Of a stretch of DNA of 64,000 nucleotides, positions 1 to 64,000 are shown in pieces. The stretch comes from a virus. Lineage: Duplodnaviria > Caudoviricetes. Under the pieces are notes generated by a model, which was given only the letters and a program-made list of their open reading frames with translations, did no database searches and had not been told where the DNA came from. The translations under genes were made by a program, and so were the position numbers. How positions within the stretch are numbered: position 1 is the stretch's first letter; the number at the start of each line of letters is the position of its first letter. The stretch covers positions 1-64,000 of IMG/VR virus record IMGVR_UViG_3300033068_001704; one strand, 5' to 3'.

Positions 1-68
1 CCATGTCTTTTACACTTCGGGGGGTAAGAACCTTCACCCCCGGCGTTACCAAGGCGTAAAAGACCAAC

Positions 69-872
69 ATGACGACCAACGCGCAAAGCACCAAGGTTGC
101 GGCGTACCTCTCCGACCTCGCTGAAGAGACGAAGGGGTCGCCGCGGTTCGCTCGGTTCTCCACGCGCCTCGCAGGGGAAGTCCGCGCGGGGCTGCGTCGT
201 GGTGACCACGTCATGGAGTACGTCCTGCTGACCGGGGCGAGCTACCTGAACATGGTCACGCGGTCGATCGAGATTCTCGACCGCGAGCTTCAGTCCGAGA
301 CGTTCATCCCCGATCTCGTCAGCCTCCTCGCGCGCCGTGGGGTCACGGACGAGAAGACGAAGGCCCCCATCACCGAAAGCGACGTCATCGACGCGGTCTT
401 CGGCATCTACCCTGGGCGCAAGGGGCTCCTCATCGGTCTCCGCGAGACGGCCGAGGGAGTGAACTCCGACAGTCTCTCCGCCCACGTCTACGAGCCCCTC
501 GTCGTGGACGAAGAGCTGGTCCTCGGCTGCAAGGTGTACCGCGGGCTCGGTGATCCAAACGACCCGAAGGCGCCCGTTCCCGGGACGATCTACCTGGAGG
601 GGGTCATCATCTCCAGCCGGGTCGTGGAGCGCAGCCCGAACGGGGACAAGATCCCGTCGAAGCGCGGCGCATGTGTCGTCACCAAGGAGTTCCTCCAGGA
701 ACACCTCGACCTTCCGGTCCGCCGGTTCCGCACGTTCCGGCTGCTTCCCCGCGAGGCAACCTCGCTGAAGTGCGGGGAGATCGCGTTCCACGTCGTCGAG
801 GGTGTCGCCGCTGCGCGCCCTGGCGCAGTCCCGATCGAGAAACTGATCCACCGAGAGGAGAAGAACGGATGA
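69..872 (+). CDS. hypothetical protein
   Basis: 267-aa ORF with GC3-rich codons; overlaps next ORF via ATGA. Confidence 0.75.
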   Translation: MTTNAQSTKVAAYLSDLAEETKGSPRFARFSTRLAGEVRAGLRRGDHVMEYVLLTGASYLNMVTRSIEILDRELQSETFIPDLVSLLARRGVTDEKTKAPITESDVIDAVFGIYPGRKGLLIGLRETAEGVNSDSLSAHVYEPLVVDEELVLGCKVYRGLGDPNDPKAPVPGTIYLEGVIISSRVVERSPNGDKIPSKRGACVVTKEFLQEHLDLPVRRFRTFRLLPREATSLKCGEIAFHVVEGVAAARPGAVPIEKLIHREEKNG

Positions 873-1111
873 AGGTCGCAGAACTCAAGCGTCTCCTGGC
901 CGAAGCGCCGGACGACATGGAGGTCCTCCTTTCCGGGGGGCCCGATCACAGCTACTTCCGGCTCGAAGCGTCGAACACCCCCGTCGGAACGGTCGGGAAG
1001 TACGAGGAACGCGGGCGGGCGACGTACGTGGAGTGGTACGACGAGCGCAACGCGAGTCCGGGGGAGAAGCCGGTCGAGGCGTTCGTCCTCAACCATGGGA
1101 GGGCGCGATGA
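869..1111 (+). CDS. hypothetical protein (MKVAELKRLLAEAPDDMEV..., common small phage protein type)
   Basis: GAGGAG upstream of ATG 869; ATGA coupling on both sides. Confidence 0.75.
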   Translation: MKVAELKRLLAEAPDDMEVLLSGGPDHSYFRLEASNTPVGTVGKYEERGRATYVEWYDERNASPGEKPVEAFVLNHGRAR

Positions 1112-1317
1112 TCTCGCGGGCCACGATGGGCGTCGTCCTCACGGACGAGCACGGTCGCGTTCTCGGTGCGCACATCGATGAGCGCTCGGGGGAGGTCATG
1201 TTCATGTGCCCTTCCGGCAAGCCCGGGATCGTCCGTCGGCTCTCGCAGGTGCCCCGAGAGGAAGCCCGAGACTTCGCCCGTCACATCCTGGCCGTCGTCG
1301 GGGAAGACGACCAGTAA
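1108..1317 (+). CDS. hypothetical protein
   Basis: ATGA overlap, GGAGG SD. Confidence 0.65.
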   Translation: MISRATMGVVLTDEHGRVLGAHIDERSGEVMFMCPSGKPGIVRRLSQVPREEARDFARHILAVVGEDDQ

Positions 1318-1352
1318 AACCGGGTCCGCGATCCGTTACTCAGGTGCAACCA

Positions 1353-1601
1353 ATGCGCGACTCCTACCAGAAGCTCAAGACGGCTCTCGATGAAGCGGCG
1401 GCAGCCCGCGCGTGCATCGCCCAGAACCGCGGATACGAGAAGGACCAGGCCCGTGAGGGCTACGACGAGGTCATCTCGTCGGAGGTGGCCCCGGCGCTTT
1501 CTCAGGCGCTCGAAGACGCGAGCGGCGACATCGAGTCGAGGGACATCGAGAAGCTCGGGCACGTGCTCCTGAAGCTTCTGGAGAAGCGCACCACCATCTG
1601 A
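1353..1601 (+). CDS. hypothetical protein
   Basis: ATG 1353 after AGGT; typical codon bias. Confidence 0.65.
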   Translation: MRDSYQKLKTALDEAAAARACIAQNRGYEKDQAREGYDEVISSEVAPALSQALEDASGDIESRDIEKLGHVLLKLLEKRTTI

Positions 1602-1623
1602 CGAACGGACCGAGGAGAAGATC

Positions 1624-2478
1624 ATGCGTGGAATTCGAGTGATGTGCCCCGACTGCGGGGAGACCGTCCGACACACATGCGGGACGGCCCTGCGTCAGGA
1701 TCTGATCGACCTGCTCACCTGGACGCCAGAGGACGTGCACGAGAAGGTGTACAAGGCGATCGTCTCGGCGGGTCGATCCGAGGGTTGGATCGAAAAGGGG
1801 GAGGAGCCGCGGGGAGAGCCCTTCTTCGGGTCGCAGTCGTGGAGCTACGCGATGTTCGGCAAGAGCAGCGCCCGGTCGTTCCACGGATACATCGATGCGA
1901 TCGTGAGATCGGCCGGGTTCGATCCCGACGAGCTTCGCTCGGTCGCGTACAGGAAGATCTCCCGGAAGAAGAAGGAGCAGGAGAACTTCGAGAAGAACAC
2001 GAAGAAGATGAGCGAGTCGGCGGCGTTCATCAGCGGTGACGCTCCACTCGAAGAGCGCAAGGCTCTCCTAGAGAAGATCCTCCGCGACCGCGCTCTCACG
2101 CTGGACCCGACGAAGGAGGACGGGTACTCCCACCTCTACCGGTACATCAAGGGCCAGCTCAAGGGCGGGATCAGCGAGGCGGTCAACCGGCACGTCATCG
2201 AGGCGCTCCAGTACGAAGCCACGAAGGGTGGGGCTGTGGCCGTGGCTTGCTTCGACCCCACGGGTCGCTCCATCGTTCAGCGCCGGTTCCCGTCGTACGA
2301 CGAAGCGAAGAAGTTCCTCGCGGAGTCTGGGGACTTCGACCCCGAGTCGGAGAACGTCGCGCAGCACGCGGTGTTCTCCAAGATGCGCGGGCCCGATCGG
2401 GAACAGGACGGAGACTTCCAGCGCAGCAAGGCGGGGGCATGGGTCCCCTACAAGGGCCCCGTCGTCCCGGCGATGTAG
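1624..2478 (+). CDS. hypothetical protein with N-terminal CxxC
   Basis: GAGGAG SD, 284-aa ORF. Confidence 0.75.
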   Translation: MRGIRVMCPDCGETVRHTCGTALRQDLIDLLTWTPEDVHEKVYKAIVSAGRSEGWIEKGEEPRGEPFFGSQSWSYAMFGKSSARSFHGYIDAIVRSAGFDPDELRSVAYRKISRKKKEQENFEKNTKKMSESAAFISGDAPLEERKALLEKILRDRALTLDPTKEDGYSHLYRYIKGQLKGGISEAVNRHVIEALQYEATKGGAVAVACFDPTGRSIVQRRFPSYDEAKKFLAESGDFDPESENVAQHAVFSKMRGPDREQDGDFQRSKAGAWVPYKGPVVPAM

Positions 2479-2542
2479 TTCTGCCTGGATCCCCAGCGAT
2501 TGCGTCTATAGGGACACGGATACGTCTGACCCCCGTATCCGT

Positions 2543-3187
2543 ATGTCCACGCAACGCAGAGCCGAGAACCTCCCGTCGTCCGTCGAGCGGTACGTCGAGG
2601 AGGGCAAGGCCCAGGGCCTCGATGAAGGGGCAGCCTGGGCCGTGGCTTGGAGCCGGTACTGCAAGTACAAGCAGCCTGGATCTCCGCACTGCACGAAGAA
2701 GCCTTCCGAATACTTCCCCGGGAAGTCGGCTAGACTGATCACGCGTGCATACCTTGCGGGGGTGTCGGCCTTGGACGAGAGGAAGAACGACGTGAGAATG
2801 CAGGACGACAAGTCGGCGATGACGAGGCTTGCGCGTCGTGTCGCGCTTCGCTCCATCACCGCGGCGAACGAGGGATCTGTCCTCTCAGGGTCCCAGCGCC
2901 AGAAGATCAACATGGCGTTGATCCGCGCGGGCCTCGACGGGAACAAGCGCTTCCGCTCAGCGGGGGCAGCTCTGTCGGCCATCGCTGGGGTGCTCGACGA
3001 CAACGGGGTCGAGTGGGGCGAGGCCCTTTCCGATTCCTCTCTGCGTCAGGCGAAGGGCCGGATCTCGATCGAACTCGCATCGAAGACCGACGACGCCTTC
3101 TCCCCCGTTCAGATCCGCAACACCACCCTCTCGTTTCACTGGGATACGTTCGATTCAGGCGTCGAAGCCGTCGCGTACCTGGGCTGA
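2543..3187 (+). CDS. hypothetical protein, N-terminus ChaB-like (EGAAWAVAWS)
   Basis: ATG 2543 within ORF 2228..3187; an internal start at MQDDK is also possible. Confidence 0.55.
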   Translation: MSTQRRAENLPSSVERYVEEGKAQGLDEGAAWAVAWSRYCKYKQPGSPHCTKKPSEYFPGKSARLITRAYLAGVSALDERKNDVRMQDDKSAMTRLARRVALRSITAANEGSVLSGSQRQKINMALIRAGLDGNKRFRSAGAALSAIAGVLDDNGVEWGEALSDSSLRQAKGRISIELASKTDDAFSPVQIRNTTLSFHWDTFDSGVEAVAYLG

Positions 3188-3199
3188 TCAGGAGTCGTC

Positions 3200-3907
3200 A
3201 TGAACCTTCGCGCCAAGCTCATTCGAGTCGCCCACGAGAACCCGGCCCTCCGCCCCCACCTCCTGCCCATCCTGAAGGACTCGGCACGCGAGGCCTCGGA
3301 GCCGAAGGAAGCCGCTCGCGGGTGGGTGATCCCCCGGAACTCCTACATCCCCAAGGACAACCCGACCGTCCGTCGTGTCGAGTCCCCCGAGGGCATGGAG
3401 ATCTGGGCATGGGAATCCACTGGGAAGACGAGCCCGGTCGTCACGATCCCCTACGCGATCGTGTTCTCGGGGAAGTCTCAGAAGCCGGTGTGGTACCACG
3501 CGTTCCGCAGCGATGCGTCGCGTGACAAGGCCATCTCGGAGGCCATCACGAACTACAGCGCCGTCGCGGCCATGAAGGCGCAGCGGATGAACGAGCGGAA
3601 GAACTTCCAGCACGAACTCAAGGTGGGGGACGTCCTCTACACGAGCTGGGGCTACGACCAGACGCAGGTGGAGTTCTTCGAGGTCACGGCCCTCCCGACC
3701 CCGAAGACGGTTCTGGTCCGCGAGATCGCTGGCCGGACCGTCAGCCAGGGGATGGATTCGAACAAGGTCGAGGCCGTCCCTGGGAAGTTCATCGGCCCGG
3801 CCCTGAAGAGGATCCCCGGGAAGTACGGGGTCAAGATCGACGAGAGTCGGACCGCGTACCTGTGGGACGGCAAGCCCAAGTACGTGACCAGCGGCGGAGG
3901 CCACTGA
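3200..3907 (+). CDS. hypothetical protein with N-terminal LAHxNP tag and SWGYDQT motif
   Basis: AGGAG SD; N-term MNLRAKLIRVAHENPALRPHLLPILK. Confidence 0.8.
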   Translation: MNLRAKLIRVAHENPALRPHLLPILKDSAREASEPKEAARGWVIPRNSYIPKDNPTVRRVESPEGMEIWAWESTGKTSPVVTIPYAIVFSGKSQKPVWYHAFRSDASRDKAISEAITNYSAVAAMKAQRMNERKNFQHELKVGDVLYTSWGYDQTQVEFFEVTALPTPKTVLVREIAGRTVSQGMDSNKVEAVPGKFIGPALKRIPGKYGVKIDESRTAYLWDGKPKYVTSGGGH

Positions 3908-3909
3908 CC

Positions 3910-4314
3910 GTGCTCCACCCGAAGAACATCTCCAAGGAAGAGAAGGCAGAGCGCTTCGCATGGGGCGAGGCGCTGCTCTCCGAGGTGGAGAAGCTTCTTC
4001 AGGGGAAGGGCAAGATCGAGCGCCGTGGCTCGACCTTGAACCTCGAAATCGGAAGTGGGAAGAAGCGCTCCTGGACCGTGGCTGACCTGAACTACGACAA
4101 GCGCAAGGTCACCGTCCGGAACCACGAGGACCAGAAGAAGGTCCTCCCGGCCGACCCGAAGAAGATCGCGGCGTGGATGATCGGGATGCACGACCTCCAG
4201 TTCGTCCACTCGGGGGGCAAGGAGGCCAGCTCAGATCTGCGCTCGCGGACCATCCGTCTCGCGCACGAGAACCCGGCTCTTCGGCCTCACCTGCTCCCGC
4301 TCGTGAAGCGCTGA
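3910..4314 (+). CDS. hypothetical protein with C-terminal LAHxNP tag
   Basis: GTG 3910 after GGAGG; C-term DLRSRTIRLAHENPALRPHLLPLVKR. Confidence 0.75.
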   Translation: MLHPKNISKEEKAERFAWGEALLSEVEKLLQGKGKIERRGSTLNLEIGSGKKRSWTVADLNYDKRKVTVRNHEDQKKVLPADPKKIAAWMIGMHDLQFVHSGGKEASSDLRSRTIRLAHENPALRPHLLPLVKR

Positions 4315-4506
4315 TCAGGCCGTCTCTTCGTCGTACTCACGGGAGCGACAGAAGCCGGTCTCCAGCTCGTACAGGGCGTCGGAGATCAGCTCTCGCTCCT
4401 TCTCGATGATCTGATCAGGTGCGTTCAGATCGAGGAGCCTGACGAGTCGTTCCCGACGGCGAGAGAGTCTGAACCGGGCTTCTTCGGGGGCGATCGGGGT
4501 CTTCAT
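4315..4506 (-). CDS. small hypothetical protein
   Basis: MKTPIAPEE... 63-aa tail of ORF 4315..5145. Confidence 0.5.
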   Translation of the reverse strand: MKTPIAPEEARFRLSRRRERLVRLLDLNAPDQIIEKERELISDALYELETGFCRSREYDEETA

Positions 4507-4542
4507 GGTGATGTACTCTCTACCCCTCCCGGAGGTACAGAG

Positions 4543-4782
4543 ATGATGTCGATCCTGTCTGACCTGGAGCAGGTTGCCCGAGAGATCTCTGTGATCGAAC
4601 CCTTTGCGATCCGCATCGAGACATCCACGGGGATGCTCGAAAAGCTCAGGAAGCGGTGCGCTGTGAGTCATGGCGGTTCCTCGGTGTACGAGGGGGTCCT
4701 GATCGAGACCAACGACACCCTTCAGGGCCGCATGTACCTCGTGCACATGTCGGACGGGACGACGAAGGTTGGCCACTTCTGA
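4543..4782 (+). CDS. small hypothetical protein
   Basis: GGAGGT SD, 79 aa. Confidence 0.55.
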   Translation: MMSILSDLEQVAREISVIEPFAIRIETSTGMLEKLRKRCAVSHGGSSVYEGVLIETNDTLQGRMYLVHMSDGTTKVGHF

Positions 4783-4787
4783 ACGCA

Positions 4788-4823
4788 ACGAAGCCCCCCG
4801 CACAGATGCGCGAGGGGCTTCGT
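4788..4823. terminator. hairpin between convergent genes, possibly bidirectional terminator
   Basis: ACGAAGCCCC...GGGGCTTCGT inverted repeat. Confidence 0.55.
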
Positions 4824-4844
4824 CGTTGGTGGCTTCGAGGAAGC

Positions 4845-5021
4845 TCAGATGGCCGGGGTGAGGGCCAACACGGAGACACCCTCCGTCTGGATCGTCCCCT
4901 CGACCATCCACTTGCAGAATGCGACGCCGTCCTTGACGGACCCGACGGTCATCTTGTCGCTTCCGGACTTGAGGACCACGACGTCCCCGGCCTTGATCTT
5001 CGTCTGTTGAGTCTTGCTCAT
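4845..5021 (-). CDS. YodC/DUF2158-family small protein
   Basis: GDVVVLKSGSDKMTV...CKW pattern. Confidence 0.7.
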   Translation of the reverse strand: MSKTQQTKIKAGDVVVLKSGSDKMTVGSVKDGVAFCKWMVEGTIQTEGVSVLALTPAI

Positions 5022-5059
5022 GCGAGACGGTACCAAGGCCGTGGATGTCGCGGGAGACG

Positions 5060-5962
5060 TCAGGAGCGGGCCACCTCGCGACGCAGCACGTCGCGAATCT
5101 GCGCGACCATGGAGGCCATGCGGTTGCGGGACACGCCCGCGTCATCGGCCAGGTCGCAGCGCTTCACGCCGTCGAGCATCGACTCGAACAGCGCGCCGTA
5201 GCGATCGGCACCGCCCGGGATGCGGTAGCGGACGATGAACTTCGCCGCCTCGATGATCTCTTCCGAGATCATGATGTCCTCGGCGGACCGGCTGCTCGGA
5301 TCGTAGTAGTCGGTGACCTCTCCGCCCTCGACTTCGTAGCGCCGCTCGACGACCGGCTCCTCGGAGTTGACGACGACCAAGGGCATCCGCCCGAGGTCCG
5401 CCTGACGATCGCGGTTGGTCTTCGCGCCACGGGATGCCCGGAGCGACGCGTCCACGCCCCAGCCACGCATCTCGGTGCACGCGGACTGGTGCACCCATGC
5501 GCGCAGCACGCTGAGCTTCGGCTCCCCTCCCTCCAAGATGAACGACGCGAGCGTGTCCTTCTCGATGAGACGGGTGAGGAATGTCTGGACGTGATCTTCG
5601 ATCACCCCGATCCGACGCGAGGTCGGCAGACGATGGGTGAGGTGCTTGACGAGTTCGCTGAACACCTTCCGGCCGTTGCGGGCGAGCCACTGCGACGTGA
5701 GGTTGGGACCAGAGGCCTTCGCCGGAGGCGTGGACTCGGAGAGTTCGGCCGCGAGAGCCATGAGGGTCGCTGCCACGGGGGCGGCTGCGACATCTCCTCC
5801 AAGGGACTGGAGGGCGTCTTGCGCGATCTCGAAGGTGTCGAGATCGAGCTGTGATTCCTCAGCGAGGGCGAGGAGGGTCTGCTGCCGTTCTCCCCCGAGA
5901 ACATTGGCGGCACGTTCGAGACACAGATCGACGGAAAGCGACGAAATCGCGGTCTGGGGCAT
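5060..5962 (-). CDS. sigma-70/ECF-like transcription factor
   Basis: region-2-like EDHVQTFL...LRAWVHQSACTEMR and C-terminal HTH DLADDAGVSRNRMASMVAQIR. Confidence 0.55.
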   Translation of the reverse strand: MPQTAISSLSVDLCLERAANVLGGERQQTLLALAEESQLDLDTFEIAQDALQSLGGDVAAAPVAATLMALAAELSESTPPAKASGPNLTSQWLARNGRKVFSELVKHLTHRLPTSRRIGVIEDHVQTFLTRLIEKDTLASFILEGGEPKLSVLRAWVHQSACTEMRGWGVDASLRASRGAKTNRDRQADLGRMPLVVVNSEEPVVERRYEVEGGEVTDYYDPSSRSAEDIMISEEIIEAAKFIVRYRIPGGADRYGALFESMLDGVKRCDLADDAGVSRNRMASMVAQIRDVLRREVARS

Positions 5963-6174
5963 TGGGGAGGCTCCGGTCAGAGGCCCTGAAGTCAAAGACT
6001 TTCGGGCTAGGTTTGGGGGTACCCGTAGAAGACCTGGGGAGGTCTTGTTCGAGGTTCGGCCGGTATACCTGACGTGAGAGACCTCGTCGAGAGAATTCGA
6101 CCCGGTCTGGAACTGGTCGGTATTCAGGCGATGCCTGACTCCGGGGAGAGAGATCCCAACGGAGTCCGGGAGAA

Positions 6175-7659
6175 ATGCAGATGCTGGAGAAAATCGCGGG
6201 CATGTTCGATGAGATGGACGTGCTTGCTCGCGCCCAGTTCATGGAAGGCTTCCTTGGCTACCGTCCGTTCTCCGCGATCCGCGGGGCAAACGGGAAGTTC
6301 GCCCTCCTCAAGAGGATCTCGCTCATGGCGAGCGAGATCGGGGCGGTCAATCCCGCCTGGCTTTCCAAGAGCGACACGGGCCTCTACCGGAGCGTGCTGA
6401 TGGCGGTGAGCCGTGCCATCCGCTCCGCCCCCGGGGAGCGCGCCATGGAGGGCGCTGACCTGCTCCAGACGATGATGGGTCTGGCGGGCTGGGAGGACGA
6501 GGAGACGGGCGAGACGCTGGAGGTCGGCGGCAAGTCGCCCTTCTGGCTCGCCGGCAAGTACGCCAGCACCGGCGCCTACGCGAAGCGGATGCAGGAAGGG
6601 GATCTGGTCCCCGACGATGCCTCCGGGCTCAGCGTGAAGCTCGCCCACAGGCGTGCCCTCGACGTCCTTCGCTCCGAGGCTCTCCGGGCCCGGAAGACCC
6701 GCGAGAACGCCGACGAGATCATGGAGGAGACCGTCTCGGACTCGTCGGATGACGACGGTGGGGAGTGGGACTCGATCGTCCAGGTGCTTCTCTCGGAGCC
6801 GAACCACCCGCTGTCGAAGAAGTTCTTCGGCTGGATCCAGAACGTCCTCCCGCAGGTCATGCGCGGCCCGAAGGCCTCGGAGGTCATGGGCGGGTACTTC
6901 CAGCTCCTCGGCTCAGGCGAGCTGAAGGGAGGCCGTGGCGTCGATACGCGCGCGGCTGAGATCTTGGGCATCACGCCCATGAAGCTCTACGACTTCAAGA
7001 AGACCTTCGAGACCAACGTCGTCTCGTACATCGAGGCGAACCCGTCCGCGCGAGCGTTCCTCCAGGGGCTGTTCGAGGACACGACCCTCATGAGGGATCT
7101 GTTCCGGGGTCGCGTCCGCCTCGCTGCGAGCCTCAGCCCGAAGGCAAAGGCTCTCCTCGAAGCTCTCGCTGGTCACCCGATCTTCAAGACCGAGAAGGTC
7201 GTCTCCCGCAAGAGCATCGGGGACGTGCTCAAGAAGCACAACTCGAACGGGGCCCCGCTCATGGAGCTGGCGAAGGGTCGGTTCATTTCCTACGACACGA
7301 CCGGGGACTCCCAGGTCTTCGGAGGTCGCATCTCGATCACCAAGAAGGGCTGGGCCGAGGCCAGCAACCAGGATCGAGTCGCCCGCAAGGTCGCTTCGAG
7401 GTTCATGGTCCTCGCTGCCCTTCGTTCGTACCGCTCGGCCTCGGTGACCATGACCCCCGAGAACCGGAAGAAGATCTTCGCGGCGGTCTGGAAGAAGTAC
7501 AAGTCGATGGGTGACGGTCGCATCACCGGCGGCAAGCACCTCGTCTTCGACGCGGCCGGCTCGGCCGTCGTCCCCAGGAACACCACCAAGGCCCTGGAGG
7601 ACATGACGGACGACCAGCTCGTGTCCTTCGCCCGAGAGAAGGGCATCCTCCGCAGCTAG
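6175..7659 (+). CDS. sigma-like protein with C-terminal extension domains
   Basis: AHRRALDVLR (region 2-like) and AAEILGITPMKL (HTH-like); followed by RLAAS/RVARKVAS/RSAS-linked segments. Confidence 0.45.
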   Translation: MQMLEKIAGMFDEMDVLARAQFMEGFLGYRPFSAIRGANGKFALLKRISLMASEIGAVNPAWLSKSDTGLYRSVLMAVSRAIRSAPGERAMEGADLLQTMMGLAGWEDEETGETLEVGGKSPFWLAGKYASTGAYAKRMQEGDLVPDDASGLSVKLAHRRALDVLRSEALRARKTRENADEIMEETVSDSSDDDGGEWDSIVQVLLSEPNHPLSKKFFGWIQNVLPQVMRGPKASEVMGGYFQLLGSGELKGGRGVDTRAAEILGITPMKLYDFKKTFETNVVSYIEANPSARAFLQGLFEDTTLMRDLFRGRVRLAASLSPKAKALLEALAGHPIFKTEKVVSRKSIGDVLKKHNSNGAPLMELAKGRFISYDTTGDSQVFGGRISITKKGWAEASNQDRVARKVASRFMVLAALRSYRSASVTMTPENRKKIFAAVWKKYKSMGDGRITGGKHLVFDAAGSAVVPRNTTKALEDMTDDQLVSFAREKGILRS

Positions 7660-8592
7660 GCCCTCCAGGAGGCCCTGAGAGACCCAAAGAGGGTCCGGCG
7701 TCTCCCTGCACAGCCCAAAGAGGCTCCTGGGCATCCTGGAGCCTCCCGTGAAGACCCGGCCTAAAAACCGGGTCTTTCGCGTTTCGGTGGCAGGTGGTCG
7801 GAAAAAATTGGTAGCCGAACGGATTCGGACTCAGTAGACTCGGCGCGGTTTGTTCTCTCCTCATCGAGGAGACGTGGATTCCCTCCCGGTCTGGACCTTC
7901 TCGTAGCCTTCGGGCTCGTGAACCAATGGACCGGGGTCAGAGAGGCCCCCCGCCAACAAGGGGTCTCACGGGGTCCAGACCCGAAAGGGTCGTAGAGGCT
8001 GAGGCCAGCGGGCGCTACCGAACGAACTTCCGCATCCTCTTCGGAGGTCGGATCCAAGGACCCGTCACAAGTCGGCCTACGCAATGAGGCCCTCGGGGGT
8101 GGTTACGTAAGAACGGACCCCTGTAGATACCAACCTCCCGTTCCCGTTGGGTGGACCTCCTTCTCGCCAGTCGAGAGGGGACAAAGGCCAGAGGGAACAG
8201 ACCCGACCTGCAAGGGCGGATCACCTAGGAGGGGAAGAGATGAAGATCTCTTCCTTTCGTAGAAAGGGAAGAAGAAGGTTGGTAGCTGATTGTGTCATCA
8301 ACAAATACTACTGCTGAAGACACTGAAATACCTGCCGAGTGAGTCGAAGACGAACGAGTTAGAGCTGCTGTAGACGCTGTAGACGACGACGTAGACGCTG
8401 AAGTTAGGGTAGCAAGAGCCTCCTCCAGTCCGAAAGGCAGGGAAGGTCAGACAGGGGAAGACGATTTCCCCTAGGATCAACGAGTCGGGGGACTCGTAAG
8501 GGATTCGTGTACCTATCAGGTCTATACGGCCTGTTTGGGAGCGAGATCTCCTGGTCCACGTATGGGTTGGGAGAGGGAAGAGAGAGCCCTCT

Positions 8593-8916
8593 GTGGGAAG
8601 CCCGTACCGGATGAACGTGAGCTTTCCTCGTCTTGTCGAGGATGCCTGGGACATCCTCCGAGACCGGAGGTATCCGTGCTTCCCTCATGGGAGTAGGGCA
8701 GCACCCTCTCGGGTGATGTACGTGTTCCCGAAGTTTGATCAGGGATACGCGTACGACCTCTGGGAGAGAGTGGTGGCTCCGACCCTCTTTGCTCTGAATC
8801 AGAGCCCTCCCCCCTACGCTGGAGGTTGGGACAACCCGGTCTCGAAGGACCTGGTAGACGCTGCTCTCAGGTCTGCCCTCTCTGAGTCGGCCTGGGCGAA
8901 CAAGATCGACTACTGA
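8593..8916 (+). CDS. hypothetical protein
   Basis: 107-aa ORF; start uncertain (GTG 8593 or ATG 8611). Confidence 0.45.
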   Translation: MGSPYRMNVSFPRLVEDAWDILRDRRYPCFPHGSRAAPSRVMYVFPKFDQGYAYDLWERVVAPTLFALNQSPPPYAGGWDNPVSKDLVDAALRSALSESAWANKIDY

Positions 8917-8982
8917 AACCCTTGGTTTCTGAGGGATCCTGGACCGAGTCGAAAAAAAGATCGCCTCCTTGTCGTTTTCTGT

Positions 8983-9011
8983 TTGACGCAAAGATCGACG
9001 TCCATTAGATA
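8983..9011 (+). promoter_or_regulatory. putative sigma-70 promoter of leader/tRNA operon
   Basis: TTGACG -35, 17-nt spacer, weak TAGATA -10, A/T-rich tract upstream. Confidence 0.45.
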
Positions 9012-9046
9012 ACCCACTCCAGGTTCATAGAACCAAGAACACCACC

Positions 9047-9178
9047 ATGCGTCCCCTGCATCACACCTGCCCGATGGCAATCTCGTATACGGCCGAAGCG
9101 CCGAATACGGATTGGTCCGTCGGCACGCTCGTGATCGGTCTCTTCGCGAGCCCCAAGCAGGAGCGTACCACCGGGTGA
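9047..9178 (+). CDS. attenuator leader peptide, 43 aa (MRPLHHTCPMAISYTAEAPNTDWSVGTLVIGLFASPKQERTTG)
   Basis: short ORF between promoter and terminator; all 20 amino acids; stop codon overlaps antiterminator. Confidence 0.65.
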   Translation: MRPLHHTCPMAISYTAEAPNTDWSVGTLVIGLFASPKQERTTG

Positions 9179-9207
9179 CCTGACCTTCCCATCTTCGGAT
9201 GTGACTC

Positions 9208-9246
9208 AGGCCACCCAGGGAAACCCGGGTGGCCTTTCGTCGTTCT
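9208..9246 (+). terminator. attenuator terminator hairpin before first tRNA
   Basis: AGGCCACCC-A-GGG AAA CCC-GGGTGGCCT followed by TTCGTCGTTCT. Confidence 0.7.
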
Positions 9247-9272
9247 AGGCCCTTCTGATTCTGACCGCGAAC

Positions 9273-9356
9273 GGAGCTTGACGTGGGACGGGTGTCCCCT
9301 CCTGACTGTAAATCAGGCGCCTTCGGGCATGGTGGGTTCGAGTCCCACCGGCTCCA
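9273..9356 (+). tRNA. tRNA-Tyr(GTA)
   Basis: CCTGA-CTGTAAA-TCAGG arm, long variable arm, GTTCGA T-loop. Confidence 0.9.
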
Positions 9357-9444
9357 TCTCGAAATCGACTAGACCTATACGAAAATCGAATACTACAGGG
9401 CGTAAGCAGTTGCATCCACACCAGAAACCCTGCGGCTCCTCTTT

Positions 9445-9516
9445 GGGGTCGTAGCTCAGCGGCAGAGCAGGGAGCTTTTAACTCCACGGTCGAGGGTTCG
9501 ATCCCCTCCGACCCCA
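9445..9516 (+). tRNA. tRNA-Lys(TTT)
   Basis: cloverleaf, loop CTTTTAA. Confidence 0.9.
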
Positions 9517-9533
9517 CTTTCTTGAGTACGTGC

Positions 9534-9605
9534 GCCGAGTTAGCTCAGCGGAAGAGCAGCGGGTTCTTAACCCGACGGTCGAGGGTTCGATCCCCTCACT
9601 CGGCA
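9534..9605 (+). tRNA. tRNA-Lys(CTT)
   Basis: cloverleaf, loop TTCTTAA. Confidence 0.9.
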
Positions 9606-9676
9606 TCGGGGTTCGTCTAACGGCAAGACGACGGTCTCTGGAACCGTCTATCGGGGTTCGAATCCCTGACCCCGAA
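9606..9676 (+). tRNA. tRNA-Gln(CTG)
   Basis: cloverleaf, loop CTCTGGA. Confidence 0.9.
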
Positions 9677-9827
9677 CTTCGGTGAGCACCCCCAGGGGCT
9701 CCCCGGTTTCAGGTTCCCTGACAACTGAATAGGATTCCTTCAAGGCAGCTCTCCAAAGGGCTGCTGGTCGAGATCTGAGCTGGCGTACCGGGAAACCGGA
9801 CGGGTGGTTCAGGGGCTCGACCTACAT

Positions 9828-9899
9828 TCCAGGATAGCTCAGCGGTAGAGCGCTCGGCTGTTAACCGAGATGTCGCAGGTTCGATCCCTGCTCCTGGAG
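9828..9899 (+). tRNA. tRNA-Asn(GTT)
   Basis: cloverleaf, loop CTGTTAA. Confidence 0.92.
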
Positions 9900-10026
9900 C
9901 TAGAGTGGGGGCTGTAGAGAAGCGCGGAGAGTTGTAGCTGTGGATCGCCAGGGGTGACCTGGAAGGATCAGGCGAAATCACGCGCTCTACTGCCTCAACT
10001 CGCCAACGTTCGGTTCGGTTCGCGTA

Positions 10027-10099
10027 TACGTCGGGTGCATGGGCACAGGCAGGCCTCCAAAACCAGCTCTGGGTTGGGTTCGATTCCCCCACGACGTGT
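10027..10099 (+). tRNA. tRNA-Trp(CCA), atypical
   Basis: loop CTCCAAA, T-loop GTTCGATT; mismatched anticodon stem and short D-arm. Confidence 0.6.
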
Positions 10100-10198
10100 A
10101 GATCTGAAAGCAGTGGGGGCAAGCGCCGGGGAGATGTCCTCGGAAGCACCCCTGCCAAGCGTCGGATCGAAAGGGCCTGGAGACATCCAGGTCTGATT

Positions 10199-10273
10199 GC
10201 CTTCACGGTCCAGTCTGGAGTGGACGCCTGGTTGTCAACCAGGAGATCGCGGGTTCAAATCCCGCTGGGGGCG
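10199..10273 (+). tRNA. tRNA-Asp(GTC)
   Basis: CCTGG-TTGTCAA-CCAGG. Confidence 0.9.
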
Positions 10274-10289
10274 CTGTTCCTGTTCGCAC

Positions 10290-10362
10290 GCCGCGATAGC
10301 TCAGTCGGTAGAGCGCTCGTTTGAAAAGCGGGAGGCCACTGGTTCAAATCCAGTTCGCGGCA
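10290..10362 (+). tRNA. tRNA-Phe(GAA)
   Basis: cloverleaf, loop TTGAAAA. Confidence 0.9.
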
Positions 10363-10509
10363 TAGGCCCTCCCCTCGGTCGCTCCGAGGGCACAAAGGCT
10401 GAACTCGGCGGTCGCGCTGCCGAGAGGGTTGAGAGTCGGTAATCCCGCGCTGGCGGGGAATCCGACCTGGGCGGAGCCGGCGCGTCGTCTCCGTCCGCAA
10501 CCCACCAAC

Positions 10510-10582
10510 GGGTCTGTAGCTCAGTTGGGAGAGCGTCCGGTTCGCAATCGGAAGGTCAGGGGTTCGACTCCCCTCAGATCCA
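10510..10582 (+). tRNA. tRNA-Ala(CGC)
   Basis: loop TTCGCAA, G3-U70. Confidence 0.9.
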
Positions 10583-10598
10583 CTCTTCTCGTCACCAT

Positions 10599-10672
10599 GT
10601 CCTCGTCGTCTAGCTGGCCCAGGACGGCGGCCTCTCACGTCGCAAACCGGGGTTCGAATCCCCGCGGGGACG
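10599..10672 (+). tRNA. tRNA-Glu(CTC)
   Basis: loop CTCTCAC. Confidence 0.9.
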
Positions 10673-10736
10673 CTTCTTTTCTTGTTCTCTCTCGCTCCGA
10701 CCGCCGAACACCGGGCTCGTGCCGGTCGGACGCGGT

Positions 10737-10809
10737 GCCCTCGTAGCTCAGTGGATAGAGCGCTCGTTTCCTAAACGGGATGTCGCTGGTTCGAGTCCAG
10801 CCGAGGGCG
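10737..10809 (+). tRNA. tRNA-Arg(CCT)
   Basis: loop TTCCTAA. Confidence 0.9.
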
Positions 10810-10812
10810 TGT

Positions 10813-10884
10813 GGTGGCCGTAGTGTAGTGGAAGCACGCGGGATTGTGGCTCCCGTAGCGCCAGTTCGAGCCTGGTCGGTCACC
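10813..10884 (+). tRNA. tRNA-His(GTG)
   Basis: loop TTGTGGC, G-1:C73. Confidence 0.9.
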
Positions 10885-10922
10885 CTCGTTCGATGAAGCT
10901 TCATGCGGGGCGTAACGGTCGG

Positions 10923-11339
10923 ATGGACAAGTACGATGACGAGGCGTACCGCAAGATCGTTGACACCTTCAAGTACCTCAACTGGACCTGCGTCCATGGG
11001 CACGTGAACGGAGATGCCATTCCTGGCCCAGATGAGGGGATCACGCACTTCACCAAGATGTGCGCGGTCTGCGGGGCACCTCGTCGGAAGAGGAAGCTCT
11101 ACAAGACGAGGGACTCGAACTCGGTCGTCCGCATCAGGTGCGACGTGGGCTTCGATTCTGACATCCAGGTCCTGAAGGACGGACGAGACCGCGGCTTCTG
11201 GGTGAAGACCCGCTCCGTTTCATGGGGCGGTGAGAGTGCTCGCGAGGATGAGGCAGCGGTCCTCCTCGAATGGTCGAAGTTGAGGAAGTTCCTCGCTGCG
11301 ATCACGAAAGCGCTGGAGAAGAAGAGATCGGATACCTGA
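10923..11339 (+). CDS. hypothetical protein with Cys/His motifs
   Basis: ORF 10893..11339; ATG 10923 lies 7 nt after GCGTAA motif. Confidence 0.6.
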   Translation: MDKYDDEAYRKIVDTFKYLNWTCVHGHVNGDAIPGPDEGITHFTKMCAVCGAPRRKRKLYKTRDSNSVVRIRCDVGFDSDIQVLKDGRDRGFWVKTRSVSWGGESAREDEAAVLLEWSKLRKFLAAITKALEKKRSDT

Positions 11340-11341
11340 AC

Positions 11342-11415
11342 GGGGCGGAAGTGACTTGGTTGTTCTAGCACGCCTGATACGCGAGCTGCGGTGGGTTCGA
11401 AACCCACCCGCCCCA
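11342..11415 (+). tRNA. tRNA-Ile(GAT), atypical D-arm
   Basis: GGGGCGG/CCGCCCC acceptor, loop CTGATAC, GTTCGA T-loop. Confidence 0.6.
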
Positions 11416-11559
11416 TCGTGAGACCGTCTGTTTGGCGAACGGGGCCGCAGACCTCTGAGCATGCCCCCGCGCTGCGGGGGAGACACCGGGATCGCCGCCC
11501 GGACACGTTCTGCGGACGTGATGGTGCAACACCCAGAGGCAGACGGCTCTCACGAACAT

Positions 11560-11631
11560 CGTCTCGTAGCTCAGGGGAAGAGCGCCGGCTCGACACGCCG
11601 GAGGCCGTGGGTTCGAAACCCACCGGGACGA
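11560..11631 (+). tRNA. tRNA-Val(GAC)
   Basis: CCGGC-TCGACAC-GCCGG. Confidence 0.88.
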
Positions 11632-11675
11632 CTTCGATTCAGCTTCGTTTCCCCTGTTATAGGGCCATCGGGTAG

Positions 11676-11930
11676 ATGGAAAACCTCCGCTCCAAGCTCA
11701 TCCGCCTCGCCCACGCAAACCCCGAGTTCCGGAAGGACATTCTCCCCCTCGTCTCGAAGACGGCGGACGAGACCGTCTACCAGGTTCGGGATCTCAAGGG
11801 AGAGCTGATCATCTGGGAGGTCCCCAAGGGCTCGCACGCCCAGAAGGTGAAGACCCCGAAGCTGGTCGAGGAGTTCCCGTCTCGTGGGGCCGCGAAGAGC
11901 TTCATCCTGAAGGGACGCGAGAAGGCGTAA
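11676..11930 (+). CDS. small protein with N-terminal LAHxNP tag
   Basis: MENLRSKLIRLAHANPEFRKDILPLVSKTA. Confidence 0.75.
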   Translation: MENLRSKLIRLAHANPEFRKDILPLVSKTADETVYQVRDLKGELIIWEVPKGSHAQKVKTPKLVEEFPSRGAAKSFILKGREKA

Positions 11931-12075
11931 GGTAGGGGATGCGAAAGCTGCACGTCCTCCTCACCCAACCTCGGGCCGTGCTGAGATTCTTCCTTCTCAC
12001 CCGCCCGATGCCTCTCTTCGTGTTCCGTGCCCTCGCGCCTCTGGCGGGAGTGCGACCTGACCTGTTCGAGAACGA

Positions 12076-12148
12076 GGGTCCGTAGCTCACCTGGGAGAGC
12101 GCCTGCATGGCATGCAGGAGGTAGTCGGTTCGAGTCCGACCGGATCCA
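12076..12148 (+). tRNA. tRNA-Ala(GGC)
   Basis: CCTGC-ATGGCAT-GCAGG, G3-U70. Confidence 0.9.
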
Positions 12149-12374
12149 GTGGCCGAAAGGCCTGACATCTTCCCCTCCGTGCCGTCAGGGAGGGATCGGA
12201 GTATAGAGACCCCCACCTTCGTGGTGGGCTAGGCCACTCACTGACGGCAACCAACAATCCTGCGGTAGGGGCGGGTCACCGCACGTCGTTTCCCTACCGG
12301 GTTCTCACCGTTCGCCGACAACAGGATAGGAGGCGATGAACGGGGGGGACGATCCCATGAATGCGGTGAATCTC

Positions 12375-12448
12375 GGGTCCTTAGCTCAGTTTGGGAGAGC
12401 GGCGGCTTTGCAAGCCGTAGGTCGTCGGTTCGATCCCGACAGGATCCA
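12375..12448 (+). tRNA. tRNA-Ala(TGC)
   Basis: loop TTTGCAA, G3-U70. Confidence 0.92.
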
Positions 12449-12460
12449 CTTCTAGTTCAC

Positions 12461-12533
12461 GCCCCCATAGCTCAGTTGGAAGAGCGCGCGCTTGGTATGT
12501 GCGAGGTCGCCGGTTCAACCCCGGCTGAGGGCT
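12461..12533 (+). tRNA. tRNA-Thr(GGT)
   Basis: loop TTGGTAT. Confidence 0.88.
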
Positions 12534-12729
12534 CTTGTTCGTGGCTCCACTCTCTGCTTCGGCACGAAGGTCGGGATAAGTCCCGGCAACGCAAACCCCT
12601 CGGGAAACCGGGGTGTTAGGCGTGGGCTGCGAGCGCATCATCTACCTCACCGGGCGTGGTGAGATCGGTCGCAGGACCGAGCCCTCGGTAGGGGGTGTGT
12701 GCCTACGGGACGCCTTCCCTTGGGTAGCT

Positions 12730-12802
12730 GCGACCATCGCCTAGTGGAATGGCACCTGGCTTCCAACCAGGAACAACGCGGGTTCGAACCCCGCTGGTCG
12801 CT
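12730..12802 (+). tRNA. tRNA-Gly(TCC)
   Basis: CCTGG-CTTCCAA-CCAGG. Confidence 0.9.
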
Positions 12803-12821
12803 CTCGGGCGTAAGATTGGGG

Positions 12822-13175
12822 ATGGACCCCTTCCGAACGTTCACCAAGATGAGCTGCTTGGGTTGCTCTTCGCCCCTCTTGTCCGAGGGGCCTTGCTCAT
12901 CGTGTGGGTTGAAGGCCAACCCGAGTCTCGATCAGGACAACGTCTCGATCGAGACCAACTCCCTCGAACTCCGAGTTCTTCTGTACTGGGCCCTGAGGGG
13001 GGCCGATGCCTCTGCTGCCTCTGGGGACAAGCAGGGGGTGGAGACGCAAGGGGTGTGTGAGGCGATTGCCTCTCGGTTCGAGGCTCAGCTCGGTCGTCCT
13101 CTCTCGGACGATCGGGAGTACAGACAGCGAATCGTCGGGGGGAACCCCCTGTACGATGTACCTCCGCGGGTGTAG
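12822..13175 (+). CDS. hypothetical zinc-ribbon protein (CxxC...CxxC)
   Basis: ATG 8 nt after GCGTAA; 3' end overlaps next tRNA. Confidence 0.5.
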   Translation: MDPFRTFTKMSCLGCSSPLLSEGPCSSCGLKANPSLDQDNVSIETNSLELRVLLYWALRGADASAASGDKQGVETQGVCEAIASRFEAQLGRPLSDDREYRQRIVGGNPLYDVPPRV

Positions 13176-13237
13176 CTCAGCGGCAGAGCATCTGCTTCCC
13201 AAGCAGAAAGTCGTCGGTTCGATCCCGATCACCCGCT
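13166..13237 (+). tRNA. tRNA-Gly(CCC)
   Basis: TCTGC-TTCCCAA-GCAGA. Confidence 0.92.
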
Positions 13238-13255
13238 CTCACAGTTCAGTTCTTC

Positions 13256-13415
13256 GGGGACCTAGCATATCAGGAAGTGCTTCTGCCGGTTTGCACCCGG
13301 TGGGTGTCGGAAGCGGCAGGGAAGGGACGGAGGGGTAGCTGCCCGAGTTCATCCAGGTCGGCAAGACATAACGCCCGTGTAGGGCGTGGTTTGGGTTCAA
13401 TTCCCAAGGTCTCCA
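13256..13415 (+). ncRNA. oversized tRNA-Ala-like RNA (160 nt)
   Basis: GGGGACC/GGTCTCC-A acceptor with G3-U70, T-arm TTGGG-TTCAATT-CCCAA, TGC loop, ~89-nt variable region. Confidence 0.6.
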
Positions 13416-13418
13416 TAC

Positions 13419-13489
13419 GGCGCGGTCTTCTTGGGAAGGACGCCGATTGCAACCCGGCGAAGGATTGGGTTCGAATCCCTCTCGCGCCT
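13419..13489 (+). tRNA. tRNA-Cys(GCA)
   Basis: loop TTGCAAC, U73, short D-arm. Confidence 0.8.
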
Positions 13490-13498
13490 CTCGTTCCT

Positions 13499-13572
13499 GT
13501 CCCTGTAGCTCAGTCGGATAGAGCGCTTGCCTTCTAAGCAGGATGTCGGTGGTTCGATCCCACCCGGGGACG
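13499..13572 (+). tRNA. tRNA-Arg(TCT)
   Basis: loop CTTCTAA. Confidence 0.9.
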
Positions 13573-13823
13573 TTGGAGGTTCTGGTGGGTCAGCATCGAG
13601 CAGCGCTTCGAGCGAAGCGGTGGAGAAGGCGGGAAGAGCGTCGGGCTCAACGCCAACGGCTCATCAAGTTCATGACGGGACCGATCCGGTCCCTGTTCGG
13701 GTACGCGGCGGTTGGGCGGTCCATCTTCACGGTCACCCCGATCCCCGAAGACTGATGCGGACCTGCCACGTGTAGGAACCGTTACGGGTTCGTTCGCCCT
13801 CGGGGGGGCGGACCCAGCTACTT

Positions 13824-13897
13824 GTCCGCGAAGCTCAACTGGATGAGCGCCCGGCTACGGACCGGGAGGTTGGCGGGTTCGACTCCCTCCGCGGACG
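13824..13897 (+). tRNA. tRNA-Arg(ACG)
   Basis: CCCGG-CTACGGA-CCGGG. Confidence 0.9.
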
Positions 13898-14026
13898 CTT
13901 CACTTCGTGTCGCTGCATCTCCCGTAGAGCGTGAAGATGATGGCGAACACGAGCACGATCCTGAGTCCTTGGCGCATCAGATGGGTGTGACCTGGAACGG
14001 GCGTGCAAGCCAACCGAAGTTGGTTG

Positions 14027-14098
14027 GTCCTCGTAGCTCAGAGGAAGAGCACTGGTTTCCGAAGCCAGGTGTCGCAGGTTCGATTCCTGCCGGGGACG
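14027..14098 (+). tRNA. tRNA-Arg(CCG)
   Basis: loop TTCCGAA. Confidence 0.9.
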
Positions 14099-14112
14099 CT
14101 GTTACGAAATGA

Positions 14113-14188
14113 CGCGGAGTGGGGGAGCAAGGTCGTCCCCGCTGGGCTCATAACCCGGAGATCGCAGGTTCAAATCCTGTCTCCGCAA
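14113..14188 (+). tRNA. initiator tRNA-fMet(CAT)
   Basis: C1:A72 mismatch, three consecutive G-C pairs in anticodon stem. Confidence 0.9.
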
Positions 14189-14316
14189 GGACGGAAGCCG
14201 GACGGATAACGACCCCCAAAGGTTGCCGTCGGGTCCCCGTGGTCTGGTGCGCGCCACGTAGAAGGGTCTCTGCGAGTAGCTCCGGAGCGAGTCGCAGAGA
14301 GCGCACTTTCCAACAA

Positions 14317-14388
14317 CCCTCCGCCCAGTGTGTTCTGGCGGCATCCTTCATACGGGTGACTTCGTCGGTTCGATTCCGACCGGAGGGA
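14317..14388 (+). tRNA. tRNA(CAT), elongator Met or Ile2, atypical D-arm
   Basis: CCCTCCG/CGGAGGG acceptor, loop TTCATAC, GTTCGA T-loop. Confidence 0.65.
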
Positions 14389-14569
14389 TAGCTGAATCGC
14401 ACCAGGGGTTCGTGGGCAGGCCGCCGCGAAGCTCGGGACGAGGAGGTGCAATCGTACTCAGGCCGCTGACGACAAGTCAGGGGGGAGCCGTACAAGACGG
14501 CGTAGACGGGCGGGGAGCCCGGACCTGTGTGGATGTCGGTGAAAGACCGACCGAGTAGTACGATGACAT

Positions 14570-14641
14570 CGGGGTGTAGCGAAGTGGTATCGCGCTCGGT
14601 TCGGGACCGAGAGATCACAGGTTCGATCCCTGTTACCCCGA
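14570..14641 (+). tRNA. tRNA-Pro(CGG)
   Basis: CTCGG-TTCGGGA-CCGAG. Confidence 0.9.
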
Positions 14642-14647
14642 CTTCTT

Positions 14648-14719
14648 GCACGAATAGCTCAGCGGCAGAGCAGCGGTTTTACACATCGCCGGTCGGGGGT
14701 TCGATCCCCTCTTCGTGCA
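14648..14719 (+). tRNA. tRNA-Val(TAC)
   Basis: loop TTTACAC. Confidence 0.9.
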
Positions 14720-14816
14720 CAACGCCCTCGGGGGGAGAACCCCAGGGGGCGTCCAGCGCGGAGGCGCAACTCTTTCGGGGGAGGACCCCGAGAGTCGCCT
14801 TCGGTTCTGGACAAAC

Positions 14817-14897
14817 GGGGACGTGGTGTAATGGCAGCCACGCCAGACTAAGGATCTGGTGCGTAACAGCGTGTGGGTTCGACTCCCACCGTCCCCA
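14817..14897 (+). tRNA. tRNA-Leu(AAG)
   Basis: CCAGA-CTAAGGA-TCTGG, long variable arm, A73. Confidence 0.85.
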
Positions 14898-14920
14898 CTG
14901 TTCGAGTTCGAGACCCCATT

Positions 14921-15006
14921 GCCGGGGTGGTGGAATTGGCAGACACACTGGTTTCAGAAATCAGCGGCCCTTCGTGGTCATGGGGGTTCGACTCCCCCCT
15001 CCGGCA
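14921..15006 (+). tRNA. tRNA-Leu(CAG)
   Basis: loop TTCAGAA, long variable arm. Confidence 0.9.
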
Positions 15007-15067
15007 CTTCTCGGGACCTCCCCGAGGACTTCTCAATCAGGGAAGGATAGTAGAGACTGAGGCACCT

Positions 15068-15149
15068 GCGGGACTGGTGGAACTGGCAGACACACCGGCT
15101 TCAAACCCCGGCGATTTCGATCATGGGGGTTCGACTCCCCCGTCCCGCA
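15068..15149 (+). tRNA. tRNA-Leu(CAA)
   Basis: loop TTCAAAC, long variable arm. Confidence 0.88.
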
Positions 15150-15170
15150 CACAGCAGAAAATAGGGCACC

Positions 15171-15701
15171 ATGCAGAACACTCTCGTCTTGGACCAGGGG
15201 TACCAACCCCACAGGGTCGTGTCTTGGCAACGGGCTGTCATGATGTGGTGGGACGGCAAGGTCGAGGTCGTCTCGGAGTACGACGAGGACATCCGGTCGG
15301 TCTCGATGACGATCAAGATGCCCGCGGTCGTCCGCTTGCTCCACCGCGTTCGTGGTCGTCGTCAGGCCGTGAAGTTCAGCCGTCTGAACGTCGCGACCCG
15401 CGATGACTTCCGGTGCCAGTATTGCGGGGACTCGCTCCCGCTCTCGAAGCTCACGTACGACCACGTTGTTCCGCGCTCCAAGGGCGGGCGGACGGTGTGG
15501 GAGAACATCGTGATGGCTTGCTACGGGTGCAACGAGACGAAGTCGAACCGGACGCCTGAGCAGGCGGGGATGAAGCTGCGCAAGCAGCCCGTCAAGCCGG
15601 CTCACCTGCCGGTCGTCACGTTCCGGTTCAACACCGGATCGATCCCGGATGCCTGGGCGTCTTGGATCTACTGGAACGGGGCTCTCGAAGAGGGCTCCTG
15701 A
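15171..15701 (+). CDS. HNH endonuclease (McrA-like)
   Basis: RDDFRCQYCG...TYDHVVPRSKGG...WENIVMACYGCNETK. Confidence 0.92.
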   Translation: MQNTLVLDQGYQPHRVVSWQRAVMMWWDGKVEVVSEYDEDIRSVSMTIKMPAVVRLLHRVRGRRQAVKFSRLNVATRDDFRCQYCGDSLPLSKLTYDHVVPRSKGGRTVWENIVMACYGCNETKSNRTPEQAGMKLRKQPVKPAHLPVVTFRFNTGSIPDAWASWIYWNGALEEGS

Positions 15702-15768
15702 GGTCTTCCCCCCGAGCTGCCGTGTCGCCCTACTCGGCGCTCGGGGGGACGTCTCGAACGCAGATTCT

Positions 15769-15840
15769 CGGGGTGTGGCGAAGTGGTATCGCACTCGGCT
15801 GGGGGCCGAGGGATCGCAGGTTCGAACCCTGTCACCCCGA
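15769..15840 (+). tRNA. tRNA-Pro(GGG)
   Basis: CTCGG-CTGGGGG-CCGAG. Confidence 0.9.
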
Positions 15841-15845
15841 TTCGT

Positions 15846-15931
15846 GGAGGGCTAGCCTAATGGCAAGGCACCGGCTTTGAACACCGGCGTGGGTGTAACA
15901 GCCCTTGGGGGTTCGAGTCCCTCGCTCTCCG
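15846..15931 (+). tRNA. tRNA-Ser(TGA)
   Basis: loop TTTGAAC, long variable arm, G73. Confidence 0.88.
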
Positions 15932-15941
15932 TAGAGTGCGT

Positions 15942-16115
15942 ATGAGCAACAAGCCGGTTAGGAAACTCGACCTCCTTCGTGATTGCAACGACCAAGGGGT
16001 CGCTCCGAAGGACTTCATGGCGACCTTCTGTCAGCGGTGTCGCAATCCTGAGTGCGTCAACGCTGAGTGGGCGGGCTCCGGTCGGAAGGGGGATCGCCTG
16101 GGATCTCTCCGTTAG
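15942..16115 (+). CDS. small Cys-containing protein (57 aa)
   Basis: MSNKPVRK...FCQRCRNPEC; below ORF track cutoff, read manually. Confidence 0.45.
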   Translation: MSNKPVRKLDLLRDCNDQGVAPKDFMATFCQRCRNPECVNAEWAGSGRKGDRLGSLR

Positions 16116-16139
16116 AAAGTCTCTCCAAGGTCGAGATGT

Positions 16140-16352
16140 ATGAGGCTCCCGCGAGACCGAGAGAAGTTGCTCCTCGAAGGCAAGTCGATGAACCGGGCTG
16201 AGGTCTTCCTGAACGGGAAGCTCATGAGCCGCGTTTCGGAGGTCGATGACGAGGAGAACTGGGTCGAGGTCAAGAAGACCTCAGGCGGCGCCGTCTTCTC
16301 CGAGCGCAAACACGGGAAGGTGAAGATCACCTTCCCCTCGAACGAGGCCTGA
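16140..16352 (+). CDS. small hypothetical protein
   Basis: 70-aa ORF. Confidence 0.55.
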   Translation: MRLPRDREKLLLEGKSMNRAEVFLNGKLMSRVSEVDDEENWVEVKKTSGGAVFSERKHGKVKITFPSNEA

Positions 16353-16427
16353 ACACATGAACACCACGTCGAGGAAGGGGGCCGTCTTCTAGGTTCCCGG
16401 GGACTCACTCCCCGGGCCAGGAGACAC

Positions 16428-16601
16428 ATGGCCCGTACGAAGTTCCGACCGAAGCGCAGGCCGTATCTGAAAGAGGATACGTCCTTCCGACGGATCTCGA
16501 TCCGACGCTGGAAGGCGCGCTGCCGCCAGGCGGCCCGCAACCACGACTGGGAGGCCTTCCCGATCCCGTTCAAGGGGACGGAGGGGTGGGACTCATGGTG
16601 A
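16428..16601 (+). CDS. small Arg-rich basic protein (57 aa)
   Basis: AGGAG SD; MARTKFRPKRRPY...GWDSW; read manually. Confidence 0.6.
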   Translation: MARTKFRPKRRPYLKEDTSFRRISIRRWKARCRQAARNHDWEAFPIPFKGTEGWDSW

Positions 16602-16807
16602 GTCCCCGCTGGGTCAAGGCGATCGAGAGTCGCCTTGGACGTCGCTCCCCCAAGCGCATGCCGACGAAGCACCTCTCGACTTCGATCTGGTACGACTGGC
16701 CGTACGCTGGACCCTCTCCGGGTCGGCAGCTCCGGGAGTTCGTGAAGTCGGCCAGGAAGAAGGAAGCGCGAGAGGCTTGGCGCATCGAGCGTCTCGACGA
16801 TGAGTAG
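16598..16807 (+). CDS. small basic protein
   Basis: GTGA overlap with previous ORF. Confidence 0.5.
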   Translation: MSPRWVKAIESRLGRRSPKRMPTKHLSTSIWYDWPYAGPSPGRQLREFVKSARKKEAREAWRIERLDDE

Positions 16808-17110
16808 AGTGAGCTGCGGGACGCCCTGACGGGGAACAGCCGTCGCCGGACTACATCCGGAACCCCACGGCGCTGCGTGCTAGCCGCAGAGCACGTACGT
16901 GGGGGCGCGAGTGGGAAGCTCGACGTCCCGTACAACAAGTTCGTGCTGGAAGGAAAGCGGTAGCTCCGCACAAGCTCCAGCACCGCGTCACCTCCTACCC
17001 TAGAGGTGTAACCGCGCGTGTAACAGCCCGGGGGGCCCCCCGATGCCGGCGTCGGTTCGCTGGTTGGGTGGACCACCCCCCGGGTGACTGGGTTCAAGAA
17101 GGAGGGCGAC

Positions 17111-17611
17111 ATGGCATGGCATCCCATGTCGGATTCGGTTCGAGATCTCGCGGCACGCCATGGCGTCAGCCTCCGGAATCAGTTGACGTGGCGGAAGCAG
17201 ATCTACGACGGCAAGGGCATCGCGTTGTGGTGGTACAACCGAAATCGGAAGCAGGTGCTGCCACTTTCGGACCACGACATCGCACATGACATCGCCCACC
17301 ATGTCGTAGCAGCGCCTGAGCAGCGAGACCTGCCGGAGTACGGGCTCGGCAATCCGTTCGCTGTGTTCGGGGAGACGTTCACGGTGCGCGTCGTAGATGA
17401 TGAGGAGTGTGAGATCCAAGAGTATCTCGCTCAACGTCTGACTTGTCTTTGGGGCCAGCGCTACGGATTCCAGTTCCTGCTCTCAAGCGAGCCGGGCTGG
17501 GAGATCAGGTCCTGGGAAGAGTACGGGGCCTACAAGAACCAACTGCTGATCGAGTCTGGTCGTCTCGACCAGGTAGAGCAGCGTTGGCAGGAGGTTCTGC
17601 CGAGGGTCTAG
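17111..17611 (+). CDS. hypothetical protein with HDIAH motif
   Basis: AAGGAGG SD before ATG 17111. Confidence 0.65.
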   Translation: MAWHPMSDSVRDLAARHGVSLRNQLTWRKQIYDGKGIALWWYNRNRKQVLPLSDHDIAHDIAHHVVAAPEQRDLPEYGLGNPFAVFGETFTVRVVDDEECEIQEYLAQRLTCLWGQRYGFQFLLSSEPGWEIRSWEEYGAYKNQLLIESGRLDQVEQRWQEVLPRV

Positions 17612-17623
17612 GGAGAGTTCACT

Positions 17624-17710
17624 GGAAGGGCTAGCCGATTGGTGACGGCACTTCGTTGGAAACGAAGCGAGCCTGAAAGGGCCTTGCGGGTTCGACCCCC
17701 GCTCCTTCCG
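17624..17710 (+). tRNA. tRNA-Ser(GGA)
   Basis: CTTCG-TTGGAAA-CGAAG, long variable arm. Confidence 0.9.
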
Positions 17711-17751
17711 TTCGTGGGTGCGATGTCGGCTCTATCAAACGGAGACGTAGG

Positions 17752-19068
17752 ATGAGCACGCGACACGCAAGGATCATTGCCCTTTCTCCGGCGACGGTGA
17801 AGGACTTCCGCAACGACTTCCTGACCCTGGTCGGGAACGTCAAGCGAGTGAAGAACTACGACGACGCGTTGAAGCTGAGGGACGGGATCCGCTCGTGGCG
17901 TGACGTGTTCGACGACTGGCTCAAGCAGATCCGATCGGACATCGAGAGCCGCAAGCGAGAGACCCCTGGCAAGGCAGCGCTCCCGGAGCACGAGATCGAC
18001 ACGATGCTCGCGGGGATCAAGCCGGCGTGGGAACTCTCCACCGAGCTGATGAGGTTCCCCCTTCGGGTCTACGACCCGGAGATGGAGCAGTGGCACCCGA
18101 AGTCCAAGCTCTTCGCTGAGTACGCGAAGGAGGTTGGAGCCTGGGACACGCGGATCCGGAAGAAGGCGCCCACCGCCTGGAAGGCGCTGGAGTACGCCGC
18201 GGACTGGGCGACCCGATGGGGCGACGACGCCATCAAGGTGAAGGTCAAGGAGACCCAGAACCTCACGGTCGAGGGGTTCCGCGTCCGGCTCAACGGGTTC
18301 GAGGACGGGGACGTGAGCGGGGAGTTCATGCCCCGCCTGGCAGAGGGTCTCCGCTTCTACCGGGAGCGTGCGAAGAAGGTCCTGCCGCTGCTGATCTCGA
18401 AGCAGCTCCCGTTGGTGGTCAACGCCGACTGGGGCAGCAACGGTGGGGATGCCGCAGCAACCTACGAGCGAGACCACATCTCGCTGAGCCCCTGGGGGCA
18501 TGCCACCAAGGACCTCCGCGGCTTCGCCCACGTGATGGCCCACGAGATGGGTCACCACATCTACAAGACCTACATCTCCGGAGAGTCCGAGAAGGCGTGG
18601 ACCACCTTCATCAAGGGTGGGGAGATCCCGCTCGACCTGAGGGACCTCGCGAAGGCTCTCGCGAAGTACGGCGACAACCCCACGGTCATCGACGACAAGC
18701 TCCGGGCGCAGGATCCGATCCTCGCCCTTCAGTTCGAGGGCTTGCAGGAAGATCGGCGGTACAAGGACCAGGACCTGTTCAACCTTCGGGGTGTCCGGGA
18801 GTACCTGGCCGAGAACAAGGACCCGATCGTCTACGTCAGCCGGAGGCCGATCACCGGGTACGCGCAGAAGAACCCTGAAGAGGCGTTCTGCGAGGTCATC
18901 GGGCTTCTAGTCGGGTACGGCCCGAAGACCGTCCTCCCTGAGGTCGCAGGCTTCGTGAGGTCGATCCTCCCGGAGATCCGTCTCGGGTCGCTTCGGAGAG
19001 AGGTCATCCGCTTGGCTCACGCGAAGCCGGAACTCCGACCCCATCTTCTGCCGCTTCTGAAGCGGTAG
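17752..19068 (+). CDS. zincin-type metallopeptidase with C-terminal LAHxP tag
   Basis: AHEMGHH plus distal YAQKNPEEAFCE; C-term SLRREVIRLAHAKPELRPHLLPLLKR. Confidence 0.75.
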   Translation: MSTRHARIIALSPATVKDFRNDFLTLVGNVKRVKNYDDALKLRDGIRSWRDVFDDWLKQIRSDIESRKRETPGKAALPEHEIDTMLAGIKPAWELSTELMRFPLRVYDPEMEQWHPKSKLFAEYAKEVGAWDTRIRKKAPTAWKALEYAADWATRWGDDAIKVKVKETQNLTVEGFRVRLNGFEDGDVSGEFMPRLAEGLRFYRERAKKVLPLLISKQLPLVVNADWGSNGGDAAATYERDHISLSPWGHATKDLRGFAHVMAHEMGHHIYKTYISGESEKAWTTFIKGGEIPLDLRDLAKALAKYGDNPTVIDDKLRAQDPILALQFEGLQEDRRYKDQDLFNLRGVREYLAENKDPIVYVSRRPITGYAQKNPEEAFCEVIGLLVGYGPKTVLPEVAGFVRSILPEIRLGSLRREVIRLAHAKPELRPHLLPLLKR

Positions 19069-19084
19069 TTCCCGTTCTGTTCCT

Positions 19085-19171
19085 GGAAGAACCAGCCGAT
19101 TGGCGACGGCACTCCGTTCGAAACGGAGCGAACCTGAAAGGGTCTTGGGGGTTCGACTCCCTCTTCTTCCG
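19085..19171 (+). tRNA. tRNA-Ser(CGA)
   Basis: CTCCG-TTCGAAA-CGGAG. Confidence 0.9.
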
Positions 19172-19177
19172 TTCCTC

Positions 19178-19263
19178 GGAGAGTACGTACATTGGCAAGT
19201 ACACCTGGGTTGCTAACCTGGGGCGACCCGAAAGGGCGCGGGGTTCGAATCCTCTGCTCTCCA
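19178..19263 (+). tRNA. tRNA-Ser(GCT)
   Basis: loop TTGCTAA, long variable arm. Confidence 0.8.
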
Positions 19264-19345
19264 TCGTGGATCCGACGTTCCGAGGCGACTGTCGGACGCT
19301 ACAGACAGTCGCGATCCGCGATTTGCTCAATGGTATGGTCTTCCC

Positions 19346-19591
19346 ATGAAGATGCGAGCGCTGTCCCACGAAGAAGTCGAAGAGGCAATCCGTCAATTCG
19401 TGAGGGAGAAGTACGGGGAGGAGGTCGTAGAGGCGGAGCCGACGGGATCGGCCCCCGAGGATCTCCTCAAGACCCAGGGGGAGGTTGGTCTCCTGTTTCC
19501 CAGATGGGAATGGGGGAGCCGGCAGCCGAAGGGTGGCGGGAAGGGTGAGAAGGTCCGAAACTTCTTCCTTGACGTCATCATCAGAGAGTGA
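19346..19591 (+). CDS. small hypothetical protein
   Basis: 81-aa ORF. Confidence 0.5.
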   Translation: MKMRALSHEEVEEAIRQFVREKYGEEVVEAEPTGSAPEDLLKTQGEVGLLFPRWEWGSRQPKGGGKGEKVRNFFLDVIIRE

Positions 19592-19595
19592 ACTT

Positions 19596-19667
19596 GCGGG
19601 TGTAGCTCAGTGGAAGAGCGCCTGGTTGCCATCCAGGAGGCCGAGGGTTCGAACCCCTCTACCCGCT
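19596..19667 (+). tRNA. tRNA-Gly(GCC)
   Basis: CCTGG-TTGCCAT-CCAGG. Confidence 0.92.
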
Positions 19668-19699
19668 CTCGGAGGAATCCTTTTCGGTTGTGATTCCTT

Positions 19700-19771
19700 G
19701 CCCTGATAGCTCAGTGGAAGAGCACCTGTTTTGTAAGCAGGGGGTCGTCGGTTCGAGCCCGACTTGGGGCC
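19700..19771 (+). tRNA. tRNA-Thr(TGT)
   Basis: loop TTTGTAA. Confidence 0.88.
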
Positions 19772-19790
19772 CTGGTTCCAGGTTCGTTTC

Positions 19791-19863
19791 GCCCTCGTAG
19801 CTCAGTTGGAAGAGCGCCGATTTCGTACGTCGGAGGTTGCCGGGTCGGTTCCGGTCGAGGGCT
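19791..19863 (+). tRNA. tRNA-Thr(CGT), degenerate T-loop
   Basis: loop TTCGTAC; T-loop reads GTCGGTT. Confidence 0.75.
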
Positions 19864-19869
19864 CTGTTC

Positions 19870-19941
19870 GGCCCCTTCATCTACGGGTTAGGATTGCGGC
19901 CTTTCAAGTCGCACAACGGGGTTCGAGTCCCCGAGGGGTCA
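19870..19941 (+). tRNA. tRNA-Glu(TTC)
   Basis: loop CTTTCAA. Confidence 0.88.
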
Positions 19942-20013
19942 TCGGGGATCGTCTAGTGGAAGGACGCACGGCCTTGGACCGTGAAGACGGGGGTTCGAAT
20001 CCCTCTCCCCGAA
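19942..20013 (+). tRNA. tRNA-Gln(TTG)
   Basis: CACGG-CCTTGGA-CCGTG. Confidence 0.88.
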
Positions 20014-20042
20014 TCTCGGGGTCTTCGAGGGCGTAACCTCTG

Positions 20043-20318
20043 TTGGAGGTCCTCTTGGGAAACTTGCTCAGGTACTACGTGGAATCCGAGAATGTGGCCT
20101 ACTGGATGTCGGCCGCATCTCTACAGGACGCGAAAACCGCCTTGACGGAATATCTCGGACGCCCTCTTGGGGGTCTTGAGGTTTGGTCCGTACTCGATGA
20201 GGTGGAGCTTCTTCGTCTGAAGGGCGATTTCACTTTTTTCGGGATTCCTCCGGTCTCCCCCAACCTCGTTCCGAGGGTTCTTGGGACCGTCTGGTACGGA
20301 CCTAGACTCTCCAAGTAA
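20043..20318 (+). CDS. hypothetical protein
   Basis: 91-aa ORF, TTG start after GCGTAA. Confidence 0.4.
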   Translation: MEVLLGNLLRYYVESENVAYWMSAASLQDAKTALTEYLGRPLGGLEVWSVLDEVELLRLKGDFTFFGIPPVSPNLVPRVLGTVWYGPRLSK

Positions 20319-20377
20319 GGTCCCGGACCCATTCTTCGCGGGGGTCCACCCCTTCCGGTGGCTGAGTAACGTGGTGG

Positions 20378-21007
20378 ATGGGTTCCGCAATCCTGTTCCA
20401 CGGGCCCGGCTCAGAGGCTGTAGTCCACGACGCCGCGAAGAAGTTCGGGCGCGTCATCCCGTTCGGGGACCCTGGCAGCATCCTCAAGAAGGATGAGGCC
20501 CGGGAGCTGGTCTCGCTGCTGACCCAGACGCCCCTCGGAACGCAGAAGTGGTGCGTGGTGATCGGACCTCTCGACGAGGTTCGCGCCGAGACCGCCGACG
20601 TTCTGCTGAAGACGCTGGAGGAGTTCGACCCGGAGGGGGTTCGCCCGTTCCTGTGGGCGAGGGACCTCGGCAGCGTCATCCCCACGATCCGATCGAGATG
20701 CCTCCAGCAATTCTGCGTTGGGGTGGATGAGCGAGTGGTGATGCGGCGATCGGAAGCCGACAAGCTCCTCTCCTCGTACATCCAGAAGGACTGGTCGGCG
20801 ATCGTCTCGGAGTTGAAGGAGTCCAAGGGGGACGAGGAGTTCGTCCTGCTCGCCATCGTCGAGGCGATTCAGGAGCGGCTCTCGGACGTCAACCTTCAGG
20901 CGGACCTCTTCCTCCTATGGGGTGGGATCCGCGAGCTGTTCTCCACCCGTGAGGCCCCGTTGACCCCGGCCCGAGTCCTCTCGGTGTTCCTGGAGCGTGC
21001 GACGTGA
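20378..21007 (+). CDS. holB: clamp-loader delta-prime-like subunit (short)
   Basis: ADVLLKTLEE and IPTIRSRC (SRC motif). Confidence 0.7.
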   Translation: MGSAILFHGPGSEAVVHDAAKKFGRVIPFGDPGSILKKDEARELVSLLTQTPLGTQKWCVVIGPLDEVRAETADVLLKTLEEFDPEGVRPFLWARDLGSVIPTIRSRCLQQFCVGVDERVVMRRSEADKLLSSYIQKDWSAIVSELKESKGDEEFVLLAIVEAIQERLSDVNLQADLFLLWGGIRELFSTREAPLTPARVLSVFLERAT

Positions 21008-21954
21008 GCGCCTCCGTGCTCATCGTTGGGGGCTCGGACGATTTCCTGCGTCGTCGCCTGATCTCCAAGATCACGACGGCCCGTCGTTCCGAGGGGTGGA
21101 ACGTCCTGGCAGTGGACGGCAAGGAGAAGGGGGCGCTCGACGCGGTGTTCGCAACGTCGATGATGTTCGGTACCCCGACGCTCTGCATCGTAGAGAACGC
21201 GGAGAAGGTCGATCCTGGGGTGATCCGAAGTCAGGTCACGGACCCCGATCCGAACGTGACGGTCGTCCTCGTCACTGAGAGCGACAAGCCCTCGGCCGCA
21301 GTGTTCGAATCGGTCCCGAAGGAGTCGGTGAAGATCTTCACTCTCCCTCCCTTCTACAAGCGCGAGGAGTACGCGACGAACTTCGCGGTCGCCGAGGCGA
21401 AGGCGAGGGGGTGCGTTCTCGACCCCACGCTCGCAGGCGCTCTCGTCAAGAAGGTCGGGGCTGATCTCGGGGTGCTCTCGTTCGAGATCTTGAAGGCAGC
21501 GACGTATGCGGGCCCGGGTACGATCACGGCCGAGCACCTCCGTGAGGTGATGGCGCCTCTGATGGAGGCGGATGGCACGGCCGTCCTCGAAGCTCTCGGA
21601 TCGAAGAACCTGAAGCGGCTCATGCTGGAGATGGCGAAGTACCGGGAGACGCGCGGCGGCGATCCGACGATCGAGCTGTGTGGGCGGATCATCACCCCCG
21701 CGGTCACCCGCTGGCTCCAGGCCGCCCACATGCACCAGTCCGGAATGTCGGCTGGGGCAGGTGCGGGCGCAGTCGGAGCGAATCCCTGGTACTGGGAGCA
21801 CAAGGTCCTGCCGTACGCGGTACGGTGGAGAGTGGGAGGGTGCGCCGCGCTGATCCGAGCCATGGCGCGCGCTCAGACCCTCGTCTTCCAGGGTGCCGTT
21901 TCACCCTGGTCGTATCTGGAATCCTCTGTTTTCGAGCTGGTCCAGACCGGGTAA
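21004..21954 (+). CDS. holA: clamp-loader delta-like subunit
   Basis: SMMFG..LCIVENAE, VGADLGVLSFEILK pattern; length 316 aa. Confidence 0.7.
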   Translation: MSASVLIVGGSDDFLRRRLISKITTARRSEGWNVLAVDGKEKGALDAVFATSMMFGTPTLCIVENAEKVDPGVIRSQVTDPDPNVTVVLVTESDKPSAAVFESVPKESVKIFTLPPFYKREEYATNFAVAEAKARGCVLDPTLAGALVKKVGADLGVLSFEILKAATYAGPGTITAEHLREVMAPLMEADGTAVLEALGSKNLKRLMLEMAKYRETRGGDPTIELCGRIITPAVTRWLQAAHMHQSGMSAGAGAGAVGANPWYWEHKVLPYAVRWRVGGCAALIRAMARAQTLVFQGAVSPWSYLESSVFELVQTG

Positions 21955-22007
21955 AACGGCTTCGATTTCTTGCTTTATCGGCTCGGGTCTGAGCCACCAA
22001 AGCAGAA

Positions 22008-22051
22008 GCGAGCCGCTCCCTCTGGGCGACAGAGGAGCGGCTCGTGTTTTC
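22008..22051 (+). terminator. intrinsic terminator-like hairpin
   Basis: GCGAGCCGCTCC...GGAGCGGCTCGT followed by GTTTT. Confidence 0.55.
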
Positions 22052-22091
22052 TAAATCTCTTCGCCCCAAGACACAACGAGTGGGAGTCCCC

Positions 22092-24020
22092 ATGATCGAA
22101 AAGGGTTTCGCTTTCCCGAATCTCCTCAGCGAGTTCGTCTACACCCGCACCTACAGCCGATGGTTGGAGGAGGAGAAGAGGAGGGAGACCTGGCCGGAGA
22201 CGGTCACCCGCTACGTGGACAACATGTTCGTCGGGAAGAACGTTCCGGACGGGTTCCGGGACGAGGTGTACAACGCCATCCTGAGCTTCGGCGTGATGCC
22301 CTCGATGCGGTCGCTCTGGTGTGCGGGTCCCGCCATGGAGCGAGACAACACGTGCGGGTACAACTGCTCGTTCCTCCCGATCGACAACCTCCGTGCGTTC
22401 TCGGAGGCCCTCTACATCCTCATGCAGGGGACGGGCGTCGGCTTCTCGGTGGAGAGGACGTTCGTGAACAACCTCCCGGTCATCGCGGAGCCGACTGGTT
22501 CCGAGGTGGACTACATGATCGGGGACTCGACCGAGGGGTGGGCGGACGCCGTCTACTTCGGCATGTGCGCGTTCCACCGGGGTGACAAGGTCAAGTTCCA
22601 CTACGACAAGATCCGGCCGAAGGGCGCACGCCTGAAGCTGAAGGGTGGCCGCGCGTCGGGTCACGAGCCGCTCAAGCGGGTCCTCGACTTCGCAGCCGAG
22701 ACGATCGCGAACGCGGCGGGGCGGCATCTCAAGCCGATCGAAGCACACGACATCATGTGCATGATCGCTGAGATCGTGATGGTTGGCGGGTTCCGCCGCG
22801 CGTCTCTGATCTCGTTCTCCGATCCGGACGACGTGGAGATGCGCCACGCGAAGGACTTCAAGAAGGGCAGCTTCCCTGAGATTCGCTACATGGCGAACAA
22901 CTCGGCGGTCTACACCGAGAAGCCCTCGCGGGAGAAGTTCGACCGTGAGTGGACGGCTCTCGCCGAGTCTGGCTCGGGTGAGCGTGGCTTCTACGTCGTC
23001 TCGAAGGGGAAGATCGAGAAGCGTGGGGGGGAGTTCCGCTCGAATCCGTGCGGAGAGATCCTGCTTCGCTTCAAGCGTGCGCTCGATCCGTGGACCGGAG
23101 AGGGTGGCGGAGGGCAGTTCTGCAACCTCACGGCAGCCGTGATGCGTGCGGAAGACACGCTGGAGACGATGGCGGAGAAGGTCAGGATCGCGGCCTGGCT
23201 GGGCGCGGTGCAGTCCAGCTACACGCACTTCCCCTACCTGCGTCCGACGTGGGCAGAGCTGTGCAACGAGGACAGGCTCCTCGGCGTGGACATCACCGGA
23301 CAGTGCGACAACATCGCTCTGTCGGGAGATGAAGAGGCGATGAGCTACCTCAACGCGGTGGCGCGATCGACCGCGATCATCGCGGCGGATGCTCTTGGGA
23401 TCGCACGTCCCGCGGCCGTCACCTGCGGCAAGCCCTCTGGCAACTCGTCTCAGTTCGTGGACTGCGCCTCGGGTTTCCACAAGCGCCACGCGCCGTTCTA
23501 CTTCCGCCACGTGCGGATCTCGGCGAAGGATCCCCTGTTCCGTCTCATCAAGGACTTCGGGGTTCCGGTGTTCAAGGAGAACGGTCAGGCACACCTCCCC
23601 GACAACGAGGTGGATGTCTGGGTCGCACGGTTCCCGGTGCGTGCTCCGGAAGGCGCTCTGACCAGAGACGACGAGACCGCGCTCGAACAGTGCCACCGCT
23701 ACATGAAGATCATGCGGTCGTGGTGCGCAGCCAAGGGCCACAACCAGTCGGCCACGATCTACGTGCGCGAAGAGGAGTGGGGTCCGGTCGGGGACTGGCT
23801 GTACGAGAACTTCGACGAGGTCACCGGTCTCTCGTTCCTCCCGTACGATGGCGGCGTCTACCAGCTCGCCCCGTACGTCGAGATCACGGAGGCCGAGTAC
23901 CTTCAGGCCATGAAGGAGATGCCCGACGTCAACTTCCGGGAGCTGTCGTTCTACGAGACGATGGACGAGGGGTTCGGATCCCAGGAAGCCGCTTGCGTGG
24001 GTGGACACTGCGAGATCTGA
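22092..24020 (+). CDS. nrdJ: class II (adenosylcobalamin-dependent) ribonucleotide reductase
   Basis: YNCSF, NPCGE, FCNL, KPSGN motifs and C-terminal ACVGGHCEI; no small-subunit gene adjacent. Confidence 0.88.
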   Translation: MIEKGFAFPNLLSEFVYTRTYSRWLEEEKRRETWPETVTRYVDNMFVGKNVPDGFRDEVYNAILSFGVMPSMRSLWCAGPAMERDNTCGYNCSFLPIDNLRAFSEALYILMQGTGVGFSVERTFVNNLPVIAEPTGSEVDYMIGDSTEGWADAVYFGMCAFHRGDKVKFHYDKIRPKGARLKLKGGRASGHEPLKRVLDFAAETIANAAGRHLKPIEAHDIMCMIAEIVMVGGFRRASLISFSDPDDVEMRHAKDFKKGSFPEIRYMANNSAVYTEKPSREKFDREWTALAESGSGERGFYVVSKGKIEKRGGEFRSNPCGEILLRFKRALDPWTGEGGGGQFCNLTAAVMRAEDTLETMAEKVRIAAWLGAVQSSYTHFPYLRPTWAELCNEDRLLGVDITGQCDNIALSGDEEAMSYLNAVARSTAIIAADALGIARPAAVTCGKPSGNSSQFVDCASGFHKRHAPFYFRHVRISAKDPLFRLIKDFGVPVFKENGQAHLPDNEVDVWVARFPVRAPEGALTRDDETALEQCHRYMKIMRSWCAAKGHNQSATIYVREEEWGPVGDWLYENFDEVTGLSFLPYDGGVYQLAPYVEITEAEYLQAMKEMPDVNFRELSFYETMDEGFGSQEAACVGGHCEI

Positions 24021-24049
24021 CCGACTCACACTAGCTCTGTGAGGAGACG

Positions 24050-24083
24050 ACCCCGCTACATCGATTGGTGTAGCGGGGTTTTC
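24050..24083 (+). terminator. intrinsic terminator after nrdJ
   Basis: ACCCCGCTACA...TGTAGCGGGGT followed by TTT. Confidence 0.7.
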
Positions 24084-24179
24084 GCGTTTCCGACTATCGC
24101 ACTCACACTGCGAGAAGATGGAGCCGAGTTTGCGGCCCCCACCTCTCAAAAACCCTGCTTTTAGGCTGGAGGGGCGCCG

Positions 24180-24626
24180 ATGACGGGTCGAATCATCATC
24201 CGGGAAACCGATGACACTGATGAGATTCTCCGACTCGATGCTCTGAGTTTCACTGATGGTTCTCCTCCGACCCGAGTCGATCGAGACCGCGTATGGTTGA
24301 TCGCCACAGCGCTCGGTGAGCCTGTCGCCTACGCCGGACTTCGAGTGGTCACAAAGGCAGAAGATCGCGAAGAATTCTGTGGGGAGACAGGAGCTTTCCT
24401 GTGTCGGGCCGGAGTCCTACCGAAATGGCGGGGTCTGGGCCTTCAGAGACGGTTGATCAGACGTAGGGTGGAGATCGCCACCCGATACAACCTGACCCCG
24501 TTCACGTACGTGTACGCGCTCAACCCTTGGAGCGCCAACAACCTCTGGAGGGAGAGGTTTTCGGCATACATGCCGAAGTCTCTCTGGGCCGGAGGCGAAG
24601 TGATCTACTTCCGGAAGGAGTCTTGA
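24180..24626 (+). CDS. GNAT-family acetyltransferase
   Basis: AGVLPKWRGLGLQRRL acetyl-CoA motif, N..SANNL. Confidence 0.8.
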   Translation: MTGRIIIRETDDTDEILRLDALSFTDGSPPTRVDRDRVWLIATALGEPVAYAGLRVVTKAEDREEFCGETGAFLCRAGVLPKWRGLGLQRRLIRRRVEIATRYNLTPFTYVYALNPWSANNLWRERFSAYMPKSLWAGGEVIYFRKES

Positions 24627-26110
24627 TGCCGGTCGCCCCCAAGTACAAGATCGGTTCCATCGAGCATCGCCATTGGGTGGTGTCGTGCGTCATCGACGCC
24701 GCAAATCGACGTGGAACCACGATCTCCGCCATTACCCGAGATCAGATCGAGAACTCCCGTCCGGACGGCGAGATTCGTTGGCCTCACTGGGAAGACTGGT
24801 CTGTCTTCGGTGGGTATCGGAAGCTACGTGCAGACCTAGTAGCTCGTGGTGCTGATGCTGTGATCCACGAGGGTGCGGTTTACGAGCCTACGCCCGTGCG
24901 GGCGGAGGTGCGCCCCCCTACTCCTCTCCCCCCGGCTCCGGTTGTGGTGGTCGATCCGACACCCCTTCCGACTCCGATGCCGGCCCCCGTGGCTTCATCG
25001 GCGCCGATCACGGCGGTAGAGGCTCCCCCGGTCGTCCCCCCGGATGCGCTGGAGATGCACCGAATGCGGTCCGCGCTGGACGATTCGAAGCGCAGGGAGA
25101 AGGAGCTGCTCGGGCGTCTTGACGCTGCCGAGCGTTACCGAGACCATGTGAGCGCGCTCTCGGCGGACGGGACTCCGATCGGCGTTCAGCGCCGTGAAGG
25201 TGTCTTCGGCCTGCGTGAGGCGACGGCCGTTGCGCTCGCGAGCGACTGGCACATCGAAGAGCTGGTGGACCCGGAGACGGTCGGCGGGGTCAACGCGTTC
25301 GACCTCTCGGTCGCAGAGCACAGCGCCCGTCGCTACTTCGAGGGCCTCGTGTGGCTCCTCGAATCCCACAGCCAGGCCTTCTCCATCCGCGACCTCGTTC
25401 TCTGGATCGGTGGAGACATCATCTCCAACACGATCCACGAGGAGCTGCTGGAGTCGAACCTGCTCTCCCCGTTGGTCGCCACGCGGTTCGCGCGCGAGCT
25501 GTTCGTGAAGGGCATCCGGATGCTCCTCGCGGAGACGAACCTCGAACGGATCATCATCCCGTGCAGCTACGGCAACCACGGTCGGACCACCCCGAAGCCG
25601 AGGATCTCGACGGGCGCGTCGAACTCCTACGAGGTCGCCCTCTACCATCAGCTCGCTGATGACTTTCGGGATGAACCGAGGGTTCAGTTCGTCGTCTCCC
25701 GCGGCGAGATCCTGTACCTCAGCATCTACGACCTCACGGTTCGCTTCACGCACGGAGACGCGGTGAAGTACGGCGGCGGGATCGGGGGGATCACCATCCC
25801 GATCAACAAGGCGTTGGCGGGGTGGAACACGGTCCGCCGAGCCGACCTCACGTGCATGGGCCACTGGCACCAGTACATGTCGGCTCGCGGGCTCATCGTG
25901 AACGGTTCGCTCATCGGGTACGGGCCGTTCTCTCAGCGCGTCAAGGCGACGTTCGAGCCTCCCCAGCAGGCGTTCACCCTGATCGACTCGCGCCGCGGCG
26001 TGTGTCAGTCCACGCCGATCTGGGTCCGGGAAGACGACCATGACCCGGTCCTGGACGCAACCGCAACCGACGTGATCAAGCAGCGCCTTCTCTCTGGTGG
26101 CGCGCTCTGA
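24626..26110 (+). CDS. calcineurin-like metallophosphoesterase with Pro-rich linker
   Basis: SDWH, GGD, GNHG, HGD, GHWH motifs. Confidence 0.85.
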   Translation: MPVAPKYKIGSIEHRHWVVSCVIDAANRRGTTISAITRDQIENSRPDGEIRWPHWEDWSVFGGYRKLRADLVARGADAVIHEGAVYEPTPVRAEVRPPTPLPPAPVVVVDPTPLPTPMPAPVASSAPITAVEAPPVVPPDALEMHRMRSALDDSKRREKELLGRLDAAERYRDHVSALSADGTPIGVQRREGVFGLREATAVALASDWHIEELVDPETVGGVNAFDLSVAEHSARRYFEGLVWLLESHSQAFSIRDLVLWIGGDIISNTIHEELLESNLLSPLVATRFARELFVKGIRMLLAETNLERIIIPCSYGNHGRTTPKPRISTGASNSYEVALYHQLADDFRDEPRVQFVVSRGEILYLSIYDLTVRFTHGDAVKYGGGIGGITIPINKALAGWNTVRRADLTCMGHWHQYMSARGLIVNGSLIGYGPFSQRVKATFEPPQQAFTLIDSRRGVCQSTPIWVREDDHDPVLDATATDVIKQRLLSGGAL

Positions 26111-26166
26111 TCTGAGAGCTTCATGAGGGGGGCGTGTCCTGGCACCGAGAGGTGTAAGGACACTGC

Positions 26167-26619
26167 ATGGTTTTCCCCGTCATCGTCTCGGAAGGACTCG
26201 TCTTTTCCGAGGCTTCAGCGCTCTGGGTAGAGAACGACGGACTGGCAGAGCGTCTCCCCTTCGAGGAATTCGAAGGGAGGGACGTTCTTGCCGTGGTTTC
26301 CCACGTTCCTGTACGCCCTCTCCCTGGGGAATGGGGGCTTGGGTCGTGCCACCTCCGTCCGGTTGGGGTCTGCCCCTTCGGTCACCACGAGACCCCCCAC
26401 CGCCTGCTGGTCTGGAAAGCGAACGGCACCGTCGTTCGCAGCGGGGTCTGGTGGACGGTGGGGGGCGTAGAGTTGCCTCCCTCTGCCCATCTCATCGGGC
26501 ACCGGTGCAAGGTCATCTTCTGCCCGAAGACCTTCGACGTGAACGTGTCTTCGGATGACGTGGAGGCGCAGATCTCCGCTCTCTCCGAGGCTCTGGGTAG
26601 GCTCAAGAGAGCGCGATGA
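26167..26619 (+). CDS. hypothetical protein
   Basis: 150-aa ORF, ATGA overlap with helicase gene. Confidence 0.55.
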   Translation: MVFPVIVSEGLVFSEASALWVENDGLAERLPFEEFEGRDVLAVVSHVPVRPLPGEWGLGSCHLRPVGVCPFGHHETPHRLLVWKANGTVVRSGVWWTVGGVELPPSAHLIGHRCKVIFCPKTFDVNVSSDDVEAQISALSEALGRLKRAR

Positions 26620-28961
26620 ACTACTTCTCCGGACGTGTCCATTCCGTAGTGTTCAAGAACGAGGCGAAGGCGTTCTACATCCTTCGTCTCGTCCTCGACG
26701 ACGAGATCGTGGCGGAGAACCCGGACACCGCAGTGTCTGGTGGGCTCGTCACGGTTCGTGGTGATGTTCCTGGACTTCCGATCGAGACAGGGACCTGGTT
26801 CGGCTTCGATGGGAAGTGGGATGACCACCCCCAGTACGGACGTCAGATCAGGATCGTGCGTGCTCCGGTCATGAAGAAGGACTGGGACGCCGACACCTGC
26901 GAGAAGATCCTCATCTCCCAGAACGTCGGCCCGGCCATCGCCGCGAAGCTCAAGGCTCACTTCGGCGAGACCATGGCTCAGGCGCTCCTCGATCCGGAGA
27001 AGATCGAGGAGGTCCCGGGGATGACGAAGTTCACCGCGCTCCACGTCCTTCACCGGTGGAAGGCAGCGAGGGCGCACTTCCTGGCGCTGGAGTTCCTGAA
27101 CGACCTCGGGCTTCCTCAGGGTCGTGTTCGACAGATCTGGGCGACGTTCGGAGACGAGGCGCAGGAAATCCTCTCGGTGAACCCGTGGGCGCTGGTGCAG
27201 ATCGACGGGGTCACGTTCCGTGATGCGGACGCTGTGGCCGCCCGGCTGAGGCTCGACACCTCGGCGAAGAACCCTGCTCGGGTCGAGGGGGCGGTCCTCC
27301 ATGCCTGTCGTTCGGGTCGAGGCTTCGGTCACCTCTTCTCTTCGAGCGGGGACATGCTCTACGTGGTCCGGGACATCGACCCGGAGTTCTCGGATCGAGA
27401 CGTCGCCCAGGCCGTGAAGTCGCTCTCGGACCGGAAGCTCCTCGTTGTTGACCGGACGGTTCAACCTGGGGTGGTCGCGATCTACGACCCCTGGTCACAA
27501 CGCATCGAGCAGACCTCGGCGGAACTCCTGATCGAGCGGGTGAAGACCGCGACGATCCCCCCTGATGTGGAAGCCGCCTACGTGAGCGCCTTGCTGGGCG
27601 AGGGGGAGACGGCGAGGAACCTGAAGGATGCGGTTCTCCTCTCTCTGAAGAGACTCAGCTCCTCGGGGGCCACCTCTCTCTCCGATGACCAGGCGCGAGG
27701 TGTCGTTCATGCGATCACCGAGCCCGTCTCGATCATCTCTGGTCTCCCTGGGACGGGTAAGACGACGAGCCTTCGGGTTGCCGTCACGATTCTTCAGGAG
27801 GCGGGGATCCCGTTCCTCATCGTGGCCCCGACTGGGATCGCGGCGAAACGAGCCGCATCGGTGACGGGAGCCCCGGCCTCCACCATCCACCGAGCCTTCG
27901 GGTCTCAGGGGGACAACGACAACTCGCGGGAGAGCACGTACGCGGGAATCGTCGGTGACTCGGATGGGATGACGGGAGCCGATGGGTCGGCGGAGACCTG
28001 GGGCTTCTCCCCGGACAACCCCCACCCGGCCGAGGTTGTCATCGTGGACGAGTCGTCCATGGTGGATCAGCACCTCGTCTACCGGATCCTCACCTGCACG
28101 CGGAAGGACGCTCGCCTCGTGTTCGTCGGGGATGCAGCTCAGCTCCCGAGCGTGGGTCCTGGGAACGTCCTGCGGGACCTGATTGCATCCTGCCTGTTCC
28201 CGACGGTCGCCTTGACGGACATCTTCCGGCAGGCCGATACGTCCCCCATCGTCTTCGCTGCTCACGCGATCCATCGCGGGGACGTGCCCGAGGCCCCGAT
28301 TGGGAGCGACTTCGCGCTCATCGAGGTGGCGGACGACAGCAAGGTCGCCGACCTCATCGTGAAGTCGGCTGAGAAGCTCTTCGGGTTGCGGCGTAACTTC
28401 CAGGTGCTCTCGCCCCGTCACTCCGGACCGGTAGGGGTGACGACGCTGAACACCAGACTTCGGGAGCTGCTGAACCCGAAACAGCCCGCATTGAACGAGA
28501 TGCGGATCGGTTCGGAAATCCTTCGGGAGGACGACCGCATCATGGTCGTCCGCAACGACTACAAGCTCAACGTCTTCAACGGGGACGTGGGCAAGGTCTC
28601 CTCGATCGATCGGAAGAACCAGGAGGTCCAGATCAAGATCCACGGACCGCCGGTCATCCAGATCCAGGTTCCCTTCTCGAAGGTCCCGTCTCTCCTTCGA
28701 TTGGCGTACGCCGTTACCGTCCACAAGTCGCAGGGACAGGAGTACGACATCATCCTGATGCCGGTGGTGACGTCGTTTTCGCACCAGCTTCAGCGGAACC
28801 TCCTGTACACGGCGGTGACGCGTGCTCGAAAGAGGGTTCTCATGATCGGAACCCGAGCCGCCCTGATTCGGGCGGTAGGGAACGAGCGCGAGAGCGCGCG
28901 GAACACGTTGTTCAAGCAGAGGCTCCTTGCCGCGGGTCCTCCTCCGGCAGCGGAAGCGTAA
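26616..28961 (+). CDS. recD2: RecD2-like SF1B helicase
   Basis: GLPGTGKT, VDESSM, GDAAQLPSVG, TVHKSQG, YTAVTRA; N-terminal RecD2 domain. Confidence 0.93.
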   Translation: MNYFSGRVHSVVFKNEAKAFYILRLVLDDEIVAENPDTAVSGGLVTVRGDVPGLPIETGTWFGFDGKWDDHPQYGRQIRIVRAPVMKKDWDADTCEKILISQNVGPAIAAKLKAHFGETMAQALLDPEKIEEVPGMTKFTALHVLHRWKAARAHFLALEFLNDLGLPQGRVRQIWATFGDEAQEILSVNPWALVQIDGVTFRDADAVAARLRLDTSAKNPARVEGAVLHACRSGRGFGHLFSSSGDMLYVVRDIDPEFSDRDVAQAVKSLSDRKLLVVDRTVQPGVVAIYDPWSQRIEQTSAELLIERVKTATIPPDVEAAYVSALLGEGETARNLKDAVLLSLKRLSSSGATSLSDDQARGVVHAITEPVSIISGLPGTGKTTSLRVAVTILQEAGIPFLIVAPTGIAAKRAASVTGAPASTIHRAFGSQGDNDNSRESTYAGIVGDSDGMTGADGSAETWGFSPDNPHPAEVVIVDESSMVDQHLVYRILTCTRKDARLVFVGDAAQLPSVGPGNVLRDLIASCLFPTVALTDIFRQADTSPIVFAAHAIHRGDVPEAPIGSDFALIEVADDSKVADLIVKSAEKLFGLRRNFQVLSPRHSGPVGVTTLNTRLRELLNPKQPALNEMRIGSEILREDDRIMVVRNDYKLNVFNGDVGKVSSIDRKNQEVQIKIHGPPVIQIQVPFSKVPSLLRLAYAVTVHKSQGQEYDIILMPVVTSFSHQLQRNLLYTAVTRARKRVLMIGTRAALIRAVGNERESARNTLFKQRLLAAGPPPAAEA

Positions 28962-28978
28962 CGCGATCCTGGAGCGGT

Positions 28979-29380
28979 ATGTCCAACGAGGAAATTCGTG
29001 AACTCGTCAAGAAGGTGAAGGCGGGCCTTCGGATCACGAAAGTGGTCTGCACCCGCTCCGTGAAGGGTCGGGCAGGGGACTCCTTCGTGGGGTTTTCCGC
29101 TGCCTACAACACCGTCCAGGAGGACGGGGGTCAGGACCTTCTCAACGTCTCTGAGGATGACGATCCGACCCGAAGCGCCGGTGCAATGAGCCTCGCTGAG
29201 GCGATCGTGGCGACCTGTCTTCTGGCGAGGGAGGCGGACATCGCAGCGCACCGGAACGCGATGGCTGGCGGGAACATCTCCGTCGAATACTGCAACGACG
29301 CGATCTCGGCCATCAAGGCGAATTACTCGAAGATTCTTATGGATGAGCTGGGATCTCTGTCGGCTGAGGTGAAGGAATGA
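28979..29380 (+). CDS. hypothetical protein
   Basis: 133-aa ORF in operon. Confidence 0.65.
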   Translation: MSNEEIRELVKKVKAGLRITKVVCTRSVKGRAGDSFVGFSAAYNTVQEDGGQDLLNVSEDDDPTRSAGAMSLAEAIVATCLLAREADIAAHRNAMAGGNISVEYCNDAISAIKANYSKILMDELGSLSAEVKE

Positions 29381-30246
29381 CGGACTCGAACCAGAACGGG
29401 GGGGTCCATGCACCTTCGGTCACCCCCGAACGCATCACCGAGTTCTACACGCAGCTCTCGGAGATGCACCCGGCCCTCGATGCAGACCCGCTTGCCCTTG
29501 GGCCGAAGCGTCTGAACTCCAAGATCGCCGAAGTCAGGGCGATGATGTCCGAGGTGGAGAGGGTCTTCCTCCAGGTCTCCCAGGACCTTCACTGGTACAA
29601 GCGCGAGCACAGGCGTGCGGATGCTGACTTCAAGATGCAGGTCAAGGAGATGCTCGCGAACGACCCGGAAGTTCGGGCCGGACGGAACGTCGCTGATCGA
29701 GAGGCGATGGCCCACACGAAGCTCCGAGCGGAGCAGCAGGTCCTAGATTCCTACGCATTCGCGATGGAGGACCTCGAAGCGGTACTCATCATCGTGAAGA
29801 CGAAGCGGGCCGACCTCAAGGACGTGTCCAGCCGTCTCCGAGACCAGCTCAAGATCTGTCAGGAAGAGATCGGCCTGGGCGGCCGATGGGGCCGCGCCCC
29901 GCGCCCTGGATCGACGGGTGAGATCTCCGACAAGTCGGGGAACAGCGTCGATCTCCTGGTGGATGAGGCCATCGCCAAGATGGGCGACGATGAGGAAGAG
30001 GAAGAGGCGGCGGATGTGACGGGGGACGTCGTCGGAGACGGCGAGGAGGACCTCGCAATCGCGACGGATTCCGATTCCCCCATGACTCTCACCCCTCAGA
30101 ATCCGCCTGAGACCTCGGAAGAGGCGCTCGATTCCCTTCTGGAGGGGATCTCGGACCAGCCGGAACAGCGTGAGGCCCGGATCCTCACGTCTTCCGTCGA
30201 GAAGGATTTCGATTTCGATAAGAGCCTGGAGGATCTTTTTCAGTAG
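29377..30246 (+). CDS. coiled-coil protein with acidic tail (possible recombination mediator)
   Basis: helical N-half, acidic C-half; located next to SSB gene. Confidence 0.55.
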   Translation: MTDSNQNGGVHAPSVTPERITEFYTQLSEMHPALDADPLALGPKRLNSKIAEVRAMMSEVERVFLQVSQDLHWYKREHRRADADFKMQVKEMLANDPEVRAGRNVADREAMAHTKLRAEQQVLDSYAFAMEDLEAVLIIVKTKRADLKDVSSRLRDQLKICQEEIGLGGRWGRAPRPGSTGEISDKSGNSVDLLVDEAIAKMGDDEEEEEAADVTGDVVGDGEEDLAIATDSDSPMTLTPQNPPETSEEALDSLLEGISDQPEQREARILTSSVEKDFDFDKSLEDLFQ

Positions 30247-30340
30247 GTCTCTTCGCCCGGCCGCTTGCGTAAGGTGCCATGTGCGAGGCGTCCATCACTA
30301 CCCCCACTGAACGACAAGCCTCGCAGGAGTAGAGAGTCAC

Positions 30341-31078
30341 ATGAGCGGTTTCCAGGAGTTCGGTTTCGGAGAGGGCGACGAGAACCTCGGTTCCAAGTCC
30401 AAGCGGTTCAAGGCCAAGGAGGGTGAGAAGTACCGTGTGTCCTTCCCTTGGCTCCCCGGCATCGAGGAGAACAAGCCCAACTTCGACGCGCCCACGCCGA
30501 AGTTCACCGGGTGCAAGCGCCTGTACCTCGCTGGCGTCGGGTACTTCCTCGACAAGGGTCCCGAGTACGTGAAGCTCGCGGGCGCGCAGTCGAAGATGCA
30601 GGTCGCCACCTTGATCATCAAGTGGCCGACCGATTCGAACGGAGCCCTCGACAAGGCGAAGTTCCAGGACGGTCAGTTCGAGGTCATGCCGTGGATCATG
30701 TCTGCGGACAAGTACCGGAACATCGAGCAGAACCACCGCGAGTTCCCGCTCGGTCAGCATGACCTGTCGCTGACCTGCACGGACACGCAGTTCCAGAAGA
30801 TCACGATCTCGCCCTGTCGCGAGAACCTCTTCCGGAAGCTGTTCGAGAAGGACCCCGGCGGTCTCGCGGGCAAGATCATCGCGGCGATGAAGGACGCGAT
30901 CCCGACGGTCCAGCCCGAGCTGGCGCAGGATCTCACGCTCGACCAGATCCGTGAGCGGCTCGGTCGGGGCGGCGCAGGTGGCGGCGGGCCGCGTGGCGGT
31001 GGTGGTGGCGGAGGTGGTGGGACCGCAGCGGGCGGTTCCGGCGACTTCGACAACATGCTCGACGACATCCTGAGCTGA
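30341..31078 (+). CDS. putative single-stranded DNA-binding protein
   Basis: Gly-rich linker and acidic C-terminus DFDNMLDDILS; recombination context. Confidence 0.6.
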   Translation: MSGFQEFGFGEGDENLGSKSKRFKAKEGEKYRVSFPWLPGIEENKPNFDAPTPKFTGCKRLYLAGVGYFLDKGPEYVKLAGAQSKMQVATLIIKWPTDSNGALDKAKFQDGQFEVMPWIMSADKYRNIEQNHREFPLGQHDLSLTCTDTQFQKITISPCRENLFRKLFEKDPGGLAGKIIAAMKDAIPTVQPELAQDLTLDQIRERLGRGGAGGGGPRGGGGGGGGGTAAGGSGDFDNMLDDILS

Positions 31079-31297
31079 TCGACCCCCATGGCGTGAGCGG
31101 CGCCATCTCACTTCCTTGGAGTGAGGAAGCAGGCCCCCCCTGCAACCGCTCGCCTCCCCCCAACCGGCGCGGACGGCGTCGGCCTTGGTCAGGTGGAAAC
31201 CCGACCAAGAAAGCGTTCCCCCCCACGCAACCGTCCAACTTTTCTACGCTGGCTTCGAACCAGGTGGTTCAGGCCAGTGTTCCGTTCCTCATTCAAA

Positions 31298-31957
31298 ATG
31301 CTCGTCCTCGGACTCGACCCTTCACTTCGCGCGTTCGGTTGGGCCCTCCATGACACGGAGGCGTCCAAGAAGGCTAGATGTGTCGCCCGAGGCCTGTTCT
31401 CAACCTCTTCTCACGATATTTTCGTAGATCGCTACGTTTCCATGAGGGAGTCCTTGCGGAAACTCCTCCAGGAAACCCGACCTGACAAGGTCGGGATCGA
31501 GTCCCCCATCTTCAACGATCTCTTCTCCGAGGGCATGTACGGCCTGTTCCTGTACTCGAACGAGGCCCTCAAGCTCGAACGGAAGGACGTCGTCTACTTC
31601 TCCCCCGGTCAGGGCAAGGCTCACGCACGTGAGTCTCTGGTCCGTCCGAAGGGGTGGAAGATGCTCAAGGGCGACATGGTCGCGGCAGCCCGTGCGGACA
31701 CGGGGGGTGGGACCTGGAACCACAACGAAGCGGACGCGTATCTGATTGCCCGCCTGGCGGGTCGCTTCTGGGGGTACTCGGACGGTCTTGTGACCGAGTC
31801 CCAGCTCAGCCCTGTAGAGCGAAAGCAATTCACTGAGGTCCACACCTACACCCGAGGCGTTCGCGCCGGGAAAACGGTGAGGCGCGGTCTCGTCTTTCGA
31901 GAAGACGACCGTTTCTTCCGTTGGTCCGAGACCTCCTCAGAGCCTGGCACCGCGTAA
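31298..31957 (+). CDS. ruvC: RuvC-like Holliday junction resolvase
   Basis: VLGLDPSL, VGIE, NEADAY. Confidence 0.8.
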   Translation: MLVLGLDPSLRAFGWALHDTEASKKARCVARGLFSTSSHDIFVDRYVSMRESLRKLLQETRPDKVGIESPIFNDLFSEGMYGLFLYSNEALKLERKDVVYFSPGQGKAHARESLVRPKGWKMLKGDMVAAARADTGGGTWNHNEADAYLIARLAGRFWGYSDGLVTESQLSPVERKQFTEVHTYTRGVRAGKTVRRGLVFREDDRFFRWSETSSEPGTA

Positions 31958-32000
31958 ATCGCGTGCCCTAGCACCACCCACCCCCAAAGAGAGCCCCTAC

Positions 32001-33323
32001 ATGCCCCCCGCGAAGAAGCCCGCTCCTGCGACCGGATCGAAGACGACGAAGGCAGCCGCTGCTGCATCCACGAAGGGGCTCAGCCCCCTCGCACGAGCGA
32101 GAGCTGCCCTGAAGGGCGTCCTCAAGGAGGATCCGACGGTCCCGCTGACGGACAGCGTACTTCGCAAGTCGATGGACCACCTGCCGACGGGCTCGATCGT
32201 CGTGGACTACCTCATCGGGGGTCGGCCGAACAAGTTCGGTATCGCCCCGTGTCCGGGCATCCCTCGCGGTCGCATCACGAACGTCTACGGCAACGCGGGT
32301 GCGGGCAAGACGACCCTCGCACTCACCGCCGCAGCAACCACCTGTGCCAACGGTGGGACCTGCGTGTACATCGACTGGGAGAACGAGGTGGATCCCCGGT
32401 ACGCCGCAGCGCTCGGTGTACCGATTCACGATGCGTCGAGGTTCATCCTCATGCAGCCCGAGACCCTGGAACAGGGCATGAAGATCATGGTCCAGATGGC
32501 GACGGAGGGCGTGGACCTCATCGTCGTGGACTCGGTCGCGGCAGGTGTCCCCGAGGACCTGTACAACCGTGCGATCGAGGAGGAAGGCAACCAGAGCCGC
32601 ATCGGTCTGGTCGCGCAGAAGTGGTCCCAGTTCCTCCCGAAGTTCAAGACGCTCATCTCGAAGAGCGGGACGGCCGTGATCGGCATCTCGCAGCTTCGGA
32701 AGAAGATCGCGACCGGCGGTGGTGGCCACGGCCCGGACACCGATGTCCAGGGAGGCGAGGCCTGGAAGTTCTACAGCGCCGTCCGCATGATGCTGCGCGT
32801 CTTCCAGAAGGAGAAGGGCAAGAGCTTCAACGCGATGACCGGCAAGATCGAGGAGCAGGTCTCCGGCACGATCGTCATCGCCAAGCTCGACAAGTGCAAG
32901 GTCTCGGACTCGGTTCACCACGAGCAGAAGTTCTACCTGGCTTCGGGCAGTGGCATCGACAACGCCCGCTCGGTCGTCGATCTCGCCATCAGCTACAAGA
33001 TCGTGATGAAGAACGGCTCGTGGCTGGAGTGGCCCGGTGCCCCTGACGGGCTGATGAAGGCTCAGGGCAAGGACGGTCTCCTCAAGATGATCGGCGGCCA
33101 CCCGTCGGCTCTGAGGAACCTGTTCGCACAGGTGGTCCCGAAGCTCGGGGCCCCCGGTGCCGAAGCGGTGGCGGAGGCCCAGTTCGCAGACGAGGACGAG
33201 GACGGGGCAGATGATCTGTTCGAGGGGATGGTGCCCTCCAGCGGTCCGGCGAAGAAGCAGGACGGCGAGGAAGAGCCGGACCTCTCCGACGTGGTCGTCG
33301 AGGACGAAGAAGAGAACGCCTGA
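32001..33323 (+). CDS. recA: RecA recombinase
   Basis: GNAGAGKTT, IVVDSVA, ISQLR, GGEAWKFYSAVR. Confidence 0.93.
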   Translation: MPPAKKPAPATGSKTTKAAAAASTKGLSPLARARAALKGVLKEDPTVPLTDSVLRKSMDHLPTGSIVVDYLIGGRPNKFGIAPCPGIPRGRITNVYGNAGAGKTTLALTAAATTCANGGTCVYIDWENEVDPRYAAALGVPIHDASRFILMQPETLEQGMKIMVQMATEGVDLIVVDSVAAGVPEDLYNRAIEEEGNQSRIGLVAQKWSQFLPKFKTLISKSGTAVIGISQLRKKIATGGGGHGPDTDVQGGEAWKFYSAVRMMLRVFQKEKGKSFNAMTGKIEEQVSGTIVIAKLDKCKVSDSVHHEQKFYLASGSGIDNARSVVDLAISYKIVMKNGSWLEWPGAPDGLMKAQGKDGLLKMIGGHPSALRNLFAQVVPKLGAPGAEAVAEAQFADEDEDGADDLFEGMVPSSGPAKKQDGEEEPDLSDVVVEDEEENA

Positions 33324-33339
33324 CACACGGCGGCTGCTG

Positions 33340-33371
33340 AACGGGGGGCGAGAGCCCCCCGTTTTCGTTTT
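33340..33371 (+). terminator. intrinsic terminator after recA
   Basis: AACGGGGGGC-GAGA-GCCCCCCGTT followed by TTCGTTTT. Confidence 0.8.
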
Positions 33372-33385
33372 GGTGGAGGCGTGTG

Positions 33386-34738
33386 ATGTTCAAGGTACGT
33401 GTAGTCAACTTCCAGTCGATCAAAGACGCGACGGTCGAGGTTGACGGGTTCACCGTCATCACGGGCCCCAACAACTCGGGGAAGACCGCTCTTGTTCGGG
33501 CGGTCGCAGGGGCGTTCACCAACCCTCGTGGGCACAGCTTCGTGCGCAACGGGGAAGCTCACTCAACGGTTGAGATCGACTTCTCTGACGGGCACAGCCT
33601 CGTTTGGGAGAAGGGGGCCAAGGTCAACCGTTACGTGGTGGATGGGAAGGCCTTGGAAAAGGTCGGCCAGGGCGCCCCCCCTGAGATCCAAGCCCTCGGC
33701 ATGTGCTCGGTCGAGGCGGCGGGGCGAGAGCTGTGGCCTCAGATCGCCCAGCAGTTCGTGGGTCAGGTCTTCCTGATCGACCAGCCCGGTTCAGTCCTCG
33801 CTGAGGCGGTCGCGGACGTGAACAAGGTCGGGGTGCTCAACGAGTCCCTGCGCCTTTCGCAGTCGGATCGGAGGTCCGCGGCATCCGAGCTGAAGGTCCG
33901 CAAAGATGACGCGGCGAAACACGAAGAGGCGGTTCGGAAGTTCGATGGTCTGGACGAGGCCCTCCTCAAGGTTGAGAGGGCGAAGGAAGTCGCTCAACGG
34001 ATCACGGCGGACCGATCCCGGCTAGAGCAGCTCCGTGCTCTCCACACGAGAGTGTCAGCGGCGATGAACCTCGTGAAATCCATCGCTCCGGTGAGGGACC
34101 TCCCGAAGGTCAACGAGACGCTGGGGCCGAAGCTCTTGGTTGCTGAATCCAGGCTCGTTCAGCTCCGCTCTCTTCGAGGGCGTCTCGCAGATGCGGTCGG
34201 GATTCACGAGAAGCTGTCTCCGGTTCGAGGGCTGCCGGTCGTGGCGGAGGGGATGGGTTCGAAGCTCTCGAACACGCACGTGAAGCTGGATCAGCTCCGT
34301 TCGATGTCGAGACGTCTCCGGGACCTGACCGTCACGCACGAGCGTCTCGCACCTGCGCGAACCATCCCTGTGGTCGGGGATGCCATCGACGCACGCGTCA
34401 AGAAGATCGATGCGGCATTGAGCTGGGCGGGTGCGATGGAGGCGAAGATCAAGCGCGCGAAGGCCGAGTGCGCCACCGCCCGTCAGGCGGAGAAGGACCT
34501 TCGAGGCCTTTCACTCCCTGATCTCTCGGGTGTCGAGACGATCCAGGAACAGCTCGCGACCCTGATCCGCACCTGCCACGCCGTCCAGATCGCGAGGGTC
34601 TCGGTAGATACCCTAAGGGTGCGCCTGGGTAGCACCCGGGAAGATTACGAGAGCGCCGAACGTGGGGTTCGGTCCCTCCTGGGTGAAGCGGGCGAATGCC
34701 CGTTTTGTGGAGCGGACCATGAAAAGAGCGCTTGTTAG
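33386..34738 (+). CDS. sbcC: SbcC/Rad50 N-terminal half (Walker A, coiled coil, CPFC hook)
   Basis: NFQSI, GPNNSGKT; ends at CPFC with no Walker B. Confidence 0.8.
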   Translation: MFKVRVVNFQSIKDATVEVDGFTVITGPNNSGKTALVRAVAGAFTNPRGHSFVRNGEAHSTVEIDFSDGHSLVWEKGAKVNRYVVDGKALEKVGQGAPPEIQALGMCSVEAAGRELWPQIAQQFVGQVFLIDQPGSVLAEAVADVNKVGVLNESLRLSQSDRRSAASELKVRKDDAAKHEEAVRKFDGLDEALLKVERAKEVAQRITADRSRLEQLRALHTRVSAAMNLVKSIAPVRDLPKVNETLGPKLLVAESRLVQLRSLRGRLADAVGIHEKLSPVRGLPVVAEGMGSKLSNTHVKLDQLRSMSRRLRDLTVTHERLAPARTIPVVGDAIDARVKKIDAALSWAGAMEAKIKRAKAECATARQAEKDLRGLSLPDLSGVETIQEQLATLIRTCHAVQIARVSVDTLRVRLGSTREDYESAERGVRSLLGEAGECPFCGADHEKSAC

Positions 34739-34970
34739 CTGCGGAATCCTGGTCGCCACGTTCCTGATGGCCGGGTGCCCTTCCCTGCCGCCGGTATCTG
34801 GATGTGCGATCCGCGCCTCGACGTGCATGGATGACCGTCCGTTCATCTGCTCCGGAACCGGGCGCTGGACTCCCGTTGGGGACGCGACCTGTCAGTCGGT
34901 GGGTGGGGTCTGCTGCATGACGGCAGACGGCGTCCACGCCTGTGTGACCCAGCCCTTCTGCATGGAGTGA
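34719..34970 (+). CDS. Cys-rich lipoprotein
   Basis: MKR + hydrophobic stretch + lipobox LMAGC; many Cys. Confidence 0.65.
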   Translation: MKRALVSCGILVATFLMAGCPSLPPVSGCAIRASTCMDDRPFICSGTGRWTPVGDATCQSVGGVCCMTADGVHACVTQPFCME

Positions 34971-34973
34971 GTG

Positions 34974-35573
34974 ATGACGGATCTCTCAGTAGTCGCCCGT
35001 GACTTCGCGGCCTTCGCTCGTTCGAACTTCGGTGCTGAAGTCGTCGAGAAGGAGAACGCGGTCGAGATGAAGATCGTCGCGTTCGGCATGGACATCGGAC
35101 GCCAGTTCGGGGCGGGCCTCGCCAAGAGCGAGGAGTTCATGACTCGCTTCACGACGACGTTGGGCACGCGCGTGTACATGCCCGCCGCGACCCGGAACAA
35201 CCCGCTCCGATTCATCAGCGTGCTCGTCCACGAGATCCAGCACGTCCTCCAGTTCAAGGAGTCAGCCGTGGAGTTCTCCTGGCTGTACCTGAACGAGCCT
35301 GAGGCGCGGGTGCGGTACGAGGCGGATGCGTACGCCGCAGGGATCGCGATCGATCAGTGGCTCACTGGCCGTCTCCCCACGGATGCAATCGAGTCGATCG
35401 TCGCTGGGCTCGTCGGGGCGTACCACGTCCGTCCAGAGGATGCTGACCTCGCAACCGACATCCTTCGGTCGCACATGGCTTCCCTCAAGTCCGGCATCGT
35501 GATGACGCGAGCGGCCCGGGAGTCGATCAAGTTCCTGGACTCGAAGTACCCCCAGCTCAAGGGGACGTTCTAG
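34974..35573 (+). CDS. HExxH zinc metalloprotease-like protein
   Basis: LVHEIQHVLQ...YEADAY. Confidence 0.7.
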   Translation: MTDLSVVARDFAAFARSNFGAEVVEKENAVEMKIVAFGMDIGRQFGAGLAKSEEFMTRFTTTLGTRVYMPAATRNNPLRFISVLVHEIQHVLQFKESAVEFSWLYLNEPEARVRYEADAYAAGIAIDQWLTGRLPTDAIESIVAGLVGAYHVRPEDADLATDILRSHMASLKSGIVMTRAARESIKFLDSKYPQLKGTF

Positions 35574-35611
35574 TAGGTCACCCGATACCAGACCGAGAGT
35601 AACGTCGCAGG

Positions 35612-36583
35612 ATGGCGATCTCTCTGGTTTGGCGGACGGATGTCCACCTTTCGGACCACACTCCTAGGTCTCGGAAGGATGAGTGGACCGACACGGTCCT
35701 GGGGAAACTGGTTCGAGTCGGGGAGATTGCTCGCGAACTCGGTGCGTCTGCCGTTCTGGACGGTGGGGACCTGTTCGACATCAAGTCTCCGACTCGGAAC
35801 TCCCATGCGCTCGTCCGAAGAGCGATCGAGGTGCACCGGGCCTATCCGTGCCCGACCTACGGGAACGTAGGGAACCACGATTGCGTCTACGGGGACTACT
35901 CGTTCCTCCCTCAGCAACCGCTAGGGGTTCTGTACGCGTCCGGCGCGATCGAGCGCTGCTACGACGAGTACGAGGCAGTGTTCGAGCGGGATGGGGTGAA
36001 GGTCCGGGTCGTCGGAGTTCCGTACCATGGGGTGAAGTACGACCTCACCCGGTTCTCCAGGATCAAGCGGGGGGATGAGACGCACCTCGTGGTGATCGCA
36101 CACGTCCTCGCCTCCCCAAGCGGGGGGACTCTCTTCGAGTCAGAGGATGTCATCCGCTACTCGGATCTCGATGCGTTCGAGGGGGATGTCTTCTGCTTCG
36201 GGCACTGGCACAAGGACCAGGGCATCGTTCAGACGCCGGGCGGCAAGACGATCGTCAACGTCGGATCTCTCACGAGAGGGTCGCTCTCACAGGACGATCG
36301 CGCACGCATCCCCTCTGTCGTTCACCTCAGCTTCACGGCCGAGTCCGTTTCGGCCACCAAGATCTCGGTGACCCACGCCCCCCCGGAAGAGGTCTTCGAC
36401 CTGGAGAAGCGTGATCACGTCGAGATGCGTGAGAACATGATCGAGGAGTTCGTCGGCCACATCCAGACGATCCTCGCAGGCAGTTCTGGGCGGTCCGTTC
36501 GCGACGCCCTGAGGGACATGCCGGACATCCCGGATGAGGTCCGGGAACAGGCGCTCCTCTACATCGAAAAGGCGGGGGGGTAG
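35612..36583 (+). CDS. sbcD: SbcD/Mre11-like nuclease
   Basis: TDVH, GGDLFD, GNHD, GHWH, NVGSL. Confidence 0.85.
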   Translation: MAISLVWRTDVHLSDHTPRSRKDEWTDTVLGKLVRVGEIARELGASAVLDGGDLFDIKSPTRNSHALVRRAIEVHRAYPCPTYGNVGNHDCVYGDYSFLPQQPLGVLYASGAIERCYDEYEAVFERDGVKVRVVGVPYHGVKYDLTRFSRIKRGDETHLVVIAHVLASPSGGTLFESEDVIRYSDLDAFEGDVFCFGHWHKDQGIVQTPGGKTIVNVGSLTRGSLSQDDRARIPSVVHLSFTAESVSATKISVTHAPPEEVFDLEKRDHVEMRENMIEEFVGHIQTILAGSSGRSVRDALRDMPDIPDEVREQALLYIEKAGG

Positions 36584-36590
36584 CGTTACC

Positions 36591-37595
36591 ATGGCGGCCC
36601 GAGACTTTCGACTGTTCTGGTCGAACATCGAGAACTACGAAGAGTGCCCACAGAAGTTCCTGTGGTCGCGCGGGTTCGGCATGATCAATCTGGGCAACGG
36701 CCCTGGTCGGCCGAAACCGGTCCTGGAACGCAAGTCGGAGCACCACGCCATCATGGGTTCGGTGCTCTCGTACGCGATCGAGCGGCTGTACAACGACGAG
36801 CTGTGGAAGGACCCGAAGGGTCTGGTCGGCCGCCTGATGACGATCGTCGAACGCGAGTTCACCGTCGAGATGGGCAAGCGCTACGTGAAGTGGAGCCCGA
36901 CCCCCACGAAGCCGAAGTGGGACGAGTCGCCTCCTCGGGGGGAGCTGCTTCAGACGTGCAAGGACGGGGTGCTCGGCTACCTCCGCACGATGAAGAAGAA
37001 CAAGCTGCTCGGGGCCTACGCGCGGTCGGAGGTGGACCTCACCACCTACGTCAACAAGTACACCCCGATCGGAGGCCGTCCCGACATCGTCATCCGCAGG
37101 GATGACACAGGACTGATGATTCTCGACGGGAAGAACTCCAAGAGCGTCGGGAAGTACACAAATCCGGACCAGCTCAAGTGGTACGCGCTCTGTTTCTACC
37201 TGGCGTACCACGCGATGCCTGACCGGCTCGCGTTCGTCTACTTCAGGTACCCCGAGGGACAGCCTCCGGAACCGGAGGAGAACAAGCCTCCGATCCCCCC
37301 GGAGGAATGGACCGGACTCGTAGATGTCCCGTTCGACAAGCACGACATCAAGCTCATGGCCCACAGAGCTGTCGAGACGCGCCGCGTCATCATGAAAGAG
37401 ATGTTCGACCCGACGCCTTCTACGAAGGCATGTCGGTTCTGTGACTACCAGAACGTGTGCCCGGTCCGAATCGAGGCGAAGCTGGCCAACATCCGCAAGC
37501 CCAAGGGCGAAGTCGAGAAGGTGTTGGCGGAATCGAATGGGTTCGTGGACCTGAGTGCTCTTTTCTCAGACCCGTTGAAGGACCCGAAGCCGTAA
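36591..37595 (+). CDS. Cas4/AddB-like PD-(D/E)XK nuclease with Fe-S Cys set
   Basis: ECPQKF, GRPD, LDGK, QLKWYA, CRFCDYQNVC. Confidence 0.8.
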   Translation: MAARDFRLFWSNIENYEECPQKFLWSRGFGMINLGNGPGRPKPVLERKSEHHAIMGSVLSYAIERLYNDELWKDPKGLVGRLMTIVEREFTVEMGKRYVKWSPTPTKPKWDESPPRGELLQTCKDGVLGYLRTMKKNKLLGAYARSEVDLTTYVNKYTPIGGRPDIVIRRDDTGLMILDGKNSKSVGKYTNPDQLKWYALCFYLAYHAMPDRLAFVYFRYPEGQPPEPEENKPPIPPEEWTGLVDVPFDKHDIKLMAHRAVETRRVIMKEMFDPTPSTKACRFCDYQNVCPVRIEAKLANIRKPKGEVEKVLAESNGFVDLSALFSDPLKDPKP

Positions 37596-37861
37596 TGACC
37601 GACATCAAGACTCGCATCGAGGCGGTGGTGAAGCGCCGCGACGACCTCCGCTCCCAGACCGAACGCGTCCTCGGGAGGCTGGAGGAATCGGAGAAGAACC
37701 TGGAAGCGCTCCGTGACGAGTGCCGGGCGAAGAACGTCGATCCGGACACGTTGGAGGAGACGATCAAGAAGCTCGAACAGGCTCTTGCCACGTCGCTCGC
37801 TGACTACGAGTCGCAGATCTCTGAGGCCGAGCAGGCCATCAAGCCGTACATCCAGCCGTGA
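37595..37861 (+). CDS. short coiled-coil protein
   Basis: TAATG coupling; heptad pattern. Confidence 0.7.
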   Translation: MTDIKTRIEAVVKRRDDLRSQTERVLGRLEESEKNLEALRDECRAKNVDPDTLEETIKKLEQALATSLADYESQISEAEQAIKPYIQP

Positions 37862-37878
37862 AGAAGAGGGTTCCGTAG

Positions 37879-39027
37879 ATGCTCATCACTGTTTCGAAGC
37901 GTGATCTCCAAGACGCGCTCAAGGTCGTCTCCCACACCGTGGCCTCGGGGGGAAGCGACATCTCCGCCCACTACGTGTTCCGGCAGTCGGGGGCGGGTCT
38001 GGAGGTCCTCTCCTTCAACGGGCGGATCTTCTCGTCATGCCCGGTGAACGCCGCTCGCATCGAGGAGGAGGGGAAGGCCTTCACCATCGAAGCGAAGCGG
38101 ATGAACCTCCTTCTCGATGCCGTCGAGGATGACGTTGCCCTGAGGTTCGCAGCGACCGGGTCGGAGACCGTCGTGACCTCGCGTGGCAAGAACGTCTTCG
38201 CTGGACTCGACCCGGACCTCTTCCCGTACTGGGACGAGCTGCTCAAGTCGGCGGAGCTGACGGCAACGCTCCCGGCGAAGCGTCTCAGTGGCGCTCTCTC
38301 GCACGCGAAGGCGTTCACGTACGACCAGGAGGCGAAGGCCTCCCACCTCTGCGTGGCCGAGTTCCGCAACGGCTGTCTCTACTCGACCGACCAGATGGCT
38401 GTGTCCATCGTGAAGGTGGAGGGCATGGAGAAGAGCGCCCTCCGCATCTTCAACAAGGACATCGGGGCGGTCATCTCGTTCCTGTCTTCGTTCAAGGACA
38501 GCGGCAAGGCGGATGACCCCTCGGCCATCGTCGAGCTGTACGAGCACGATCGCGCGATGTTCCTCAAGCGGAACGATGGGGCGGTCTTCGGGGAGTCCAA
38601 GTACGGTTCGCGCTTCCCGGACCTCTCCGTGGACTGGACGCTGGAGGACGACCACATCGTCGAGGTCCGCAAGACCGAGGTGGCGAGCGCGGTGAAGTTC
38701 CTCGCGTCGGGCGCGCGCTGGGAGGACAACGCCATCAAGGTCGAGGTCCTGGAGGCGGCGATCAAGTTCTCGATGAGTTCGGCGAACGGCAAGCCGATCT
38801 CGCTGGAGGTCCCGGCGAAGGTCACCCAGAACGGTGCCGCGGTCGATCTTCCCGAGGGTGGTTTCCCGGTTCGGAACGACTACATCCTGAGTCTCCTGAA
38901 CCACTTCTCCCAGGACGTCATCCAGCTCGGCTTCTCCAAGAAGGGCAAGGGCGGATGGGTTCGCGTGAAGGACACGCGGGGCGAGGACACGTACCTCACG
39001 ACGGTCTCGTGGTTGAAGATCGCCTGA
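37879..39027 (+). CDS. dnaN: DNA polymerase III beta sliding clamp
   Basis: 382 aa, three-domain size, STD..., RFPD, DLFP motifs. Confidence 0.75.
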   Translation: MLITVSKRDLQDALKVVSHTVASGGSDISAHYVFRQSGAGLEVLSFNGRIFSSCPVNAARIEEEGKAFTIEAKRMNLLLDAVEDDVALRFAATGSETVVTSRGKNVFAGLDPDLFPYWDELLKSAELTATLPAKRLSGALSHAKAFTYDQEAKASHLCVAEFRNGCLYSTDQMAVSIVKVEGMEKSALRIFNKDIGAVISFLSSFKDSGKADDPSAIVELYEHDRAMFLKRNDGAVFGESKYGSRFPDLSVDWTLEDDHIVEVRKTEVASAVKFLASGARWEDNAIKVEVLEAAIKFSMSSANGKPISLEVPAKVTQNGAAVDLPEGGFPVRNDYILSLLNHFSQDVIQLGFSKKGKGGWVRVKDTRGEDTYLTTVSWLKIA

Positions 39028-39641
39028 GGTCTCTCGCGGAGCAGTCCGCGAAGATCGTCGGACGCCGAGAGGCGGCGAAGGACTCCCTGAAGGGATCCCT
39101 CGCCGCCGTCCGTGTTCTGGAGGGTCGGGTAGATCTCCTCGATCTCGTCGCCGCGCTGCTCCGGACGCTGATCGACTCCGAAATCACCGAGGGCGTGAAG
39201 GCCATCGAGGCTCTTCAGAGCGAGGGTGTGAGGGCCGTCTTCGACGACCAGGACATCAACGTCCGAGCCGAGGTGGAAGTCTCCCGAGGCAAGGTCAACG
39301 TTTCTCTCGTCACTTCTCAGAAGAAAGAGAACGGGGACGTGATCGAAGGCGTAAGTCTTGAAGGGTTCGGAGGTGCGGTCTCGACCGTACAGTCGATCCT
39401 ACTTCGGCTCGCCCTCATCTTCCGCCGGGGTCTCCGACCCATCCTCATGCTCGATGAGAGCCTGCCGGCGTTCGACGAGAGATACGTTCTGAACATGGCC
39501 GCCTTCCTCAAGTCTCTGTGCTCGAAGATGGGCGTGGACATCCTTCTCGTCACCCACAACCCCGCGCTCGTCGAAGCTGCCGACCGGGCGTACAGGATTC
39601 GTCGCGAAAACGGTCACGCGACGTTCCAGAAGATCCGGTAG
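39009..39641 (+). CDS. sbcC: SbcC/Rad50 C-terminal half (signature, Walker B, H-loop)
   Basis: GFGG signature, LMLDE, LVTH. Confidence 0.8.
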   Translation: MVEDRLRSLAEQSAKIVGRREAAKDSLKGSLAAVRVLEGRVDLLDLVAALLRTLIDSEITEGVKAIEALQSEGVRAVFDDQDINVRAEVEVSRGKVNVSLVTSQKKENGDVIEGVSLEGFGGAVSTVQSILLRLALIFRRGLRPILMLDESLPAFDERYVLNMAAFLKSLCSKMGVDILLVTHNPALVEAADRAYRIRRENGHATFQKIR

Positions 39642-40229
39642 ATGAAGCCCGAGGGACAGGTCAAGCACAAGCTCGCGCAGGTGCGATTCAGACACCTGAA
39701 GCGGGAGATTCGGAACGGCCTGTCCCGAAGGTCTCTCAACTGCGTGCACAACGGTGCCGTCGAGATGCCTGGGGTCGGAGAGGTCGGGGTCTGCCTCAAG
39801 GGGGCAGAGAGTGGCAACTGGAACGGGGGGGTCTGCGACGAATCGGTCTCGGACCGGGCGGCACAGTGCCCCTTGTTCGAGCGCTGTCGGTCCAGAAACC
39901 AGATCGAGGACGACTTCAACGCGTTCCTTGGGAGTGCGGAGCGGGCGCTCATCGCTGAGCGCTATCCGGACATGGCGGCGTTGCTGTGGGTGCTCGATCT
40001 CGATCGCCCCGAAGAGATCGTCGATCTTGGGGACGAGGACATCCTCTCTCCGGAGTACACCCCGATCTCTGAGAGGGCTCTGGGGGCCGCGCAGGATCCC
40101 GCGCAGGACAGCTCCTACATCGTGCCGAGCGATGTTCTTCTCCCGGAGGCTGAGCCTGAATCGGGTCCTGCCTCCGCAGGGCCTGCCCCCAAGAAGAAGT
40201 CCCGAAAGCGGAAGCCTCGTCGTGTCTGA
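39642..40229 (+). CDS. hypothetical Cys-containing protein
   Basis: 195-aa ORF in operon. Confidence 0.65.
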   Translation: MKPEGQVKHKLAQVRFRHLKREIRNGLSRRSLNCVHNGAVEMPGVGEVGVCLKGAESGNWNGGVCDESVSDRAAQCPLFERCRSRNQIEDDFNAFLGSAERALIAERYPDMAALLWVLDLDRPEEIVDLGDEDILSPEYTPISERALGAAQDPAQDSSYIVPSDVLLPEAEPESGPASAGPAPKKKSRKRKPRRV

Positions 40230-40746
40230 TCTACTACAACGTGTCCCTCTCACGAAGCGGGGTCTCCCTCTGATGGTTGAGATCCCGGTTCACCCGGAGT
40301 CCGCCCCGTTCTTGGTGTCCGGAACGCTGGGGAAATGGGTCTGGATCTCGGAGTCGAAGAAGGGAGTCCTTCGCGCGGCTTTCCGAGATGGTTCGGTCCC
40401 TGAAGATCTGAACCTGAGTATCGCGAAAGTGGTCGCCCAGGAGAGTGCCCTGCGGAAGTGGGGGAACATCTCCTCGTTCAACGCCAAGGGCATTTTGGCT
40501 GCGGTCGAATACCTTCGGTTCTACGGCTTCGGTGCGGACGTTGAGGTTCTCGTACCGGTGGGGTGCCGCCTGAAGGCCCCGAAGGGGGTTTCTTTCGTGG
40601 AAGCTCCGTGGTTGCCTGCAAAGAAGGCCGTGGCGGTCCCTGCGGATCGGTCGTTCCTCGGAATCTTGGGCGCCATCGGGGGTGAGAGGTATGCCGTCGT
40701 GGTGCACAACCCGAGTCGAGGGATGGCGCTGATCGGAGGCTGGTGA
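40222..40746 (+). CDS. hypothetical protein
   Basis: GTG 40222 overlapping previous stop. Confidence 0.6.
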   Translation: MSDLLQRVPLTKRGLPLMVEIPVHPESAPFLVSGTLGKWVWISESKKGVLRAAFRDGSVPEDLNLSIAKVVAQESALRKWGNISSFNAKGILAAVEYLRFYGFGADVEVLVPVGCRLKAPKGVSFVEAPWLPAKKAVAVPADRSFLGILGAIGGERYAVVVHNPSRGMALIGGW

Positions 40747-41480
40747 CCTCCTCCACCATCTCCGCCTGGCTCTCCGACCACTTCTCCTCGCTCTGTCTTT
40801 CGGAGGAAGCCGAGGGCTACCTCTACGGTAGGGCTGCGACCGCTGAGGCGATCGAACGGCTGGGGTTCGTTGTGTGGGACACGGCTTCGACACAGGCGCC
40901 GAGCAGTTCGTTTCGGGCTCGGTACGGAGATCGGGGCGAGAAGCTGAGCGGGATGCTCGCTTACCCGTTGCGGTCCCCGGCTGGGTCTCTCATCGGATTC
41001 GAGGCGCGGTCGATGACCGAGAAGCGCATCTCGGAATTTCGGACTCCGGAGGCGGGGTGGAACCCGGTCATGGTGGGAGCCCCCGAAGCAGCACAGAAAT
41101 TGTGGGCGGGGGGGTCTGGTTGGATCTGTGAAGGCGTATTTGATCAGCTCGCCTTGGAGCTAGTGGTGCCTGCTGAAGACGCGGTCATCTCTACGCTCCG
41201 AGCTGGATTGTCGAGGGCTCACGTGGAGTTCTTCGCGCGATTCTGTCGGGGTCGAGTCCACATGGTCTACGACAACGATGAGACCGGCCGGAAGATGACG
41301 CTCGGGTGGATCGACACGGCGACGGGGAAGCCAAGGCTTGGGGCCCTGGAACTCCTGACCCGAGCCGGCCTTCAGGCGGATGATTTCAGATACCCCAGCA
41401 AAGATCCTGGGGAGGTCTGGTCTAGGGGCGGGATTCGTAATCTGAGACGGGTTTTTCTAGGAGAGAAGACAGATGAGTGA
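40743..41480 (+). CDS. dnaG: DnaG-type primase catalytic (TOPRIM) domain, no zinc-binding domain
   Basis: IGFEAR, CEGVFD, YDNDETG, KDPGE. Confidence 0.78.
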   Translation: MTSSTISAWLSDHFSSLCLSEEAEGYLYGRAATAEAIERLGFVVWDTASTQAPSSSFRARYGDRGEKLSGMLAYPLRSPAGSLIGFEARSMTEKRISEFRTPEAGWNPVMVGAPEAAQKLWAGGSGWICEGVFDQLALELVVPAEDAVISTLRAGLSRAHVEFFARFCRGRVHMVYDNDETGRKMTLGWIDTATGKPRLGALELLTRAGLQADDFRYPSKDPGEVWSRGGIRNLRRVFLGEKTDE

Positions 41481-41985
41481 TAGCTGGGAAGCGGGCAAGG
41501 ACGTGATGGACATCATCCATCACTACATCAAGAACTACCACCCGAGCCTCGCGCTGGTGGATGACGAGATCGCCGTCATCTTCCGGGGCAAGGCATCGAA
41601 GCGGGGTGGCCAGGCCATCCTGGGGACGAGCAAGAAGGCCCCGTCGATCCTCGATGTCCTCGGGAAGGGCAAGTACAAGTTCGTCCTGGAGATCGCCGCG
41701 GACGAGTGGCAGACGCTGTCGAACTCGCAGCAGGGCGCGCTCATCGACCACCTCCTCTGCGCCTGCAAGGTCGAAGAGGATCCGGAGAGCGGGGACATCA
41801 AGTATTCCATCGCCCCCCCGGACGTCCAGTTCTACTGGGGTGAGCTGGAGCGCAACGGCGACTGGCGCCCCCGCCCGCAGCAGGAAGAGGGCGCGAGCAT
41901 GGATGTCGAGGGGATGCTTCGCGGAGCGTCGGCCACCACCGCGGGCGCGACCGTGGACGCGGACGAAGAGGCAGCCGAGGACTGA
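41473..41985 (+). CDS. phage metallopeptidase-like protein with degenerate HExxH
   Basis: W..LS..QQ.ALIDHLLCAC...PDV pattern. Confidence 0.5.
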   Translation: MSDSWEAGKDVMDIIHHYIKNYHPSLALVDDEIAVIFRGKASKRGGQAILGTSKKAPSILDVLGKGKYKFVLEIAADEWQTLSNSQQGALIDHLLCACKVEEDPESGDIKYSIAPPDVQFYWGELERNGDWRPRPQQEEGASMDVEGMLRGASATTAGATVDADEEAAED

Positions 41986-42120
41986 TCGCTCTCGGAGCGC
42001 ATTCGATGCGCTCCTGATGGCTATCTCACCCCGGACACGGGGGGTGTACGTTGGTCGAACGGTCAGCGTACACCCGAGGTAGCCTGAAGCTCGTCATCGC
42101 ATCCCAAGGAGCTGTAGGAC

Positions 42121-43491
42121 GTGGCACTCGACACTCGTTACCGACCGCAGGTCTACGCCGACGTTCTTGGGCAAGAGGGTTCCGTTGAGGTCCTGCGCAG
42201 GTTCGTGCAGAACGGAGCCGGGTTCCATCAGTCCTACTTGTTCGCGGGTCCGTACGGGTCTGGCAAGACCACCTTGGGGAGGATCCTTGCCAGGTCGCTG
42301 CTCTGCGCCGCGCCGGTTGAAGGGGCGGCGTGCGACGCCTGCATCTCGTGCAAGTCGATCCTGATCGGGGGATCGAGCGAGAACTTCTTCGAGATCGATG
42401 CCGCAACGAACAGCGGCAAGGACTCGATCAGGAAGATCGTTGAGGAGCTTCAGTACGCGAGCTTCTCCGGGAAGCGGAAGATCTACCTCTTCGACGAGAG
42501 CCACCGGCTCTCGACCGACGCTCTGGACGCGCTCCTGAAGCCGATGGAGGACACCGTCCCCGGCACACAGGACAAGTCTCTCATCTGCATCTTCTGCACG
42601 ACCGAGCCCGAGCGGATGAGGGCCACGATCTTGTCCCGGTGTGCTCCGGCGTTCGTGATCAAGCCTGTGGGCCCCGAGAAGATCGGGAAGCGTCTGGCCT
42701 GGGTCGCGGACCAAGAGGGGATCCCGTACGACCTGGAAGCCCTGACTCTCATCGGAGAGCTGGTCGAGTGCCACATCCGCGATGCTTTGAAGGCGGTCGA
42801 GGGTGTTTCGATGCTCGGGGCGGTCAACAGGGAGAACGTCGCCAAGTACCTCCACCTCGATGCCGCGAACCTCGTGGTCGAGATCCTCGCTGCCATCTCC
42901 GACAACCCTTCGGAGGCGATGACGAAGGCCTCCGAACTCCTCTCTCGAACGAGTGCTGCCACGGTCTACGGGAAGCTGGCCGATGTGGCGATGCTTTCGT
43001 TCCGGGCTGGGATCGGACCCGTACACATCCCGTCCTACATGGACGCCAGCCTCATCCAGGATGTCGGGACCCGGCTCGGGACCCGACTCCTGGCGTATGC
43101 GAGCCGATTTGCGAGTCGTCCGGGGCGTCCGACCGACGCAATGTTGCTCTGCGACGTGGCTTCCCTGGCCCATGGGGTCGAACTTTCTTCTATTTCCACC
43201 CCTGCTCACCCGCCTCCCCCGCCCGTCGTGAAGAAGGTTGAGATCGTTGGTAAGGTAGAGGGCGACACGAAGCCCCGGATGGTGGACGACGTGTACGTAC
43301 ATCCGAGAGCCGTCAAGGCACCTCAGGATGGTGTGTCTCCGGCTCCGTCCTCTACCCCCCCTCCCTTCGAGCTTCAACCTCTTGAGTTCTTCCGTCTCGT
43401 AAGGATTCGAGCTGGAGAGCTGGAGCATTCGGGTGTTGGACGCGAGGGACAAACCGACATGGGTCGCGTTGGAGCTGACCAAGGCGGGTGA
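42121..43491 (+). CDS. dnaX: clamp-loader gamma/tau ATPase subunit
   Basis: YRP..DVLGQ, GPYGSGKTT, CxxCxxC, EIDAA, DESH.L, TILSRC. Confidence 0.92.
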   Translation: MALDTRYRPQVYADVLGQEGSVEVLRRFVQNGAGFHQSYLFAGPYGSGKTTLGRILARSLLCAAPVEGAACDACISCKSILIGGSSENFFEIDAATNSGKDSIRKIVEELQYASFSGKRKIYLFDESHRLSTDALDALLKPMEDTVPGTQDKSLICIFCTTEPERMRATILSRCAPAFVIKPVGPEKIGKRLAWVADQEGIPYDLEALTLIGELVECHIRDALKAVEGVSMLGAVNRENVAKYLHLDAANLVVEILAAISDNPSEAMTKASELLSRTSAATVYGKLADVAMLSFRAGIGPVHIPSYMDASLIQDVGTRLGTRLLAYASRFASRPGRPTDAMLLCDVASLAHGVELSSISTPAHPPPPPVVKKVEIVGKVEGDTKPRMVDDVYVHPRAVKAPQDGVSPAPSSTPPPFELQPLEFFRLVRIRAGELEHSGVGREGQTDMGRVGADQGG

Positions 43492-44041
43492 GGCGCGCGC
43501 TGTTGAGGGCGGGCTAGCGGCCTCCCTGCGATCGGAGATGGGGGTGACCGAAAGTCATCCCCTTTTCGTGCCTTATGCCACCTACTTGAAGGGTGGTCGC
43601 CGGGTCTCAATCAAGCTCATCGAGGGCTATGCCTTCGTGGGCTCTGGTTTGGCTGAGACGAGATACTTCGCTCTGGAACGTGGCTCGCTGGTCGAGCGGG
43701 TCATGTCTTCCAGGGGGGCTCATGGGATGAGGGTCCTTCAGACCATCCCGGAGGCGAAGATCCACGACATGATGGCGCAGCTTCGTACCCAGGTCTCCTC
43801 AGACCTGGAGATCGGGGCGCACGTCAAAGTCATCGGTGGAAACTACACGCATCTCGACGGCGAGATCGTGGATCTGCAAGGGGATCGGGCTGCCGTCCGG
43901 ATCACGATGCGATCCCTGGATGTTGTGGCCTTCCTCCCGAAGGTCTTCCTGGATTCCGTTACGAACCCTGCCGTCGAAGTCGGGTCCGAGCTGGACCCTC
44001 TGGATGTCGCAGTCGGTTCCGAATATCTCCCTGAGAAGTAG
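43433..44041 (+). CDS. NusG/RfaH-family antitermination factor
   Basis: NGN-like LIEGYAFV and KOW IGAHVKVIGGNYTHLDGEIV. Confidence 0.75.
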   Translation: MLDARDKPTWVALELTKAGEARAVEGGLAASLRSEMGVTESHPLFVPYATYLKGGRRVSIKLIEGYAFVGSGLAETRYFALERGSLVERVMSSRGAHGMRVLQTIPEAKIHDMMAQLRTQVSSDLEIGAHVKVIGGNYTHLDGEIVDLQGDRAAVRITMRSLDVVAFLPKVFLDSVTNPAVEVGSELDPLDVAVGSEYLPEK

Positions 44042-44058
44042 CCCCTTCGTGAGGTGTG

Positions 44059-44671
44059 TATGACCAAGCCTTCCCGAGGGTTCTCCGGATCCTCTTTCTC
44101 CATCGACCCTGACTCGATCTTCTCGACCGAGGATTCCATCTCGTTCTTCGGTTCCGTCTTCACGGAGCCGGACGACGACGACCAGAAGATGATGGAGAAG
44201 GTCCGGACGATGCTCGACATGCTGCCTCCGGTGGAGGCCGACTTCGTCGAGATGTACTTCTTCAAGCACATCAAGCAGACGGACATCGCCTCGATCTTCG
44301 GGGTGAGCCAGCCGACCGTGTGCTACCGGCTCTACCGGGCCATCGACCGCATCAAGTTCCTTCTGGCTTTGCCCAAGGTGGATGTGGAGCAGATGCGGAA
44401 GGACCTGAGCAGGTTCATGTCGGATCCCATGGACATCGACATCATGATGTACATGTACGAGACCACCTGCCAGAGCGAGAGCGCGAAGCGGCTCGGGGTT
44501 TCCCAGGGGCTGGTGCGGCACCGCTTCATCCGTTCGATCAAGAAGATGCAGAAGATCGAGTCGATGCAGTTCTACTCGGAGATCTTCTCGATGATCGCGG
44601 CGAACCTCAACATCATGCGGGAGGTCCGGCGGAGCAGTGCAACGTCTCGGATCGACTGCGTGATCGACTGA
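44059..44671 (+). CDS. transcription regulator with two sigma-70 region-4-like HTHs
   Basis: QTDIASIFGVSQPTV and QSESAKRLGVSQGLV. Confidence 0.75.
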
Positions 44672-44728
44672 CCGGATGGCCGGGAAGCGTCCGGGCCGAG
44701 CCAATAGGGCCTTTATCCTCCACCGCCG

Positions 44729-45064
44729 GTGAGGGCAACCCTGTTGAAGTCTGAGGTACGCATCGCGATGGCACGCCACCTGGCAGACAGGTGGCTCTGT
44801 GACGTCTCCCGCAGTGAGTACCGCTTCGCGGTGCTTTCGAGCCACGGGAAGTCCGAGGCGGACATGCGTCTTCTCGCTGGGTTTCTTCGGAACTGGCGCG
44901 ATGGGAAGGCGCGGATCGCGTCTCTCGCATCGATTCCGGACCTCGGGGTTCGGGAGATCGTAGGTACCAACACGATCGAGGTCTGGTCCTCGGAGTGCGA
45001 CACGCTCCGCAAGCTCGCCTCCTGGATGGAGTCGAGGGGGTTCGACACCAACTTCATCTGGTGA
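44729..45064 (+). CDS. hypothetical protein
   Basis: 111-aa ORF, contains RIAMARHLA. Confidence 0.55.
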   Translation: MRATLLKSEVRIAMARHLADRWLCDVSRSEYRFAVLSSHGKSEADMRLLAGFLRNWRDGKARIASLASIPDLGVREIVGTNTIEVWSSECDTLRKLASWMESRGFDTNFIW

Positions 45065-45071
45065 CCAACCC

Positions 45072-45500
45072 ATGGCCCTCGAACGCACAGTCTTCGATTT
45101 CTCGTACCGATCCACGCAGGGTGGGTCGTCGTACTACTTCACCGTATCCCAGGATTCGGGCGGGCGGATCACCGTCAAGAACATCCAGACGCCGACTGGA
45201 CGGATCATTGATTCCCAGACGGGTCTCCCGCAGTGGGTCACCAACGACCTCCAGGACGCCATCGAGCAGGTGGAGAACTTCGTGGCCCAGACGAGTGCTG
45301 TGAACGGAAACCTGAGCTTCGTCGCCCAGGAGAGCATGAGCGTTGTGTTCGACACCCCGATGGCGGGGACGAACTACCGCGTCCAGCTCTCTCTCGCCGA
45401 CTTCATCCCGGCCCGCGTCATCACCAAGACGACGACCGGATTCACCGTTGAGGTCGGGGTGACCTACACGGGAACCGTCGGCTACGACGTGTTCGTGTGA
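45072..45500 (+). CDS. putative virion structural protein
   Basis: Thr/Val-rich beta-strand character. Confidence 0.55.
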   Translation: MALERTVFDFSYRSTQGGSSYYFTVSQDSGGRITVKNIQTPTGRIIDSQTGLPQWVTNDLQDAIEQVENFVAQTSAVNGNLSFVAQESMSVVFDTPMAGTNYRVQLSLADFIPARVITKTTTGFTVEVGVTYTGTVGYDVFV

Positions 45501-45510
45501 GGAGACAGCG

Positions 45511-46695
45511 ATGAGCGGCCCCTTCAAGGCAGACGGTCTTCAGATCGAACCGGGTTCTGGTCAGACACTCACGATTCTTCGTGATGTCCCGACCGGTTCG
45601 CTTCGGTTTGTGGACACTGTCGTCCCTTCGGGGATCAATCTTTCTGACCTCGCGAACTTCTCGACGATCACGGGGGTTCTGGTTGTTGGGAGGGCGGGGA
45701 CCGGGGCGAAGTACACGACCCTTCAGTCCGCTCTCAACGCAGTTCCCCCGACATCGAGCGCGTCGGCTCCGACCGTGATCCTGGTGATGCCGGGCGTGTA
45801 CACCGAAAACCTTCTCGTCGAGAAGGACGGGGTCTCGGTCGTCGCTCTAGGGGCGGTGAGTGTGGTGGCCTCCGCGGCCTCCGCAACGGTGACGGTTCAG
45901 GAGTCGGTTGCGACCGTCCCTCAGTCGATTCTCTTCCACGGGATCCGGTTCGTGAATGCCAACGATGGCATCGAATGCGCCCTGGTCACTGGGGGGGCTT
46001 CCTCCACGGTGGGATCGGCGGGGATCGTCTTTCGGCAGTGCGAGTTCGCTGCCACGGGCGTGGGCGGGTACACGGTTCGAGCTGACGCCGTCAACAACGT
46101 CACGCTGCTGGACTGCATCTCGGATGAGAGCGCGGTCACGGCATCTCTTCGCGTGTCCCAGTGCGCGAAGGCGACGGTTTCAGGGGGCACCCATCGCCTC
46201 ATGCAGATGGACTACAGCACGGTCGGGGTGATCCCGTCGGTGTCCGGATCGACGTACCTGATCAACAGTTGCCGGTCGGTCGGGAACCTCCTGTCAACCC
46301 TGACGGGGGCGGGGTCCCTCACGGTTCAGAACTGCGTGACAGGGAACATCACCCAGAACGGCAATCGAACCGGTCTGGTTCAGTTCTCCACGGTCGGCAA
46401 TGTCACGGCAGGCGGTACAACCGCACTCGTCATCCGGCAGTCGAAGCGGGGGACCGTGGCTGGGTCCGGGACGATCGATGAGACGATCACCTCGGGGACA
46501 GTGGACTTCGTCGGGTCCCTGTCGGAGGCGGTGGCCTTCACGGTCCCGCGCTCGAACGCCACCTACACGGTGGTGCTGGACCCTGGGGTCGTGGCCTTCG
46601 CAGGGGTGACCGGGAAGTCGGCCGCCGGCTTCACCATCGAATTCGGCTCTATTCAGACCACTACGGTGAGCTGGTCCATTCTGGCGTCGGCGTAA
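45511..46695 (+). CDS. putative virion protein with pectin-lyase-like beta-helix start
   Basis: YTTLQSAL...ILVMPGVYTENL; Ser/Thr/Gly-rich. Confidence 0.6.
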   Translation: MSGPFKADGLQIEPGSGQTLTILRDVPTGSLRFVDTVVPSGINLSDLANFSTITGVLVVGRAGTGAKYTTLQSALNAVPPTSSASAPTVILVMPGVYTENLLVEKDGVSVVALGAVSVVASAASATVTVQESVATVPQSILFHGIRFVNANDGIECALVTGGASSTVGSAGIVFRQCEFAATGVGGYTVRADAVNNVTLLDCISDESAVTASLRVSQCAKATVSGGTHRLMQMDYSTVGVIPSVSGSTYLINSCRSVGNLLSTLTGAGSLTVQNCVTGNITQNGNRTGLVQFSTVGNVTAGGTTALVIRQSKRGTVAGSGTIDETITSGTVDFVGSLSEAVAFTVPRSNATYTVVLDPGVVAFAGVTGKSAAGFTIEFGSIQTTTVSWSILASA

Positions 46696-46720
46696 TCCGG
46701 CGGCGAGGCTCAAGGACGAG

Positions 46721-47491
46721 ATGGAAGACTGGGACGAGATCGCAAGCGGGATGTACAAGGAGGCGTCGTCTATCGACGATCATCTTGGCGCCCGTTTGTC
46801 CAATGCTTCCGTACAGTTGCTGACCGACAGGATGAGGGACCTCAACGCCCTTGAGGTCCCGGCCATGGCCGGCTCCAGGGTCGCCTTCGCGGACAACCTC
46901 GGCGCGGTGCTCAGCTATCCCGAGCCTCCGGTGGGAGGGTCTGAGGGGACCGTGGTGACCGTTCGGACGGCTTCCGGGGACGTCACGCATCTCGATGGGC
47001 TCGTGTTCGTGAAGTGGGATGACGGCCGCTTCCTTCCGGCGCACCGCGAACACCTGCGACTCGCAGCGTCTCAGGGGTCCAAGAAGACTGCCGCGGACCT
47101 CGCTGAGGTGAATGCCTCCCAGGTCGGCACCCTTCTCGTGACAGCGGATGGTCACATGGCCTGGCGGAGGGTCGCCCCCGGCAAGTCGGGGTGGGAGAAG
47201 CAGCGGCCTGTTGCCACTGGGGATGGGTGGGAGCCCACGCGTCCCAGTGAGTCAGGGCTTCACGTTTTCCAGAGCATCGTTCGGATGCTGGGACGCGAGA
47301 AGATGAAGCTGGTCCCCCCGACCTACGCGATGAGAGTCGCTTCGCTTCACGACCTGAGCGACTTCCTGAAGTCGGCCAAGGACGAACTGATCCACAAGGC
47401 CACCAAGGACCTGTGGAACGTGACTCTCGTGGACGGCGAGTACGTCATCGAGCGTCTCTTCGACGAGACGGGAAGCCCGTTGAAGGTATGA
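46721..47491 (+). CDS. putative head-associated protein
   Basis: KEAS, KKTAA, RVAS motifs; head gene cluster. Confidence 0.55.
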   Translation: MEDWDEIASGMYKEASSIDDHLGARLSNASVQLLTDRMRDLNALEVPAMAGSRVAFADNLGAVLSYPEPPVGGSEGTVVTVRTASGDVTHLDGLVFVKWDDGRFLPAHREHLRLAASQGSKKTAADLAEVNASQVGTLLVTADGHMAWRRVAPGKSGWEKQRPVATGDGWEPTRPSESGLHVFQSIVRMLGREKMKLVPPTYAMRVASLHDLSDFLKSAKDELIHKATKDLWNVTLVDGEYVIERLFDETGSPLKV

Positions 47492-48114
47492 CCAGCAAGA
47501 TCGACCGACCGGATCCGATTCGCGTGGCACGGCGAGCAATGGTTCGCCAGGCCTCGGAGCGTCGGATGACGCGTACCGCTGGTGAAGTCCGGTTCATCAA
47601 GGACAAGTCCGGTGACGCGAGTCAGTGGGCGTGGAACGACTCCGGTCCGCAGGAGCGCCACATCACCCCCGAGTTCGCGTTCGACCCGAAGAAGACGAAG
47701 CCGCTGGCTCGCGTGCTGAGAGCGACGAACGCGTCCCTTGGGCATGCGATGTCGGCTTACACGATCTTCACGAAGGTTCGGTCGGCGGAGATCTCTCCGG
47801 ACGGCTCGCTCGGCGGCAAGGGCTACATCCAGAAGATCACTGAGATGCGGCGAGCGTACATGAACGTGATCGAGGCGCTCTCGGCGCTGTCGGACACGAT
47901 GTACGACGAGATTCGGGCCCCGCACTGGGCTGCAATCTCTCGTCAGGAAGACCCTGAGGACCGGCAGGAGGTCGAACAGATTGTCGAGGATGCCCTCGAA
48001 ATCAAGAAGGACCCCGAAGGCTGGGCTGAGGAACAGGAAGAGCAGATGGACGAGGAGAACGACCTCTCCATGAAGACCGCGGCGCTCGTGCTCCGCATCC
48101 AGAGGGGTCGCTGA
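47488..48114 (+). CDS. putative head-associated protein
   Basis: ATGA overlap; RVARR, RQAS, RTAG, KTAA motifs. Confidence 0.6.
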   Translation: MTSKIDRPDPIRVARRAMVRQASERRMTRTAGEVRFIKDKSGDASQWAWNDSGPQERHITPEFAFDPKKTKPLARVLRATNASLGHAMSAYTIFTKVRSAEISPDGSLGGKGYIQKITEMRRAYMNVIEALSALSDTMYDEIRAPHWAAISRQEDPEDRQEVEQIVEDALEIKKDPEGWAEEQEEQMDEENDLSMKTAALVLRIQRGR

Positions 48115-50054
48115 TGTCGAAGTCCCAGATGCCCGACGGCGGATACAACCCGCAGCTCGGCTCCAACTACATGCTCGACGGGTTCGAGTTCGACTCCCCC
48201 TACGGTGAAGGCGTGGACGAGGCCCGGAAGGACCCCGACCCGGATCTCCCGCGTTCTCAGGCTGGCCTCTCCACGCTCCCCGACGGGTTCATGGGGGTCG
48301 AGGCGTCTGGGGAAGAGTTCGACTTCTCGATGGTCGAGGGCGGAGACGAGCGTGGTCTTGGCAACCTGGGGGAGATGGTCCGGCAGGCCGCCCCTCTCAT
48401 GGACCTCTCGTGGCTCGAAGGGGCAGAGCAGGACCCTGACCGCCTTCCGGAGGCCGTCAACCCGGTCGAGTACGACCTCAATGACCTGTACCAGACGACC
48501 GTCTCGGACGTTCCGGATACCGGAATGCGTTCGGAGCTGGAGCAGGCCTGGGGGGTGGATTCCCGTACGAACGGGCAGACCATCGTTCCGAACGTCGAGT
48601 ACGAGCCTGCACCCCGTGGACCCGAGTCGATGCTTCCCGGAGATCAGCTCCGAACCATCCTCGCCCATGCGATGCGGAAGTCTGCCTTCGGGGAGTCGCT
48701 CGACAACGTGGTTCGGGATGTCTCGACCTTCCTCGGTGAGGGGCTCAACCACATCAACGCGACGGCTGCCGGACGGAAGTTCGCTGCTGGCATGAGGACG
48801 GTCCGTGCGGAGCATGGGGTCGTCGGTCAGGTCTACGTTCGTGATTCTGCGTTCCCTGGTCTGCTGACTGGGAAGTGGGATGCGGCGATCAAGCGTCGGT
48901 GCGCCTCGGCCCGCTACTGGCTGACGACCCCCGGGTCGAAGCTCGCGGCGTATGACCGGTACCTCGGCATGCAGGTCGTCACGGAGATCCCGTGGCGTGA
49001 AGCGCTGGCGCACTACCGCCCGAGGCTCGAAGCTTCGGGGAAGAAGGTTGCCTCGGAAGGCGACCCGAAGCGTGCGCTTCTCGCGGCTCTCCGTGCGCAG
49101 GCCCCCAGTGCCAAGAAGGAGTCGTCCCTCCCGGTTCAGCCGATGGGGGAGACGGTGGCATCGGACGCAGCGTGGGCGATCTTCGCGAGCGCCCCGGCTC
49201 CGGAGCGTCAGGTCGTCCGGAAGGACGCAGAGGCGCACGTCCTGGCGACGAAGAAGGCGCGCATCCAGCTCGGACGCTGGGTCAAGGCCACCCTCATCAG
49301 CCTCGATGAAGCGAAGGCGCTCGCCAAGAAGCACGCAGATCCTCACGCTCTCGTCAAGGCGGGGGCAGAGCTGGTTTCGCAGCGGACCGCGAGCCAGAAG
49401 GAGTACGCAGGCAGCGCCTTCGTGGCGAACCAGCCGACGAAGAAGGCGGCCGAGACCCCCGAGATGCTCGGATGGTCGAACTCTCTGGAGGTTCGCAAGC
49501 TCCTCCGGTGGGCCTCGCTTCAGATGAACGAGGGCGCGGCAGGCAAGGACCTCGACTACCTGCTCGGAGCACGCTTCTCTGGCGTTCTGATGAAGCAGGC
49601 TTCGGAGCCCCTCGTCCAGCTTCGGAAGAAGCACGAGGGTCTCGCAGGCCACCTGTACGTGGATGCAAGCGCCTACGCGAGCCCTTCCGGGACGGCAGGC
49701 TGTGAGAAGGGCGCTCTCGTCCACCGGGCAAACGCGCTCAAGGCGGTGCTCGGGATGGATCGCTGCGGGTCGTGCGCGTCGAACGTCGATGACCACTGCC
49801 AGAAGTACAACAAGTCGATCGTGGCCTCAGCGCCCGTTCGGAATGCCGAGAAGTACCAGCGGGACATGATCCGGCTCGCGAACGGCAACGATGCTGAGCA
49901 GACGGCATCGTACTTCGCCCCCTCGTACGACGAGGGTGAGTTCGATCTCCAGAACGACTCCCTCGACAACTTCGACTACGCGGACGCTCCCTCGACCGAG
50001 GTGCTCGGCGAGGTGCTCTTCGAGGGACTGATCCTCGACAACGACGAGGAGTGA
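48114..50054 (+). CDS. large hypothetical protein, head cluster
   Basis: 646-aa ORF with acidic termini, KVAS/RTAS/KQAS motifs, C-terminal Cys cluster. Confidence 0.65.
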   Translation: MSKSQMPDGGYNPQLGSNYMLDGFEFDSPYGEGVDEARKDPDPDLPRSQAGLSTLPDGFMGVEASGEEFDFSMVEGGDERGLGNLGEMVRQAAPLMDLSWLEGAEQDPDRLPEAVNPVEYDLNDLYQTTVSDVPDTGMRSELEQAWGVDSRTNGQTIVPNVEYEPAPRGPESMLPGDQLRTILAHAMRKSAFGESLDNVVRDVSTFLGEGLNHINATAAGRKFAAGMRTVRAEHGVVGQVYVRDSAFPGLLTGKWDAAIKRRCASARYWLTTPGSKLAAYDRYLGMQVVTEIPWREALAHYRPRLEASGKKVASEGDPKRALLAALRAQAPSAKKESSLPVQPMGETVASDAAWAIFASAPAPERQVVRKDAEAHVLATKKARIQLGRWVKATLISLDEAKALAKKHADPHALVKAGAELVSQRTASQKEYAGSAFVANQPTKKAAETPEMLGWSNSLEVRKLLRWASLQMNEGAAGKDLDYLLGARFSGVLMKQASEPLVQLRKKHEGLAGHLYVDASAYASPSGTAGCEKGALVHRANALKAVLGMDRCGSCASNVDDHCQKYNKSIVASAPVRNAEKYQRDMIRLANGNDAEQTASYFAPSYDEGEFDLQNDSLDNFDYADAPSTEVLGEVLFEGLILDNDEE

Positions 50055-50671
50055 TCATGTTCCATCCTGCGACCCCCCCGAAGTTCAAGGTCCTGGTCGC
50101 GGCGATCACTTCGCCGTCCGATCCTAGCCGCGGGATCAACCCCACGATCGCGAGGACGGGGTTCACCCTCCAACAGGTCATCACGCAGAGTGGCGTGGGT
50201 CGCGTGGGGGGCCCGATCGTGGCTCGTGCTGCGACAGGCCCGTTGAACCACACCGCTGCGATCGTCGTCACCTCGAACGACTTCGCCAATTCCGACGGTG
50301 TGGCCCCGTTCCTACTGACCGAAGAGATCGCTCTGTTCGATCGGTATATCGTCGCGGGTCAGAACTTCTCCGTGGCTGGCGGTGGGGTCGCACCGCTCGA
50401 CGAAATCGCGGACGGGATCGCCGTATCGCTCAACGTGTATCCGGACATCGATGCCGTCTCGGACGGTGTGGATACGGTCTACATCACGTACCTCGGTCTC
50501 GAACCCTTCCTTCCGATCAAGGCAACGGGCGATGAGTCCGAGACCCTCGGAGACGCACCGTTCGAGATCACGGCAGGGGGCGTCACTCTCACGGTCTCTC
50601 CGGCTCTTCGGCAGACGTTCTACGTCTCGAATTCGGTGAAGACGCAGTCCCCTCCGGAAGCCCTGCCCTGA
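50051..50671 (+). CDS. hypothetical protein
   Basis: 206-aa ORF. Confidence 0.6.
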   Translation: MIMFHPATPPKFKVLVAAITSPSDPSRGINPTIARTGFTLQQVITQSGVGRVGGPIVARAATGPLNHTAAIVVTSNDFANSDGVAPFLLTEEIALFDRYIVAGQNFSVAGGGVAPLDEIADGIAVSLNVYPDIDAVSDGVDTVYITYLGLEPFLPIKATGDESETLGDAPFEITAGGVTLTVSPALRQTFYVSNSVKTQSPPEALP

Positions 50672-50708
50672 TTCAGGGCGGTACCGTAGGCCAAGGGATT
50701 CTTGGCTC

Positions 50709-51467
50709 ATGACTGATTCGAACGATCCTTTCGACGCCACCAAGGCAATCGATCAGGCCCTCGACCTCTCGAATGACCCGGCCCTTGTGGTCGAGGTGGT
50801 ACCTTCCTCGACCCGCATGATCCAAGGATACCCCATCCCCGATGGGGCCCAGAGGGTCAGGGTCACGGACGAGAAGGGGAAGGCGTGCTGGAGAAGACTC
50901 GATGCAGTCCTCCCCACAGACACGATCGACCTGACGGGGAAGGGTCATCCCCAGTGGATGTACAACCAGGTTGGGCGTCCGAAGACTCAACAGCTCCATG
51001 AGATCGTCCCTCCTGCCACCGCGGTGATTGGGGACCTGATTCGGGCTCGACAGGCGCTCATGCGCTCGGACCCGGTCATCCTCGCGGCGGAATCGACCCC
51101 GGAGTCTCCGGAGGTCTTGAACCAGGTCCTCATCGCGCTCTCGGAAGAAGCTGCCTCTCTCAGGTTCGAGAGGCTCGAAGCAGAGCGCAATGGAAACGAC
51201 ACCTCTCCTTTCTCGGTGCGACGTGTCGCTGCCCTGAAGGCGATCGGTGACGCTTGGATCAAGCGCAAGGAGCAGATCCAGAGTCGCGAGATCGACCTCG
51301 AAAGCCCTGTCTTCGGGGAGCTGCTCAAGCTCATCTCGGAGACGTTCGCACGGTCCATGGTCGAGGCGGGCGTCCGCCAGGAGATGATGGACACGGTCTT
51401 CGCGAAGTTCACGCGTCAGCTCGATGACACGTGGAAGAACGAAGCGAAGTCACGGATGGCTAAGTGA
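50709..51467 (+). CDS. possible terminase small subunit
   Basis: helical protein directly upstream of and overlapping TerL; positional inference only. Confidence 0.35.
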   Translation: MTDSNDPFDATKAIDQALDLSNDPALVVEVVPSSTRMIQGYPIPDGAQRVRVTDEKGKACWRRLDAVLPTDTIDLTGKGHPQWMYNQVGRPKTQQLHEIVPPATAVIGDLIRARQALMRSDPVILAAESTPESPEVLNQVLIALSEEAASLRFERLEAERNGNDTSPFSVRRVAALKAIGDAWIKRKEQIQSREIDLESPVFGELLKLISETFARSMVEAGVRQEMMDTVFAKFTRQLDDTWKNEAKSRMAK

Positions 51468-53341
51468 GCCTCGGGAACTTCGTCCTCTCCGGCGCACGGG
51501 CGGTCTCTTCCGAGAAGACGAACAAGCCCGTCGCGAGCGCTGTCGAGTTCGTGGAGGAGCCCTGGGGCCTCGGGATGAAGCTCTTCCCGGTCCAGAGGGT
51601 CATCCTGAAGTGCCACTATGGGCTTGAGCTTGACGACAAGGACAAGTTCAAGATCTCCAACTGGCAGCGGGACAAGACCCTCGAATTCACAGAGCGGGAG
51701 TACCTGGAATACCTCTACAACGAGGGCCGCTCGAACATCAAGGAGATCGACCACGAGCGGCGAGAGATGATCCTCTCGATCGGTCGTCGTTCCGGCAAGA
51801 CCACGCTCTCTGCCTGCGTCGCAGCGTACGAGACGTACAAGCTCATCTCCAAGGGAGACCCCCAGGCGTACTACGGCCTCCCGCAGTCGAACATGATCCA
51901 GTTGATCTCGGTCGCTACCGACAAGGATCAGGCTGGACTCCTGTACCAGGAAGTCAGCGGACACTTCCGGAATTGCAGCTTCTTCGCCCCCTACACCGCG
52001 AACAACACGATGTCCTACGCCCGCTTCCAGACGCCCAAGGACGTCGAGAAGTACGGGGCATACATCGACGACCCGAGCGCGAAGGCGACCATCAAGGTCA
52101 CGTTCCGCTCGTGCGTGGCGAAGGGTCTTCGAGGCGCCGGCAACATCGTCGTCATCCTCGACGAGGTCGCCCACTTCACTGACGCTGGGCAGTCGTCGGC
52201 CGACTCGGTCTACAACGCTGTCGTTCCTTCGACCTCCGCCTACTCCCCGAAGGACCCGAACGATCGCCGGGTCCCGACGGGACAGGTTGAAGCCCGGGTG
52301 ATTCTGATCTCGTCCCCGCTCGGACGTCAGGGCTTGTTCTACAAGCTCTTCACGATGGGCATGAGCGGTGGGTCCGTCGGCAAGAACATGCTCTGCATCC
52401 AGGCCCCGACCTGGGAGGTGAACCCTACGGTTCCCGCGAGCGAGTTCGAGAAGAACTACCTCAAGGACCCTGCCGTCTTCTTCACGGAGTACGGCGGTGA
52501 GTTCACGGATCGAACGCGTGGTTGGATCGAGCGGGAGGAAGACCTCGTCGCCTGCATCAACAAGGACCTCCGACCGTTGGTTCGAGGGATCCCGCGCAAG
52601 CCCCACTTCCTCGGGCTCGACCTTGGTCTCGTGGGCGACGGGACGGCCATTGCCGTAGGCCACATCGAGGAAGGCGGCCTGATTCAGACCGACTACATCG
52701 ACCAGATCAAGGCGGGGGAGGGGAAGCACAAGGACAAGGAGCGCCTCGACTTCGACGATGTCGCGGACTGGATCAAAGAGGTCTGCAATCGCTTCTACAT
52801 CGTGGAAGGCATCTTCGATCAGTGGGCCGGCATCCCCTTGGAGCAGGCCCTCGCGAAGAGGGGTCTGGCACAGATGAAGGCGGTTCAGATGACCAAGAAT
52901 CTGACCTCTCAGATGTTCCAGAACTTCAAGGACATGATGTGGGACAAGAAGCTTGTCCTGTATGACTACCCGATCTTGCAGAACGAGCAGCACAGCGCCC
53001 ACATCACGGAGTTGCTCGAACTTCAGGCTCGTTTCCAGTCGAAGTACATCACGACCGTAGAAGCCCCGAACATCGAAGGGAAGCACGACGATCTCTCCGA
53101 CGCGATCGTCCGCATGGTCTGGGTCGCCTCGAATCGTCTCATGAAGCAACCGCACCTTGCGGGGTCTGGTGTCGCATCAGGGTTGACGATCGGGGGGACA
53201 GGGATCCCGCCCTCGGCTCGAAGGCGACTTCTTCAGAGCGGTAGCCACGAGTCCCGGATGGTTCCGAGAGGACCTGGGATGAGGGGCGGGGCGGGACGCG
53301 GGAGATCCCCGCTCGGTGGAAGACCTCTGCGCGGGAGGTAG
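51464..53341 (+). CDS. terL: terminase large subunit
   Basis: GRRSGKT, VILDE, ISSP, GLDLG..GD, HDDLSDA. Confidence 0.88.
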   Translation: MSLGNFVLSGARAVSSEKTNKPVASAVEFVEEPWGLGMKLFPVQRVILKCHYGLELDDKDKFKISNWQRDKTLEFTEREYLEYLYNEGRSNIKEIDHERREMILSIGRRSGKTTLSACVAAYETYKLISKGDPQAYYGLPQSNMIQLISVATDKDQAGLLYQEVSGHFRNCSFFAPYTANNTMSYARFQTPKDVEKYGAYIDDPSAKATIKVTFRSCVAKGLRGAGNIVVILDEVAHFTDAGQSSADSVYNAVVPSTSAYSPKDPNDRRVPTGQVEARVILISSPLGRQGLFYKLFTMGMSGGSVGKNMLCIQAPTWEVNPTVPASEFEKNYLKDPAVFFTEYGGEFTDRTRGWIEREEDLVACINKDLRPLVRGIPRKPHFLGLDLGLVGDGTAIAVGHIEEGGLIQTDYIDQIKAGEGKHKDKERLDFDDVADWIKEVCNRFYIVEGIFDQWAGIPLEQALAKRGLAQMKAVQMTKNLTSQMFQNFKDMMWDKKLVLYDYPILQNEQHSAHITELLELQARFQSKYITTVEAPNIEGKHDDLSDAIVRMVWVASNRLMKQPHLAGSGVASGLTIGGTGIPPSARRRLLQSGSHESRMVPRGPGMRGGAGRGRSPLGGRPLRGR

Positions 53342-53348
53342 CGACACC

Positions 53349-53615
53349 ATGCGCAGGATCGAAGCAAAGGGCGACCCGCTCAAGCCGTCGAGGGCCGACT
53401 ACCGGATCATCCGGAAGATCCTCGAATCGACCTACAGCGGGAAGGTCTCCCACATCCCTGAGGAGTACGACCGCGTGATCGCCGTCTTCTCTCGGGCTGG
53501 GGGGTCGTGGGAACGCCTGTTCGGCGGGTCGATCGACGACATCCGCTTGCTGAAGATGACGCTGCGGGTCGCGTTCAAGAACGGTCACCTCACCCGTTCC
53601 CCTGAGTGGAAGTGA
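53349..53615 (+). CDS. hypothetical protein
   Basis: GGAGGT SD, ATG 53349. Confidence 0.6.
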   Translation: MRRIEAKGDPLKPSRADYRIIRKILESTYSGKVSHIPEEYDRVIAVFSRAGGSWERLFGGSIDDIRLLKMTLRVAFKNGHLTRSPEWK

Positions 53616-53634
53616 TCCACCGGTACAGTGCCGG

Positions 53635-53946
53635 GTGAGAGGTCGTCTCCGTTCGCGCTTGTCCACCACCGAGATCGACCGTCAGGTCGGGGCTCGGATG
53701 ATTGATGCCGAGCGGGCAACCGTCGCGGCTTTGAGGGACGTCCAACAGCACCTGAAGACGGTGAAAGACCCGTTGGAAGTGACCCGATCGAAGCGGGTTT
53801 TCCGAGACCTCCAGGGTGTCCTCTCCGCGATTTCTAGGGTCCGTTCGGTTCGTTCCCTCTATGGCGTTGAGGATGACGTGGATCCCAAGACGCCTCCCGC
53901 CCCCAAAACCCCGCCGGTTGGGCCGGAAACACCCCCGACTACGTGA
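53635..53946 (+). CDS. hypothetical protein
   Basis: 103-aa ORF. Confidence 0.45.
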   Translation: MRGRLRSRLSTTEIDRQVGARMIDAERATVAALRDVQQHLKTVKDPLEVTRSKRVFRDLQGVLSAISRVRSVRSLYGVEDDVDPKTPPAPKTPPVGPETPPTT

Positions 53947-53959
53947 TGAGTGAACGCGC

Positions 53960-55753
53960 ATGAAGACGAGTCGTCAGGACGACCCCCAGGGGCGTGAGGT
54001 CGGACGCATGAAGCGTGCGGGCCAGGGCGACAAGACCGCTCGCCCCGCGCCTTATGCGGGGCAGCGCTCGGAATCCGAGGGTCAGGGCGGCGTGGAGGTC
54101 AAGCGCGTCAACAAGCGCGCGAACGTCGAGGTGGGGAAGCCGACCCGCATTCTGACGAGCGCGATGCGCTCGAAGGTCGCGTTCCCCTCGGTGGGTGCGA
54201 CCTCGTCGGCAAGCGGCGGCAACTTCTACTCGCCGGAGCTTTCGACCGACTTCCTCGAACTGCCTCAGTCCGCCGATGAGAAGCGGAATTACTTCCGGTT
54301 CTTCTACGAGACTGACCCCTTCGTAGGTCAGGCCGTGGACCTGCACACGGAGCTTCCGCTGTCGAAGGTCCGTCTCGGGATGCCGGACGCGAAGAGCACA
54401 GCGCTCGCGAAGCGGTCGCTCGATTTCTGCTCTCGGTGGTCGAAGAAGATCGGCCTACTTCAGCACCTCCTCTCGATCGTCCACGATTACAACCTCCTCG
54501 GTGAGGTTTTCGTGTTCGCCGAGGACACCTCCCCCGACATGCCCGAGGAGGTGATGTACGACTACGAGCGGGAGATCGACTCGGACGGGAACGCAGTCGA
54601 GGCCAAGAAGAAGCGCCCTGATTGGGCGGAACGTGCCGAAGCCTGGCTGAAGAAGAACTACACGGGGTGGACGGCCATCCGAGTTCTTCCGCCCGAGCAG
54701 ATTCAGGTTGAGAGCTTCCCGTTCACCGACGAGAAGATGATCGAGCTGATCCCCGACTCCAAGACCAAGGACCTGATCGCAAGGGCCGAGGGGGGGGATG
54801 TCCGGGCGGCCAAGATCGTCAAGACGATGCCCAAGGACGTCGTCGAATCCATCCGTGAAGGGAACAACATCCCCCTGAACACGGACCCGGAGGCGGGAAG
54901 CTTCGTCAGCTACCTCGCCCGAAAGAAGTCGCAGTACGAGCCGCGTGGGCACTCGATCTTGGAGCGCTGTCTCCGGATCCTTGTCTACCGCGACAAGCTT
55001 CGTCAGGCCCAGACCTCCATCGCTTCCCGGCACATGACCCCGATCCGGGTTGTGTGGGCAGAGGATGCGGATGCCCCGAGCGTGGATGCGCTCCGTGAGC
55101 AGGTCGAGCTGGCTCTCATGGATCCGGACTACTCCATCGTCACGAACTTCCAGGTGAACTGGGAGGAGATGGGCAGCAACGGCCGTCTTCTCGAACTCTC
55201 CGGTGAGTACGAGATGACGGATCGGCAGATGTACGCCGGCCTCGGGGTCACCGAGAGCCTCCTGTCGGGTGAGTCGAGCTACTCAGGCGACCGGATCAAC
55301 CTGGAGGTCATCAACACCAGGTACATGCTCCTCCGAGAGATCCTCCAGGACTTCGTGGAGAACAACCTCTTCCGGCCGATGTGCCAGAGGATGGGCTTCG
55401 TCGAGACCGACGCGGAAGGCAACGAGGAAGTCATCGTCCCGAGCCTCTCGTTCACGCGGCTCGCTCTGCGCGACAACGCAGATACATTCGATGCCCTGTT
55501 CAACCTCTACCAGAAGGGCTCGTTGGACATCGATGTCATCCTGGAGCTGCTGAACATCGACCCGAACACGACGCGCGAGAAGCTCATCCGAGACCTCTTC
55601 ACCGTCAACGACGCGAAGTTCAACGACATGCTCGGGGGCATCTACGGGTCCGCGGGCCAGGCGCTGGTCGAGAACTCCGATGTCATCGAGAAGCTCGCCA
55701 AGTACCTCCACCTCAAATTCGAGAAGAAGAGCGAAGAGGGGGGTCGTTTCTAG
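53960..55753 (+). CDS. portal protein
   Basis: 597 aa after TerL; PFVGQAVD, YNLLGEVFV, PRGHSIL, AGLGV.ESLL.G portal-like segments. Confidence 0.72.
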   Translation: MKTSRQDDPQGREVGRMKRAGQGDKTARPAPYAGQRSESEGQGGVEVKRVNKRANVEVGKPTRILTSAMRSKVAFPSVGATSSASGGNFYSPELSTDFLELPQSADEKRNYFRFFYETDPFVGQAVDLHTELPLSKVRLGMPDAKSTALAKRSLDFCSRWSKKIGLLQHLLSIVHDYNLLGEVFVFAEDTSPDMPEEVMYDYEREIDSDGNAVEAKKKRPDWAERAEAWLKKNYTGWTAIRVLPPEQIQVESFPFTDEKMIELIPDSKTKDLIARAEGGDVRAAKIVKTMPKDVVESIREGNNIPLNTDPEAGSFVSYLARKKSQYEPRGHSILERCLRILVYRDKLRQAQTSIASRHMTPIRVVWAEDADAPSVDALREQVELALMDPDYSIVTNFQVNWEEMGSNGRLLELSGEYEMTDRQMYAGLGVTESLLSGESSYSGDRINLEVINTRYMLLREILQDFVENNLFRPMCQRMGFVETDAEGNEEVIVPSLSFTRLALRDNADTFDALFNLYQKGSLDIDVILELLNIDPNTTREKLIRDLFTVNDAKFNDMLGGIYGSAGQALVENSDVIEKLAKYLHLKFEKKSEEGGRF

Positions 55754-55780
55754 GCTTATGCGGGTCGGGAGGTAGTACCC

Positions 55781-56194
55781 GTGGCGGACCTTCTCCCGAT
55801 CATGCACCCCCTCTACAACCTGAGGGAAATCTGCAAGCAGTCCGCGTTGTTGGAGGACCACCTCAACAACAAGCGCAAGCGCTGCGAGGACTGCATCAGG
55901 AAGCACTTCCTGACGATCGAGGCTCTGTTCGAAGAGGCTCTATCGCTCGACAGTGAGCAGAAGTGGTTCGAGCACCTGGATGGGAAGGCGGATGATGTCC
56001 GGCTCCTTCAGGAACGATGGCTCGACGGGGAAGACGAGCTGGACGTCGCCCAGGAACTGAGAGCGATGCGCAAGGAATTCGCACCCATCTGCTTCGATCT
56101 CCGTGAGATGACTGAAGAATCTCGCCTGGCTTCACTCGCCTCCCAAGTGGCTGACGTCTTCCTGGGACGCCGGGTAGCGCACACGGGAGGCTGA
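55781..56194 (+). CDS. hypothetical protein (LLEDHL...RCEDCIRKHF)
   Basis: GGAGGT SD, 137 aa. Confidence 0.7.
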   Translation: MADLLPIMHPLYNLREICKQSALLEDHLNNKRKRCEDCIRKHFLTIEALFEEALSLDSEQKWFEHLDGKADDVRLLQERWLDGEDELDVAQELRAMRKEFAPICFDLREMTEESRLASLASQVADVFLGRRVAHTGG

Positions 56195-56195
56195 G

Positions 56196-59100
56196 ATGGG
56201 GGCCACTAAGCTCCACGTCTTCGACTTCGACGGCACCCTCTTTCTCAGCCCTGACCCCCCTCCGGGTACGGCACATGAGGACTGGTGGTCTCGGTCGCCT
56301 TCTCTGTCGCCCCCGTGCGTCCCTGAGCGGCCGTCGCGGGACTGGTGGAACCAGTCTGTCGTCGATGCTGCGAAGGCGGCGATCCAGGACAGTGACGGGA
56401 TCGCAGTGCTCGTCTCGGGTCGGGAAGAGAAGTTCATGCTTCGGGTGAAGGACCTCCTGAGCCAGGCGGGCCTGCACTTCGCTGAGGTGTACCTGTCCCC
56501 CGGGAAGGTCACGACCGATCGCTTCAAGATGGACGTGATCTGGAAGCTCCTCGACAACAACGCGGGCATCCGAGGGGTCTCGATCTGGGAAGATCGTGAT
56601 GACCACCTGCGTGTGTTTGCCGATGCGATCGAGGCACGAGGCCGAGCTTGCTTCCCTCATCTGGTGACAGTCCCCCGGAAGGAAGCCGACTGCTCGGCGG
56701 TGCGTGTCGCAGCTCGCTACAAGTCGAAGAAGAAGGACGAAGACGGCAACGTCCACTACGAGTACAGCGAGCGCCAGGTCAAGAACCGGCACAACGAGAA
56801 GGCTGAGCGCGTCGAGAAGCTCAGGAAGAACCTGAACGACCTCCGCAAGAAGGTCCTCTCGGACCTGAAGGTGGAGGACCCGAAGACGAGTCTCGCGGCT
56901 CTCGCTGTGGCCCTCATGGATGAGACCATCGAGCGCGTCGGGAACGATGGCAGCGCTTCCGAGGGTCACTTCGGGGTCACGGGGTGGTGCAAGAAGCACC
57001 TCACCTTCCGAGGCAACAAGGCGATCTTCAAGTACGTCGGCAAGTCTGGCGTCGATCAGGAGAAGGAAGTCACGAAGGCCCCGGTCGTGAAGCTCCTTCG
57101 TGAGCTGGCGCGTGGGAAGGGGAAGAATGATCGGCTGCTCGAAAAGGACGGCGTCGAGGCGAAGCCCGAGTTGGTCAACGAGTACCTGAAGCACTTCGAC
57201 ATCACCGCGAAGGACATCCGTGGCCTCCGAGCCAATCAGGAGATGTGCGAGGCCCTGAAGCGGACCCGGAGCAACGGGTCGAAGCTTCCGAAGGACCGCA
57301 AGAAGCGCGATGGGATCCTGAAGAAGGAGTTCCAGAAGACGTTGGAGGAGGTCGCCGACATTGTCGGTCACGAGCCTGCGACGTTGAGGTCGGACTATCT
57401 CGTCCCCGGGCTGGAAGACACCTTCATGAAGGATGGGACAGTCGTCTCGTCCTTCAAGTCGGCCACCAAGACCGAGGGTGAGCGAGAGGATGAGGCCACG
57501 CAGGCGCTCATCAAACCCAGCCCGAAGAAGAAGCCCCCTCGGGACGATCTCCGCAAGCGGAGGATCGAAGTCGATGATTCGGACGTCGGGGGCAAGGACC
57601 CTGACCTCTCTCTCAACTACAAGAGGGTTGCATCGCGGATCGCGATGTCAGTCCGTGTCGCTTCGCGCTTCGCCGGGAGGATCCCGATCCTGGTGGACGT
57701 GGCCTCGACCATCGAGGTGCGCCGGAAGCACCCCTCTCACCCCGAGGCGGTCTCCGCGACGTTCACAGGTCCCGTGATCCTCTATCGCATCTTCGACGGG
57801 GAAGAGCTTTCCCGTGCCCTCAAGGCAGGGAAGATCACGGGCGGGACCTACGCTGTGAAGGCCGAACGAGAGGTCGGGGCCTCATGGGGCACCAACCTGT
57901 CGGAAATCGTCCGGTGGGGCAACTCTCAGCGTGGGAAGCGTCTGGGGGAAGACCTCTTCGTCGCACGGCTGAATGCAGCTCGGAAGCGCTTCCTGCATCT
58001 CAACCCTGAGATCGACCCGATCGATCCGACGGGTGCCGCGGAGCAGATCCGCAGCATGGATGCGAGCCGCATCAACCTTGGTCTCGGGGCCTCGGTGGCG
58101 GACGTCTCCATCCAGAACGTGGGCCTGTTCAAGGTCCAACTGGATGGTCGTGTGGATGCGATCTCCCCCATGGAGGCGCAGTCGTACGTGGGGCTCCGAT
58201 CGAAGTTGGAGGTGGATCTCCGAGCGGTCAATTCCCAGCTCTACCAGGGCTCCATCCTTGGGGTGGACGTGCGCATCTGGGACAAGGGGGGTCGGTGGGG
58301 GGCATACCTCAATGACGACCGCCAGATCGCAACGAACGCTGCGACGAAGGATGACGCCATCGAGCTGGCGAAGATGGCGATTCGGATGAACCCGTCTCGC
58401 CCGGTCCAGATGGATGGGGCCATCTTGGCTCAGCGCCGGAAGTACGATCAGAACTTCGTGGCGGACGAAGACCCGAAGAAGGTCCGTGGCAATTTCAAGG
58501 TGCGCCCCCGAGACCGGGTCGAGGTGGTGAAGGGCGCTCCTGGGGTTGGGATCAAGGCTCGCGAGAAGCTCACCGTCGCCGATGTCTATCAGCTTCAGGG
58601 GGAGCGTGAAGTCCGCGTGAAGCTGCTGGCCGGGAACCGGCCTGTCCTCCTGTACGCGATTCACCCGAACCGCCTCATGGATCCGGAGATCCCGCTGCTC
58701 GACAGCCGGGGTCACCGAGTCCTGGTTCGCCCTCTCATTGACTCCCACCGTGTCGCTATGGCGATGAGGATCGCGGACGCCGAGATGGAGTTCGAGGAGT
58801 TCGTATCAGGCAAGTCGTTCCCGCACCCGAAGACCAAGAACCAGGTCAAGTTCCCCTCTCTCCCCATGGAAGAGCAGGATCGAATTCGGAAGGAGTGGGC
58901 CAAGAAGAGTGGCCCGAACGTTCCGAAGAAGTCTCCGAAGAAGTCCCCGAAGGAGACTGAGGGCAAGACTCCGGAGAACGCTGAAGCCGAAGCCGCGGAG
59001 AACGCGAAGAAGCTCAAGGATGAGCTGCGCGGCAAGGCCAGGTCTCTGGGGGATTCCCCTGCCTTCTCGGGTCGAACCCAGAAGGTGGTGGATGACACTC

Positions 59101-60380
59101 TGGATGGCCTCCTCGATTCCATGTCGGTGGAAGAGGCCTCGGAATTCGTAGCGGCGATCGTCTCTTCCCGCGATGCGGGGATCTCAGCGGTGGTGCGCAC
59201 CAAGAACCTCTCGGGTGTCCCGCCGGCTCCCAACGAGAACCAGCTCGCAGAGCTTCGGACGGACTACCGGAACCTCTCGAAGAAGGTGTCCGAGATCGAG
59301 TCCGAACGGGATGGGGCGGAGGACGACGACCAACGGAAGAAGTTCGAGGAGCAGCTCAAGCCGCTTGCCGAAGAACTCTCCGCGGCCCGCGAGAAGCTCC
59401 AGAACGGCTTCTCGAAATTCTACACCCGGGAGGCCGTCTCCGCGGCGCTCATCAACCCGATGACATGGCTGAAGGACGACGCGTCCACCCCCCTCGACAA
59501 GAAGAACGTCGGCACCCGAATCGAGGGGACGGTCAGTCGTTATCGCGACCTGGATGAGAGGGGCCGGGAGCAGTCTGCTGAGGCACTCGGAGACGTGGAG
59601 GAGAAGACCCTGGGGCGGATCGAGGAGCTGGAGGAGACCCTCCGGTCAGGGGACGACGTCTCCCAGGATCGAGCCGCTCTCACCCGTGAGCTGGAGGACG
59701 CGAAGAACCTCCTGGAGTACGTGGCGGCAGACCGCCGCGCCCTGGAGATCTCGGCCGTGTTCGAAGGGGACCGTGACGCTGGGGAGGGGATCCCGAAGGG
59801 GACCCGAGCCATGCTCAAGGCGCTCAAGGGCAGCGGGGTCATGATCTCGGAGATGATGGAGGCAGGGCTGGGCGTCCCTGGCTCGGAGCCGGAGGTCGAG
59901 GCGATCTCCCACCTGGTCCGGAAGATGGACCCGGAGCAGATGGAGGAGACCCTCCGTGCGCTCGATCCGAAGCTCGCGGATGTCTGGAAGAAGCTCCAAG
60001 AGGCGGACGACGAGGACCCGAAGTATCGGTGGCCGTTCTCTGGGCTCAGCAAGCTCGACGAAGGGTCGAGACGCGAGAAGATCGAGAACGCCCACAAGAT
60101 CTTCGTGGACCTGCTGACCGGGGTCGCGGTTGAGGACCTGTCAACCGATCAGACCTTCACCCCTTCCGCCCCGAAGGGCGCCCCCAAGACGAAGTCCAAG
60201 ACGAAGTCGGAACCCAGCGACTTCGAGGAACGTGGTGGGGATGAGGACGAGGAGACGACCTATGAGTCGCCGTTCAGCACGGCGATCGAGGACCTCGTGA
60301 AGCTCGATATCCCTGTGGATTCCCCGGAGTCGGGAAAGACTGGGTCGTACCCGACCTGGCCGACCCCGATTCCCGTTTAG
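56196..60380 (+). CDS. multidomain protein: HAD phosphatase + type IB topoisomerase + unknown domains
   Basis: VFDFDGTLF; ERVGN, YVGKSG, KDIRG, GHEPATLRSDY (H...Y spacing of 9 as in poxvirus-type TopIB). Confidence 0.82.
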   Translation: MGATKLHVFDFDGTLFLSPDPPPGTAHEDWWSRSPSLSPPCVPERPSRDWWNQSVVDAAKAAIQDSDGIAVLVSGREEKFMLRVKDLLSQAGLHFAEVYLSPGKVTTDRFKMDVIWKLLDNNAGIRGVSIWEDRDDHLRVFADAIEARGRACFPHLVTVPRKEADCSAVRVAARYKSKKKDEDGNVHYEYSERQVKNRHNEKAERVEKLRKNLNDLRKKVLSDLKVEDPKTSLAALAVALMDETIERVGNDGSASEGHFGVTGWCKKHLTFRGNKAIFKYVGKSGVDQEKEVTKAPVVKLLRELARGKGKNDRLLEKDGVEAKPELVNEYLKHFDITAKDIRGLRANQEMCEALKRTRSNGSKLPKDRKKRDGILKKEFQKTLEEVADIVGHEPATLRSDYLVPGLEDTFMKDGTVVSSFKSATKTEGEREDEATQALIKPSPKKKPPRDDLRKRRIEVDDSDVGGKDPDLSLNYKRVASRIAMSVRVASRFAGRIPILVDVASTIEVRRKHPSHPEAVSATFTGPVILYRIFDGEELSRALKAGKITGGTYAVKAEREVGASWGTNLSEIVRWGNSQRGKRLGEDLFVARLNAARKRFLHLNPEIDPIDPTGAAEQIRSMDASRINLGLGASVADVSIQNVGLFKVQLDGRVDAISPMEAQSYVGLRSKLEVDLRAVNSQLYQGSILGVDVRIWDKGGRWGAYLNDDRQIATNAATKDDAIELAKMAIRMNPSRPVQMDGAILAQRRKYDQNFVADEDPKKVRGNFKVRPRDRVEVVKGAPGVGIKAREKLTVADVYQLQGEREVRVKLLAGNRPVLLYAIHPNRLMDPEIPLLDSRGHRVLVRPLIDSHRVAMAMRIADAEMEFEEFVSGKSFPHPKTKNQVKFPSLPMEEQDRIRKEWAKKSGPNVPKKSPKKSPKETEGKTPENAEAEAAENAKKLKDELRGKARSLGDSPAFSGRTQKVVDDTLDGLLDSMSVEEASEFVAAIVSSRDAGISAVVRTKNLSGVPPAPNENQLAELRTDYRNLSKKVSEIESERDGAEDDDQRKKFEEQLKPLAEELSAAREKLQNGFSKFYTREAVSAALINPMTWLKDDASTPLDKKNVGTRIEGTVSRYRDLDERGREQSAEALGDVEEKTLGRIEELEETLRSGDDVSQDRAALTRELEDAKNLLEYVAADRRALEISAVFEGDRDAGEGIPKGTRAMLKALKGSGVMISEMMEAGLGVPGSEPEVEAISHLVRKMDPEQMEETLRALDPKLADVWKKLQEADDEDPKYRWPFSGLSKLDEGSRREKIENAHKIFVDLLTGVAVEDLSTDQTFTPSAPKGAPKTKSKTKSEPSDFEERGGDEDEETTYESPFSTAIEDLVKLDIPVDSPESGKTGSYPTWPTPIPV

Positions 60381-60473
60381 TTCATTATTTCAAGACCTCA
60401 CATAGGTAGGGTGCCCTTGCGGCACATTCATAGGCTCCAACCAATTGCGGGCCTTCACTGGAGGATTCCCCCG

Positions 60474-61040
60474 ATGACCGTCAAGAAGGCAACCGCAGCG
60501 GGCGCTCGTCGCGTGACCGCGAATCTCGACAACCTCGCGAACCTGTTCCAGAACCACGCGGAGGCGCTCGGCGTCCCGAAGAAGGTGGCGATGGACTTCG
60601 CCTTCCGCTGTGACCTCCTCTCGGACGCCATCGAGAAGACGGCAGGCTTCGATGCCGCGTCGATCGGCAAGGTCGTTCCGGGTCCCGTGGAGATGGACTC
60701 GAACAACGCCTTCATGAAGGGCGAGTTCACGCAGGAGGAGAACGAGCAGCTCTCGCAGAAGCAGGAGAGCGGCACGCTCGCCCAGGGCGACAAGCTCGCA
60801 TCGCTCATCGCGCGTGAGGCGACTCGCATCGCGCACGAGATCATCGCGAAGGGCAAGCCCTTCCCCGGCGCAGCCGCCCCCTTCGGCTCGAAGGACGACG
60901 ACGCGAAGGACGACGACGCGAAGGACGAGTCCAAGAAGGAGGCCAAGAAGGCCGAAGAGGACGAGGACGAGAAGGGTGAGGCAGACGCCGAGGCGGCGAA
61001 GAAGAGCGCCTCGATGTTCGGTCTCTACTCCGCGAAGTGA
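60474..61040 (+). CDS. putative head core protein
   Basis: GGAGG SD; KTAG, KSAS motifs, K/D/E-rich tail. Confidence 0.6.
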   Translation: MTVKKATAAGARRVTANLDNLANLFQNHAEALGVPKKVAMDFAFRCDLLSDAIEKTAGFDAASIGKVVPGPVEMDSNNAFMKGEFTQEENEQLSQKQESGTLAQGDKLASLIAREATRIAHEIIAKGKPFPGAAAPFGSKDDDAKDDDAKDESKKEAKKAEEDEDEKGEADAEAAKKSASMFGLYSAK

Positions 61041-61660
61041 GCAGTCCCGTGCCGGTTCGCAAGGGTCACTACGTTGATTACCAGGCTCGTGGGGCTGCCT
61101 TCAGGGTTGGCGACCACGTGTACCCCATCGTTGGCGGCAATCCCGCGACGGGTGGGACGGTGGTCGCGGTGTGGCCCGCGATCGGCATGGTGGACGTTCA
61201 GTTCCCCCATGGTGCGACCCGTTACGCAGTCGAGGAGCTGGTCATCGACAGAGACTCGTCCGTCGAGAACCTCGTCGATGTGATGTCGGACTCTGTGCCT
61301 GGTGGCACCCCGACCGTCTCGGTGCCCGGCGGCCCGAACGTTCTCCTCAAGGACGTTCGGGACGAGGATGTCGAGGAAGACCTCTTCCGAGAGGCGAGCA
61401 TGTCTCGCAAGGCCTCCTCGGGTCGCGTCATCGAGGCCTTCATCAAGAAGGCGATCTACTGGGATTCCCCCGGTAGGAAGTACCGGATGACCCGGTCGGA
61501 GATGGGTTCGATGTGCCCCTCGTGCCCCAGGTGTCCTGGGGTCGAGCTGCGCAAGACCATCTACAAGCGTGAGGACGCTCGGAACGAGCGCTTGTACGCG
61601 TGCCCCGACTGCCTGTTCATGATCCGCCGAGACGACATCATCGGATTCGGAGAGGTGTGA
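61037..61660 (+). CDS. hypothetical protein with C-terminal zinc ribbon
   Basis: CPRC...CPDC; REAS, RKAS, KKA motifs. Confidence 0.65.
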   Translation: MSSPVPVRKGHYVDYQARGAAFRVGDHVYPIVGGNPATGGTVVAVWPAIGMVDVQFPHGATRYAVEELVIDRDSSVENLVDVMSDSVPGGTPTVSVPGGPNVLLKDVRDEDVEEDLFREASMSRKASSGRVIEAFIKKAIYWDSPGRKYRMTRSEMGSMCPSCPRCPGVELRKTIYKREDARNERLYACPDCLFMIRRDDIIGFGEV

Positions 61661-61663
61661 GCG

Positions 61664-63142
61664 ATGGCCTTTCTCCGGTACGCACGGGCACAGGTCACGC
61701 GCCCTCAGGTCCAGGGTCAGCTATGGGACAACGTTCGGGTTGCGTCTGGCGTGCGCCGGGCGGACCGGAACCTCGTCGATCAGGCCTCCAAGATCCTCCA
61801 GGATGATTTCGACCCCTCGAAGTACCTCCTGACCCACGCGACGATCGTCGCTTCGGTGGACACCGTCCCTGGCCCGAGCACGAAGCTCGGGAAGGTCACG
61901 GAGGAAGGCCGGAAGATCGTCCGCAAGACGGCGAACTACCGGGTCAAGGCCTCCTGCGACAAGTTCATCAACAACAACCTCGACTGCTGGGCGAGGCCTG
62001 TTCTGCTCAAGTCGTACCCGACGTTCGTCGGGGCGCACTCGTTCGTCGAGCACGTACAGATCGAGAACCTGTCCAAGGGCCGCATCATCGATGCGGTGGG
62101 TCGGGACATCGGCGACTCGATCTACGTGGACATCCTCGTTGCGAACGACCGCAAGCACGCAGAGCTGATCAAGGACATCGAGTCCGGCAAGCTTTCGACG
62201 CTGTCGATGGGTTGCTCGATCGATGGTTCGACCTGCACGAAGTGTGGTCACTGGGCGGCGGACGAGACCGAGTTCTGCGACCACATCAAGTACGAGAAGG
62301 GCAACATCTTCTACGACGACAACGGTCAGAAGTACCGGGTCGCCGAGCTGTGTGGAGATGAGTCCCTCGACCCCAGCGGAGGGGTGAAGTTCATCGAGGC
62401 GTCGTGGGTCGAGATCCCGGCGTTCACGGGGGCAGTCGCCCGGAACATCATCACCGTGAACTCCGAGAGCGGGAAGAAGAAGACTGCGCAGCAGATCCAG
62501 CGTGTCTTCGAGGGTTCGGAGCCGTTCTCGCCGGACCTGGGATCGATGCAGCGGGCTGCTTCGGACCTTGGTCTCGACCGGCAGGCAGACCTCTCGTACG
62601 TCGCTGGGATGTTCGATGAGGAAGAGGGGGGAGAGACTCCTCCCCCCTCGGAACCCGTCAAGTCTCCCCTCGACGACCTTCGTGGGAAGGTCAAGCAGCA
62701 CCTGCTCGACGACGTCCTCCAGGAGCTGGAGGACGAGATGTCCAAGAAGGATGTCGAAGACCAGGTGATCCCGAAGTCGGACGCCCCGAACGACAGCGTC
62801 GTCAAGCAGGCGAAGCATCGTTTCGTCAGGGCTGGGATGAAGCGCGTGTACGTCGCTTCGCTCCGAACCCTCGTCTCGACCGCCTCGAATGACGCCGCCC
62901 TCATGAACGGAATTGCGACCCTGAATGCCGAAATCGGAATTCAGGTTCCGGTTTCTGTCTATAGGGCTGCGCTAAAGGTCGGGGCCTACTCCCGATACGC
63001 AGGCCCTCAGCAATTCCTCAAGGCAGCCGGGGAAGCCCTCGGACATACGCCTTCCCACAGCGAAACGCGGACGCTCGCGCGCCTCGCGTATCTGCTGGAA
63101 GAACGATCGAACCACTCGGCGTCACGCCGAAACCGTTCCTGA
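61664..63142 (+). CDS. putative prohead (capsid maturation) protease
   Basis: FVEH, KGRIIDA, SMGC, CTKCG, CDH, FIEASWV.IPAF pattern; position before scaffold-like gene. Confidence 0.65.
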   Translation: MAFLRYARAQVTRPQVQGQLWDNVRVASGVRRADRNLVDQASKILQDDFDPSKYLLTHATIVASVDTVPGPSTKLGKVTEEGRKIVRKTANYRVKASCDKFINNNLDCWARPVLLKSYPTFVGAHSFVEHVQIENLSKGRIIDAVGRDIGDSIYVDILVANDRKHAELIKDIESGKLSTLSMGCSIDGSTCTKCGHWAADETEFCDHIKYEKGNIFYDDNGQKYRVAELCGDESLDPSGGVKFIEASWVEIPAFTGAVARNIITVNSESGKKKTAQQIQRVFEGSEPFSPDLGSMQRAASDLGLDRQADLSYVAGMFDEEEGGETPPPSEPVKSPLDDLRGKVKQHLLDDVLQELEDEMSKKDVEDQVIPKSDAPNDSVVKQAKHRFVRAGMKRVYVASLRTLVSTASNDAALMNGIATLNAEIGIQVPVSVYRAALKVGAYSRYAGPQQFLKAAGEALGHTPSHSETRTLARLAYLLEERSNHSASRRNRS

Positions 63143-63154
63143 AGGAGAACACTC

Positions 63155-64000
63155 ATGACGCGCCGCCGACTGACTCAGCACCGCCAGGCATCCGCTGCAC
63201 CCGCCCTCCCCACCGAGGCAGGGGGACACCCGGCGTCCTACCCGGACCCCGACGAGAACGCCTACATGAACGGCGATCCGTCGTCGTGGGCGGAGGACCC
63301 GACGAGCGGTCCCTACCCGAACGGCGAAGCTCCCGCCCTCCCCACCGAGGCAGGCGGACACCCGGCTTCGAAGTCGGCTTCGCGCGAAGTGCGCGCGGCC
63401 ATGGAGCAGAAGGCTGCGCGCTGCATCCGCATCGCTCAGTCGATGCTCGGCCGCAAGGCTTCGGTCGAGTCCATCGAGGACCAGGCCCTGGAGCTGATGA
63501 GCCTTCCCGACCGTCAGATCGCGGCGACCCTCAGCCGCATCGCGGACGAGCGCTCGGCGTCGAGCCTCCGTGAGGCAGACGACCTGATCGCTGACGATCT
63601 CCTCGTCGATGAGGAGGACGTCGCTTCGGCATCGTCGCGTTCGGCCAAGAAGGCGGACGAGGACGAGCTGGAGGAGGTCGAGGTCGAGGAGGAGAAGGAC
63701 GCAGCGAAGAAGGCGGCTCACTACGCCCGTCTCGCCGCGCACTACGGCTCGATCGCCAGCAAGTCGGCCTCGAAGAAGTCCGAGGACGAGGAAGAGGAAG
63801 ACCTTCTCGCCGAGATGGAAGAGGAGGAGGCGAAGAAGTCCGCCGCCAAGAAGTCCGAGGACGACGAGGACACCGAGGCTCTTCTCGCAGAGATGCTGGA
63901 GGAAGAGGAGAAGAAGAAGTCTGCGTCGAAGAAGTCGGAAGACGAGACCGACGAGGACGAGGCGAAGAAGGAAGCCGCCAAGAAGTCGGAAGACGAGGCC
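63155..64000 (+). CDS. acidic scaffold-like protein, truncated by window end
   Basis: AAGGAG SD; open frame to end; E/D tracts alternating with KSAS/KSAA/KEAA; absent from ORF track because no stop. Confidence 0.7.
   Translation, partial: MTRRRLTQHRQASAAPALPTEAGGHPASYPDPDENAYMNGDPSSWAEDPTSGPYPNGEAPALPTEAGGHPASKSASREVRAAMEQKAARCIRIAQSMLGRKASVESIEDQALELMSLPDRQIAATLSRIADERSASSLREADDLIADDLLVDEEDVASASSRSAKKADEDELEEVEVEEEKDAAKKAAHYARLAAHYGSIASKSASKKSEDEEEEDLLAEMEEEEAKKSAAKKSEDDEDTEALLAEMLEEEEKKKSASKKSEDETDEDEAKKEAAKKSEDEA
63200..63366 (+). repeat. 35-bp direct repeat (63200-63234, 63332-63366) encoding PALPTEAGGHPA
   Basis: CCCGCCCTCCCCACCGAGGCAGG[G/C]GGACACCCGGC twice. Confidence 0.85.

Follow-up and report, generated by a model that had tools for sequence, protein, structure and literature searches.

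The window analysed here, a stretch of 64,000 nucleotides from an uncultured phage whose genome measures at least 222 kb, contains four forward-strand genes whose products share nearly the same peptide, with the consensus LRxxLIRLAHxxPELRxxLLPLLK. The peptide was present at the places given for it in the original prediction on all four proteins (4/4), and its coordinates are reported here for a core of 24 residues. The 235-aa product of the gene at 3200..3907 and the 84-aa product of the gene at 11676..11930 carry this tag N-terminally (3206-3277 and 11685-11756, respectively), and the 134-aa protein translated from the GTG at 3910 (3910..4314) and the 438-aa protein encoded at 17752..19068 carry it C-terminally (4237-4308 and 18991-19062, respectively). 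The K/R-x-A/G motifs said to border the tags were also found: the 3200 protein contains REAS and KEAA in a low-confidence linker (aa 26-42) between tag and cargo, KEAS precedes the tag of the 3910 protein, and the tag of the 17752 protein comes after IRLGS. All four genes sit among tRNA genes rather than head genes, with gene 11676 beginning 44 nt past a tRNA-Val and gene 17752 beginning 41 nt past a tRNA-Ser. The cargo of the 3200 protein is beta-rich and corresponds to phrog_37844, a family with no function assigned. A further forward-strand gene encodes an untagged protein of 494 aa (6175..7659), whose homologue in LR745208.1 (594 aa) has an internal tag followed by an additional domain.

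A profile built from the four window tags, searched against all six reading frames of the 222,154-bp genome, retrieved eight copies with E-values from 3e-18 to 3e-11, the next match having an E-value of 1.5. The original prediction had listed four, and since CheckV puts the completeness of the record at approximately 50%, eight is to be read as a lower bound. The other four tagged genes lie outside the window and start at positions 74277, 75416, 99869 and 123984 of the full genome (G000), with the tag at the N-terminus in 74277, 99869 and 123984 and at the C-terminus in 75416, where six residues follow it. Every tagged protein found in the genome has a single tag. Once their tags were masked, the eight proteins displayed no pairwise similarity (best E 0.37), in agreement with the earlier observation that the cargos are otherwise dissimilar, and comparison of the eight tags gave eight invariant columns (L, R, R, A, H, P, R and P). 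The proposed conservation at the protein level likewise held, as different codons are used in 57% of the 451 identical-residue pairs between tags and the mean nucleotide identity between copies is 67%, which points to selection on the peptide rather than to a recent DNA repeat. Seven of the eight cargos are net basic, compared to 32% of the proteome (p 0.002), and half of the tagged genes (4/8) are located directly after tRNA or tmRNA genes (Fisher p 4e-5). The head module contains none of the eight, whose distances from the capsid gene range over 8-62 kb.

Outside this genome, 3,647 protein clusters matched the tag profile, all of them unnamed metagenome proteins and many of them from contigs of 200-650 kb. 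No Pfam or PHROG model covers the tag, Pfam giving no match even at E <= 10, and a literature search returned no paper on it. Among 50,697 phage records a single one matched, itself from an uncultured phage, and the tag was not found in the cultured relatives Tunturi_5 and phage G. A degenerate DNA pattern for the tag, scanned against 185,579 species genomes, matched seven contigs, all from MAGs with labels spanning at least four phyla (Actinomycetota, Pseudomonadota, Myxococcota and Acidobacteriota), and gave no match in isolate bacterial genomes. The tag is confined to huge phages and phage-like DNA. In 210 database proteins with 436 anchored tags, 159 tags are N-terminal, 66 C-terminal and 211 internal, with up to six tags per protein. 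Many tag-bearing proteins consist of nothing but two to six tags joined by charged low-complexity linkers, which are strongly acidic and resemble the acidic scaffold of this phage. The cargo domains found in other phages include RelA/SpoT, GNAT, WGR and pentapeptide repeats, and the tagged genes there adjoin metabolic and accessory genes. The number of tag matches per relative varies from 1 to 21, despite a nearly identical capsid protein.

The AF2 models place two helices in the tag, spanning residues 2-13 and 15-25 of the 3200 protein and residues 414-424 and 426-437 of the 17752 protein, beside the low-confidence linker in which the flank motifs are found. The net charge of the tag is +3 to +5, and its conserved positions are for the most part hydrophobic residues together with A, H and P. 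The tag is predicted to be a basic helix-Pro-helix hairpin of approximately 25 residues (25-30).

The 17752 protein combines a helical-bundle domain with a zincin-like metallopeptidase domain, in which HEMGH is encoded at 18541-18555. Residues H264, E265, H268 and E376/E377 are invariant among its homologues, of which at least ten are fused to topoisomerase IB and one to GNAT. Pfam models do not match this cargo, whose AF2 model (pLDDT 90) has anthrax lethal factor as its best fold match (Z 10.3, rmsd 3.8 over 159 residues), with PPEP-3 also matching (Z 9.8). The HExxH motif with its downstream Glu, the predicted zincin fold and the effector fusions identify the cargo, judged by sequence and model, as a zincin peptidase. 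The same zincin cargo is tagged C-terminally in two phages and N-terminally in a third, which, together with the internal copies described above, bears out the proposal that the tag is modular and independent of the end to which it is attached. The homologues close the domain with [VI][KR]xA[SR], in many cases with an RVA[AS]R[FY] tail after it, and it is this tail that the tag replaces in the 17752 protein; the RVA motif is common to the homologue tails and to the joints of the head polyprotein. In the polyvalent proteins of phages, which are presumed to be packaged, zincin peptidases are the hub domain (PMC5512222).

The head genes in the window, all on the forward strand, encode a portal protein (53960..55753), a polyprotein of 1394 aa with RVA[AS]R[FY] motifs at its joints and topoisomerase IB as one of its domains (56196..60380), a protein containing a module termed M3 (60474..61040), a prohead protease of 492 aa (61664..63142) and an acidic scaffold-like protein (63155..64000, continuing to G000 64453 beyond the window end). 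The capsid protein matches the HK97-type Phage_capsid model at E 1e-4, below the Pfam threshold. Two modules link these genes to the tag in other phages. Module M2 of the polyprotein (58788-58910) is found there directly after an N-terminal tag, thus sharing polypeptides with tags, and within this genome occurs in the head polyprotein only. Similarly, M3 shares polypeptides with tags elsewhere and within this genome is restricted to gene 60474, whose product is homologous to small proteins of tag-M3-tag layout encoded by other huge phages (hhalign probability 98.5%, E 3e-15) and has no detectable tag itself; in three loci, M3 is joined to the C-terminus of the polyprotein. Moreover, tagged genes are placed within head operons in two lineages: in L038, a tagged gene lies directly downstream of the portal gene, between it and a homologue of window gene 55781, and in LR745208.1 one has the scaffold gene on one side and the decoration/capsid genes on the other. 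In 24 related head loci the head structural proteins are all untagged, and the scaffold of this phage likewise has no tag. Across the tag-bearing relatives, identity is 84-94% for the capsid protein and 35-65% for the protease. A near-invariant tag would need a near-invariant reader, which favours the very conserved capsid protein.

The motif K-x-A-[SAG] occurs at a fixed position upstream of 25% and downstream of 15% of the 436 database tags, 60-100-fold more often than the background of 0.26% per position in the same proteins, though the exact motif is thereby limited to 15-25% of tags, the 17752 protein having RLGS and the 75416 protein none. The scaffold-like protein contains 11 K-x-A-[SA] motifs compared to 1.7 expected, and an excess over shuffled sequences was observed for the scaffold in 13 of 15 phages. 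A related motif, [VI]-R-x-A-[AS], lies at aa 24-28 of the protease (61733-61747), a candidate self-cleavage site judging from its sequence, and is present at the N-terminus of the protease in all nine full-length distinct homologues listed, as in this phage. The extended motif is enriched across the 46.7-66.3 kb block (p 2e-4). The motifs at the tag flanks, in the scaffold and at the protease N-terminus fit a candidate cleavage site, although the flank motif could also be a helix cap or belong to the tag itself instead of marking a cut.

We propose, with a probability of roughly 55%, that the tag is a portable docking label by which unrelated proteins are recruited into the assembling prohead. 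The support for capsid loading is circumstantial and comes from the tagged genes in head operons, the M2 and M3 fusions and the polyvalent-type cargo. The flexible linker would hold the two-helix tag away from its cargo, and one conserved phage-encoded partner would read it, most likely the HK97-type capsid protein by its inner face, or else the acidic scaffold core. Recruited proteins would then be packaged and probably delivered with the DNA, and the prohead protease may cut between the A and the [S/A] of the flanking [K/R]-x-A-[S/A] motifs, freeing the tag or splitting polyproteins at their tag-bearing joints. All of these steps, from the binding of tagged proteins to a head component and their encapsidation through to cleavage and injection, are ones that we infer. 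More tentatively, the arrangement may amount to an encapsulin-like programmable cargo system, in which the near-invariant inner face of the capsid reads the tag, its attachment to either end suffices to direct any protein into the head, polyproteins are split into individual enzymes by cuts between A and S of K-x-A-S joints, and multi-tag proteins serve as extra scaffold.

The location of the tagged genes could also be explained by a tag docking on a hub other than the capsid, such as a replication or translation factory, a chaperone, a compartment shell or a multi-enzyme complex, and thereby concentrating accessory enzymes in the cell. This would agree with the scatter of tagged genes among accessory and metabolic genes, with the four of eight that directly follow tRNA or tmRNA genes, with the RelA/SpoT, GNAT and WGR cargos elsewhere and with the untagged structural proteins of the 24 head loci. 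We consider it unlikely, since it leaves unexplained the tagged genes within head operons, the fusions with M2, M3 and topoisomerase IB, and the flank motif common to scaffold and protease; nor was any candidate hub found, the genome having no LRV or HEAT repeat protein. A self-associating tag is less probable still. Such stickers on different proteins would form helical bundles, and highly charged multi-tag proteins would cross-link them into a matrix or condensate, perhaps an inner head body, as the amphipathic two-helix prediction and the many proteins made only of two to six tags and scaffold-like charged linkers would allow, but this genome encodes single-tag proteins only, and the near-invariant polar R, H and R of the tag suggest a specific partner over generic helix packing.

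The lowest probabilities, similar to each other, are given to two further explanations. A small hairpin binding nucleic acid, and so tethering enzymes to phage DNA or RNA, would be in line with the charge of the tag (+3 to +5), the basic character of seven of the eight cargos and the WGR, pentapeptide repeat and topoisomerase-linked cargo domains elsewhere. However, the conserved positions are mostly hydrophobic with A, H and P instead of basic contacts, no similarity to Pfam DNA-binding families was found, and the linkers of multi-tag proteins are strongly acidic. Equally improbable is a tag that binds a host factor, acting either as a degron for a host or phage protease or by engaging the translation or transcription apparatus of the host; the tagged genes do lie among tRNA, tmRNA and other translation-related genes, and RelA/SpoT and GNAT cargos occur elsewhere, but the pattern scan gave no tag in isolate bacterial genomes, the MAG labels over at least four phyla reveal no common host, and a degron would be unexpected in two to six copies or at internal joints.

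A common address tag, if the docking-label reading is true, would place the 3,647 matching clusters in a single functional category, that of proteins most likely packaged and probably injected, in huge phages that carry hundreds of genes without an assigned role. Its members include peptidases, acetyltransferases, alarmone synthetase-like enzymes and DNA mimics, for which a role within the first minutes of infection is plausible. Such a tag would furthermore extend capsid-targeting signals from T4 and the encapsulins to an abundant environmental phage lineage, in a form usable at either end and also between domains, and with its 25 residues and candidate cleavage motif it would be of use where proteins are to be loaded into phage-derived shells. 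Should the programmable cargo system be real, thousands of orphan huge-phage proteins would be explained at once, and a ready-made packaging tag would be at hand.

As a helix-NP-helix unit of approximately 24 residues, the tag resembles the LRV repeat (PF01816), and in one database protein (P0048) it is directly followed by true LRV repeats. Identity with LRV was nevertheless rejected, as the tags gave no Pfam match even at E <= 10, nor in a genome-wide scan, and occur singly or separated by long linkers, without forming a solenoid. In T4, IPI-III and Alt carry a capsid-targeting sequence (CTS) of approximately 10 residues, which is strictly N-terminal and cut at L/I-x-E by the prohead protease. 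This CTS is thought to load the prohead core, its cut motif is also found in scaffold proteins, and its cargo includes host-modifying enzymes and basic proteins. The tag is similarly a short portable peptide on unrelated proteins, but with 24-30 aa, any position, up to six copies and no sequence similarity it differs from the T4-type CTS, and its candidate cut would fall between A and S/A of K-x-A-[S/A] instead of at L/I-x-E. The original reading of a portable tag, conserved as protein and usable at either end, stands, whereas the likeness to the T4 signal does not extend to sequence, length or position.

Encapsulin cargo-loading peptides are short, terminal (C or N), sometimes repeated, and dock on the inner side of an HK97-fold shell; they are shorter than the tag, have GSL-type extended motifs and work without a protease, and the genes of the enzymes that they load lie beside that of the shell. 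The tag is comparable in being modular, repeated and found at either terminus, with a true phage capsid as the putative shell, but the tagged genes are dispersed and adjoin the shell gene only in LR745208.1. In P22, the C-terminal helix-turn-helix of the scaffolding protein binds coat and has been exploited by engineers to bring foreign cargo into procapsids, and the scaffolding protein leaves the capsid without proteolysis. Likened by description, this domain is a basic two-helix hairpin of similar size, whereas the tag sits on cargo proteins, with the scaffold untagged here and in the 24 related head loci. Giant phages of the phiKZ/SPN3US type, which belong to another lineage than the tag-bearing phages, cleave after S/A/G-x-E, and we know of no sequence common to their propeptides. 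In giant phages of this type, the prohead protease processes many of the ejection proteins and of the proteins inside the head (PMC5694885, PMC10052503).

Finally, polyvalent proteins of phages and conjugative elements combine zincin, GNAT, ADP-ribosyltransferase and DNA enzymes in one chain and are presumed to undergo packaging and processing (Iyer et al. 2017, PMC5512222). The same work cites the packaging of Alt, and describes domains rather than a common linker or terminal tag (PMC5512222). Tag-bearing polyproteins such as P0002 (1780 aa, with GNAT and five tags) fit this class. Here, polyvalent-type domains are also found in separate, individually tagged genes, which suggests that the tag substitutes for covalent linkage.

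The original prediction of a portable peptide shared by four unrelated proteins of the window was confirmed, and its extent proved larger than first reported. The four quoted peptides (in genes 3200, 3910, 11676 and 17752, named by their start positions) lie exactly where they had been placed, and a profile built from them and run against the genome translated in all six frames recovered eight copies of this 25-30-residue tag (E 3e-18 to 3e-11) compared to the four originally named, the next match having an E of 1.5. The additional copies are found in genes beyond the window, at 74277, 99869 and 123984 (N-terminal tags) and 75416 (C-terminal tag) in coordinates of the whole record (G000). The consensus is LRSKLIRLAHxKPELRPHLLPLLK, in which L, R, R, A, H, P, R and P are invariant among the eight copies. 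With the tag masked, no kinship among the eight proteins was detected (best pairwise E 0.37), and since different codons are used in 57% of 451 pairs of identical residues, it is the peptide that is conserved and not the DNA. In Pfam and PHROG, no family covered the tag when whole tagged proteins or the tag alone were scanned, even with the threshold relaxed to E <= 10; nothing specific on a described tag of this kind was found in the literature, and megablast of window positions 3000-8000 against phage records gave no match.

Structure predictions, made with AlphaFold2 on alignments, gave the tag as two helices with a break at the conserved proline (residues 2-13 and 15-25 in the 3200 protein, 414-424 and 426-437 in the 17752 protein). 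The pLDDT in the tags was 65-86, below that of the cargo, i.e. the rest of each tagged protein, and residues 26-42 of the 3200 protein, containing the REAS and KEAA motifs, were predicted as a linker with pLDDT below 50. The 3200 cargo fold had no convincing match in the PDB. An LRV/HEAT identity was rejected, as the tags gave no LRV match, and the genome contained no LRV or HEAT protein able to stack with them; true LRV repeats adjoin the tag in one matched protein.

An eight-tag profile searched against 1.84 billion representative proteins matched 3,647 clusters at E <= 1e-3 and 543 at E <= 1e-10. A second search, in which 8,000 candidates were scored, yielded 1,866 proteins at E <= 1e-6; with few exceptions these are unnamed metagenome proteins, many of them encoded on 200-650 kb contigs. 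The 436 anchored tags in 210 fetched proteins were N-terminal in 159 cases, C-terminal in 66 and internal in 211. When 50,697 phage records were searched with the tag by tblastn, the sole carrier was LR745208.1 (uncultured, 485 kb, 11 profile matches), while related IMG/VR records hold 1 to 21 profile matches each. Among cultured phages, those closest in capsid protein are Tunturi_5 (48% identity) and phage G (39%); both were searched for the tag, which is absent from them. The closest cultured relative by this protein has an acidobacterium as its host.

The phage record (222,154 bp, 63% G+C, the window being its first 64 kb) is about 50% complete according to CheckV and carries 37 tRNA genes at 9.2-20 kb. 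Its head module, at 51-66 kb, comprises a terminase (51464), a portal (53960), a head polyprotein of 1394 aa (56196-60380), two small genes, a prohead protease (61664-63142), an acidic scaffold-like protein starting at 63155 and, beyond the window, a decoration-like ORF (G000 64709-65389, L001:4709-5389) followed by an HK97-type capsid protein (G000 65415-66293, L001:5415-6293). The decoration-like ORF, overlooked by a simple GC3 gene caller, matches in position the decoration protein gene of phage G and Tunturi_5. The protease is extended by about 200 aa at its C-terminus and has a Cys-rich insertion (window 62210-62281), zinc-ribbon-like in its C..C and C..H spacing, which adjoins the predicted active-site serine region.

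Tagged genes were found among head genes in two relatives. In L038, which shares 71% identity with this phage in the portal and 94% in the capsid protein, a gene with an N-terminal tag sits between the portal gene and a homologue of window gene 55781, and in LR745208.1, with a 93% identical capsid protein, a tagged gene of 143 aa has the scaffold gene on one side and the decoration/capsid genes on the other. Short modules sharing polypeptides with the tag also recur in head genes. Module M2 (F..P.TGN.V.F.SLP.EEQ) stands immediately after the N-terminal tags of database proteins P0198 and P0055, and its sole occurrence in this genome is in the head polyprotein (window 58788-58910). Module M3 (FD..EIG..PG...YMKG.FTQ.E) is found between two tags in a small-protein family and, in this genome, only in gene 60474 (60474-61040), located after the polyprotein gene and before that of the protease; alignment of the two M3 families has a probability of 98.5% (E 3e-15), and the polyprotein of three related loci itself has M3 as its C-terminal part. 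Further short portable modules are M4 (EGK..DPT.NMSPED.KKW..N.DKY.DKFK) and M5 (GCEKLPEGPMRDNC.KKK), and at least four modules, M2-M5, travel with the tag in charged-linker proteins (e.g. P0001, P0004, P0007, P0021, P0098 and P0198); none of the four is in Pfam. In every head-module M3 protein (60474-61040 and relatives in L027-L042), the C-terminus consists of K-[KE]-[AT]-[AS] and, after it, an aromatic-Gly-aromatic tail (FGLY, GFNL or HGY).

No other head protein comes close to the capsid protein in conservation among tag-bearing relatives (capsid protein 84-94% identity, protease 35-65%, scaffold 31-59%), and because a near-invariant tag needs a near-invariant reader, this conservation was counted as a link to the head. 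The phages sharing it span 222-497 kb, and the constraint is unusually strong. Degenerate tags in 60474, the scaffold and the protease C-terminus were suggestive by eye only: the tag profile had no significant match to the 60474 family (probability 0.2%), and the six-frame genome profile search gave no sub-threshold matches for this idea. A likeness between the N-terminus of P0003 (residues 58-73), a three-tag protein on a 2-kb metagenome contig, and the invariant N-arm stretch TQPLRxRRDY of the capsid protein was too weak (9/16 residues, single-comparison E 9e-4), and could represent mimicry or an assembly artefact.

Immediately before the LR that opens them, internal and C-terminal tags have the consensus K-[D/E]-A-S, and on the C-terminal side of N-terminal and internal tags the consensus is LLPLL-K-[E/K]-A-A. 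K-x-A-[SAG] occupies the fixed position upstream of 25% and downstream of 15% of the tags, compared to a background of 0.26% per position in the remainder of these proteins; the exact motif is missing from most tags, which was counted against head loading and cleavage. The scaffold of this phage contains K-x-A-[SA] 11 times, with 1.7 expected from shuffles, and the motif exceeds shuffles (p < 0.05) in 13 of 15 scaffolds (this phage and 14 relatives). Near residue 25 of the protease, [VI]-R-x-A-[AS] is present in this phage and in all nine full-length distinct homologues listed, within otherwise variable sequence. Genome-wide, [VIL][KR]xA[SA] occurs 32 times, with 11 occurrences in the 46.7-66.3 kb block that encodes 10% of the proteome (p 2e-4). 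Judged by sequence, this pattern is what a candidate prohead-protease site would look like, short of proof. The T4 prohead protease site is L/I-x-E. The multi-omics paper on phage G, checked for cleavage sites, gives none.

The 17752 cargo is predicted to be a helical bundle joined to a zincin peptidase (pLDDT 90), with invariant HExxH residues and downstream Glu, and its best fold matches were anthrax lethal factor (Z 10.3, rmsd 3.8 over 159 residues) and PPEP-3 (Z 9.8). Zincin peptidases are the hub domain of phage polyvalent proteins, which are considered likely packaged (Iyer et al., PMC5512222). Fusions among 117 homologues of 17752 include at least ten to topoisomerase IB and one to GNAT. 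Only three of the 117 carry the tag (two C-terminally, one N-terminally), and many untagged ones have, at the exact place where the 17752 protein bears its tag, the ending [VI][KR]xA[SR] plus an RVA[AS]R[FY] tail; the two-helix tag and the RVA tail look interchangeable. The RVA motif is also present at the joints of the head polyprotein (aa 168-176, 476-495 and 851-865), and could act as a second tag, mark a cleavage site, or do both. RVA[AS]R[FY] was additionally seen in genes at G000 104748 and 191312.

None of the eight tagged genes lies in the head module of this genome, which was counted against head loading. No head structural protein was tagged at 24 related head loci, and the neighbours of tagged genes on other contigs are metabolic and accessory; a rival explanation is that the tag docks onto a hub other than the capsid. 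A promoter common to tagged and head genes was looked for and none was found, the apparent upstream similarity being the 3' ends of tRNA genes. Of the protein genes in this genome, only eight begin no more than 150 nt after a tRNA or tmRNA gene, and tagged genes account for four of them (window 11676 and 17752, G000 74277 and 75416; Fisher p 4e-5). This adjacency may reflect accessory-gene islands or co-transcription with tRNAs, and it keeps a translation-linked role of the tag possible. Two tagged genes flank a phage-encoded tmRNA (G000 74947-75329, L001:14947-15329; tag peptide ANDNSYAQAIAA), and an odd tRNA-Arg(CCT)-like gene (74149-74224) precedes the first of the two.

Three further rivals concern what the tag itself would bind. 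It might be a self-associating sticker: many of the matched clusters contain 2-6 copies, and certain proteins consist of tags only, joined by highly charged linkers. It might bind nucleic acid, its net charge being +3 to +5 and the cargos being net basic in 7 of 8 cases vs 32% of the proteome (p 0.002). Lastly, it might bind a host factor; counted against this, a degenerate DNA pattern of the tag matched seven contigs in 185,579 species genomes, all of them MAG contigs with labels covering at least four phyla.

Weighing these points, we read the peptide as a portable docking tag and putative recruiter of cargo into the prohead, with a probability of roughly 0.55; it would dock its cargo into the prohead and then probably be cut off at the candidate site K-x-A|S/A. 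In this mode of working it can be likened both to the capsid-targeting sequence of T4 and to the loading peptides of encapsulins, but it differs from them in length, position, fold and motif and is therefore a member of neither class.

Follow-up and report, generated by a model that had tools for sequence, protein, structure and literature searches.

A conserved leader encoding all 20 amino acids as a probable ribosome-mediated attenuator of a phage tRNA array

In the current study, we describe a locus of a huge uncultured phage that is, in our judgement, rather likely to be a ribosome-mediated (leader-peptide) transcription attenuator, gating the phage tRNA operon of about 40 genes and reading overall decoding. 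The phage probably makes its own tRNAs when ribosome decoding is slow. The DNA analyzed here (the window) is a 64-kb stretch from the start of an IMG/VR virus record of 222 kb (63% G+C; the record is about 50% complete). An attenuator at this position had been put forward in an earlier note based on the letters of the window, and this interpretation is now supported by a conserved short open reading frame (ORF), by its amino acid completeness, by two covarying helices, and by constrained folds. The large terminase (TerL) groups the phage with a clade of huge uncultured phages, for which 61 related loci were found in IMG/VR, together with one 485-kb GenBank record.

The tRNA array lies on the plus strand (9273-20013), decodes all 20 amino acids, and starts with tRNA-Tyr (9273-9356), 27 nt 3' of position 9246, where the T-rich tail of a predicted terminator hairpin ends. 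The earlier count of 40 tRNAs holds, with 37 predicted by ARAGORN by default and three more at a relaxed threshold, i.e., tRNA-Trp (10027-10099), tRNA-Cys (13419-13490), and a second tRNA-Met (14317-14388). Because their scores are under the ARAGORN default cut-off, these three tRNAs may be structurally unusual. The tRNA-Trp gene of the window is syntenic with tRNA-Trp in relatives. A PD-(D/E)XK gene (PF11645) is located within the tRNA array of the related locus L114 (3884-4345) as a lineage-specific insertion.

Directly 5' of the leader, this clade has a conserved gene of 107 amino acids (8593-8916 in the window), with 31 homologs, all of similar length, and no match in Pfam. A divergent gene of the CCA-adding enzyme (PF01743) was found 5' of the 107-amino-acid gene and the tRNA locus in L109 (383-1591), L114 (597-1790), L115 (597-1814), and L116 (477-1667), and L116 also has a lineage-specific thaumatin-family gene (2859-3812) inserted between the 107-amino-acid gene and the leader. 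Besides, a noncoding stretch of the window (7860-8170) shows DNA-level conservation across four related phages, with an insertion of about 100 nt in two relatives. RNAalifold predicted a long-range closing helix (CCAAC.../...GTTGG) and GNRA-capped hairpins for this stretch, with compensatory changes in 13 of 54 predicted pairs, and no match was found in Rfam, making it a candidate for a new structured RNA adjoining the tRNA locus. In G001 and G004, both the 107-amino-acid gene and this upstream RNA are present, and neither tRNAs nor a leader follow downstream.

The leader is preceded by a putative sigma-70-type promoter on the plus strand (8983-9011), composed of the -35 element TTGACG (8983-8988), which had been noticed before as promoter-like and is indeed present, a 17-nt spacer, and the -10 element TAGATA (9006-9011). 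Transcription is expected to start near 9018. A conserved A-tract (GAAAAAAAGA) and a GTCG(A/T)TTT block are located 5' of the -35 element (8951-8978, plus strand), are nearly invariant in ten homologous loci, occur once in the 222-kb record, and may form an UP-element-like or regulator site. The pattern T[AG]GAC[AG], 17 nt, and TA[AG]nnN is in register in nine of the ten homologs, and the order of A-tract, GTCG(A/T)TTT, T[AG]GAC[AG], 17-nt spacer, and TA[AG]nnN is common to nearly all ten. Sigma-70-type promoters with an UP-like element are typical of stable-RNA genes, and the segment 8983-9011 is probably a promoter of this kind. A simple consensus promoter/terminator scan flagged neither the leader promoter nor the terminator by its criteria.

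The leader ORF (9047-9178, plus strand) consists of 43 codons from an ATG start to a UGA stop (9176-9178) and contains all 20 amino acids and 32 distinct codons, exactly as read from the sequence before; the list of isoacceptor codons given at that time was also correct. All 20 amino acids were present in 0.39% of the 43,862 43-codon windows in the likely genes of the phage (222-kb record), a comparison already suggested in the earlier note. Random frames free of stops, with local or genomic composition, were complete in 0.2-0.5% of cases. The 222-kb record has 357 ORFs with a length of 38-48 codons, of which the leader ORF is the single complete one. This rarity within a single genome is a post-hoc observation, and the test therefore had to come from relatives. 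Taken with its relatives, the all-20 content of the leader is far beyond chance. Confirming a caveat that had been raised for the window, a Shine-Dalgarno sequence before the ATG is absent, there and in every homolog, unlike many genes of the phage, which have purine-rich sites at -15 to -5. Since there is no Shine-Dalgarno sequence, initiation at the leader would have to use the CA-rich 5' UTR, predicted to be unstructured.

A blastn comparison of GenBank phages with the locus gave only tRNA-level matches and no relative of the leader, and the 494-amino-acid upstream protein, used as a search seed, had no relatives. In IMG/VR, an exact hairpin search gave no match, while a degenerate hairpin pattern gave only two relatives that had already been found. 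The DNA comparison with five related records revealed synteny in G002 and G003 over the leader, the hairpin, and the first tRNAs, and a covariance model (R1) run over 44 TerL-related records detected the element in G002 and G003 only. A quick look at the array heads of G005, G017, G028, and other out-of-clade TerL relatives with large arrays showed no short all-20 ORF directly 5' of them. Homologs of the 107-amino-acid gene were used as seeds in JGI metagenomes and in a collection of 5.8 billion proteins, followed by contig look-ups; the JGI metagenome scan was based on protein alignment A5, the five-sequence alignment A4 being too diverse.

This yielded 11 distinct leader sequences including that of the window, all from one clade: L073 (1576-1716, minus strand), L074 (1404-1538), L102 (823-957), L103 (3573-3707), L112 (3129-3266), L113 (1991-2131), L114 (2988-3116), L115 (2948-3088), L116 (3992-4138), and L119 (1074-1208). 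Each leader is located directly 5' of an array beginning Tyr/Lys-Lys-Gln-Asn and is always the first feature of that array; in L116, the leader still adjoins the tRNAs after the insertion of the foreign thaumatin-like gene behind the 107-amino-acid gene. A covariance model built from three sequences recovered all homologous leaders and, run against the genome of the window's phage, found no second site.

The completeness of the leader is retained in these relatives, as only two of the 11 leaders fall short of 20 amino acids, each by one (L112 lacks His and L115 lacks Trp), and the other nine are complete. That a missing leader amino acid would correspond to a missing tRNA is ruled out by L115, which lacks Trp in the leader yet has a tRNA-Trp. 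The residues that complete the set are found at different places, with His in five alignment columns (four sites), Lys, Phe, and Ile in several columns each, Cys in column 8 in the window and in column 25 elsewhere, and Tyr shifted in L115. No regulatory amino acid is enriched in the leaders, nine of which have all 20 instead, and Ala makes up 10% of the pooled leader residues, as in the phage proteome. Shuffling residues within alignment columns gave a summed distinct-residue count of 181.4 +/- 2.6, whereas 198 was observed. This value was not attained in any of 20,000 shuffles, nor did any of them yield eight or more complete sequences. Such column shuffles ignore ancestry, and evolution was therefore simulated on a tree, using the FastTree topology, an all-20 root, site-specific rates, and a divergence calibrated to the data. 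These simulations produced 0.4-1.0 complete leaves of 10, and at least eight complete leaves in none of 1,500 runs per setting, in any of six settings. A conservative pairwise completeness test, in which all identical positions were fixed, reached P values of 0.004-0.02 in the two pairs with the highest divergence, whereas close pairs gave no significant result. As shown by this comparison, all-20 completeness is under selection, beyond shared ancestry. The earlier suggestion to look for conserved all-amino-acid leaders in relatives was thus borne out, as completeness is kept far beyond shared ancestry in both the shuffles and the tree simulations.

The comparison of the relatives also argues for translation of the leader ORF. 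All 11 leaders (42-48 codons) start at a homologous ATG and end at a UGA in frame within a conserved segment (segment 2, described below). Ten sequences were also aligned with MAFFT without regard to codons; each of the 25 gap runs within the ORF, which together represent at least seven separate indel blocks, is 3, 6, 9, or 12 nt long, compared to gap runs of 1, 2, 3, 4, and 6 nt 3' of the stop. Hence the arrangement expected in relatives by the earlier note, with a conserved ORF and ATG and the stop in the antiterminator segment, was found there, together with frame-preserving indels. It could be argued that the region is an untranslated structured leader RNA in which the open frame is coincidental, given that the Shine-Dalgarno sequence is absent and that the region is rich in conserved structure. 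We consider this extremely improbable, as the frame-preserving indels are confined to the ORF, the ATG and stop are conserved in 11 sequences, and completeness cannot be selected without translation.

The product of this translation seems to matter little. The pairwise identity of the leader peptides ranges from 20 to 93% (mean 45%, ten sequences), and substitutions are evenly distributed across codon positions. For dN/dS, five diverged pairs were computed, four of which gave 0.9-1.2, and closer pairs gave 0.18-0.75. These values fit the view that what is conserved is the act of translation and not the peptide. One peptide stretch, 'SYPA..PNT.VWCAL', is fairly conserved and overlaps an RNA hairpin in the ORF (P1; 9078-9114, plus strand; core 9085-9093 with 9100-9108). 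RNAalifold predicted 14 pairs for P1 on ten sequences, several with compensatory changes; pairing in its core helix reaches 88%, two sequences show double changes from GC to AU there, and one compensatory change is synonymous on one strand side and non-synonymous on the other. P1 might act as a pause hairpin for RNA polymerase.

The locus could also be an ordinary gene for a small protein that ends in a terminator of its own, the tRNA array being transcribed independently; such a gene would likewise show a conserved ORF and a hairpin behind it, and one stretch of the peptide is fairly conserved. This reading is very unlikely in our opinion, considering that dN/dS is near 1 in diverged pairs, that the conserved peptide stretch coincides with the RNA hairpin and its compensatory, partly synonymous changes, and that a small protein offers no rationale for all-20 completeness. 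Moreover, the 27 nt that separate the hairpin from tRNA-Tyr in the window hold no conserved promoter-like block.

The second line of evidence for an attenuator is a pair of mutually exclusive RNA helices between the ORF and the first tRNA. The GC-rich hairpin with a T-rich tail that had been noticed 27 nt before the first tRNA is present on the plus strand, with a GC-rich stem of 11 pairs closed by a GAAA loop (9208-9235; about -23 kcal/mol), followed by an interrupted tail (TTTCGTCGTTCT; 9235-9246, plus strand), which fails the 5-T-in-8 rule of the consensus scan. Termination would occur at this hairpin (9208-9246), with an efficiency made uncertain by the interrupted U-tract. The 3' arm of the terminator (segment 4; 9224-9235, plus strand) competes for segment 3 (9206-9218, plus strand) with segment 2 (9171-9183, plus strand), the 5' strand of the predicted antiterminator, which holds the leader stop and nearly repeats the sequence of the terminator 3' arm. 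The complementarity between the stop region and the terminator arm, also pointed out before, is confirmed for 9173-9183 with 9206-9216, with one A.C mismatch, i.e., the A of UGA. A small apical hairpin, CATC-TTCG-GATG (9190-9201, plus strand), lies between segments 2 and 3, and in nascent-RNA folds a hairpin of differing sequence is found at this place in all ten homologs. A possible segment 1 (9118-9122, plus strand) would pair with GGGUG of segment 2 (9173-9177). This assignment is tentative; the 1:2 helix predicted by RNAalifold has five pairs (columns 75-79 with 142-146) and no compensatory change, and in the window it is weak, with one pair broken and one wobble.

Both helices of the switch covary among the relatives. 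In ten sequences, the terminator is 90% paired, with four compensatory pairs, and its covariation exceeds that of all 500 shuffles and all slid controls. The antiterminator helix (segments 2/3) is 78.5% paired in ten sequences, with compensatory changes in three pairs, two of which (UGA/UCA vs UAG/CUA) are specific to the antiterminator because the terminator arm does not include them. With P1 added to the antiterminator, four compensatory pairs were counted, and their covariation was reached by one of 500 shuffles. In L116, segment 2 (U to C), segment 3 (A to G), and segment 4 (U to C) changed together; the usual UGA is lost through the segment 2 change, and the frame closes two codons further on at the next UGA, still in segment 2. 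Duplexes of segments 2 and 3 were more stable in cognate than in non-cognate combinations (-19.0 vs -16.8 kcal/mol; permutation P=0.006). The compensatory changes in both helices provide the covarying pairs that the earlier note had proposed to look for in relatives, and comparison shows that the terminator and antiterminator helices are both under selection.

The predicted folds agree with a switch between these two helices. Nascent RNA ending at segment 3 forms the same antiterminator in all ten sequences, at -20 to -31 kcal/mol, and the terminator energies range from -21 to -30 kcal/mol across the ten sequences. For the full-length RNA of the window, the terminator is favored by about 9-10 kcal/mol. 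A constrained fold, proposed before as a check, gave the terminator when 9165-9190 was masked and the antiterminator when segment 4 was withheld.

A translated ORF and real hairpins could also serve another output, namely the processing or stability of the tRNA precursor (RNase entry, 5' protection) or polymerase pausing. Precursors of tRNAs undergo heavy processing in general, and the U-tract is poor by the rules of E. coli and is parted from the stem in four homologs, where the tail begins with UGAAG. Most homologs still have U-rich tails, and the stop lies inside the near-copy of the terminator 3' arm, in a layout of exclusive helices of similar stability, both covarying, which is the specific design of termination attenuators. 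Weighing these observations, we regard an effect on processing or pausing as quite unlikely and prefer transcription attenuation.

Based on these features, we propose a scheme for attenuation at this locus. The promoter at 8983-9011 would start a transcript whose first feature is the 43-codon test ORF with every amino acid, and RNA polymerase would continue through segment 2 with the UGA, the small hairpin, segment 3, and segment 4. A ribosome that keeps pace and arrives at the stop would cover segment 2, as expected from the size of its footprint, so that segments 3 and 4 pair into the terminator and transcription ends before tRNA-Tyr. If any aminoacyl-tRNA is short, the ribosome would be delayed on the ORF, leaving segment 2 free to pair with the emerging segment 3; the terminator would then not form, and transcription would read through into the approximately 40 tRNA genes. 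The net effect would be to tie the tRNA output of the phage to the current decoding capacity of the cell.

The promoter, termination at the hairpin, the direction of the switch, and the race between ribosome and polymerase are the parts of this scheme that we infer. Because the terminator is favored in the full-length RNA, read-through would depend on co-transcriptional kinetics, and because the sensing residues are scattered across the whole ORF, we favor a kinetic race that would total the delays across all codons, rather than a single regulatory stall site. A stall in the last five or so codons would still mask segment 2, and early stalls might give no signal if the weak 1:2 helix is real. 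The idea that anticodon nucleases (PrrC/RloC/PARIS) act as the trigger is speculation.

The same translated leader and switch might instead sense general ribosome availability or the inhibition of translation, for example, upon host shut-off, ribosome-targeting toxins or antibiotics, or as a matter of infection timing, the all-20 content then being a by-product of an 'average' test message. The weak ribosome-binding site would make the leader sensitive to initiation, and without any ribosome the first fold of the nascent RNA is the antiterminator. In addition, the attenuator of the whiB7 upstream ORF (uORF) answers many translation stresses (PMC10274678). Rare residues would not all be required in an 'average' message, whereas the single His, Cys, Lys, and Phe codons of the leaders have been relocated, and the completeness exceeds the tree-based expectation. 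Sensing of general availability is hence fairly unlikely in our assessment, and we retain the reading of overall decoding through an all-amino-acid leader.

Extending this reading, the locus might represent a homeostatic 'decoding meter' in giant phages, in which the transit time over an all-amino-acid message sets the transcription of replacement tRNAs, and might belong, as one family, to a wider class of tRNA-gene attenuators that is still unpublished. We would give this proposal an even chance. If such a class exists, the phage could answer the loss of host tRNAs from shut-off, starvation, or tRNA-cleaving defenses.

Large phage tRNA arrays are usually discussed in terms of codon usage or of escape from tRNA-targeting defenses. 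A full-text literature search gave no account of the attenuation of tRNA genes, nor of the regulation of phage tRNA arrays; such control has been described for amino acid genes, and we found none in print for tRNA genes. If our interpretation is true, tRNA genes would here be under a feedback control exerted by decoding itself, the first such case to be described. Classical attenuation would then reach beyond one amino acid to the whole genetic code, and the locus would provide a compact, portable sensor of global translation capacity. It would also be a rare case of selection on the composition of a peptide and not on its sequence.

Considering known systems, a permissive Rfam cmscan of 7000-21000 (E up to 0.1) gave only tRNAs and tRNA-like chance matches, with no match to Trp_leader, His_leader, Leu_leader, Thr_leader, Phe_leader, other leader families, or the T-box. 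By its architecture, as far as can be judged from the sequences, the locus appears to have the structural features of leader-peptide attenuators and to differ from them in codon content and in the genes regulated. Like trpL, hisL, leuL, pheL, thrL, and the multivalent ilvGMEDA and ilvBN attenuators, it has a short ORF, probably translated, 5' of the genes that would be regulated. It further shares with the leaders of enterobacterial amino acid operons a stop next to or inside the antiterminator segment, exclusive antiterminator and terminator hairpins, an upstream hairpin that could pause the polymerase, and a choice of fold that would be made by the position of the ribosome. Unlike these leaders, the phage leader is phage-borne and would regulate tRNAs instead of biosynthetic enzymes, has no run of a single amino acid and is kept complete for all 20, lacks a Shine-Dalgarno sequence, and resembles none of them in sequence.

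T-box riboswitches likewise couple tRNA charging to terminator read-through via an antiterminator. However, a T-box binds one uncharged tRNA without translation and regulates synthetase or amino acid genes, whereas the phage element would need a ribosome. In pyrBI-type attenuators, as proposed here for the phage leader, the outcome is set by how closely the ribosome trails RNA polymerase through the leader ORF. In pyrBI, it is the speed of the polymerase (UTP) that varies, and the ribosome physically prevents the terminator hairpin from forming, whereas in the phage leader the variable would be ribosome speed, acting via a separate antiterminator helix.

The nearest published logic for the sensing of multiple amino acids is, by analogy, that of the whiB7/wblC uORF of mycobacteria and other Actinobacteria, which, like the phage leader, is a uORF of variable sequence coupled to antitermination (PMC10274678). 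The whiB7 uORF responds to the knock-down of many tRNA, synthetase, and biosynthetic genes, and its alanine-enriched composition sets which starvations are sensed (PMC10274678). With 10% Ala and tRNAs as the downstream genes, the phage locus is not an Ala-enriched uORF 5' of a WhiB-family regulator. While the whiB7 uORF is enriched in alanine and controls a transcription factor, the phage leader is even and complete in its composition, and its output would be the supply of tRNAs.
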